Below are positions 1 to 29,340 of a stretch of DNA of 29,340 nt, one piece after another. The stretch lies in the IMG/VR virus record IMGVR_UViG_3300033688_000038, positions 1-29,340 of that record; one strand, 5' to 3'. The notes under the pieces are model-generated. The model did no database searches and was not told the origin of the DNA. It saw only the letters and a list, made by a program, of their open reading frames with translations. How positions within the stretch are numbered: the stretch's first letter is position 1; each line of letters starts with the position of its first letter. Position numbers and translations under genes: made by a program. This DNA comes from a virus.

Positions 1-3
1 AAT

Positions 4-357
4 ATGTTAAATGTACCTACTTCAAATGGTAGTGAAACATTAAAAATGGCACCACATGAGGGTGGCATAGCTGTTGGTATAGAGTATGAAGATGATGATT
101 TTTGTCAAGAGTGTTTTATTCTACTAAGTGTTGGTGAAGTAAAAGGTATTATTAGTGCAATAGACTCCCCCTCATGTTCATATGAAACTCCTTCTGAAAA
201 CTTCAGTATCTATGAATCATCGTGGAAAAACGATCACGCTACAATATGTATAACAGAAGGTTCAGATAACATGTCAACTGGTTTTGAGGTTGAAGAATTA
301 CAAAATATCAAGTTGTACCTACAGATGTGGTTGGTTAGTATTAATGAATCATCTTAA
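4..357 (+). CDS. hypothetical acidic phage protein (possible two-fold beta-sheet/helix repeat)
   Basis: 117-aa ORF, same strand as neighbours, overlapping the next start; no family recognised. Confidence 0.6.
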   Translation: MLNVPTSNGSETLKMAPHEGGIAVGIEYEDDDFCQECFILLSVGEVKGIISAIDSPSCSYETPSENFSIYESSWKNDHATICITEGSDNMSTGFEVEELQNIKLYLQMWLVSINESS

Positions 358-874
358 AGTATCTGATATTTTTAAAAACCCTTATGGTAAGATTGATGGG
401 GATGTGATAAACGGATTAATAAAAGAGATTACTTCTAAGGAAGGTTTCTGTGTCCTTGATCTATCTGATACAACATATGGTGTTGGGGCTTCTTTCTTAC
501 AAGCAGCCATAAAAGGTGTTAATCCATCAAATCTTGGAGTTAGTAAAACAACTGATAAATTTTACTATATGAAGATTTGTGAGTATATGGATTATGAATT
601 AAAGGTATTCAATATGATTAAATGTAAGGATTGTAAATATATAAAAGGATGGGGACCTAAACATGACCCTATCTATTCTTGTACTTTTAGAATGAAGGAA
701 CGTCGAATATTTGACCCAGTTGAAGGTGTATATCGATGGCCAGAAGAGATAAATAAGGCTTTTGTTGTTCGTTGTATTACTGAGAGAAAGAACTCTACTG
801 GTTTCTTAGGTTTATTTATTGATAAAAAACGATGTGGTATTGATGGTAAGAATTTTGAACATAAGGTAGATTAA
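344..874 (+). CDS. hypothetical protein with C-terminal Cys-rich (CxxCxY) domain
   Basis: ATG 344 overlaps the end of the upstream gene; a second SD-like AAGGT + ATG at 614 begins MIKCKDCKY. Confidence 0.6.
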   Translation: MNHLKVSDIFKNPYGKIDGDVINGLIKEITSKEGFCVLDLSDTTYGVGASFLQAAIKGVNPSNLGVSKTTDKFYYMKICEYMDYELKVFNMIKCKDCKYIKGWGPKHDPIYSCTFRMKERRIFDPVEGVYRWPEEINKAFVVRCITERKNSTGFLGLFIDKKRCGIDGKNFEHKVD

Positions 875-1090
875 ATGTTTAAAGTAAGAAGTGTTTTTAT
901 TGATGGTTGTAATGAAGAGCAAGATATGGATTTCTCTGTAAAGAAGGGAAGAAAAGGTGTGCTTCTGTTTCAGAATACTATCCATTACCTGTATGAAGGT
1001 TTACCAAGTCAGCAATCATTAACTATTGGTTTGAAACCTGATGAGATTAAAGAATTAATAAAGGTGCTTAAAGACTCCCTGGGTGAGTGA
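875..1090 (+). CDS. hypothetical protein
   Basis: 71-aa ORF abutting the upstream stop, AAGGT SD. Confidence 0.6.
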   Translation: MFKVRSVFIDGCNEEQDMDFSVKKGRKGVLLFQNTIHYLYEGLPSQQSLTIGLKPDEIKELIKVLKDSLGE

Positions 1091-1182
1091 TATGACAGAA
1101 AAAGAATGGGTAGCTAAAGGTAAGAAAATGGATAAGCTTTGGAATAAGCTTTATTATGAAATTGTGATAAAAGGAGAGCAGG

Positions 1183-1911
1183 ATGCTATGTCACAAACTA
1201 ACGTTCCCAGCAGATAAGAAGTTATACTACTGTGGTGATCTCCATGGTTGCTATGATTTATTTATGAGTAAACTTGATAGTATTGGTTTTAATAAAGAAG
1301 AGGATGTTCTAATCTGTACTGGTGATTTAATTGATCGAGGTGAACAGAATGTAGAGTGTCTTGAGTTAATGGATGAACCTTGGTTCTTTACTGTATCTGG
1401 TAACCATGAAGATATGGCACTAAAAGCCATCCTAGAACCTAGTGAGCAGGATGATCATTGGAGACTATGGATGTATAATGGTGGCTCTTGGTACATTGAT
1501 TTTGGAGGTACTGATGATCTATTGTATGTGCGAGAGTTAATCAAAAAGACAGTACTATTACCTCATGTTCTTGAAATACAACATGGGGATAAAAAGGTAG
1601 TTGTTTGTCATGCTGATTGGCCATCAAAACAATACCCTTATTCATCTTCTAATGTCAACAATGAACATGTTACTTTTAGTGACCCAAATCGGAGTGATAT
1701 TGCAGACTTTACCCAAAATATCATTTGGAGTCGTGACCGTTATTATCGCTGGGAAGCTCAGTGGGATGACTTTGATGTAATCGAAGGTGCTGATGCCTTT
1801 GTATTTGGGCACACTCCTGTAAGTCGTCCTACAAGTTTTGGTAATCAACATTACATTGATACTGGTGCTGTGTTCACTGGTGAGTTAACAATAAAGGAAT
1901 TGGATCTATGA
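1183..1911 (+). CDS. calcineurin-like metallophosphoesterase (lambda NinI/PphA-like Ser/Thr phosphatase family)
   Basis: Motifs GDLHG, GDLIDRG, GNHE, FGHTP, IDTGA; AAGGAG SD. Confidence 0.93.
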   Translation: MLCHKLTFPADKKLYYCGDLHGCYDLFMSKLDSIGFNKEEDVLICTGDLIDRGEQNVECLELMDEPWFFTVSGNHEDMALKAILEPSEQDDHWRLWMYNGGSWYIDFGGTDDLLYVRELIKKTVLLPHVLEIQHGDKKVVVCHADWPSKQYPYSSSNVNNEHVTFSDPNRSDIADFTQNIIWSRDRYYRWEAQWDDFDVIEGADAFVFGHTPVSRPTSFGNQHYIDTGAVFTGELTIKELDL

Positions 1912-2621
1912 AATATTTTATAGAACATAATCTGAATGCATATGGCATGTTCTCTAAACCTTCTCAGGTATTGGAGTATGCATTCTGTACATTAGGTAAT
2001 GGTGTTCACTTAGACTTACAAGGATACTTGGAAGGTAATTACCGTAGTGAAGAGTGTTATGAGTTCAGTGAACCTGAACCTATTAATCACATCTATCGTT
2101 GGTCAACTTGCGAAGAGTTCCAACCTTTCCGTGAATTAGCTGGTTGTCGTGATGTTGGTTTTAAAGAATCATTTGCTTACTTTATCGAGTGTCTAAAAAT
2201 CACACCTGATACAGTTGGGTATATTAAAGAGTGGAAAGAAAACATACCGTTGATGGAAGATATTATCTACAACACACCAACTATTACCGATGAATACACA
2301 AGCATTAATGATATAGATGGATTCCTTACGAAATTAAAAGCATCTACATCTACTACTGATGCCCATGGTGGTTCTACTACAAATCCAACGAATTCTGTTG
2401 ATAAACGTTGGTTCTTTGATGTACAGTGGAGTGACTGTCCTGATTTTGTTGAGAAAGAAGTTCGTCAAAGTTGGGGTGATTACGAACTTGGTAATGATAA
2501 ATACATCTGGAAAGCCAAGGTTGATGAAGAATTATATGAAGCATATCCTAATATCTACTTCTGGTTAAAGCACAAAGGTGTCCCAGATGGTGAGAAGGTT
2601 TATGTCCATTGGTGGTGGTAA
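1908..2621 (+). CDS. hypothetical protein, apparently two domains joined by an S/T-rich linker
   Basis: 237-aa ORF, ATGA overlap with the upstream gene; linker ASTSTTDAHGGSTTNPTNS. Confidence 0.7.
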   Translation: MKYFIEHNLNAYGMFSKPSQVLEYAFCTLGNGVHLDLQGYLEGNYRSEECYEFSEPEPINHIYRWSTCEEFQPFRELAGCRDVGFKESFAYFIECLKITPDTVGYIKEWKENIPLMEDIIYNTPTITDEYTSINDIDGFLTKLKASTSTTDAHGGSTTNPTNSVDKRWFFDVQWSDCPDFVEKEVRQSWGDYELGNDKYIWKAKVDEELYEAYPNIYFWLKHKGVPDGEKVYVHWWW

Positions 2622-2622
2622 T

Positions 2623-2799
2623 ATGAAAGAAAAAATTGCCATGGCTTGGATTATAGGTTTAGTACTAATAATCATTGGCTTTCTGATCTATAAAGCAATG
2701 ATGTCAGGTTACTTTCTTATTATCTTAATTAAGTTCACGATAGTTGCTGTTATTACATTAATGACATTATGGGCTATTCATACAATTTCTTTGGAATAA
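2623..2799 (+). CDS. small membrane protein (2 TM)
   Basis: Two hydrophobic stretches; GGTGG SD before ATG 2623. Confidence 0.55.
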   Translation: MKEKIAMAWIIGLVLIIIGFLIYKAMMSGYFLIILIKFTIVAVITLMTLWAIHTISLE

Positions 2800-3519
2800 A
2801 TATGCTTAAATTTGAAGATATGATCGATGATGCAGATATGGTTGTCCGTAAAACTGAAGATGGTGTCTCTTTTAAAATTAATAATGAAGTTTGTATATTA
2901 AATGACAAACAACTTAAACAATTAGTTCACTTTATAAACAAAGGTAAGTAATATGTATATTAGATATGATGATTTGGTTATCAACACGAATATGTTTGGA
3001 TCTATTGAGTTAGATTTAGATTCTAATAATATCAACTTTGAGCAAATGGGTTTTGCTACAAAAACATTCCATTTCAACTCTCCTGAACGTGTTAAAAATG
3101 CCCATAGTGTTATTTGCATGGGTCTAGCACGTGATTCTGATTATATAGAGGTGCGCTAATGGGCTTTATGGCAGGCGGTCTTTGTGTAGTTGTTTTTTGG
3201 ATTGGTTATTTTGTAGCTAAAAGTCAAGGTGTTTGCTAATGAGGTTTGGAGCAACAACTGAAGAAAGGCAGAAGCACAATAAAGATATCTGCTGGCGACA
3301 TACAATCAGATATGCCTATTTTCCCACTAAAATGGAAGAGGGTTGTTGGGTTTGGTTGACTAACTATTATTCTTATTTTGTTTCTGGTAAATACAACCTA
3401 CGGCTAGGTGAGAATAAATGTATGTCCTTGCCTGAATATGTAGAGGTAAAGGGTTTCAAACCTTTCAATTGGAACAAACATAAACGTCAAATTAAATATT
3501 TCTTAAAGAGGTCAAAATA

Positions 3520-4119
3520 ATGTACAGAGAAGCCACTCATATTAATAGAAACTATATAAATCATGAACACCCTTACTCAAGAGTAGCTAGTTGTGTCTAC
3601 TACACCATGATAGAAGGCGATTGGCGTTACTTGGATCTAAATACACAAAGATGGTGTCAATCTTCTAATTCAAATGATTGGTTCACAAGGAGCCTAGTTC
3701 CAAATCCATGTTATGTTGCTCCTCCATCTCGTGATGATGCAACACACGTAACTCAGCAATTTATAAATACTGGGTGTGCAATCGCCTCTCATTATAAAAT
3801 GATTGATAATGTTTGGTATTATTGGTCGGATGCTAGGCAATATTGGAAACTAAGTGATGTAAATTCACATCGAACATTAGTCCCACTTGCGCTTGATGAA
3901 ATATCTACTACTAGTATATCTCTTGGCGCTAACATGCTAGATGAGATTATTGTTAATGATATTAATCCTGAATATGAGGACTCTATCAAATTCCGTAGGC
4001 ACCTTACAGATATATCTGTAGTGTTTACATCAGAGAATCAGAATGCAGGAGCAGCATTAATTAGTAAAGAGAAGGCTACTGAACTTCGTGACTTCTTAAC
4101 CCGTTGGATTGATTCTTAA
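3520..4119 (+). CDS. hypothetical protein with a tandemly duplicated aromatic-rich domain
   Basis: Two similar units: ATHINRNYIN..YYTMIEGDWRY..W and ATHVTQQFIN..HYKMIDNVWYY..W; GAGG SD. Confidence 0.7.
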   Translation: MYREATHINRNYINHEHPYSRVASCVYYTMIEGDWRYLDLNTQRWCQSSNSNDWFTRSLVPNPCYVAPPSRDDATHVTQQFINTGCAIASHYKMIDNVWYYWSDARQYWKLSDVNSHRTLVPLALDEISTTSISLGANMLDEIIVNDINPEYEDSIKFRRHLTDISVVFTSENQNAGAALISKEKATELRDFLTRWIDS

Positions 4120-4230
4120 TGAGTACTTCAGAAACTACACGGCAGCGGTTAATAAATCGTTTTCCTGATAGAGATGAGATAGAAGTGGCTTGTATGGTAA
4201 AAGCTGCCGAATATGTTAAAGGGGTTAAAG

Positions 4231-4467
4231 ATGGAAGACTTAAAGATTAACTGTGTTGATGAAGAAAACACTGTATTAGAGCTTAGTGATAACAATAACG
4301 AAATAGGTTTAAAAGCTGAACTCTTTATGTGTATTGAAGAGTATGGTGAAAACTACGGTAAACCATTCTACAATTATGGTCACTCAATTGCGTTAAATCC
4401 TGAGAAGGTTCGCAAACTCCGTGATAGCTTAAATGAATGGCTAAAGGACTCTGGTAATGAGTTATGA
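4231..4467 (+). CDS. hypothetical protein
   Basis: GGGG SD before ATG 4231; acidic ORF with a C-terminal amphipathic helix. Confidence 0.55.
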   Translation: MEDLKINCVDEENTVLELSDNNNEIGLKAELFMCIEEYGENYGKPFYNYGHSIALNPEKVRKLRDSLNEWLKDSGNEL

Positions 4468-4681
4468 TCGAAGAATTTACATAGATAGAATGAAGAGAAT
4501 GAAAGAACTTCGTGAAAAAGCTCAGAAGCTAAGGGAGTCCGATATAGTTCAGTGTACTGGTTGCGGTAAAGATGTGGATAAGGATAAGGCTGACTGTAGG
4601 CTTGTTGTAATCATTTGTGGTAAAGACTATGACACCCACTATTGTCATCATTGTGGTAACGAATGGGTAAGTCGAGACTGA
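4457..4681 (+). CDS. small zinc-ribbon protein
   Basis: CTGC ... CHHC pairs; AAGGA SD. Confidence 0.6.
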   Translation: MSYDRRIYIDRMKRMKELREKAQKLRESDIVQCTGCGKDVDKDKADCRLVVIICGKDYDTHYCHHCGNEWVSRD

Positions 4682-5446
4682 TATGAATAACATAATAGCA
4701 GTAATACTACTAATCCTTGGGTGTGTTTGCCTGTGGTATGGTGGCTACCTTTTTGGACTAAAAACAGGGATTAATTAATATGCGAAGTTATGAACCAGAA
4801 GGCTACATCTGCCGATGTGGTCAAAAGAATTGGCCATGTTCCCGATAGGATAGGTGATTAATTATGAAACTTTCTCAGTTTATTGAACAACTTGAAGATT
4901 ATCTACATGATGAAGGTGATATTGAGATTGGTATTCTAAGTAATTGTGAAGCTGGTTGCTGTCCTCCAGTTGATATTGAAACTGAAGTTCAGATATTATT
5001 TAACACTAAATATTTAATAGTGAGCCGTTAGCCATGAGTAGTTTTATAACTGATATATTCGAACATTATCGAATACGTGCAGAAAAGGAAAAGATACGTC
5101 GTGAAAAGCTTGGCAATTTTGGTAGGTTAAAAGAGGATTTACCTAATTATATTAAATTCTCAATTGTGGCTATCTTAGCTGTAATTTGGACAATTGTATT
5201 ACCAATTACTGGTATTTGTGCTCTGATTTCAGGATAAACATTATATGAGGATGAAAGTAATAGATGTAGATGTTGATGGTTTTGAAATGTTTAAAGCTAT
5301 CTTTTGGTTATTTATTGGTTCAATGTACCTGTTGGATTACCAAGTAGCAGATTTAAATGATGTTGTGTTATTCATAACATTAGTATTAGCCGATGCAGCA
5401 ACATCTCGTGCTAAAGGCTACAGAAGGTAAATAGTTTAGTTAATAA

Positions 5447-5501
5447 GACTTAGTAATCCATGCACTCGGATAGGATATTCGGATGTATGCTGGATGAAGT
5501 C
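5447..5501 (+). promoter_or_regulatory. long imperfect stem-loop in the DNA polymerase leader
   Basis: Nested pairings GACTT/AAGTC, ATCCA/TGGAT, TGCA/TGTA, CGGATA/TATTCG; no U-tract; ends about 10 nt before the AAGGA SD. Confidence 0.45.
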
Positions 5502-5521
5502 AATAAAGATAAGGATATATA

Positions 5522-7588
5522 ATGAGCGCTTGGGATAAACCTTTTCAACTTGAAATGAATGTAGCTCATCTCGTTAGCGAACAAGCTAAACATGGATGTA
5601 ATTTTAATTCACCTCAAGCTCATCGAAACGTATTTTTCTTAATTGAAAAAATTATCAACATTGATAGAGAGCTTATTCCTCTTTTACCTCCAATGTTAAA
5701 TAAAGGTACAGAGTATAATAGGCCGTTTAAGCTTAATGGTGATTTTATGAAATGGCCAGGTGAGTACGCTGCTCGTGTTGGCCTTGAACGTAAAGATGTA
5801 GCTAATAGGTTCACTGGTGTTTGGTACACACCCTTTGACCCAAGTAAAACTGATAAAGTTAAACACCTTATGATTGATCTGGGGTGGATACCTACTGAGT
5901 GGAATTCAAAGAAGGTGGCTTGGGATGCCAATAAGATTAAGCGTGAGATTGGTAAAGCAACAACATATGTTGATTACTTCAAAAAACTACCTCCTGATGT
6001 TAGGATGGAGTTTCATAAACCAATACAAGCATTCTTTGAGAAACATATATTAGTAAGTACAGTAAGTGATCAATACCGTGCGTTATATTTAAGTAAAATT
6101 GGATGTTACACTAAAAAGGAAATAGCAAGATTTAGTGAAGTTGTTAATAACTACTGTGGCCATGCTTATGAGGTAATCGAGGGACGTAAATCAACAGTTG
6201 TAATCTCTCAAGATGCAATGGCATTACGTAAAAAAGTATTGCGTGATCTATTAGATAAAGGTTTCAAAACCATGCTTTGTAAGGGGTTTTGGGATAGTTC
6301 TCCTAAGATTACAGAAGATTCATTTGATTCTTTAGATGATTCTGAGTCTAAAGTATTAGCTTTATTACGTCAGCGAATGGTTTGGGCACATAGACGTTCC
6401 CTTATCCAAGGTTTGATTGAGAACATGAAGAAACGACCTATTGGTTGGCATGTTGTTAAGAGTAAAAATGGAAAGATGACTCTACGTAAGTATGATGGCA
6501 AGCTTTCTGGAGAGTTGAACCCATGTGCTACACCAACAGCACGAGGTCGTCACCGCGTTATTGTGAATATTCCAGCATCAGGTGCTCCATTCGGAAATGA
6601 ATGTCGTGATATGTTCACTGGTGATAAGCGATATGATGTAGATCAATATAAGCCGTATAATCAGCGAAGTAAAGAAGAAAAGGGAACAATCTTCTATAAT
6701 GATCCAATCAAGAAATCAGGGCTGAAAGGTTTCAGGCATCCAGAGTTTGGTTTAGTCTTTACTAATACTGATAAATCTGTATTCTATAAAGTCAAGTTTG
6801 ATGAGAAAACTAAGTTCAAGAAGAAAGTAGTTATTATCAAAAAACTAAAAGGTGATGATTTTGTCAATGCTTATCGTATTGATAAACATCGAAACCGATT
6901 GATTGAGTGGGATGATGGTAAGTGGGATGAACGTGGGGCACATGCTTGGCGTTACTTTATTCCACCAGGTCATGATGCCTTTGTAGGTGGTGATGGTGCT
7001 GCACTTGAGTTACGTATGTTGGCTCATTACCTGAACTATGTTCCTACTATGCTGCTGAATGCGATGGATGAGCAAGGTGTTGATTTTGTTAAGGCTTATG
7101 GGAAGAACTTCACAAGAGCCCAACTAATTGAGGCTAAGCATTCTGCTGAGGAATACCGTCATCAGGTACTATCTGGTGATATCCATACACACAATCAGAA
7201 ATTAGCAGGTCTTCCTACTCGTAAAGCTGCTAAGTCGTTCATCTACGCTTTCCTTTACGGTGCTGGTGCTGCTAAATTAGGTACTCTGGTTAATGGTGGT
7301 ATGGCTGAAGGTGAAGAAATGAAGGTAACATTCTTACGAGAATGTCCTTGTATCCCTGTTTTATTGGATTACATTCAAGCTCAGGCTGGTCAACAGGGTT
7401 GGATTCCAGCGATTGATGGTCGTAAGTTGATTATGCGTCGTGATCCAACTGGTAAAGTTCTTACTCATAAAGCTCTAAATACATTATTACAGGCTGCTGG
7501 TTCAATTGTAATGAAGTATGCAATGGTTGTCTTACATAAAGATATTAAGAAGGCTGACATTAGTTGTAGTCAAGTCATCTTCATGCAT
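5522..7588 (+). CDS. family A (T7-type) DNA polymerase, exon 1 (polymerase domain only)
   Basis: Motif A DGAALELRMLAHY, GDIHT, motif B RKAAKSFIYAFLYGAG, HKALNTLLQAAG; ends at FMH immediately before the motif C DE. Confidence 0.95.
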
Positions 7589-8217
7589 TAAATTCGTTGT
7601 GCATGTAAAACTGGGTGAACTCGGTGGAGGGTCTGCACGAAGGAGCAGAGAATACCGAGCCAAGCAATAGGAGATAATAGTATGGCTGAAGTTATTCTGG
7701 AAACAACAGGTAATGGATGTATTATCCCTACATCCCATAAACTAAACAAAGATGGTTATTTTAGGAGACGTCTTCCTATTACTGGTGAATATGTAATGTT
7801 TCATCGGTATCAATGGGAGCAGGAAAATGGCAAAATTCCTGAGGGTTTTGAAATAGAACATAAGTGTAAGAATCGTGCTTGTTGCAATCTAGAACATTTA
7901 GAATGTATTGACGGTTCTGAACATGCCATTTTAACCAACTCTACTAGGTATGCTGAGCGGCTTGAAGCTGCTCATAAGTATTGGTTAGAGACAGGTTGCC
8001 GTGGTGTGGATTTGTTTAGAGTTTTTGGTGTGACCCATTCTTGCGCTTGTCGCTGGATACGTGGTTGGAAGGTGTAGAGACTAAATGTGAAGCAATTGCT
8101 TCCGAGAGGGCCGTGGGTGAGATTCCCACGTAACCCGTAGCGCCCAGAGCAGTTACCATAATAGCTGTTGTGATATAGCCCGACACTCACTGTGAAGTGG
8201 GAATACAGATGGTATAG
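7589..8217 (+). ncRNA. self-splicing group I intron, IA2-like, 629 nt
   Basis: P1: exon CATGCAT 7582-7588 pairs with GTGCATG 7599-7605, with a U.G pair at the splice site. P10: ATTCGTT 7592-7598 pairs with 3' exon GACGAAT. P3 CTGGGTG 7611/CGCCCAG 8141; P4 CTCGGT/ACCGAG; R GAAGGTGTAGAGACTA; S TGATATAGCCC; P7.1 and P7.2 hairpins; terminal G 8217. Removal restores FMH-DEYQF in frame. Confidence 0.93.
7682..8077 (+). CDS. intron-encoded HNH homing endonuclease
   Basis: HR..WE...G.IP.G.EIEHKCKNRACCNLEHL motif; lies between the Q and R elements (P6 region); AGGAG SD. Confidence 0.92.
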   Translation: MAEVILETTGNGCIIPTSHKLNKDGYFRRRLPITGEYVMFHRYQWEQENGKIPEGFEIEHKCKNRACCNLEHLECIDGSEHAILTNSTRYAERLEAAHKYWLETGCRGVDLFRVFGVTHSCACRWIRGWKV

Positions 8218-8397
8218 GACGAATACCAATTTAGTTGTAAGATCGATGATGTTCCTAAACTAAGGGCATGTATTGATATGTGTGTAAGAAAGGCTGGCGA
8301 GATTGCCAGCGAAGAGAACTATGGATGGGGCTTAGATATGCACTGTGTGCTTGCTTCAGATTCCATGGTGGGTTTTTCATGGGTTCATACTCATTAA
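8218..8397 (+). CDS. family A DNA polymerase, exon 2 (59 aa; absent from the ORF track)
   Basis: Manual translation DEYQFSCKIDDVPKLRACIDMCVRKAGE...VGFSWVHTH*, a typical PolA/T7 gp5 C-terminus; spliced product 748 aa. Confidence 0.92.
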   Translation, partial: DEYQFSCKIDDVPKLRACIDMCVRKAGEIASEENYGWGLDMHCVLASDSMVGFSWVHTH

Positions 8398-8411
8398 TAA
8401 GGGATATAAAG

Positions 8412-8627
8412 ATGACAAAGGTATCAAAAAAACCTGGAACAACAAGACTAATCGTGACAGAGGTTCAATTATCAAGATTAAATGCTAATATTCCGTCTGA
8501 CCTGTATAGGAAATTTAAAGCAGCTAGTGTATTGAACCAAGTTACTATCAATGATCTGATACAAGATTGGGTTGAAAAATATGTAGAAGAAAATATAACT
8601 GATATATATCAATTTAGTAAAAAGTAA
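8412..8627 (+). CDS. ribbon-helix-helix DNA-binding protein, ParG-like
   Basis: RLNANIPSDLYRKFKAAS....TINDLIQDWVEKYV pattern; AAGGG SD before ATG 8412. Confidence 0.75.
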   Translation: MTKVSKKPGTTRLIVTEVQLSRLNANIPSDLYRKFKAASVLNQVTINDLIQDWVEKYVEENITDIYQFSKK

Positions 8628-8635
8628 TCTTATCT

Positions 8636-8661
8636 AGCTCCTGGATAATCGGGAGCCTTTT
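8636..8661 (+). terminator. intrinsic terminator
   Basis: GCTCCTG/CGGGAGC stem followed by CTTTT. Confidence 0.6.
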
Positions 8662-8673
8662 AAGGAAATAATA

Positions 8674-9069
8674 ATGAAAGAATTTCTATTTATAACAGAT
8701 GTTCGTCGCGGTGAGTGTGAATTATACAACATTGATACAGATATGATCGCTGTATTTAGAATCTCTGAATTATTAGAGATTTTATCCGAAGATATTCAAG
8801 CTTTAATTGATAATAAAGAGTATGATGGTATCGAAACTGTAGAGGATGCCTTTTGGGATATCATCTATGAAAGTAACAAAGGTGATGAAGTGGAAATTGA
8901 AGAGGTTGATGAAAATTACTTCAAAGAGAACACTACTGAATTATTCAAGCTCTTCACTGATGCAGATAGTGACCCTGCTTGGGATCTCTTACATGAAAAA
9001 CAATTGTATAACCTTAACCTCTTTAGTAAATTCAAGAGTCGATTTAAGCAAACAGTGGTATTTGAGTAA
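8674..9069 (+). CDS. hypothetical highly acidic protein
   Basis: 131-aa ORF, AAGGA SD. Confidence 0.7.
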   Translation: MKEFLFITDVRRGECELYNIDTDMIAVFRISELLEILSEDIQALIDNKEYDGIETVEDAFWDIIYESNKGDEVEIEEVDENYFKENTTELFKLFTDADSDPAWDLLHEKQLYNLNLFSKFKSRFKQTVVFE

Positions 9070-9454
9070 GGATTAGGTATGAAACCTTGGAAAGCAAAAG
9101 CAGGGGCTAATGCTAACCGTAACGGTTTAGGTCGTGGGTGTGATATGCGTAGTTGCCCCAATAGGGGTTATAGTTTTGAATGTACAATAGGTCGTAATCC
9201 TCGTAATTGTGTTGACAAACATATTAAACCAGGCACAGGTTGGTTGAAATGATAATAGAGCTTGATGAAGCACAAGAGGAGTTCTTATTTGAAGCATTAA
9301 AAGATGCTAAAACCTCTATGATCCAGTGGGGAATGAGAGCAACTATTAGAAAAGCAGATCCTCGTTTATTAGCTCATTACAAAGAAAAGATTAACCAGTA
9401 TCAGAAACTAGAAGATAACTTAGCAAAACAAATAAATGATAGGAGATATTAATT

Positions 9455-9745
9455 ATGCCAATTTTTAAAGTAGATTTAATTGTTTATGTAGATGGTTATG
9501 AGAAGATGATTACTCATCTTGTAGAGGCAGATATTGAAGAGAACGCTCGTTATGATGCTCTTTGTGCTGAGACTCATAATGGTCAGATGTCTTTTAGTGA
9601 ATTTATGAATGATATGGAATGGGAGGATGATTGTATGGGGTATCGTGCTTATTCTTGTAAAGAATTGAAAGGTTCTGATCAACAGCTTCAGTTTCTACGA
9701 GAGAATTTCCACATTTATAAGCGTCAGGATGAAGATTATGAATAA
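9455..9745 (+). CDS. hypothetical protein
   Basis: 96-aa ORF, AGGAG SD. Confidence 0.65.
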   Translation: MPIFKVDLIVYVDGYEKMITHLVEADIEENARYDALCAETHNGQMSFSEFMNDMEWEDDCMGYRAYSCKELKGSDQQLQFLRENFHIYKRQDEDYE

Positions 9746-10232
9746 TATAAATTTCTTTAGTATTCGCTCACATGAGCCAGAGGGTTGGACTTGTTGTGGG
9801 AGACAGCAGTGGGCTTCAGGTAATTGTTCCCTTTGTGGTCGTCCAGACCCACGTTATCAGGGGTATGGCCAATAATGGGTAGTATATATGTTGCTTTAGA
9901 TCACTCAGAGGGTGAGGCTTTTATAGTAGGTGTATGGGATGCTCGTGATTTCACTGAGGATGATGTGAAGCAGTACATTATTAGCGAGTATATCAGTGAT
10001 TGTGGGTGTGAACCCGAGTTTAGTAGTCGGGGAATTGAGATTTCTTTTGAGAGTATTAAGCATGAGGGATGATTTTGATAGCGCAAGTTGGACTTGTCCT
10101 TTTTGCCATAAAAAGAACTGGAAACAATCAGGGGTTGAGTTCTGTCATGGATGTGGTAGAGTAAATCTTAATAAAGATCCTCGTGAAGATGGAAACTACT
10201 CAGGTAGAAATTAAATAAATAAATAAATAATT

Positions 10233-10263
10233 GTGAGCTTTTAGGGCGGTTTTGTTGTATATA
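10233..10263 (+). promoter_or_regulatory. putative phage-specific (ECF-sigma-type) promoter, copy 1
   Basis: GTGAGCTTTT-N12-TTGTATATA, intergenic, preceded by a TAAA-repeat tract. Confidence 0.75.
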
Positions 10264-10311
10264 ATAGTATAGATAATAAAAACCACCATTATTAATAATT
10301 TGGAGTAACAT

Positions 10312-10983
10312 ATGTTTAAGAAGACTTTACTTGCTGCTGTATTGAGTTTAACTGCTGTTTCTGCTTTCGCAACTGAGGGTGTTGATAAATCAACCACTTG
10401 GTCTAATATCTATGTAGATGGTATCCATTCTGGTTTTAGTGATGAAACTGGTGAACATGATGTAGCTGGTCAGGTTGGTGTTGAAGGTGGTTTTGATTAT
10501 GATAAATTAAGTATGTATGGTTTCGCAGAGCATAACTTCACTGACAATGCTGAATTCTTTAAACTTAGCGGCCATTATACAGTGCTTGATACTAATGTGA
10601 CACTATACAGTCAGGCAACACATTTTCAAGGTGAAGGTTTTGATTCACAAACAGGTGTACTTGGTTTGGGTTATAAACTAGGTGGTGATGGTTGGTCAGT
10701 TAAGCCTTTTATTGGTTATAATGTTAACTCTGATGGTAATCAAGAAGATGGTGGTGTAATGGTTGGTTGGTCTGGTTTCAAAGTCATTGGTACTGGTTTA
10801 TCAGTGTCATCTTGGCATGAAACAGTGGTTACTGATGAAATTACAGCTAATGGTGCTGTTGGTATCTGGCAAGACATCTCTCAACGTGTTTATGTAGGTG
10901 CTCACTATGCCTACCATTTCAATACACGAGGTAATGATGGTTATGGTGATGCCTTACTATTACGTATTGGTATGCATCTATAA
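10312..10983 (+). CDS. outer-membrane beta-barrel protein, probably Tsx/OmpK (nucleoside channel)-like
   Basis: Signal peptide MFKKTLLAAVLSLTAVSAFA; Gly/aromatic amphipathic strands; segments MYGF, VKPF and G.MVGW resemble OmpK/Tsx-family proteins; GGAG SD. Confidence 0.7.
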   Translation: MFKKTLLAAVLSLTAVSAFATEGVDKSTTWSNIYVDGIHSGFSDETGEHDVAGQVGVEGGFDYDKLSMYGFAEHNFTDNAEFFKLSGHYTVLDTNVTLYSQATHFQGEGFDSQTGVLGLGYKLGGDGWSVKPFIGYNVNSDGNQEDGGVMVGWSGFKVIGTGLSVSSWHETVVTDEITANGAVGIWQDISQRVYVGAHYAYHFNTRGNDGYGDALLLRIGMHL

Positions 10984-10991
10984 TAGATAAT

Positions 10992-11014
10992 GGGCGGCCT
11001 TAGGGTCGCCTTTT
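10992..11014 (+). terminator. intrinsic terminator
   Basis: GGCGGCC-TTAG-GGTCGCC followed by TTTT. Confidence 0.85.
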
Positions 11015-11029
11015 CTGTAGGTATTGATT

Positions 11030-11314
11030 ATGAAATGTCCAAAATGTTATAGTGAAATGAAAGTAAGAAATGGAAGATTTGGTGATTTTTACTTCTGTCC
11101 TAAACAATATAGTGGTTGTAAGCAACCCACAATAACTAAGAATCCAAAACGAAGTGAGGCTTCATTAATACTAAGGTCACTAAACTATACACCTGTTTAT
11201 CAAGAATATCGGACCCCAACACCTCCACAACGAATAAGGTCGTGTGCGTGTGGTCAGAATTTGTTTGGTATTGGTATTGATTATTGTAAAGCATGTGGTC
11301 ATTGTGCATCATAA
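11030..11314 (+). CDS. topoisomerase-type C4 zinc-finger protein
   Basis: CPKC...M..RNGRFG.F..C......C motif plus a second CAC..CxxC cluster. Confidence 0.75.
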   Translation: MKCPKCYSEMKVRNGRFGDFYFCPKQYSGCKQPTITKNPKRSEASLILRSLNYTPVYQEYRTPTPPQRIRSCACGQNLFGIGIDYCKACGHCAS

Positions 11315-11537
11315 AGGACTACTATGAACAACCTTGATTGGTGGCAAAGAGAGGCGCTGTATCGGCATATAAGTAGTGTAGTTCATGGGCCTATAATTAG
11401 GTTGCCTCAATACAGAGTAAAGGCTAATAAAGTATCTTGGAAGGCTAAGGTTAGATATTCTGATCAGTATGAAGATACATCTGGTTCTGTACTTTTAAAA
11501 GATTTACACAAACACAACCCATATTAGGAGATTTTGA

Positions 11538-11672
11538 ATGAGTTATAATCAGTTTGATAATAGTTGGCGTCCTGAGCCTGGTAAATATGTTGGAGCTAAA
11601 GATCCTGAAGATGATGGTCTATGTAAATACTGTGGAGCTGAATGGGGCTACAGCAGTTGCCCTTACTGTTAA
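11538..11672 (+). CDS. zinc-finger microprotein (44 aa; not in ORF track)
   Basis: AGGAG SD; CKYC...CPYC. Confidence 0.55.
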   Translation: MSYNQFDNSWRPEPGKYVGAKDPEDDGLCKYCGAEWGYSSCPYC

Positions 11673-11841
11673 TTAGAGAAGAGTATGACTGAAGAAGATT
11701 TAAAACTATACAGTGATTTTCAACAAGAGAATTATTCTAAGAACATCCAAGTATTTATTGACATGGATAAGTTTGATATCCCAGAAAATACATTGACTCT
11801 AAAAGAACTTCAAAAGAAGTATGCCAAATATAGGATTAATT

Positions 11842-12258
11842 ATGCTAAAGTTTAATGAGACAAAAGTTACTCTACTGAATACATTTGTATTAACAATTGA
11901 CGGTATGATTGGTGATGCTGATGGTACAGCCACTCTACGAAAAGAGTTCAGTGACACAGAAGAGAATCATAAAATCTTAGATGAGTTACTATCAATCATA
12001 AATAAATATGAATCAAAATATCATTACCTTGGAATCCTAGAAGATCCTGAGTTTGGTAAATTCTTCGATGAAGAATATGGATTTGATGATGAAACTGGAG
12101 ACCCTCTTCCTGGTTTTGAAAAGGGTAACCCATACTACATAGGTTGCTGGCCATGTGAACCATATGGTTGCGAGAAGTGTGAAATGGAAGGTTGGTTCCT
12201 TTCCTATCATGATGACATGGGTAGAATGTTAGGTGTTACATATGAAAAGGATGCATAA
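11842..12258 (+). CDS. hypothetical acidic protein
   Basis: AGGA SD before ATG 11842. Confidence 0.65.
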   Translation: MLKFNETKVTLLNTFVLTIDGMIGDADGTATLRKEFSDTEENHKILDELLSIINKYESKYHYLGILEDPEFGKFFDEEYGFDDETGDPLPGFEKGNPYYIGCWPCEPYGCEKCEMEGWFLSYHDDMGRMLGVTYEKDA

Positions 12259-12979
12259 ATGAATACATTTGGAGATGTTGTAAAAACAAACATGGATAGT
12301 GGATTACTTGAACACCTTTCTCAATTGGAGTTTAAATTCCAATCTTGGTATAAGAACTCTTTCACTTATACAGTATCTGTTGGAGAAGATATTTACTCAC
12401 TACACATACACCCTGAGTATAGAGACACTCTGTATGCGTCAGAAACCTTTGAAAGTTTAGAATGGTCTGAGCCTTCTTATTTTTATATCTATAAGAATAA
12501 AGAAGAATTGTTTAAATGGAGTGAATAATGCGTGACTTTGATGATATTGATAAACAAATGGATGAGCTCTTCAAAGAGCTTCTAAGTATCCCTGTTGACA
12601 CAAATCTACCAGATGCAATGGTTGGTAAGCCTTATCCTTGGAAATCTTTAGAATCAATCAAGGGTGGCATGAAGAATGGTGAATTGTCCTGTATATGTTC
12701 TGGTAGGAGTTGTTATCGATTTTGAATTACTGTACTGATTGTAAATACTGTTTAAAGTCTTTTAGTTTTGATAGTGATCCAGTTTGTATTGCCCCTGTTG
12801 TTCCTGAACAGATTGACCTAACTAATGGTAAAATTGTTGTATATAATAAATCTTGCCATTATATGAGGCACCCTGGTTATTTCTGGAATGGTGTTGGTGA
12901 ATATTGCCCTCATCATGTAGAAAAAGAAAAAACTTTATTTCAAAAACTTATTAAATTATTTAAATAAAAGGCACACACT

Positions 12980-13189
12980 ATGATTACTAATAATTACTTT
13001 ATTCGTTCTACTTTCCAAAACACCAATTCTACTCACCACAACCATGGTAAATTCTGGAACTGTGAAGAGCGTCAATATTTAATTCAAGCCATGCGTATGG
13101 GTGTTCGTCCAAGTGTAATCTGTAAAACATTAGGACGTTCTCGTAACTCAATAGCTATGAAATTAGTGGACATGGGTATTAATGGTTAG
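12980..13189 (+). CDS. small helix-turn-helix protein
   Basis: W..EE..YL......G.....I..TLGRS.NSI pattern (Myb/GcrA-like HTH). Confidence 0.6.
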   Translation: MITNNYFIRSTFQNTNSTHHNHGKFWNCEERQYLIQAMRMGVRPSVICKTLGRSRNSIAMKLVDMGING

Positions 13190-13461
13190 TAGTTCTAATT
13201 ATCATCCAATAGAAGATGAAGTTGAGTTATGGGAATCTGGTGTAATGTATGACCCTTCTGGTGAGAATACACACTATAAAGAGAGGCCATGTATTTGTTG
13301 GAAATGTGAGGATTGATTGTGACTGATTATTATCGTGATTGTAGATATTGTAGTGCTGATTGGCAGGAAGAACATGAAGATACATGTCCTCTCTATAAAA
13401 AGACAACAGGACAGACAGCGAATTTTAATAATCTAAGAAAACTACATGTGGGGTATGATTG

Positions 13462-13605
13462 ATGGGTGATTTATTAAACGAACGTAAGTGCCCTAAGTGT
13501 GGTTCAACAGATTTAACTAATATAGGTTGTGCCCCTGATGGTATACGATTAAATCTACTGTTTGATTGTAATAAATGTTATTACGGATTTGAGGCTGATT
13601 ATTAA
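13462..13605 (+). CDS. zinc-ribbon microprotein (47 aa; not in ORF track)
   Basis: CPKCGS ... CNKC; TGATG and TAATG coupling with both neighbours. Confidence 0.6.
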   Translation: MGDLLNERKCPKCGSTDLTNIGCAPDGIRLNLLFDCNKCYYGFEADY

Positions 13606-14273
13606 TGAAAACTCTTACAAATTATGCAGCAGGTACTACAGCCAATTGGAATGGTAAGAAACTTCCATATGGTTGGGTTATGGTTAAACGAAATTGCTTT
13701 CTAAACATTCATCTAATTATGAAGAAGTATGATGATCCAAATAATACTAAAGAGGCTGTAAAGCTTCTTCTTGAACGATTGGAGAGTTGATATGTTTGTA
13801 TGGATTATATATGATTACGTTGAGGAGTTAATTCTAGGTACATACAATGCTGATATATGGAAACGTCTAGATGCAGCTGATGAAGTAATGCGTATTCATG
13901 ATATTAATAATGATTATTTAAATAACTACTGTGATTTCTACCACGAGGAGGTTAAATAATATGAAGACATTTGCTATAACAAGTTATACCGATTATGGTC
14001 AAGTGATTGATATAATCAATGCTGATACTCTTGATCGGGCAAAAGAACTTACTGGTATTACTGACCTTGTTTGGCGCAACTATGACATTGAAGAGATAGA
14101 TACTAAATCAGAAGGGATTGTGTTTGTAAGTGGAGGAAGTTACTAATGAATGATTTAAAACCAATTCATACTATATTATTCTATAAGTATGGTGAGCGAC
14201 CTGAAGGTTATCTACCAATGAAAGGAGGATCTAATCCACACTACCAATACTATGTAAGTATTGAGGCTGAATA

Positions 14274-14723
14274 ATGAGTAGAGTATACATAATCTCATCA
14301 GAGGAGGCATGGAGCTTCTTTAATACAGATCACTACTGGCAAGAAAATAGAGTTGATGGTAGGACTATTGAAGATTTAGAGTTTATAATGAAAGATGGTT
14401 ATCATATTGGTTATTACCATAATGGCACCTTAGTATGTGTCACTAAAGTAGATATGATTAATAACATGGACGCAGAGGTTCATACTTATGTTAATCCTTC
14501 CTATATAAGGCTCTCAGAGGTCGCTCTAAGGGCCCACATACAGTTCCTATCCAACGACCAAGGTTATACTAGATTGTATACCACAAGCTCTAATGTGAAT
14601 AAAAGCTGCTATAATTTCTTAACAAAGAGATTAGGTTTTGAAACATACAATATAGATACAGAGTGTAATGTTACCAGGGATGGTCAACAACTTATTATAT
14701 ATAGGATGATGAAGACATTATGA
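14274..14723 (+). CDS. putative GNAT-fold acetyltransferase
   Basis: EVHTYV.P.Y and N.....F..RLGFE motif; about 150 aa. Confidence 0.55.
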   Translation: MSRVYIISSEEAWSFFNTDHYWQENRVDGRTIEDLEFIMKDGYHIGYYHNGTLVCVTKVDMINNMDAEVHTYVNPSYIRLSEVALRAHIQFLSNDQGYTRLYTTSSNVNKSCYNFLTKRLGFETYNIDTECNVTRDGQQLIIYRMMKTL

Positions 14724-14935
14724 TTGGATTTACAAACCCACTTAAAGAGCGTATTTGTGAACTAGAAGCTGAAGTAAAGAAGATCAGCATTGAAAAGGAC
14801 ATACTAGAGGTTGGATATAAACGACTTTCTATTAATGCATCTATTCCACAAAAACCAACAACACTACCACCATCTCATTATGGATATAATGATAGCGTAC
14901 CTTCTGGCTCTAATAATTAATAAGGGATTACAATT

Positions 14936-15193
14936 ATGACTGTAATAGTACGAAATATAGATGATCTTCATAACGCAATTGATTTTATTATAGAAAGCGC
15001 AGAAGATTCTATTCAAACAGAGATGTATACAGAAGAGGCTGTGGATGATATCCGAGAGAGTTCATATGGAGAGGGTCACTCTGACGGACTTGAGGAGGGG
15101 TATGATGAGGGGTATAAAGATGCTCTTACATCTATCACATTAGAGACTGCTTTAGATATGGTAATCTCTGCTGGTTACATTGTAGAGCAGTAG
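14936..15193 (+). CDS. acidic protein with GxxxG repeats
   Basis: YGEGHSDGLEEGYDEGYKD. Confidence 0.6.
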   Translation: MTVIVRNIDDLHNAIDFIIESAEDSIQTEMYTEEAVDDIRESSYGEGHSDGLEEGYDEGYKDALTSITLETALDMVISAGYIVEQ

Positions 15194-15420
15194 AGTTGTT
15201 TTTGTGTAATACATATTATACTTAGAGGAAAGTCTTGATGAATCCAGGAAAAGAGGTTAAAACTAACATAATGACATGGAGTGTTGTTATATTATGCCTA
15301 GTTATATTATATAGTTGTTAGGATTATGTATAGTGATTATGGAAATGTTATTTGTATTCTATGTGGGATTGCAGTTTTAGTAATCCTTTTTATTGGTATT
15401 TTTATAGGTTATTTATTATC

Positions 15421-16029
15421 ATGACAGATTTCTACACTGGTATTGGTAGTCGTGCGACTCCTAGTGAAGTGCTTACCCTTATGACTAAGATTGCTCTAGC
15501 TCTCAAAGAGAAAGGTGTTGTACTTCGTTCAGGAGGGGCAGCTGGGGCTGATACAGCATTTGCTAATGGTGCTGGCAATGTCTCCGAGGTATATGTACCT
15601 TGGAATGGTTTTGGTGAGGCTGGAAATAAACACTACCATGGTGAAAGTGGAGTTGTAGCCCTATCTATGATTTCAACTAAACTTAAATATAGGTGCTATG
15701 AGGTTGCTGGAGAGATACACCCTGCGTGGTTTGCCATGCGTAGAGATTATACTGGCAAGATGGTCCCTGTGCTATCTAGTGCTGTCAAGGCGCTACATGC
15801 ACGTAATGTATTACAAGTCAATGGCCTTACAGGTGATAAATCTAAATTCACTGTATATTGGACAGAGGTTGATAAGGCAGGAAACCCTAAAGGTGGTACT
15901 GCTACTGCTGTAAACCTAACCAAATCTTATAATATCCCTACTTTTAACCTATTTGTATGGGATCAATGTTTAGAGTTTAAGAAGTTTCTACAAGATAATT
16001 ATAATATTGATATGGAGATTAGATACTAA
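15421..16029 (+). CDS. DprA/Smf-like (SLOG superfamily) protein
   Basis: YTGIGSR.TP, LRSGGA.GAD.AF, HARN, GGTATAV, IP.FNL motifs; start revised to ATG 15421. Confidence 0.8.
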   Translation: MTDFYTGIGSRATPSEVLTLMTKIALALKEKGVVLRSGGAAGADTAFANGAGNVSEVYVPWNGFGEAGNKHYHGESGVVALSMISTKLKYRCYEVAGEIHPAWFAMRRDYTGKMVPVLSSAVKALHARNVLQVNGLTGDKSKFTVYWTEVDKAGNPKGGTATAVNLTKSYNIPTFNLFVWDQCLEFKKFLQDNYNIDMEIRY

Positions 16030-16273
16030 TGAAAGATTATACTGTTAAATTAAAGAATGGTTATTCTCATGGATTCAAAGCAGCACGTATGATACAGTGG
16101 AATGGTTTACTTACTTGGGTAGATAAAGATTCTAATTCAGTATTCTTTTGTTGTCCTAGTCAATTTGAATCTTGTTCAGTAGGAGATAAAGTAACTACTT
16201 CTTTACCTTTTTAACTCTTATTACAGTGGATATAAAGAAATATACAATTATTTTAACTTATTTTAATAAATAA

Positions 16274-16303
16274 GTGAGCTTTTTCCGAAAATTATTGTAT
16301 ATA
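16274..16303 (+). promoter_or_regulatory. putative phage-specific (ECF-sigma-type) promoter, copy 2
   Basis: GTGAGCTTTT-N11-TTGTATATA, intergenic, A/T-rich upstream. Confidence 0.75.
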
Positions 16304-16442
16304 TAAGTATATAAGAAATACTGCTTAAGAAGAGATGTTAAATAAAGAGATTAAATAATCTTTATAAGAAGTACTTCTAAGAAGTATTTCTCTAGTAAAA
16401 AACAATTGATTAAATAATTATTAAATAAGTGAGATTAAAAAT

Positions 16443-17183
16443 ATGACTACAACTACATACGCTATCCCAACTACTCGTTCTCCTTCTGCTAACGCTATCA
16501 AATATGATGCATTAGAGTGTGATGTTTATGAGGCTCGTATTGTTCGTTTCATCGGACTGGGTGTTCAAGAGCAACGTGCTTATCAAGGTCAAGCAAAAGA
16601 TCCTGCGTTTAAGTGTTCTGTTCAATTTGAATTAATTGGTGTGGATGCTACAGGTACTAAAGCTGATGGTACTGCCATTGAGCCTCGTCCTGCATGTGTG
16701 TTCCAAGATTACTTTCTATTCCCTGGTGCTAAACGAGGTGGTGTATTCGACCTTTGTTCTGCTGTTGATCCAAGTATTGTTGCTGCTCCTCGTGATTTGA
16801 ATTGGTTTATTAACAATTTAGGTGCTCCTATTATGGTTCAGGTTGGTTCTTACCAAACTCGTGATGGTGTTACTAAGAATACTGTTTCTGCTGTTCAGCC
16901 TATGAGCTCTCGAACTGCTGCTCGTCTTGATGCTGCTCGTTCTGATTTTGTTGGTTTTATTCCTTATGCTGATGATGAAGCTAATGCAGCTTCTTATGAG
17001 AAGATGTTTAAATTCCAGCGTGATATGCTAATGGATGCTAAAGATGTAGCTCACATCCCTTATGCTGGTCGTGAGGTTATCTTTAACAAAGAAGGTTCTG
17101 CTCCAACTGCTCCACGTGTACAACCACAAGCTACAGCCCCACAACAAGGTGGTGTTGATTTTGATGATGATGTACCATTTTAA
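16443..17183 (+). CDS. phage single-stranded DNA-binding protein (putative)
   Basis: Acidic tail DFDDDVPF after a P/Q/A linker; Y.ARIV..I.LGVQ.Q..YQG N-terminus; strong codon bias; next to replication genes. Confidence 0.75.
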   Translation: MTTTTYAIPTTRSPSANAIKYDALECDVYEARIVRFIGLGVQEQRAYQGQAKDPAFKCSVQFELIGVDATGTKADGTAIEPRPACVFQDYFLFPGAKRGGVFDLCSAVDPSIVAAPRDLNWFINNLGAPIMVQVGSYQTRDGVTKNTVSAVQPMSSRTAARLDAARSDFVGFIPYADDEANAASYEKMFKFQRDMLMDAKDVAHIPYAGREVIFNKEGSAPTAPRVQPQATAPQQGGVDFDDDVPF

Positions 17184-17210
17184 TAGATGATTAAAGTCTA
17201 GGATATACTT

Positions 17211-17237
17211 AGCCCATCAAGGATGGTGGGCTTCTTT
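17211..17237 (+). terminator. intrinsic terminator between SSB and sigma genes
   Basis: AGCCCATCA-AGGA-TGGTGGGCT followed by TCTTT. Confidence 0.7.
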
Positions 17238-17254
17238 ATAATAATGGATTTATT

Positions 17255-17842
17255 ATGTCTAAAGATAACAAGAAGTATAGGGGTTTTTCTTACTCTATTA
17301 AAACTCCAACTAAAAAACATTATGTATATTCAGAGCTGTATGCTGAGTACTACCCACAAGTTTACCGTATGGCAATGAAATATTCAGACACCATACAAGA
17401 TGCAGAAGATGTTACCCAAGAGATTTTTATGAGGTTACTGATTAATTGGAATAGGTTAGATTTTAGAAATCTAGCTAAATGTATTTCAATTACATCACAA
17501 CAAACACATAGCAATTGGTTTAAGTATTACGTAAAGCGTGGTGCTGATGTTTACTCCTATGATGATTTGTTCTTACCTGATGCTGATTGGAATCATCCAA
17601 CTTCAGATTTTGGAGACCCATATCAAGAAATGATCAATAGTAATTTATTAGGTTGTTTTGAAGATAAATTTCGTATATTAAAAGATGATGATAAGAGATT
17701 ACTTAATCTTATATATGGAGAGGGTTATACAATTGTAGAAGCTTCAGAAGTACTTGAGATATCAAAAACTGCTGCTGAAAACAGGGTATGGCGAGCTAAA
17801 CAATTAATGGAAACTTGTTATAAGAGGGAAGATTTTCTATAG
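17255..17842 (+). CDS. ECF-type RNA polymerase sigma factor
   Basis: Region 2 YPQVYRMA....QDAEDVTQEIF; region 4 HTH EGYTIVEASEVLEISKTAAENRVWRAK; 195 aa, no region 3. Confidence 0.88.
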   Translation: MSKDNKKYRGFSYSIKTPTKKHYVYSELYAEYYPQVYRMAMKYSDTIQDAEDVTQEIFMRLLINWNRLDFRNLAKCISITSQQTHSNWFKYYVKRGADVYSYDDLFLPDADWNHPTSDFGDPYQEMINSNLLGCFEDKFRILKDDDKRLLNLIYGEGYTIVEASEVLEISKTAAENRVWRAKQLMETCYKREDFL

Positions 17843-17850
17843 GGGGTGGT

Positions 17851-18066
17851 ATGGATGTTATTTACCAAGGTGATATGTACAATGTGCTTGCTGTTAAAAA
17901 GGCAAACAAGTATATAATTGTCAATAAGGTAACTGGGATTATAGAAGGCGAAGAGACTAAGATGCCAACAGCCATTGGAATGGCTAAAGCGTTACAGGGT
18001 GCTTTGCTTAAGATCATCAAGGAAGATGAGAATGAGAGAGACACTAAAGCGCAAGGTATTAATTGA
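17851..18066 (+). CDS. hypothetical protein
   Basis: 71-aa ORF, GGGGG SD. Confidence 0.6.
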   Translation: MDVIYQGDMYNVLAVKKANKYIIVNKVTGIIEGEETKMPTAIGMAKALQGALLKIIKEDENERDTKAQGIN

Positions 18067-19018
18067 TGCAGATATTTTTCGATATCAAGTAGGTGCTGTT
18101 AATATGAAGCATCCTTTTTTAGAGGATGAATTTATACCTGCTTCTATTGAATATATTCACAAGCTAGTAGATGATTTAATTAAAAATACGATTACAGCAT
18201 GTGGAGCAACAGACTATGTGTGTGTATTATCAGGAAAAGGTAATTTCCGAGACGATATTGCTAAACAAGCTGTATACAAAGGAAATCGAAACCCTAATCT
18301 TACTAGACCATTCCACTTCAAAACAGTGGAAGATCACATCAAGGAGTCGCATCCTTATTTTGAGACTTCTGGCATTGAAGCTGATGACTGGCTGGGTACA
18401 CAACAGTATGAGGATTGGAAAGAAACAACTTTCAATGAACTCACTAAAATATATGGAGAAACTAATCCAAGCAAATTAGCAACGATTATTGCCTCCAGAG
18501 ATAAAGATTTACGAACAGTACAAGGGTGGCACTACTCATGGGCTTGTGGTAAGAAACAGCCAGAGAAACCTTTGTATTATATCTCCCCTTATGATGGTAT
18601 GCATATGTTCATGTACCAGATGTTAATTGGTGATAATACTGATAATATTGTTGGGTGTGGCATTCGCTCAGAAGTTAAATGGGGTTTTGTAAAGGATGAG
18701 GATGGTAATTTTATCCTTGACGAGAATGAGAAAAAGATACCAAATATGGTATTACGTCGGAAAGGTATTGGTAAATCTAAAGCTATTAAACTTTTAGATG
18801 AAGCTAATGATGTTCGTGACATGTTAGGTATTGTTACCAAAGAATATAAAGAGTTATTCCCAGATAATTATGAAGAAATCATGATTGAGAATGCTCGATT
18901 ACTATTCATTGGGCAATTAGTTGATAGTCTATTTGAGTGGTCTTGGTTAGATAAATATCTTGACATTAAGAGCCCAACTACTGTGCTACCTCCAGAGGTT
19001 TATGATGACAAAAGCTAG
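18032..19018 (+). CDS. 5'-3' exonuclease / RNase H (T7 gp6, FEN-like)
   Basis: LIDAD, NFR....YKGNR, EADD, SRDKDL, GD.TDNI.G motifs. Confidence 0.92.
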   Translation: MRETLKRKVLIDADIFRYQVGAVNMKHPFLEDEFIPASIEYIHKLVDDLIKNTITACGATDYVCVLSGKGNFRDDIAKQAVYKGNRNPNLTRPFHFKTVEDHIKESHPYFETSGIEADDWLGTQQYEDWKETTFNELTKIYGETNPSKLATIIASRDKDLRTVQGWHYSWACGKKQPEKPLYYISPYDGMHMFMYQMLIGDNTDNIVGCGIRSEVKWGFVKDEDGNFILDENEKKIPNMVLRRKGIGKSKAIKLLDEANDVRDMLGIVTKEYKELFPDNYEEIMIENARLLFIGQLVDSLFEWSWLDKYLDIKSPTTVLPPEVYDDKS

Positions 19019-19114
19019 TCTATCAAAGGAAATTGAAGAATTAAAAACTGCAGATAAGAAGCGCAAACGCGCAGCAGCATATGAAGTTTATTTAAAAAAT
19101 AAGGAATCTAAATA

Positions 19115-19348
19115 ATGGAAAATACTGAAGCTCAAGTTCAACCTCAAGTTCAAAATCTACACCCAATGGCGGAGTCAATCTTTAAGTTTGTTAATGAAGC
19201 AATTACCATTGAAGAGGCTAAAGCACGAACTCAGCTTATCTCAGGTGTTGTGACTGACTTGACAAAAGGTATTGAGGATTTTGAACACCAAGCTACTGCA
19301 ACAGATGAATCTGGTAACGCAGTAGAGATTGAAGATTTCACAGAGTGA
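19115..19348 (+). CDS. hypothetical acidic protein
   Basis: AAGGA SD; followed by a terminator. Confidence 0.65.
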   Translation: MENTEAQVQPQVQNLHPMAESIFKFVNEAITIEEAKARTQLISGVVTDLTKGIEDFEHQATATDESGNAVEIEDFTE

Positions 19349-19358
19349 TTTAAAAACT

Positions 19359-19382
19359 AGACCCTTTAATTAGGGTCTTTTT
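19359..19382 (+). terminator. intrinsic terminator
   Basis: AGACCCT-TTAATT-AGGGTCT followed by TTTT. Confidence 0.8.
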
Positions 19383-19418
19383 ATCTCTAAAATACTTGTT
19401 TTATATTAAGGGACTATT

Positions 19419-20045
19419 ATGAAACTGATTGCGATTGAAGGCGGCATCTCAGCAGGTAAATCAACACTACTTCCTGCACTATCTGCTCATATGAAAGAGC
19501 TTACTAACGAAGAATGGAATGTGATCAAAGAGCCTGTTGATGAAGATCAAGAGTTTCATCGATTACTGAAACAATTCATTGATAATCCAACAGATGCCAA
19601 TAAGCGTGCTGAGTTTCAAATGTATATGACTCGACAACGACATGATTTACTACAAGAGATCCCAGATGGAAATTATATCATTGAGCGTTCACTATTCAGT
19701 GATTTAGTATTTACACAATGTAATATGTTATCAACAGAAGGTCCTACAGGTGCTTACCAGGCTTCATATTACGACATTAAGGAGCACTTGAATACATACC
19801 CTAAGGTTGATTTAGTTGTCTACTTGGATCGTGAACCAGAAGCTTGTTTGAACTCTATGAAGATGCGAGACCGTGATGGTGAAGCAGCTTATCACTTAGA
19901 TTATTTTGAGGATTTACATCGATTCCACATGACATGTCTTCCTCAGATTACAAGAATTTACAACACAAAGTATCTACCAATCCAACTTGGTTGGTCATTC
20001 CCTGATGCTCGAATTGTAGCACCTAAGATTTTAGAAGTACTTTAA
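19419..20045 (+). CDS. deoxynucleoside kinase (dNK family)
   Basis: IAIEGGISAGKSTL P-loop, EPV, FQ, ERS..SD.VF, R.R.GE lid. Confidence 0.9.
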   Translation: MKLIAIEGGISAGKSTLLPALSAHMKELTNEEWNVIKEPVDEDQEFHRLLKQFIDNPTDANKRAEFQMYMTRQRHDLLQEIPDGNYIIERSLFSDLVFTQCNMLSTEGPTGAYQASYYDIKEHLNTYPKVDLVVYLDREPEACLNSMKMRDRDGEAAYHLDYFEDLHRFHMTCLPQITRIYNTKYLPIQLGWSFPDARIVAPKILEVL

Positions 20046-20049
20046 TATA

Positions 20050-20078
20050 AAAGGGAGGCCTCGGCTTCCCTTTCTTTT
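20050..20078 (+). terminator. intrinsic terminator
   Basis: AAAGGGAGGC-CTCG-GCTTCCCTTT followed by CTTTT. Confidence 0.85.
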
Positions 20079-20503
20079 ATTTGGAGAAAAGTATGAGTAG
20101 TGGTCGTCGTATACAAGAATACATGCGTCATTTTAAGATTAATGATCTTATGTTTAAAACTAGAACAAATGAATATTTAGAAACAGAGTATCAGATATAC
20201 CACAAACGTGATATTGTATATGATTCAACAAACCAATATGCTGTAGAGGCATTCCTAAAGGGTTATGTACTGGGGCGAGAGAATGGCTAAGACTTTAGAT
20301 TACCGTGGAATGGAGCAGGTTTGCTCACTACAAGATGTACTCGAATATGCAGCTGAGCATGGGTATGACAAGGTTTTATATGGATATGAAGATATCCCTC
20401 ATATAGTTGATAAAACGCTTCATATGAGCCCTTACAATCGTTTACACCCTGCTACTTCTGAAGAAGAGCAAGCTTATTATGATATATCAAATGGGGTAAT
20501 GGA

Positions 20504-20953
20504 ATGCCACAATATCGGAAAGGGAATATGCTTGTCCACCTCGATGAGTGTAACTATGCATGTATAACCACTAATGCAATGATTAGAAAAGATAACCATT
20601 TAGTTATGGGTCGAGGTATTGCTCAACAAGTGCGTGATAGTTTCCCTGGTATTGCTGAAGACTTAGGAACTTCTATAAGTTTATTAGAAGGTAAATTACC
20701 TAAATATGGTCTACTGAGGAGTAAGTTATATCCGAGTATGATTGCTTTCCAAGTAAAATATCATTGGCATGATGAAGCTGATTTAGAACTTATTAAATAT
20801 AGCACTACTATGCTAACCAATGGGGCGAACAAAAATACTAATAGGGTATACTTCTTGAACTTCCCTGGGATTGGTAATGGGAAATTAAGTAGAGAAGATG
20901 TGCTGCCTATTATAGAGCAGTTACCTAATAATGTAACAATCTGGGAATATTAA
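20504..20953 (+). CDS. macrodomain (ADP-ribose binding/hydrolase) protein
   Basis: KGN, ITTN....VMGRGIA.Q....FP, F.VK.HW, P.IG.G.L motifs. Confidence 0.85.
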   Translation: MPQYRKGNMLVHLDECNYACITTNAMIRKDNHLVMGRGIAQQVRDSFPGIAEDLGTSISLLEGKLPKYGLLRSKLYPSMIAFQVKYHWHDEADLELIKYSTTMLTNGANKNTNRVYFLNFPGIGNGKLSREDVLPIIEQLPNNVTIWEY

Positions 20954-21359
20954 TATGTTCGAAGGTAAGTTATACATAACATGCTATGAATTGAACGGAG
21001 AACCTGCCGTAGAGGTTAGTATTCCTAATGGAAAATCTTGCGTTGATTTGAATGAAGACTCTATTAGACAAGCTATAGTTGATTTACAGGAAGCATTAAA
21101 ATGATTTCAATAAATAGAGCTCTGGATAGTAAAGCTAGTGCTAATAGAGTGCATTGGATATGCAAAAATCATATTGCACTAAAAGATTATACAGCAGCAG
21201 AGCTGTATGATGAAGTTTGGAAACATGAATCTCTTAAAGATGATGATTATTATGAAGAAATGTGTAATGGAGTTCTTGATTCTTTGACAGGTTGGTGTCA
21301 CCCCTCATGGAGTTTGGAAAACTTAAGCAATCATGTTTTTCTTGGAAAGGAGTTACAAT

Positions 21360-21848
21360 ATGACGATAGCATTTGAAATTGAATATAAATACCTTTGCCC
21401 ATATCTTACTTTATGGATTTTACATGACAACTATGATGTAGTTTCCTCAAATTTTATAAGCCAGTATTACTTACCTGATGGTACACGGTTACGTAAAACA
21501 ACTTTAATCGATAATTCAGATGAAAAGTATTTTATTACAAAGAAAACCCCTACTGATGATCCACGAGTGTGGATTGAAGATGAAAGATTTGTAACTAAAG
21601 ATGAATATCTTGAGAATTGGCGAGAAGGACTACCTAGTATTCATAAAATAAGAGCAAAGGTTTTATATGAAAATAACGTTTGGGAAGTTGATTTTTATGA
21701 TGGCTTAGATGGATTGACTACAGCAGAACTTGAAGTACCATCTATTGATTATGAATTTAAAATACCATCATTCTGTACACAAGATGTTACAGCAGATGTA
21801 GCATACAAGAATTATAATCTAGCAAAAATAGGAACAACTTATGAGTAA
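21360..21848 (+). CDS. CYTH-domain (triphosphate tunnel) protein
   Basis: EIEYKYL, RLR, K.R, WEVD, AELE, DVT....Y.N motifs. Confidence 0.88.
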   Translation: MTIAFEIEYKYLCPYLTLWILHDNYDVVSSNFISQYYLPDGTRLRKTTLIDNSDEKYFITKKTPTDDPRVWIEDERFVTKDEYLENWREGLPSIHKIRAKVLYENNVWEVDFYDGLDGLTTAELEVPSIDYEFKIPSFCTQDVTADVAYKNYNLAKIGTTYE

Positions 21849-22414
21849 AGGTAAATTAGTGTGGATTGCCGAGCACCCAACAAATCCTGAAAGTAAGGAG
21901 GTTCGTTTTGAAGAGCCTTACACTGAAGGAGAGCATGTCTATGGTGGTGAAGATGGCTATTCTCCTTATGTTAAGTGGAAACAATATGTATTAATTGAGG
22001 TGGAATAATGTTAAAACAAACTTACTGGGATTACTGGTCAGGTGATGCTAACTATGAATTTCATGGTAAAGAGTTCACAAGGCTTTTTAGTGGTGAGTGG
22101 GAGTTTGATAACACTCCTTGTAATGAGCACATGCAATATATGCTAGAAGATGTATACCAAAAAGAACAAGAAAGAACATCTAAATATCAAGCTATTGGAG
22201 TTAAATTATGATTGTAGTAACTAATAATGAATATGGTTGGGATTGTGTAGTCCAGGTGTGTGCTTCAATGGAAGATGCAGTGTATTTCCTGAATACAGAT
22301 TTTCATCAGTATGACCCAAATGAGTATAAAACAGAATCTGAATTTGAAGATATTTGCTTTGTATTTACCGAAACTTCACTTTACACTAAACCAGAATAAT
22401 ATAGGATCATAAGC

Positions 22415-23524
22415 ATGGATAGCGTTACTTTATATGGTGCAACAAAAGGTGGTAAGTTTAAGCAATGGACAGTTCATACGGAAGGTGCGTATGTGGTCAT
22501 GACATACGGAGCAGTCAATGGAAAAATGCAAGTCAAGAAGATACTCGCTAAAGCGAAAAATGTGGGAAGAGCTAATGCGACTACTGCGGAGCAACAAGCA
22601 ATCTCAGAAATGAACTCAAGAGCCGCAAAACAGTGGGATAAGTGTTATCGTGAAACCTGTGAAGATGCTGCTAACGTAGGGCGTCTATTACCGATGCTAG
22701 CAAGTGACTATACTAAAGTTGGACATCGTATCAACTACCCTTGTTGGGTCTCTAGGAAGCTCGATGGGGTGCGTTGTATCACTGTTGTGGATAAAGTTAA
22801 GAAGACTGTTCGTATGATCAGTCGAGGAGGCAAAGATTATCCAGTGCCATCTCACCTATACAAAGATTTAATCCTATTAGCAGAGTCAACTGATACTTGG
22901 GAGTTTGATGGTGAGTTATACATCCACGGTATCAGTTTACAGAATATTGTATCTGCTGTTAAAAAACCTAACCCATTAACCCCTCGTATTGAATATCACA
23001 TCTTTGATGTCCCAGATGAAGAAGCAGAATGGCAATACCGTTACATGGATTTGGAAGCCATGCAGGTCTGGAAGCTTGCTAATAGAGATAAGTGTAAGCA
23101 GATTAAAATTGTAATGAATGAGGTTGCTGAGAATGAAAGCCATGCTCGTGAGTTCATGAATGAGTGGATTGAAGATGGATATGAGGGTATTATGCTTCGT
23201 AACCGAACTGGTATGTATGAGTCAAATCACCGTTCAGGTACACTCCAGAAATGGAAAGACTTCCAAGACTTAGAAGCTAAGGTACTCCGAGTTACAGAGG
23301 ACAATATTGGAGAAGGTGTTTTACATGTCCGTAGCGCAGAAGGTGCTGAGTTTAAATGTAAAATGCGTGGCAATCATGAATATCGTTCTTTCGAGAACCA
23401 AAATAGCCTAATTGATCAGTGGATTAATGTCCGCTTTCAGCAATTTACAGATGATAATATTCCTCAATTTCCAGTAGGAACTGGTGTTCGTGCTTGTACT
23501 CCAGAAGGTGTTCCACTTGATTAA
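22415..23524 (+). CDS. ATP-dependent DNA ligase
   Basis: PMLA, KLDGVRC, FDGELY, FD, EGIMLR, RS....K.K; N-terminal WGR-like extension. Confidence 0.95.
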   Translation: MDSVTLYGATKGGKFKQWTVHTEGAYVVMTYGAVNGKMQVKKILAKAKNVGRANATTAEQQAISEMNSRAAKQWDKCYRETCEDAANVGRLLPMLASDYTKVGHRINYPCWVSRKLDGVRCITVVDKVKKTVRMISRGGKDYPVPSHLYKDLILLAESTDTWEFDGELYIHGISLQNIVSAVKKPNPLTPRIEYHIFDVPDEEAEWQYRYMDLEAMQVWKLANRDKCKQIKIVMNEVAENESHAREFMNEWIEDGYEGIMLRNRTGMYESNHRSGTLQKWKDFQDLEAKVLRVTEDNIGEGVLHVRSAEGAEFKCKMRGNHEYRSFENQNSLIDQWINVRFQQFTDDNIPQFPVGTGVRACTPEGVPLD

Positions 23525-24218
23525 TCAACCACATAAAATTGTATCACAATATTACTTAGATAATATCTGTGAATTAGCTGAGGTGAGGTGTGACGAAAGT
23601 CACCCTCAAGCTTACCACCATTTAGCTTGGATGTGCCACACAATAATCCATAAGCCAATGTCAGACACTAAAGCCAACAGATGGTTAGGGTATGTCCAAG
23701 GTGTGTTAGCTGTCAATGATAAGCTTTGTGTAGCTTCTGAGAGAACTAGAACTAGAGAAACATTTGGAGGATTATAAGAATGACTAAAGTACTAATTACA
23801 CGCCACTGGTCTGGTTACTGTCGCGGTTATACTGAGCATGAGCTTGAAGTTGCACCAGAAGAATTACAAGAGCTTATGAACAGGAAAGAGATTGTAGGTG
23901 AGTATTTCTGGGAAGGGGATGAGGTGGATATTAATATTATCCGAGATGATACAGAAACAGATCATTATGAATTTGAGGTTGTAGAGTAATGAATTGGATT
24001 CTAGTTATAATGGTTGTTATGGGTGGAGGTAAAGGTTTAACAACCTTACCTCACAATTTCAAAACACTATCTGAGTGTCAAGAGGTTGGTCGGTTATGGA
24101 GAATAAATGATGACGTCTCAATTTTTGATGATAAATCAAAAGAAGGTATTGATGCTAATAAATACTTTAAGTGCCTACCTGTAAAACCTAACCACAATAC
24201 AGAATGGAAATAATAACA

Positions 24219-24593
24219 ATGAGCACACCAGAATTATTTACACCATATTATGTCATGAATGATACTAAGCGTAATGTAAACATTGCTATTGATTTTGATG
24301 ATACTATTACCACTGATAAAGAAATGTGGCTCAAAATTATCCAAGTAATGAAAGATTGCGGACACACAATTAAGGTAGTAACTGCCCGTTTTGATGTTGC
24401 TGATTTGAATGATGACATCAGAAATTTTACCCTTAATCTTGAAATAGATGCCATCTTCTGTGGAGGATTGCAGAAAGAAGCTAAATGCCGTTCACTAGGT
24501 TGGATGCCAGATATTTGGATTGATGATTTGCCTTGGGCAATACCTTTACCATCTAAGCTAGTAAAACGTGCTACAGATATTGGTGTAATTTAA
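24219..24593 (+). CDS. HAD-superfamily phosphatase (cap-less)
   Basis: IDFDDT, VTAR, K, IDD motifs I-IV. Confidence 0.85.
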   Translation: MSTPELFTPYYVMNDTKRNVNIAIDFDDTITTDKEMWLKIIQVMKDCGHTIKVVTARFDVADLNDDIRNFTLNLEIDAIFCGGLQKEAKCRSLGWMPDIWIDDLPWAIPLPSKLVKRATDIGVI

Positions 24594-24599
24594 TTAAAC

Positions 24600-24621
24600 G
24601 GGCATTCGTGCCCTTTATTTT
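24600..24621 (+). terminator. intrinsic terminator
   Basis: GGGCA-TTCG-TGCCC followed by TTTATTTT. Confidence 0.8.
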
Positions 24622-24797
24622 CTAAATCAAGGAATGATTATGAAAACTATTGAAGTTAGTATTAAAATGATTGCCACTTACGAAGAAGTAGATATGACTC
24701 CACATGATATCAAGAAGATAGAAATGTCTATTGAATCTCACATGTGTAATGAATTCGCTGAGTTTGAATCTATTGACGTAAAAGTGGAGGATTATTA

Positions 24798-25025
24798 ATG
24801 TCAGGACTAATGGTTACTATATCAGTAGAAGAGTATAAACGATTACATACCTCAGAGCAAAAACTAGACTACCTTGAAAGTGCTGGTGTAGATAACTGGA
24901 GTGGTTATGATTATATGTATGAACTAATGGAAGATAGTGATGATGAAAATATTGAAGATATTTCTTTAGAGAAATTTATCAAAGAATATATAACTCCTGA
25001 GATGTTATCAAGTGATTATGAGTAA
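24798..25025 (+). CDS. small phage protein with GVDNWxGY motif
   Basis: VTIS.EEY..L and LE.AGVDNWSGYD; GGAGG SD. Confidence 0.65.
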   Translation: MSGLMVTISVEEYKRLHTSEQKLDYLESAGVDNWSGYDYMYELMEDSDDENIEDISLEKFIKEYITPEMLSSDYE

Positions 25026-25028
25026 TTT

Positions 25029-25382
25029 ATGAAACTCTATACAATACAAAATGGAAAGTATCGAAAAGCTAAAGGTCAGTTTGTAGATACTACTGTGAAG
25101 ACAGGTGTGGTGTATTTTGCACCAACCTGGGATATGGTATTACAATATAAAAATAAAATAATTTGTGAGGATGTGTATATTTCTTTGTATACTAATCTCA
25201 TGCGTCAATCATTCAAAGATAATAATCTTGTTTGGCTAAAGTTATTTGATTTTGAAGAAATAACCCTTGGTTGTTATTGTAAAGCTGGTGATTTCTGTCA
25301 TCGACACTTATTAGTAGAAATGTTACTAAAAATTGGTGAGAAATATAATAGACCAGTTGAATATTGTGGAGAGGTAGAATGA
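25029..25382 (+). CDS. DUF488/DUF4326-like protein
   Basis: FAPTWDM and LGCYC.....CHR..L motifs. Confidence 0.65.
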   Translation: MKLYTIQNGKYRKAKGQFVDTTVKTGVVYFAPTWDMVLQYKNKIICEDVYISLYTNLMRQSFKDNNLVWLKLFDFEEITLGCYCKAGDFCHRHLLVEMLLKIGEKYNRPVEYCGEVE

Positions 25383-25551
25383 GTGCTATTTTCAAGAAAG
25401 ATAGTTCAGGTGATTGGTATAACTCTGAAAATGGATATTATTTAGGAAACCATGATACATATGTACACCTCTTAGAGGTGGGACACCCTTTAGAGACTAT
25501 AATTAACACGATCATGTACGGTGTAAATAATAGTTTATCAGGAGAGTAAAA

Positions 25552-25962
25552 ATGAAACGTTATAACTTATTCAAAACAAGTGCTCCAGGTTGGGAATTAC
25601 GTGGTGCTGGTATTAAAATGGTTATTGATTTACTAGAAGAACATACATGTAAGATTTGTATTGAAGATGAAACAGATGTTACATTAAAAGGTTACACTGA
25701 GGTTTGGTTAAATGAATTACGTGGGACTTGTTGTGCTTGTGAGTTTGTTGTAGAAACAGAACCTGACAACTTCCTTGATAGATTAGAATTAGAGTATGAT
25801 GAATTAGTTGATAAATCACATGATTTAAAATTATTCCTTGAAAATCCACAATCAGTAGATGTATCTGAATGGGAGTATACAATGATGAAGTCTCAATTAC
25901 ATGCAATGGAATCATATAGCTCAGCATTACTATCTAGAATCGCACACCATAATAAGGTTTAA
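25552..25962 (+). CDS. hypothetical protein: Cys-containing N-domain plus C-terminal coiled-coil hairpin
   Basis: C..C / C..C pairs; RL..E..EL.....L..F ... Q..AM..Y...L..RI; AGGAG SD. Confidence 0.65.
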   Translation: MKRYNLFKTSAPGWELRGAGIKMVIDLLEEHTCKICIEDETDVTLKGYTEVWLNELRGTCCACEFVVETEPDNFLDRLELEYDELVDKSHDLKLFLENPQSVDVSEWEYTMMKSQLHAMESYSSALLSRIAHHNKV

Positions 25963-26146
25963 TTATGAATAAAGTTTATATTGTCTCATCAACACATCAC
26001 ATGGGGATGGACGGAGATTACACAGAAATTGTATGTCTCACACGAGATAAGAATAAAGCACAAGAAGAGTGTGATAAAATAGAAGCTCTTCCTTATGAAG
26101 ATTATAATTGGTATTCAGGTGATATTGAAGAGTGGGAGTTAGTATA

Positions 26147-26731
26147 ATGAGTAAGAAGGTTTATATCGGTGGGCATTGTTTGAATCGTGGTGGACAACTA
26201 CAACGATCTGAAGAAGCTCAAATGGTTCGGGAACTAGGTCATGACATCTACTGTCCTCAAGAAAACAAAGAAATTAACGACAAATCTAATGCTGTTCAAG
26301 AAGCTCTTGCTGAACGTATCGTGAGTCATGATACTGATGCTATCTTGTGGTCTGATACTGTTATTATTGAGCCTGATAATTGCGCACTCGGTACTCATAT
26401 TGAGTTAGGTCAATTACTAGGTATGCGTGATTTGTCCGAAATGATAGTGGAGATAGCTAACACTCATTTTGAGAATAACCGAGGTAAGACAGAAGACCTT
26501 GATTATCTCTTGATTTCGGAGATTTTAAAGTTATGTATGGAACAGCTTAATCGTAAAGTTTACCCACACCTTGAAGATATTCGTCTATTAGGTCCTACAG
26601 GTGATGGTTATCGGTCTACGTTTGGAATCAATGCCTATGTAACTGGAGCTTGTATTAAACTTGCTAATGACCCTGTGGGAGCACCTGATGGCTTCTATAC
26701 TATAGATCAAATCAAGAAGGAGTTATCATAA
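26147..26731 (+). CDS. nucleoside 2-deoxyribosyltransferase / N-glycosidase family protein
   Basis: VYIGG, Y.PQE, D..AI..SD, GT..ELG (catalytic Glu), N.Y motifs. Confidence 0.8.
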   Translation: MSKKVYIGGHCLNRGGQLQRSEEAQMVRELGHDIYCPQENKEINDKSNAVQEALAERIVSHDTDAILWSDTVIIEPDNCALGTHIELGQLLGMRDLSEMIVEIANTHFENNRGKTEDLDYLLISEILKLCMEQLNRKVYPHLEDIRLLGPTGDGYRSTFGINAYVTGACIKLANDPVGAPDGFYTIDQIKKELS

Positions 26732-26906
26732 TGCCTATATTATTATCCACTGCACTGGGTATCTTATTAGCAGCAGCAATTATTTCCTTTATTGTACTCT
26801 TACGTGATATGTACTCAGAGACTTCTTCTACTGTACGGAGGGTAGAACGATTGGAAACAAAATACTGGGAGTTACGGAACCAAATTAGTGATTTGGAGAA
26901 TAAATA

Positions 26907-27302
26907 ATGGCTCATATTTTTATTGAATACGTTAGTGATTATTGGGATTGTGAAACTTGTGGTGGTAGTTCTGCCGATGGGGCTACTGTTGAAATAGATG
27001 GTAAACCCTTCGGTGATTTTTACCCAGCAGCACATTGCTATGATAGCTTAACTTATAGTAATGATGATATTTATTGCTCTTTATTAGAGCATTTAGGGAT
27101 TACAGTTAAGAAAGATGATCACGGATATCTTAATGAAGATTTTAACTTATCTGACACTCTTGAAGCCAACGGACACACGCTGGATGAGGGTTTTATAACA
27201 ATTAGTAATTATGACTATATGGATGACGATGATGATTGGGATAATCTATATGAAGAAGGTTTAGACCCAGAAGAGCATGAGGAGTGGGTTGAAAATGTTT
27301 AA
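26907..27302 (+). CDS. hypothetical acidic protein with DCETCG motif
   Basis: GGAG SD; 131 aa. Confidence 0.65.
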   Translation: MAHIFIEYVSDYWDCETCGGSSADGATVEIDGKPFGDFYPAAHCYDSLTYSNDDIYCSLLEHLGITVKKDDHGYLNEDFNLSDTLEANGHTLDEGFITISNYDYMDDDDDWDNLYEEGLDPEEHEEWVENV

Positions 27303-27419
27303 ATTTGAATATAAATGCTGTGAAGGTGGTGGGCCAATGTCAGCGGGATGTTATCATGATCATTGTAAAGGGGCTAGGGTTATAAAGATACCAACTTTCT
27401 TCAAGGAGAAAGGTGATAA

Positions 27420-28085
27420 GTGATAACTTTCAAAAAGATATGGGCAGCTATCGCCCTAACTACTGTGCCAATCGCTAGCATTGCCTCAGGAGCTCCTGCT
27501 CTAATTACTGGTGTAATGTTAGTTGGTATTATCTTTGTACTAGGTATTGCTTTTAGTTGGAAACATGCAAACCTATTTGGAGCACTAACTGCTGCTGGTT
27601 TTGGTTTCATATCCTTTGATCAAGGTCTGATAGGTAATGCAGTAATTAACTGGTTGTTCGTAATACCTATGTCATTGTATGGATGGTGGTCTTGGTGTAA
27701 TAATAATGAAGTAGATGTTGCTGAGAAAAGAACACTGGGTCTAATTAAGTTTAATTGGCTACTTATGGGTGCTTCAGCAGCTATCTCGTTTGTGTATCTA
27801 CTAATATTATCCTTACCAGAAGGTGTTGTTTTATTCAAATCACCTATACCAATTGATAGTGTATTACTTGACGCTGTGACTACAGTATTACCCGTAGCTG
27901 CTACGTTGTTATTAGTTAACTCATACAAAGAACAATGGTATCTATGGATTCCATATAACATGCTTGAGATGTTCTTGTGGGTGATGGTGTATATGACTAA
28001 CCCTGCACTATTACCAATACTAATCATGAGAGCTGTGTTCCTTATAAACTCCATAATCGGGGCTTATGAGTGGAATAAGAAGTAA
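27420..28085 (+). CDS. pnuC: PnuC-family (nicotinamide riboside-type) membrane transporter
   Basis: Multiple TM helices; N..FG, YGWW.W, LDA.TT, EQW..WI..N motifs. Confidence 0.88.
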   Translation: MITFKKIWAAIALTTVPIASIASGAPALITGVMLVGIIFVLGIAFSWKHANLFGALTAAGFGFISFDQGLIGNAVINWLFVIPMSLYGWWSWCNNNEVDVAEKRTLGLIKFNWLLMGASAAISFVYLLILSLPEGVVLFKSPIPIDSVLLDAVTTVLPVAATLLLVNSYKEQWYLWIPYNMLEMFLWVMVYMTNPALLPILIMRAVFLINSIIGAYEWNKK

Positions 28086-28092
28086 TTAAAAT

Positions 28093-28113
28093 AAGGAGCC
28101 TTGAGCTCCTTTT
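28093..28113 (+). terminator. intrinsic terminator
   Basis: AAGGAGC-CTTGA-GCTCCTT followed by TT. Confidence 0.75.
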
Positions 28114-28137
28114 CATTTATATAAACAAGGTAGTATT

Positions 28138-28701
28138 ATGGCTCAGTTATATTTTAACTTCTCAACAATGAATGCTGGTAAATCAACTTCATTATTACAA
28201 TGTAACCACAACTACAAAGAGCTGGGGATGACCACAATGCTCTTCACATTTGCAGGTGATGACAGGTATGGAATTGGAAAGATAACATCTCGTATTGGCT
28301 TAGAGGCTGATGCTAGTTTGTTTGATAAGGATACCGACTTACTTAGCTCTGTTTATAATTCATCTGAAGAAAAACTACCTGATTGTGTTTTAATAGATGA
28401 AGCTCAATTCCTAACTAAAGATCAAATAGAACAACTTAGTACACTAGTTGATTATTATAATGTACCTGTTATGTGTTATGGATTGCGTACTGATTTCCAA
28501 GGGAACTTATTTGAAGGTTCTGCTTCTCTGTTCGCTGCTGCGGACAAACTTGTTGAGATGAAAACATTATGTCGTTGTGGATCTAAAGCAACACATGTTG
28601 TACGTATTGACAAGGATGGTGTTATAGTAAAAACTGGTGATCAGATTCAGATTGGAGGAAATGATAGTTATATCTCTGTATGTAGACGTCATTTTAGTTA
28701 A
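28138..28701 (+). CDS. tdk: thymidine kinase
   Basis: MNAGKST, SRIG, DEAQF, YGLRTDF, C.CG ... IGG...Y.SVCR.H. Confidence 0.96.
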   Translation: MAQLYFNFSTMNAGKSTSLLQCNHNYKELGMTTMLFTFAGDDRYGIGKITSRIGLEADASLFDKDTDLLSSVYNSSEEKLPDCVLIDEAQFLTKDQIEQLSTLVDYYNVPVMCYGLRTDFQGNLFEGSASLFAAADKLVEMKTLCRCGSKATHVVRIDKDGVIVKTGDQIQIGGNDSYISVCRRHFS

Positions 28702-28724
28702 TTAATAAATATTTGCTAAAAGAT

Positions 28725-28754
28725 GTGAGCTTTTCTCCACTTTAGTTGTATATA
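28725..28754 (+). promoter_or_regulatory. putative phage-specific (ECF-sigma-type) promoter, copy 3
   Basis: GTGAGCTTTT-N11-TTGTATATA, intergenic. Confidence 0.75.
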
Positions 28755-28841
28755 CTTATTATAAGATAGATAAGAAAAGCTGCTAAGATTTATTCTTATT
28801 ATTAATTATTAATATTATATTATTCTTTTTGGAGAAAAACC

Positions 28842-29042
28842 ATGAAACTTAATACTGGTGAATTAAATGCTCTTTTACATACTGATATTGATATGGTGGA
28901 TGAGCTTGATGAATTAGAAACTTATGAACCATCGAATGTTAATAAGCACAAGATGCGAGATAAAGATTTATTAGAGATTAATGGTAAGTCAAAGAATCGT
29001 CATTACCGTGAAAGCTCTAAGCGGAATTGGAGTGAAGAGTAA
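28842..29042 (+). CDS. hypothetical protein (acidic N-half, basic C-half)
   Basis: GGAG SD; first gene after promoter copy 3. Confidence 0.65.
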   Translation: MKLNTGELNALLHTDIDMVDELDELETYEPSNVNKHKMRDKDLLEINGKSKNRHYRESSKRNWSEE

Positions 29043-29340
29043 TGGCTTATAAGAAGAGATGGGTTGCTAAAAGAGAAGCAATCTTAAAAGGTACTGGTTA
29101 TGATAGTATCTTTGAAAAACGAATGCATGAAACAGTATTAAAAGATACTAGTTTTCATAATAAAGATGATAAAGTTAATTATACAATTAGCCACACTTAT
29201 GAACCAGATTTTGTCTACAAACGACCGATTAAGGAATCAAGTGATGAAACATGCGAGCAGGTTTTTCTTATTGAAACAAAAGGAAGATTCCGAGACTCAG
29301 CAGAAGCAAGAAAGTACTTATTCATCCGTGAAGTCTTACC
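29042..29340 (+). CDS. endonuclease I-like (T7 gp3-type PD-(D/E)XK) nuclease, 3' partial
   Basis: Manual translation MAYKKRW...YDSIFE...YTISHTYEPDF...IETKGRF; TAATG coupling; runs off the window end. Confidence 0.85.
   Translation, partial: MAYKKRWVAKREAILKGTGYDSIFEKRMHETVLKDTSFHNKDDKVNYTISHTYEPDFVYKRPIKESSDETCEQVFLIETKGRFRDSAEARKYLFIREVL

Follow-up and report, generated by a model that had tools for sequence, protein, structure and literature searches.

The bipartite element repeated in the window (the whole stretch of DNA analysed, 29,340 nt) belongs to a genome-wide family, with the consensus tGTGAG(C/T)-N15-17-TGTATAta, which by analogy with related phages probably forms a non-early (middle/late) promoter class read by host core RNA polymerase together with the phage's own sigma factor, the product of 17255-17842. 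By sequence comparison the phage is distantly related to Salmonella phage 7-11 and to coliphage phiEco32.

The motif family

In the window, a search for GTGAGCTTTT-N10-13-TTGTATATA gave exactly three matches (10233, 16274 and 28725), all of the form GTGAGCTTTT-N11/12-TTGTATATA, with none expected by chance, and not one of 100 dinucleotide-preserving shuffles of the window gave any match. Since neither half was enriched by itself (GTGAGCTTTT alone, 4 matches against 2.2 expected; TTGTATATA with up to one mismatch, 28 against 24), the signal lies in the pairing of the two halves. As the original prediction had it, all three copies were found on the coding strand and within AT-rich gaps. The features of the window are collected in Table 1.

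Table 1. Predicted promoters, genes and hairpins in the window; distances from promoter copies are counted from the TGTATA box to the start codon.
Feature	Position	Strand	Remarks
Promoter copy 1 (predicted)	10233-10263	+	-35-like GTGAGC 10233-10238, 17-nt spacer, -10-like TGTATA 10256-10261; 56 nt 5' of ATG 10312
Gene for 223-aa secreted, beta-rich protein	10312-10983	+	phrog_37748; signal peptide
Intrinsic-terminator-like hairpin	10992-11011	+	8 pairs (6 G-C), then T run; closes the 10312 unit
Promoter copy 2 (predicted)	16274-16303	+	GTGAGC, 16-nt spacer, TGTATA 16296-16301; 147 nt 5' of the SSB-like gene
SSB-like gene	16443-17183	+	phrog_6599; homologue of 7-11 gp48 and phiEco32 gp40
Hairpin, then TCTTT	17211-17232	+	Between SSB-like and sigma genes; same position in 7/7 genomes compared (this phage and six relatives)
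ECF-type sigma factor gene	17255-17842	+	195-aa product, sigma2 and sigma4; Pfam, phrog_1740, AlphaFold model
Conserved 71-aa ORF	17851-18066	+	Directly 3' of the sigma gene; 38% identical to 7-11 gp46
Exonuclease gene (5'-3' exonuclease)	ends 19018		Same module
Possible extra copy, GTGAGG-N16-TGTATA	25165-25191	+	Inside ORF 25029-25382
Promoter copy 3 (predicted)	28725-28754	+	GTGAGC, 16-nt spacer, TGTATA 28747-28752; 95 nt 5' of ATG 28842
Unit headed by copy 3	28842-29340 in the window	+	66-aa ORF 28842-29042, then endonuclease gene (phrog_945) 29042-29500

Within the family the three window copies fit the motif most strictly, and they represent only its GTGAGC-TTTT subset. Throughout the 124,877-bp record GTGAG-N15-18-TGTATA was found at 14 exact sites, against a mean of 0.445 and a maximum of 3 in 200 dinucleotide-preserving shuffles, and GTGAGCT and TGTGAGT rank among the most enriched intergenic 7-mers. 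Like the late promoters of the 7-11 type, the 14 copies are two-part elements whose conserved boxes are separated by about 16 nt. Conservation extends outside the boxes used for the search: GTGAG is preceded by a T and followed by a T-run, TGTATA is likewise preceded by a T, and the upstream tract is A/T-rich. Every intergenic tTGTATAta site is accompanied by a GTGAG box. Twelve of the 14 sites are intergenic and point in the same direction as the next gene, which begins 22-401 nt downstream; the copy at 107424, on the minus strand, is directed away from any ORF, and the possible copy at 25165 might act as an internal promoter or have arisen by chance.

Downstream of the window copies are the secreted-protein gene, the SSB-like gene and the endonuclease block, whose endonuclease gene extends past the window end. 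Elsewhere the motif precedes genes for a tail fibre of 1,814 aa (start 49457), a virion protein (61878), a 152-aa protein (66297), the major head protein (78677) and others, as well as a five-tRNA cluster on the opposite strand (tRNA-Trp/Ser/Arg/Gly/Ser, 94397). A replication-stage regulon, as originally proposed, is thus too narrow a description, and since virion genes and tRNAs also carry the motif upstream a general middle/late promoter class is indicated. That promoter specificity goes with the sigma is suggested by the absence of the motif from eight relatives, all of them distant ones whose sigmas are only ~21-25% identical to the 17255 protein. The SSB label once given to the 16443 product agrees with its C-terminus, a classical SSB acidic tip (DFDDDVPF), while the 10312 product, labelled a porin, is beta-rich and has a signal peptide but gave no match in a Pfam search. 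The 10312 gene forms a unit by itself, with promoter copy 1 before it and the terminator after it.

The sigma gene and its module

The genome carries a single sigma gene, and its assignment to the ECF type, made earlier from the sequence, was confirmed. The product scored 38 bits with Pfam Sigma70_r2 (cut-off 24) and 24.8 bits with Sigma70_r4_2 (cut-off 25.7), it matched phrog_1740 at E=1.5e-22, and B. subtilis SigW aligns with it over residues 25-185 (E=1.2e-4). It consists of sigma2 and sigma4 only, with a short linker, which is the ECF (group IV) architecture. The AlphaFold model (pLDDT 86) has two helical domains, and its top Foldseek matches, which include Mtb SigE, SigL and SigH, AlgU and RpoE, are all ECF sigmas and extend over both domains. 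Superposed on E. coli sigmaE region 4 bound to -35 DNA, the modelled sigma4 domain gives a TM score of 0.81.

The gene is part of a module in which the SSB-like gene, the hairpin, sigma, the small ORF and the exonuclease follow one another, with a ligase later on. This order, the later ligase included, is common to 7-11, Privateer, LAh_8, APT65 and ECO319P1, and is also found in Vp_R1 with one extra ORF before sigma. The hairpin is a candidate attenuator or RNA-processing/stability element; in the 71-aa ORF, an HxxxCxxC motif was looked for and not found. In a tblastn comparison the sigma was 24% identical to SaPh711_gp47 over residues 14-154 (72% of its length, E=1e-5), and the joint alignment shows no variation at the N-terminal P..K, AED..QE, W, D..YD and DP positions. 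Weak as it is, this homology agrees with the shared gene order. Like the phage sigma, phiEco32 gp36 matches phrog_1740; direct similarity between the two is marginal, as by BLASTP they align over 71 residues of the N-terminus only (E=0.023), and gp36 (chain 9m7y_F) was Foldseek rank 36 (E=0.039).

Reading of the motif

In 7-11, eight late promoters, GTAAtg-(16)-aCTA, are transcribed by E. coli core RNA polymerase when it carries gp47 but not by the sigma-70 holoenzyme (Lavysh et al. 2022, PMC8948821). One of the gp47 promoters, P48, lies before the SSB-like gene, which itself precedes the sigma gene (PMC8948821), and was checked in the sequence. In phiEco32, gp36 with its cofactor gp79 reads the middle/late promoters tAATGTAtA (Pavlova et al. 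2012, as cited in PMC8948821 and PMC12276001). The copy at 16274 corresponds in position to P48 and to phiEco32 promoter P40. Because of these two systems and of a promoter in the same place 5' of the SSB-like gene, the phage sigma very probably has the motif as its cognate promoter; the pairing made in the original prediction is thereby well supported by anatomy and by the close analogy with 7-11 gp47 (PMC8948821).

The motif family with its positions, the fold of the sigma and its conserved gene surroundings are observed, whereas the reader of the motif, its start sites and their timing are inferred as follows. Three tandem early-type promoters with perfect TTGACA (98486, 98564 and 98694) lie upstream of the + strand early block; they are a class separate from the motif, and no + strand motif copy was found between them and 10233. 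Host sigma-70 would transcribe the early genes from these consensus promoters at ~98.5 kb of the record, and read-through of the long + strand unit would yield a first small amount of sigma. The sigma4 domain would then bind the -35-like box tGTGAG(C/T) and the sigma2 domain melt the -10-like TGTATA 15-17 nt downstream of it, with the start site expected ~6-9 nt past the TGTATA box, as in 7-11 and phiEco32. The 16274 copy would thereby be activated, and those transcripts that get past the 17211 hairpin would yield more sigma, a positive feedback; since one motif copy heads the SSB-sigma unit, the promoter set is presumably autoregulatory, as had been suggested. The remaining copies would turn on the secreted-protein cassette, the distal nuclease block, the opposite-strand virion genes and the tRNA cluster.

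That the sites are simply host primary sigma-70 promoters, with a TATAAT-like -10, a nearby TG, a weak -35 (GTGAGC for TTGACA) and no part for the phage sigma, appears unlikely. The copies at 10256, 41527 and 62408 read TGTATATAAT, where a good sigma-70 -10 hexamer closely follows the box, and the one at 49496 has TGTATAAT. GTGAGC and TTGACA have TGA in common, at a spacing of 17-19 nt, and the paper on SU10 suggests that both holoenzymes may use some phiEco32-type middle promoters (PMC4281155). Host sigma-70 may indeed have some activity at the copies with TGTATATAAT. It is TGTATA, however, that is invariant, whereas the downstream hexamer varies (TATACT, TACATT, TACTTA and others), and in either reading the TG misses the extended -10 register by one base. 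Moreover, the clear sigma-70 promoters of this genome have perfect TTGACA and cluster only at the early end, while the motif precedes late virion genes, and it is the homologous late promoters of 7-11 on which the sigma-70 holoenzyme was inactive. We consider it similarly improbable that the phage sigma or host sigma-70 reads TGTATA only and that GTGAG(C/T)TTTT is the site of a separate phage activator, much like the MotA box of T4 middle promoters. The upstream box of the window copies with its T-run (GAGCTTTT) is loosely reminiscent of a MotA-type box at about -30; the near-palindromic spacer common to the 16274 and 62430 copies could bind a regulator, and for a long time phiEco32 promoters were described as a single element. 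Yet the well-folded sigma4 of the model superposes on a sigma4/-35 DNA complex, the spacing of 15-17 nt is that of bipartite promoters contacted by sigma2 and sigma4, and gp47 and core polymerase alone were enough for the 7-11 promoters. The C-terminal domain of phiEco32 gp36 is now known to contact the -35 region as well (PMC12276001), and searches of the genome with the gp79 protein and with the phrog_8339 profile both found nothing, although a very divergent analogue may escape such a search.

Least probable, and in our view hardly credible, is a role other than that of a promoter, whether in recombination or homing, in replication or packaging, or as what is left of a duplicated cassette. 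The 16274 and 62430 copies do differ at one position only, the central spacer base, and HNH and other endonuclease genes adjoin some copies. Repeated intergenic motifs can also mislead, because in 7-11 a conspicuous intergenic repeat, predicted computationally to be the promoter (TGATGT-TATA, PMC4331800), differs from the later experimental consensus (PMC8948821). Against this, the spacers of the other copies are unrelated while both boxes and their distance are kept, and the orientation matches the gene strand in 13 of the 14 copies, at promoter-like distances from start codons or the tRNA 5' end. A middle/late promoter class read by the phage sigma therefore remains the reading that we prefer.

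Comparison with known systems

The strategy of a phage sigma with promoters of its own is already proven in 7-11 and phiEco32, such pairs are published for this phage group, and no new mechanism is revealed here. What is new, as far as it can be judged from sequence, is the recognition consensus, which gives the phiEco32/7-11 group a clean, sequence-defined third sigma/promoter pair, its sequence unseen in the eight relatives. With it the transcription programme of an uncultured 125-kb phage becomes readable, from sigma-70 early promoters to ~14 sigma-dependent units with feedback on sigma. The pair also offers material on how sigma2/sigma4 specificity and promoters evolve together, and may serve as an orthogonal expression part. 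It is conceivable, although we put it forward tentatively and with some doubt, that the promoter is a "hybrid" of a 7-11-like upstream box (GT-purine-A, ~16-nt spacing) and a phiEco32-like TGTAtA downstream box, a kind of promoter whose existence was predicted by Lavysh et al. (PMC8948821). If so, the sigma/promoter pairs of the group would have diverged stepwise from one ancestral pair instead of being acquired independently, and would include a third, mutually orthogonal set usable with enterobacterial core RNA polymerase.

Like 7-11, the phage has the order of SSB-like gene, hairpin, sigma, small ORF and exonuclease, bipartite promoters with a ~16-nt spacer and an upstream box starting G-T-purine-A, a promoter before the SSB-like gene that would give positive feedback on sigma, with others before virion genes, and early sigma-70 promoters at the far genome end; neither phage has a gp79 homologue. 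The boxes themselves differ, GTGAG(C/T) and TGTATA standing in place of GTAAtg and aCTA. Searched for in 7-11, the 7-11-type pattern gave 9 matches against 1 for the control; in this genome it gave 2 against 7 and was at chance level in the shuffle test (16 against 16.0), and the promoter specificity consequently differs from that of 7-11. The genome is also 35 kb larger and carries 14 copies against 8.

With phiEco32 the phage shares the TGTAtA core of the -10-like box, from which the start site in phiEco32 is 6-8 nt downstream, and a promoter (P40 in phiEco32) before the SSB-like gene homologue. In contrast to the single element tAATGTAtA, the promoters are bipartite here, positions -14/-13 are not AA, and the upstream box shows strong conservation and seems to be obligatory. 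AATGTAT was not enriched in the genome (40 occurrences against 45.9 in shuffles).

Cellular ECF sigmas such as B. subtilis SigW and E. coli sigmaE likewise consist of sigma2 and sigma4, and they gave the best sequence and fold matches. Their promoters, for example TGAAAC-N16-CGTAta of SigW, are bipartite too, with a spacer of ~16 nt and a -10 of the form xGTAta. The AAC core that typifies cellular ECF promoters is missing from the -35-like box of the phage, which counts against our main reading, and no recognisable anti-sigma factor is present. Unlike its cellular counterparts, this sigma is phage-encoded and would drive a developmental switch, not a stress regulon.

Distribution of the motif and of the units that follow it

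The pattern GTGAGCTTTT-N10-13-TTGTATATA occurs exactly three times in the window (10233, 16274 and 28725), each time on the + strand, and no match was obtained in any of 100 dinucleotide-preserving shuffles, which confirms the three copies of the original prediction. Since neither half of the motif is enriched alone, the signal lies in the pairing of the two. The three copies are located in AT-rich gaps, where the TGTATA box precedes the start codon by 56, 147 and 95 nt (10312, 16443 and 28842, respectively). A list of every TGTATA with its flanks revealed a wider family, GTGAG-N15-18-TGTATA, with 14 copies genome-wide, where 200 dinucleotide-preserving shuffles gave 0.445 on average and never more than 3. 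In the alignment GTGAG is preceded by T and followed by C/T and a T-run, TGTATA is preceded by T and followed by TA, and an A/T-rich tract upstream is also conserved, with a spacer of 15-17 nt between the GTGAGN hexamer and TGTATA. Furthermore, GTGAGCT and TGTGAGT rank with the 7-mers that are most enriched in intergenic DNA, and 12 of the 14 copies are intergenic and directed into the following gene. When a looser pattern was searched over IMG/VR, more than 115 contigs gave a single match each, which is consistent with chance.

Coordinates of features on the 124,877-bp record (G000:C1; labels beginning with L are extracts of this or relatives' DNA)
Feature	Position	Strand	Remark
Gene block	1-30302	+	ORF layout of record
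Gene block	30355-99103	minus	ORF layout of record
Gene block	99260-124877	+	ORF layout of record
Secreted 223-aa protein	start 10312		downstream of motif copy
SSB-like gene	start 16443		downstream of motif copy
66-aa ORF, then endonuclease gene	start 28842		downstream of motif copy
Gene pair, 159-aa and 571-aa	start 41465		downstream of motif copy
1,814-aa tail fibre	start 49457		downstream of motif copy
Virion structural protein	start 61878		downstream of motif copy
78-aa ORF	start 62267		downstream of motif copy
152-aa protein, then tail-collar-like gene	start 66297		downstream of motif copy
Major head protein	start 78677		downstream of motif copy
Five tRNA genes (Trp, Ser-GCU, Arg-UCU, Gly-UCC, Ser-UGA)	94397; region 93906-94440 (L128:1906-2440)	minus	
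119-aa protein, then collagen-like fibre gene	start 95883		downstream of motif copy
HNH endonuclease	start 96426		downstream of motif copy
Motif copy	25165		inside ORF
Motif copy GTGAGG-N16-TGTATA, full consensus	107397-107424 (L128:15397-15424)	minus	directed away from any ORF
Three tandem sigma-70 sites	98486, 98564, 98694 (98486-98725)	+	perfect TTGACA box, good -10 hexamers
G+C-rich hairpin, then T-run	17211-17232; L141:2440-2462; L122, L142-L145		SSB-sigma spacers

The three copies in the window form the GTGAGC-TTTT subset within this wider class, which also heads virion operons. Since copies precede the major head protein, tail fibre and other virion genes as well as the tRNA cluster, the motif is not specific to replication genes, and the replication-stage regulon that had been proposed is too narrow. 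The first tRNA gene starts 22 nt past the TGTATA box, and expression of the phage tRNAs appears to depend on the phage sigma. The 223-aa product (10312-10983) had been labelled a porin, which is plausible; a Pfam search with it gave no matches, and its unit is monocistronic, with a motif copy on one side and a strong terminator on the other. This product carries a Sec signal peptide (MFKKTLLAAVLSLTAVSAFA), and its mature part is rich in beta structure and aromatic residues. Terminator-like hairpins 3' of 10983, 17183, 19348, 20045 and 28085 bound short units whose expression is probably high.

Two copies deserve separate mention. The copies at 16274-16303 and 62401-62430 (minus strand) differ at one position and share a near-palindromic spacer, TTTTTC(C/G)GAAAATT, with the central base swapped between the two, which may serve a dimeric regulator as its operator within the promoter spacer. 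The 107424 copy lies in the gap 5' of a + strand lipoprotein-like gene, in the opposite orientation, and no ORF of at least 25 aa was found within 900 nt downstream of it, where the AT-rich DNA contains palindromes of the AGGAATATTCCT type. We regard this copy as a candidate promoter of an antisense or small RNA.

The sigma factor and its proposed place in the transcription programme

The ORF at 17255-17842 matched phrog_1740, Pfam Sigma70_r2 (38 bits) and, slightly below the cut-off, Sigma70_r4_2 (24.8 bits), and its alignment to SigW of B. subtilis extends over residues 25-185. Its AlphaFold model (46 sequences; mean pLDDT 86) has two helical domains, and the top Foldseek matches were all ECF sigmas (Mtb SigE, SigL and SigH, AlgU, E. 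coli sigmaE and SigW), with phiEco32 gp36 (9m7y_F) only at rank 36; the C-terminal domain of the model superposes on sigmaE region 4 with -35 DNA (TM 0.81). It is the sole sigma gene of the phage genome, and a search of the genome for a gp79 homologue gave no match. In sequence space the protein stands isolated: out of 1.8 billion proteins, only eight cluster representatives gave E<1e-10, the best GenBank phage matches were 21-25% identical, and an IMG/VR search with it found no relatives. The sigma relatives P0002-P0009 are 34-84% identical. A profile of its ten closest relatives returned only generic cellular ECF sigmas (28% identity or less) from metagenome contigs, because the chosen pattern was the universal DAED motif.

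The window covers bases 1-29340 of the record, and its ORFs, whatever their length, are all on the + strand. Three tandem sigma-70 sites, two of which have a near-identical 30-nt sequence in common, lie a short way upstream of the + block beginning at 99260, within a 2.8-kb divergent non-coding region that probably represents the terminus of the genome and the early leader. The early sigma-70 promoters of phiEco32, SU10 and 7-11 occupy an equivalent position (PMC4281155; PMC8948821). With the record read as circularly permuted, no motif copy was found on the + strand from these sites to 10233, so that early promoters are followed first by early genes over about 36 kb and next by motif-headed units. 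Promoter prediction gave no strong sigma-70 site adjoining the sigma gene. A search for single-subunit RNA polymerase (PF00940) gave no matches in the phage genome, but none in the control genomes either.

It is possible to propose a scheme on this basis. The early block would be transcribed by host sigma-70, and the first sigma would come from read-through of early transcription. The sigma-holoenzyme would then fire the 16274 copy, giving bulk SSB and, past the hairpin, more sigma, and would also fire the copies heading virion genes, tRNAs and the two other window units. Partial use of the motif copies by sigma-70 is possible, because several contain TATAAT-like hexamers.

The SSB-sigma module

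In the window the 16274 promoter is followed by the SSB-like gene, a hairpin, sigma and a small ORF, an arrangement as in 7-11. The SSB-like product ends in DFDDDVPF and is a homologue of 7-11 gp48 and phiEco32 gp40; an IMG/VR search with it brought back only the Privateer and vB_CsaP_009 records. The first 70 nt of its leader (16309-16442; predicted 147 nt) fold more stably than shuffled controls (z=-3.0). A shared 5' hairpin across the predicted motif transcripts was considered and dropped, as only this leader and that of the major head gene (z=-2.7) are structured. The SSB-like leader contains repeated AAGAAgTAcTTCT-like inverted repeats, similar to ones upstream of the Vp_R1 homologue, which may form an autoregulatory operator in the likeness of T4 gene 32.

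The SSB-sigma spacer hairpin, published for 7-11 and GAP52 only, is present here and in all six relatives inspected (7-11, Privateer, LAh_8, Vp_R1, APT65 and ECO319P1), and looks like a conserved element that sets sigma dosage through attenuation or RNA stability. Directly 3' of sigma, a 71-aa ORF (17851-18066) has 38% identity to 7-11 gp46, compared to 24% between sigma and gp47, and the annotations of 7-11, LAh_8, APT65 and ECO319P1 likewise place an ORF there. The 71-aa product could act as an anti-sigma factor or as a partner of sigma.

Comparison with the 7-11 and phiEco32 systems

The phage matched the phiEco32/7-11 group (Salmonella 7-11, Proteus Privateer, Cronobacter vB_CsaP_009, and Aeromonas and Vibrio phages) with a DNA identity of only 65-70% over short stretches. 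Using primer extension, KMnO4 probing and in vitro transcription, Lavysh et al. demonstrated in 2022 that E. coli core polymerase carrying 7-11 gp47 recognises eight late promoters (GTAAtg-(16)-aCTA, with starts 6-9 nt downstream) that are not used by the sigma-70 holoenzyme. One of these, P48, precedes gene 48, itself directly upstream of sigma gene 47 with a hairpin between the two, and positive feedback via P48 was proposed (PMC8948821). Our check of the 7-11 sequence showed that gp48 is preceded by GTAAGT-N16-ACTA, and gp47 by GCCCTCTTCGGAGGGC and then a T-run. By analogy with gp47, the reading of our motif as the cognate promoter of the phage ECF-type sigma is well supported. An earlier computational prediction for 7-11, TGATGT-TATA (PMC4331800), mismatches the experimental consensus, and repeats are therefore not to be over-trusted.

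The 7-11-type pattern gave 9 matches versus 1 control in 7-11 and 2 versus 7 in this genome, and Privateer and vB_CsaP_009 have 7-11-type sites, including one that precedes the SSB-like gene. In Privateer, ATAATGTA upstream of this gene was considered as a phiEco32-type promoter, an idea that was dropped because the site fits the 7-11 consensus (GTAAGT-N16-GCTA). As the original prediction had suggested, genome and relatives were scanned for our motif: beside the 14 copies here, it was absent in Privateer, vB_CsaP_009, phiEco32, 7-11, LAh_8, APT65 and ECO319P1, and the single match in Vp_R1 looks like chance because it equals the control count. Since the motif is restricted to this phage among the relatives scanned, it tracks the divergent sigma. 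Upstream of the ECO319P1 SSB-like gene (L145:1042-1075), a 7-11-type GTAAGA-N16-ACTA directly abuts TAATGTATA, the phiEco32 gp36 consensus, so that both known box types overlap at a single site.

In phiEco32, gp36 recognises tAATGTAtA, and according to a 2025 cryo-EM study (PMC12276001) the -35 region is contacted as well, by the C-terminal domain of gp36. The register of the -37G/-34A contacts matches P68 (GGTAG) and misfits P26, and for this reason we draw no firm -35 comparison. Like 7-11 promoters, our motif has an upstream box that starts G-T-purine-A, at 7-11 spacing, and like those of phiEco32 it has a TGTAtA core in its downstream box, a combination which, judged from short motifs only, might reflect stepwise descent. 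The system is thus of a published kind of phage sigma/promoter pair, and its consensus is new.

What the first reader, a model, noticed from the sequence alone, without database searches (positions are those of the whole stretch)
10312..28701. Possible complete nucleoside import-and-salvage pathway: outer-membrane channel + PnuC + kinases + deoxyribosyltransferase
Seen: a signal-peptide beta-barrel (10312), a dNK kinase (19419), a HAD phosphatase (24219), a deoxyribosyltransferase-family gene (26147), PnuC (27420) and thymidine kinase (28138). Known: Tsx-family channels pass nucleosides through the outer membrane, and PnuC transporters are facilitators that rely on a kinase to trap substrate. 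Inference: the phage may install transport across both membranes and phosphorylate or base-swap imported (deoxy)nucleosides to feed replication from the environment. The genes are dispersed rather than in one operon, so the link is hypothetical.
Basis: partly seen in the sequence, partly recalled or inferred. Interest (0 to 1): 0.75.

Follow-up and report, generated by a model that had tools for sequence, protein, structure and literature searches.

The report
Phage deoxynucleoside import-and-trap gene set
A 125-kb phage with no gene for making DNA building blocks carries a small Tsx/OmpK-type outer-membrane channel, a PnuC-type inner-membrane carrier, a base-swapping enzyme and two deoxynucleoside kinases; related phages keep these genes side by side, so they probably form one uptake-and-trap route for deoxynucleosides.

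Summary
All six genes are at the stated coordinates. The 223-aa secreted protein is a 12-stranded barrel. Its best structural match is Tsx (Z 20.8), and its sequence relatives are OmpK/Tsx proteins of Vibrionaceae. TK, dNK, the PnuC-like carrier and the NDT-like enzyme (catalytic triad intact) are confirmed. The HAD-like phosphatase rests on a motif only and is not linked to the others.

Relatives remove it:
- One phage contig carries dNK, barrel, NDT-like, PnuC-like and dNMP kinase in a single tight cluster.
- The barrel abuts an inner-membrane transporter gene (PnuC-like or an unrelated VUT-like one) in 10 of 11 other loci, usually with TK or dNK close by.
- The PnuC-like gene has the NDT-like gene within 1.7 kb upstream in all 14 loci checked, across four phage lineages. 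It is never paired with NadR.

The genome has no NMNAT or Nampt, so it is not the known NARP3 nicotinamide-riboside system. It also has no RNR, ThyA or ThyX. The Gln needed for nicotinamide-riboside binding is Ser here.

Substrate and transport remain inferred. NR import using the host's NadR is the main rival. My verdict is a new variant of a known kind. The scan had noted the barrel cassette on this same window, but not this link.

The parts
10233..10263 (+). Promoter-like motif GTGAGCTTTT-N11/12-TTGTATATA, 49 nt upstream of the barrel gene. It is one of three exact copies in the window.
   Evidence: 3 matches (10233, 16274, 28725) against 0 in 100 shuffles. Function as a promoter is inferred.
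10312..10983 (+). Secreted 12-stranded outer-membrane barrel, a short-loop member of the Tsx/OmpK superfamily (phrog_37748). It is the proposed outer-membrane channel.
10992..11011 (+). Terminator-like GC hairpin directly after the barrel gene, which makes the barrel a monocistronic unit.
19419..20045 (+). Deoxynucleoside kinase of the dCK/dGK/Dm-dNK type. It is the proposed trap for dA/dC/dG.
   Evidence: PF01712 E 1e-24; best solved relatives are dCK at E 1e-11 and Dm-dNK; the ERS and lid motifs align.
24219..24593 (+). Minimal HAD-like phosphatase candidate of 124 aa with a DxDxT motif. Its membership in the pathway is not supported.
   Evidence: no family; phrog_4919; motif; neighbours; found only in the closest relative, L007.
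26147..26731 (+). NDT-family enzyme of 194 aa with the Tyr6/Asp62/Glu86 triad and a phage-specific C-terminal PHxEDxR extension. It is the constant upstream partner of the PnuC-like gene.
   Evidence: Pairing.
27420..28085 (+). PnuC-family inner-membrane facilitator of 221 aa with a GTG start that overlaps the stop of a 41-codon ORF. It keeps WxxWxxxN but has Ser85 where NR transporters have Gln.
28093..28111 (+). Terminator-like hairpin between the PnuC-like gene and tk.
28138..28701 (+). Thymidine kinase (TK1/bacterial type), 53 nt after the PnuC-like gene. It is the proposed trap for dT/dU.
   Evidence: PF00265 E 4e-51. NF003300 271 bits against a cut-off of 195. The same PnuC-TK adjacency occurs in L007.

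Best explanation
The genes form a phage-borne salvage route that takes deoxynucleosides from outside the cell and traps them as nucleotides.

Inferred steps:
1. The short-loop Tsx/OmpK-like barrel lets (deoxy)nucleosides cross the outer membrane.
2. The PnuC-family facilitator lets them diffuse across the inner membrane.
3. Thymidine kinase and the dCK-type deoxynucleoside kinase phosphorylate them, which makes uptake one-way. This is the metabolic-trapping logic known for Pnu transporters.
4. The NDT-family enzyme, always encoded just upstream of this PnuC clade, exchanges bases among the imported deoxynucleosides so the pool fits the phage's 35% GC DNA.

Shown here: the fold or family of each protein, the intact catalytic residues, the absence of any de novo dNTP gene and any NAD-salvage enzyme in the complete genome, and the repeated physical clustering of these genes in other phages.

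Inferred: the substrate of both membrane proteins, the direction of flux, and the reaction of the NDT-like enzyme (deoxynucleoside versus dNMP).
For: 1. Clustering in relatives.
- L020 carries dNK | barrel | NDT-like | PnuC-like | dNMP kinase with gaps of 11-66 nt.
- L037 carries TK | VUT-like | ligase | dNK | barrel | x | dNMP kinase.
- L038 carries VUT-like | TK | barrel ... dNK.
- The contig that encodes P0004 carries barrel | dNK.

2. The barrel sits within 2 kb of an inner-membrane transporter gene in 10 of the 11 other loci with DNA. The partner is PnuC-like in L020 and VUT-like in L022-L027 and L037-L039. The two transporter families are unrelated (hhalign probability 0.2%). What is conserved is therefore the role, not the gene.

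3. L024, L025 and L027 also carry two dNK paralogues. Their records contain no TGT or QueC, so the VUT-like gene there is not serving 7-deazaguanine DNA modification.

4. The NDT-like gene lies within 1.7 kb upstream of this PnuC clade in 14 of 14 loci, often abutting or overlapping it. The loci are the window, L007, L008 (T4-like), L018, L019, L020, L021, L036 (Cronobacter phage 009) and the T5-like Vibrio phages L002 and L028-L031.

5. The own genome, which CheckV rates 100% complete, has no RNR class I/II, NrdD, ThyA or ThyX. It also has no NMNAT or Nampt. The five T5-like Vibrio phage records with the NDT-PnuC pair also lack NMNAT.

6. In the experimentally studied phage NR transporter Bas30_87, each of N45A, Q94A and N180A abolishes NR binding (PMC13464706). 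The window protein has G36, S85 and N180 at these positions. 15 of 18 clade members have S, T or G at the Gln position.

7. On the barrel, the polar (lumen) face is more conserved than the lipid face in 10 of 12 strands. It carries invariant aromatic and ionisable residues: Y34, D36, Y69, F71, E73, F82, K84, H88, Y99, Q101, W168, E170 and R218.

8. There is a precedent. PnuN, a Pnu-family member, was predicted to carry deoxynucleosides (Rodionov and Gelfand 2005, as cited in PMC7749635).
Against: - No transport or enzyme assay exists for any of these proteins.
- The PnuC-like protein passes NCBI's equivalog cut-off for 'nicotinamide riboside transporter PnuC' and keeps the WxxWxxxN motif.
- Several NDT-paired clade members, including Cronobacter phage 009 and P0051-P0053, still have the Gln. 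The Ser85 argument is therefore weak.
- In this window the barrel is 16.4 kb from the PnuC-like gene. It has its own promoter-like motif, which none of the other five genes has in front of it, and its own terminator.
- The NDT-PnuC block lies in one tightly packed unit with an anti-Thoeris Sequestin homologue. That setting would also suit an NAD-related counter-defence role.
- All these genes lie in early or DNA-metabolism regions, so some proximity to dNK/TK is expected anyway.
- No cultured phage in INPHARED has a detectable barrel homologue.
- NDT-family enzymes can also act on dNMPs (PMC12884076).
Confidence: 0.55

Rival explanations
1. NAD+ counter-defence. The PnuC-like protein imports nicotinamide riboside, as in the phage NARP3 system, but relies on the host's NadR to rebuild NAD+ depleted by Thoeris- or Sir2-type defences. 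The NDT-like enzyme either is unrelated or handles a pyridine riboside. The barrel, dNK and TK are independent genes.
For: - TIGR01528 'NR transporter PnuC' scores 71.7 bits, over its cut-off of 42.45.
- The WxxWxxxN motif and N180 are kept.
- Phage PnuC proteins are proven NR importers in NARP3 (PMC13464706).
- The gene shares a packed unit with a Sequestin (anti-Thoeris 3'cADPR sponge) homologue, and a DarG-like macrodomain lies nearby.
- Sequestin also precedes NDT-PnuC in L007 and, weakly, in L008.
Against: - No NadR-like, NMNAT or Nampt gene is in this genome or in five NDT-PnuC Vibrio phage records. NARP3 is defined by the PnuC+NadR pair. According to that paper, E. coli NadR alone does not counter Sir2-HerA.
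- The Gln essential for NR binding is Ser85 here.
- This reading does not explain the constant NDT-like partner, nor the L020 cluster with barrel, dNK and dNMP kinase.
Confidence: 0.2
2. No joint pathway. The barrel is a surface 'moron' with a role such as superinfection exclusion, competition with host OmpK (a common vibriophage receptor) or a general pore. TK, dNK and the NDT-like enzyme merely recycle deoxynucleosides released inside the cell from host DNA. The PnuC-like gene has an unrelated role.
For: - The barrel is monocistronic with its own promoter-like motif and terminator, far from the other genes.
- It lacks the long outer loops of Tsx.
- In L023 it sits among late genes, between the small and large terminase genes.
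- OmpK is a known phage receptor (my own knowledge).
- The NDT-like enzyme occurs in about 500 phages, most of them without PnuC, for example the Staphylococcus phages.
Against: - The barrel sits within 2 kb of an inner-membrane transporter gene in 10 of 11 other loci, from two unrelated transporter families. A purely surface role does not predict this.
- Conservation is concentrated on the lumen face.
- The L020 operon-like cluster also argues against it.
Confidence: 0.15
3. The import architecture is the same but the cargo differs. The barrel and carrier bring in ribonucleosides, nucleobases, queuosine-type precursors or a B vitamin (thiamine or riboflavin, as PnuT and PnuX do) rather than deoxynucleosides.
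For: - The Pnu family includes thiamine and riboflavin carriers.
- The alternative partner resembles the VUT/YhhQ preQ0/preQ1 carriers, though weakly: TIGR00697 E 0.004, and Atlas scores of 0.86-0.88.
- Some NDTs accept ribonucleosides, according to the PDB titles of the CtNDT entries.
Against: - The neighbours are deoxynucleoside-specific kinases (TK, dNK) and a dNMP kinase.
- No thiamine, riboflavin or queuosine genes are nearby, and the VUT-barrel phage records have no TGT or QueC.
- The motif is WxxWxxxN, not the ...D form of PnuT.
Confidence: 0.1

Closest known systems
E. coli Tsx / Vibrio OmpK nucleoside channels (TC 1.B.10, Pfam PF03502; structure 1TLW)
   Same: Both have a Sec signal and a 12-stranded barrel. 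Tsx is the best structural match (Z 20.8). The YGF, P, W and WxE motifs are shared in the alignment with E. coli Tsx. The nearest cellular relatives are annotated OmpK/Tsx.
   Different: The precursor is about 70 residues shorter, with the long outer loops deleted. It does not reach the Pfam cut-off itself. Its C-terminus is ...GMHL rather than ...YNF. It is closer to the YdiY-like model PRK11528 (E 1.5e-15, far below that model's cut-off). It is encoded by phages, next to inner-membrane transporter genes. Nucleoside specificity is untested.
NARP3 of T5-like Salmonella/E. coli phages (PnuC-like Bas30_87 + NadR-like Bas30_86; PMC13464706)
   Same: Both involve a phage-encoded Pnu-family facilitator encoded beside the enzyme that is thought to process its cargo. 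The fold, the WxxWxxxN motif and N180 are shared.
   Different: The partner gene is an NDT-family enzyme, not NadR. No NMNAT or RNK is in the genome. The residues equivalent to the NR-binding N45 and Q94 are Gly and Ser. The surrounding genes are TK, dNK, a dNMP kinase and a Tsx-like barrel.
PnuN, the predicted deoxynucleoside carrier of Lactobacillus, together with the lactobacillar NDT + dNK + TK salvage (Rodionov and Gelfand 2005 as cited in PMC7749635; the pathway itself from my own knowledge)
   Same: The same logical set is present: a Pnu-family carrier, a nucleoside 2-deoxyribosyltransferase and deoxynucleoside kinases, in a genome without its own RNR.
   Different: This set is in a phage of a Gram-negative host, with an added outer-membrane channel.
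Type II nucleoside 2-deoxyribosyltransferases (7M5H E. faecalis, 6EVS, CtNDT 8PQR) and the phage enzyme DmtZ (NDT family)
   Same: The Rossmann-like NDT fold, the Tyr/Asp/Glu catalytic triad and the PQEN..INDK motif (shared with 7M5H) are all present.
   Different: There is a roughly 60-residue C-terminal extension with an invariant PHxEDxR and several invariant Arg residues. Whether the substrate is a deoxynucleoside or a dNMP (as for DNPH1 and DmtZ) is unknown.

Membership tests
Tsx/OmpK channel family (PF03502, TC 1.B.10) | Secreted monomeric 12-stranded beta-barrel with the Tsx fold | tested here: met
   The signal peptide is shown. The AF2 model has pLDDT 90.8. Tsx 1TLW gives Z 20.8, rmsd 2.6 A over 190 residues, 5 Z units above the next family.
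Tsx/OmpK channel family (PF03502, TC 1.B.10) | Scores above the Pfam gathering threshold for Channel_Tsx | tested here: not met
   The protein itself has 0 Pfam hits. Only transitive evidence exists: 12 of 29 phmmer homologues pass, best E 1e-47. NCBIfam PRK11528 scores 57.9 bits against a cut-off of 282. A profile of the family does not reach Tsx in the PDB by sequence.
Tsx/OmpK channel family (PF03502, TC 1.B.10) | Narrow pore lined by aromatic and ionisable residues that bind nucleosides | tested here: inconclusive
   The lumen-face residues are the conserved ones, and they are aromatic or ionisable. Residue-by-residue comparison with the Tsx binding sites was not possible: the structure paper is not held and model coordinates cannot be read.
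Tsx/OmpK channel family (PF03502, TC 1.B.10) | Long extracellular loops that act as phage/colicin receptor sites | tested here: not met
   The alignment with E. coli Tsx shows the long loop segments absent. The precursor is 223 aa against 294 aa.
PnuC nicotinamide riboside transporter | Pnu-family fold and the WxxW(x)3N/D motif | tested here: met
   PF04973 scores 91.5 bits and TIGR01528 71.7 bits, both over their cut-offs. Residues 5-220 align to 4QTN residues 19-230, and W173-x-x-W176-x-x-x-N180 is present.
PnuC nicotinamide riboside transporter | The Gln that coordinates NR (Q99 in 4QTN chain numbering, Q94 in Bas30_87; Q94A abolishes binding) | tested here: not met
   The window protein has Ser85. 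15 of 18 clade members have S, T or G.
NARP3 (phage PnuC + NadR-like pair) | An adjacent NadR-like bifunctional RNK/NMNAT gene | tested here: not met
   PF01467 is absent from the whole genome. The only AAA_28 hit is the dNK ORF, below cut-off. The neighbour is NDT-like instead. A true NARP3 locus, phage S133, shows NadR|PnuC.
PnuN (predicted deoxynucleoside Pnu carrier) | Genomic association with deoxynucleoside salvage/dNTP supply genes | tested here: met
   TK, dNK, NDT-like, NrdD or dNMP kinase lie beside the gene in the window and in L007, L018, L019, L020 and L036.
PnuN (predicted deoxynucleoside Pnu carrier) | Sequence clustering with the Lactobacillus PnuN group | not tested
   No PnuN reference sequence could be obtained with the tools. 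The nearest cellular relatives found were Clostridia MAG proteins at 23-27% identity.
Nucleoside 2-deoxyribosyltransferase family (PF05014) | Catalytic triad Tyr / Asp(Asn) / Glu nucleophile and the NDT fold | tested here: met
   Y6, D62 and E86 are invariant in 25 homologues. The triad definition comes from PMC12884076. A profile hits 7M5H at E 5e-6. Foldseek's top 20 hits are NDTs. The Pfam score, 23.9 bits, is below the 28.8-bit cut-off.
Deoxynucleoside kinase (PF01712) | P-loop, ERS motif and Arg-rich lid; similarity to dCK/dGK/dNK rather than to dNMP kinases | tested here: met
   PF01712 scores 87.8 bits against a cut-off of 27. The top 24 PDB hits are dCK, dNK, dAK/dCK and dGK. The ERS and RxRxxE motifs align. 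dTMP-kinase models fall far below their cut-offs.
Thymidine kinase (PF00265) | Full-length match over the curated cut-offs | tested here: met
   PF00265 scores 173.8 bits. NF003300 scores 271 bits against a cut-off of 195.
HAD phosphatase superfamily | Motifs I-IV (DxDxT ... T/S ... K ... DD) and a family-level match | tested here: inconclusive
   The motifs are seen by eye in the translation. There is no Pfam, NCBIfam or PDB match. Language-model neighbours are named phosphatase/HAD at 0.96.

The most novel reading that the evidence does not exclude
Phages of Vibrionaceae-type hosts carry a portable uptake-and-trap system for deoxynucleosides that spans both membranes. Its parts are a stripped-down Tsx/OmpK channel, an interchangeable inner-membrane facilitator (PnuC-like or VUT-like), deoxynucleoside kinases, and in some phages an NDT base-swapper and a dNMP kinase. 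With it, a phage lacking RNR and thymidylate synthase could feed its replication from DNA breakdown products outside the cell, for example from neighbours already lysed. The PnuC-like clade would be the first tractable deoxynucleoside carrier of the Pnu family.
Probability: 0.4. Interest if true: 0.8.

Novelty: new variant of a known kind. Interest (0 to 1): 0.66.

Why it matters
Phage auxiliary genes for nucleotide supply are known for synthesis inside the cell (RNR, ThyA/X, kinases). Phage PnuC has only just been tied to NAD+ rebuilding, in the NARP3 system.

A phage-installed import route across both membranes for DNA precursors would be a different strategy. It would couple phage yield to dissolved DNA and nucleosides in the environment, and so link viral lysis in one cell to replication in the next.

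It would also give three proteins with no tested function a concrete, testable role:
- the phage Tsx-like barrel (phrog_37748);
- the NDT-paired PnuC clade;
- the VUT-like phrog_22163.

Finally, it would show that automatic 'NMN/NR transporter' labels on phage PnuC genes hide at least two functionally distinct modules, one paired with NadR and one paired with NDT.

Tried and rejected
- DNA-level similarity of 10000-29340 to known phages gave nothing.
- A word-indexed protein search for the barrel found only the protein itself.
- tblastn of the barrel against 50,697 phage records found no match. The barrel family is therefore known only from metagenomic or uncultured phages and Vibrionaceae genomes.
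- A profile of the barrel family against PDB sequences did not reach Tsx. It gave only a weak NanC hit at E 0.4. I considered the KdgM/NanC family and rejected it because Tsx scores 5 Z units higher and the homologues hit Channel_Tsx.
- The Tsx structure paper could not be read, so I made no comparison of binding-site residues.
- A degenerate-pattern search with the full barrel alignment failed. A narrower alignment worked.
- I considered that dNK might be a dNMP/dTMP kinase, as its PHROG name 'thymidylate kinase' suggests. I rejected this because the best solved relatives are dCK and dNK.
- I considered a link between the VUT-like + barrel pair and 7-deazaguanine DNA modification. I rejected it because those records have no TGT or QueC.
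- Cellular relatives of the PnuC clade are few and distant, and they have no NDT, dNK or TK beside them, so they gave no help on substrate.
- An attempt to centre a phylum-wide search so as to obtain a PnuN reference failed, and I dropped it.
- The HAD-like gene has no solved or curated relative.

Full report
**Setting**

The window is the first 29,340 nt of a 124,877-nt virus record that CheckV rates 100% complete. All of its genes are on the + strand, GC is about 35% and there are no tRNAs. The family A DNA polymerase is closest to those of Salmonella phage 7-11, Cronobacter GAP52/A24, Proteus Privateer and Aeromonas BUCT695, at 46-49% identity. This agrees with earlier scan notes that place the genome among 7-11/phiEco32-like prolate podophages. 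The cellular relatives of the barrel come from Vibrionaceae and Endozoicomonas, which points to a marine gammaproteobacterial host.

- **Barrel, 10312-10983.** It has a typical signal peptide but no Pfam hit of its own.
  - An exhaustive phmmer search found 30 homologues.
  - 12 of 29 are bona fide Channel_Tsx proteins, with E values down to 1e-47. They are named OmpK or Tsx by their sources.
  - The AF2 model (pLDDT 90.8) is a 12-stranded barrel. Its best solved match is Tsx with thymidine: 1TLW, Z 20.8, rmsd 2.6 A over 190 residues. NanC and KdgM follow at about 15.5.
  - Compared with E. coli Tsx it lacks the long outer loops.
  - Its polar, presumably lumen-facing side is more conserved than the lipid side in 10 of 12 strands, and it carries invariant aromatic and charged residues. 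This fits a specific channel, but it is an inference.
- **dNK, 19419-20045.** PF01712 gives E 1e-24. The nearest solved proteins are dCK, Dm-dNK and dGK, and the ERS and lid motifs are present. It is therefore a deoxynucleoside kinase, not a nucleotide kinase.
- **NDT-like, 26147-26731.** It belongs to a well-conserved phage family (phrog_1817). Tyr6, Asp62 and Glu86 are invariant, and these make up the NDT catalytic triad as defined in PMC12884076. A profile hits NDT 7M5H, and NDTs head the fold search.
- **PnuC-like, 27420-28085.** It is a full-length Pnu-family protein.
- **TK, 28138-28701.** The match is unambiguous.
- **HAD-like, 24219-24593.** The identification rests on a DxDxT motif and on language-model neighbours only.

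**Are the genes linked?**

In this window they are not one operon.
- The barrel stands alone between a promoter-like motif and a terminator-like hairpin.
- The motif, GTGAGCTTTT-N11/12-TTGTATATA, occurs exactly three times in the window, at 10233, 16274 and 28725, against none in shuffles.
- NDT-like and PnuC-like lie in a packed run that starts after a hairpin at 24600 and ends at a hairpin at 28093. tk follows that hairpin.

The link comes from relatives.

*PnuC clade.* In every phage locus recovered for this clade, the NDT-like gene lies within 1.7 kb upstream, and it often abuts or overlaps the PnuC-like gene:

| Locus | Gene order or setting |
|---|---|
| L007 (close relative) | NDT-like, two small ORFs, PnuC, TK; RNR and dNK further upstream |
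| L008 | A T4-like contig |
| L018 | NDT, PnuC, x, NrdD, ligase, dNK |
| L019 | TK, x, ligase, NDT, x, dNK, dNMP kinase, x, PnuC |
| L020, L021 | See the cluster below for L020 |
| L036, Cronobacter phage vB_CsaP_009 | Cultured phage of the Grimontviridae |
| L002, L028-L031 | T5-like Vibrio phages |

None of these loci has a NadR-like gene. Five complete or near-complete Vibrio phage records with the pair lack NMNAT altogether.

*L020 cluster.* The row is dNK, Tsx-like barrel (35% identical to the window's), NDT-like, PnuC-like, dNMP kinase. The gaps are only 11-66 nt.

*Barrel homologues.* Other barrel homologues lie directly beside a conserved multi-pass membrane protein of about 196 aa, phrog_22163.
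- This holds in L022-L027 and L039.
- In L037 (TK, VUT-like, ligase, dNK, barrel, x, dNMP kinase) and L038 (VUT-like, TK, barrel ... dNK) the protein lies within 2 kb of the barrel.
- The protein looks like a VUT/YhhQ-type carrier, on weak evidence only: TIGR00697 E 0.004, and viral Vut_1 clusters at 0.86-0.88.
- It is unrelated to PnuC (hhalign probability 0.2%).
- The records that hold it have two dNK paralogues but no TGT or QueC.

So the barrel keeps company with an inner-membrane carrier from either of two families, and with deoxynucleoside kinases. That is what a two-membrane uptake-and-trap route predicts.

**Which cargo?**

The known phage use of PnuC is NARP3, in which PnuC and a NadR-like enzyme import nicotinamide riboside to rebuild NAD+ (PMC13464706). 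A true NARP3 locus, Salmonella phage S133, shows NadR|PnuC.

The window's genome has no NMNAT, no Nampt, and only a sub-threshold AAA_28 hit, which falls on the dNK ORF.

In Bas30_87, each of N45A, Q94A and N180A abolishes NR binding. The aligned residues here are G36, S85 and N180. The Gln is also Q99 of the solved PnuC. In the clade, 15 of 18 members have S, T or G there, but three distant members and the Cronobacter phage keep Gln. The residue evidence is therefore suggestive only.

The genome also lacks RNR of any class, ThyA and ThyX, whereas its closest relative has an RNR. Its only genes for dNTP supply are salvage genes. A Pnu-family deoxynucleoside carrier, PnuN, has been predicted before.

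**Caveats**

- Nothing has been assayed.
- The protein passes NCBI's PnuC equivalog cut-off.
- The NDT-PnuC block shares its unit with a homologue of Sequestin, an anti-Thoeris sponge, so an NAD-linked counter-defence role using the host's NadR remains a live rival.
- NDT-family enzymes may act on dNMPs.
- Early-region co-location inflates apparent links to kinases.
- The HAD-like gene occurs only in L007 and should be dropped from the pathway.

**Verdict**

This is a new variant of known kinds: Tsx channels, Pnu facilitators with kinase trapping, and phage NARP3. I found no paper that mentions a deoxyribosyltransferase, a phage and PnuC together, so the NDT-PnuC module and the barrel-carrier module appear to be undescribed.

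Noticed in passing
window 25552-25962 (+): A 136-aa protein whose C-terminal half (residues 73-131) matches PF21825 (crAss001_48/Sequestin) at E 2.6e-13. Sequestin is a family of phage sponges that bind the Thoeris signal 3'cADPR (bioRxiv 2025.07.12.664507). This one has an extra N-terminal domain of about 70 aa. It lies in the same packed unit as NDT-like and PnuC-like. Sequestin also sits upstream of NDT-PnuC in L007 and L008, and directly after the barrel in L023.
   Followed up: partly
window 20504-20953 (+): A 149-aa protein with a DarG-like macrodomain match (NF048014 E 5e-7; phrog_335 'phosphatase' E 3e-19). It may be an ADP-ribose-removing counter-defence enzyme. It lies just downstream of dNK.
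   Followed up: no
window 25029-25382 (+): A 117-aa protein that matches PF22751 (active DUF488-N3 subclade) at E 1.3e-10. It is conserved at 96% in relative L007. Its function is unknown.
   Followed up: no
window 10233-10263, 16274-16303, 28725-28754 (+): Three exact copies of GTGAGCTTTT-N11/12-TTGTATATA, against 0 expected. They lie upstream of the barrel, of the 246-aa ORF at 16443 (phrog_6599) and of the ORF at 28842. The motif is a candidate phage-specific promoter, possibly read by the ECF-like sigma factor at 17255-17842.
   Followed up: partly
window 27295-27420 (+): A 41-codon Cys/His-rich ORF. Its ATG overlaps the stop of the preceding gene, and its TGA overlaps the GTG start of the PnuC-like gene. 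This suggests translational coupling along the NDT-PnuC unit.
   Followed up: no
L022:87-680, L023:5398-5988, L024:9402-9989, L037:962-1552, L038:6779-7369, L039:8752-9096: A conserved multi-pass membrane protein of about 196 aa (phrog_22163, weakly VUT/YhhQ-like). It is always encoded next to or near the phage Tsx-like barrel, in T7-like and 7-11-like phage contigs. This is a second, unrelated carrier family paired with the barrel.
   Followed up: partly
G000 117160-118305 (L004:18161-19306), outside the window: A full-length iron-containing alcohol dehydrogenase (PF00465 and PF25137, E 6e-76) encoded in the phage's other early region. It is an unusual auxiliary metabolic gene.
   Followed up: no
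whole genome G000 versus L007:1-1504: The closest relative carries an RNR large subunit and a thioredoxin just upstream of dNK. This genome has no RNR, NrdD, ThyA or ThyX at all.
   Followed up: partly
window 5522-7591 (+): The family A DNA polymerase ORF of 689 aa matches relatives in two or three pieces. It has a weak PDDEXK-like stretch at residues 212-269, and in Aeromonas phage BUCT695 the polymerase is split by an endonuclease gene. This hints at insertions or mobile elements in this polymerase lineage.
   Followed up: no
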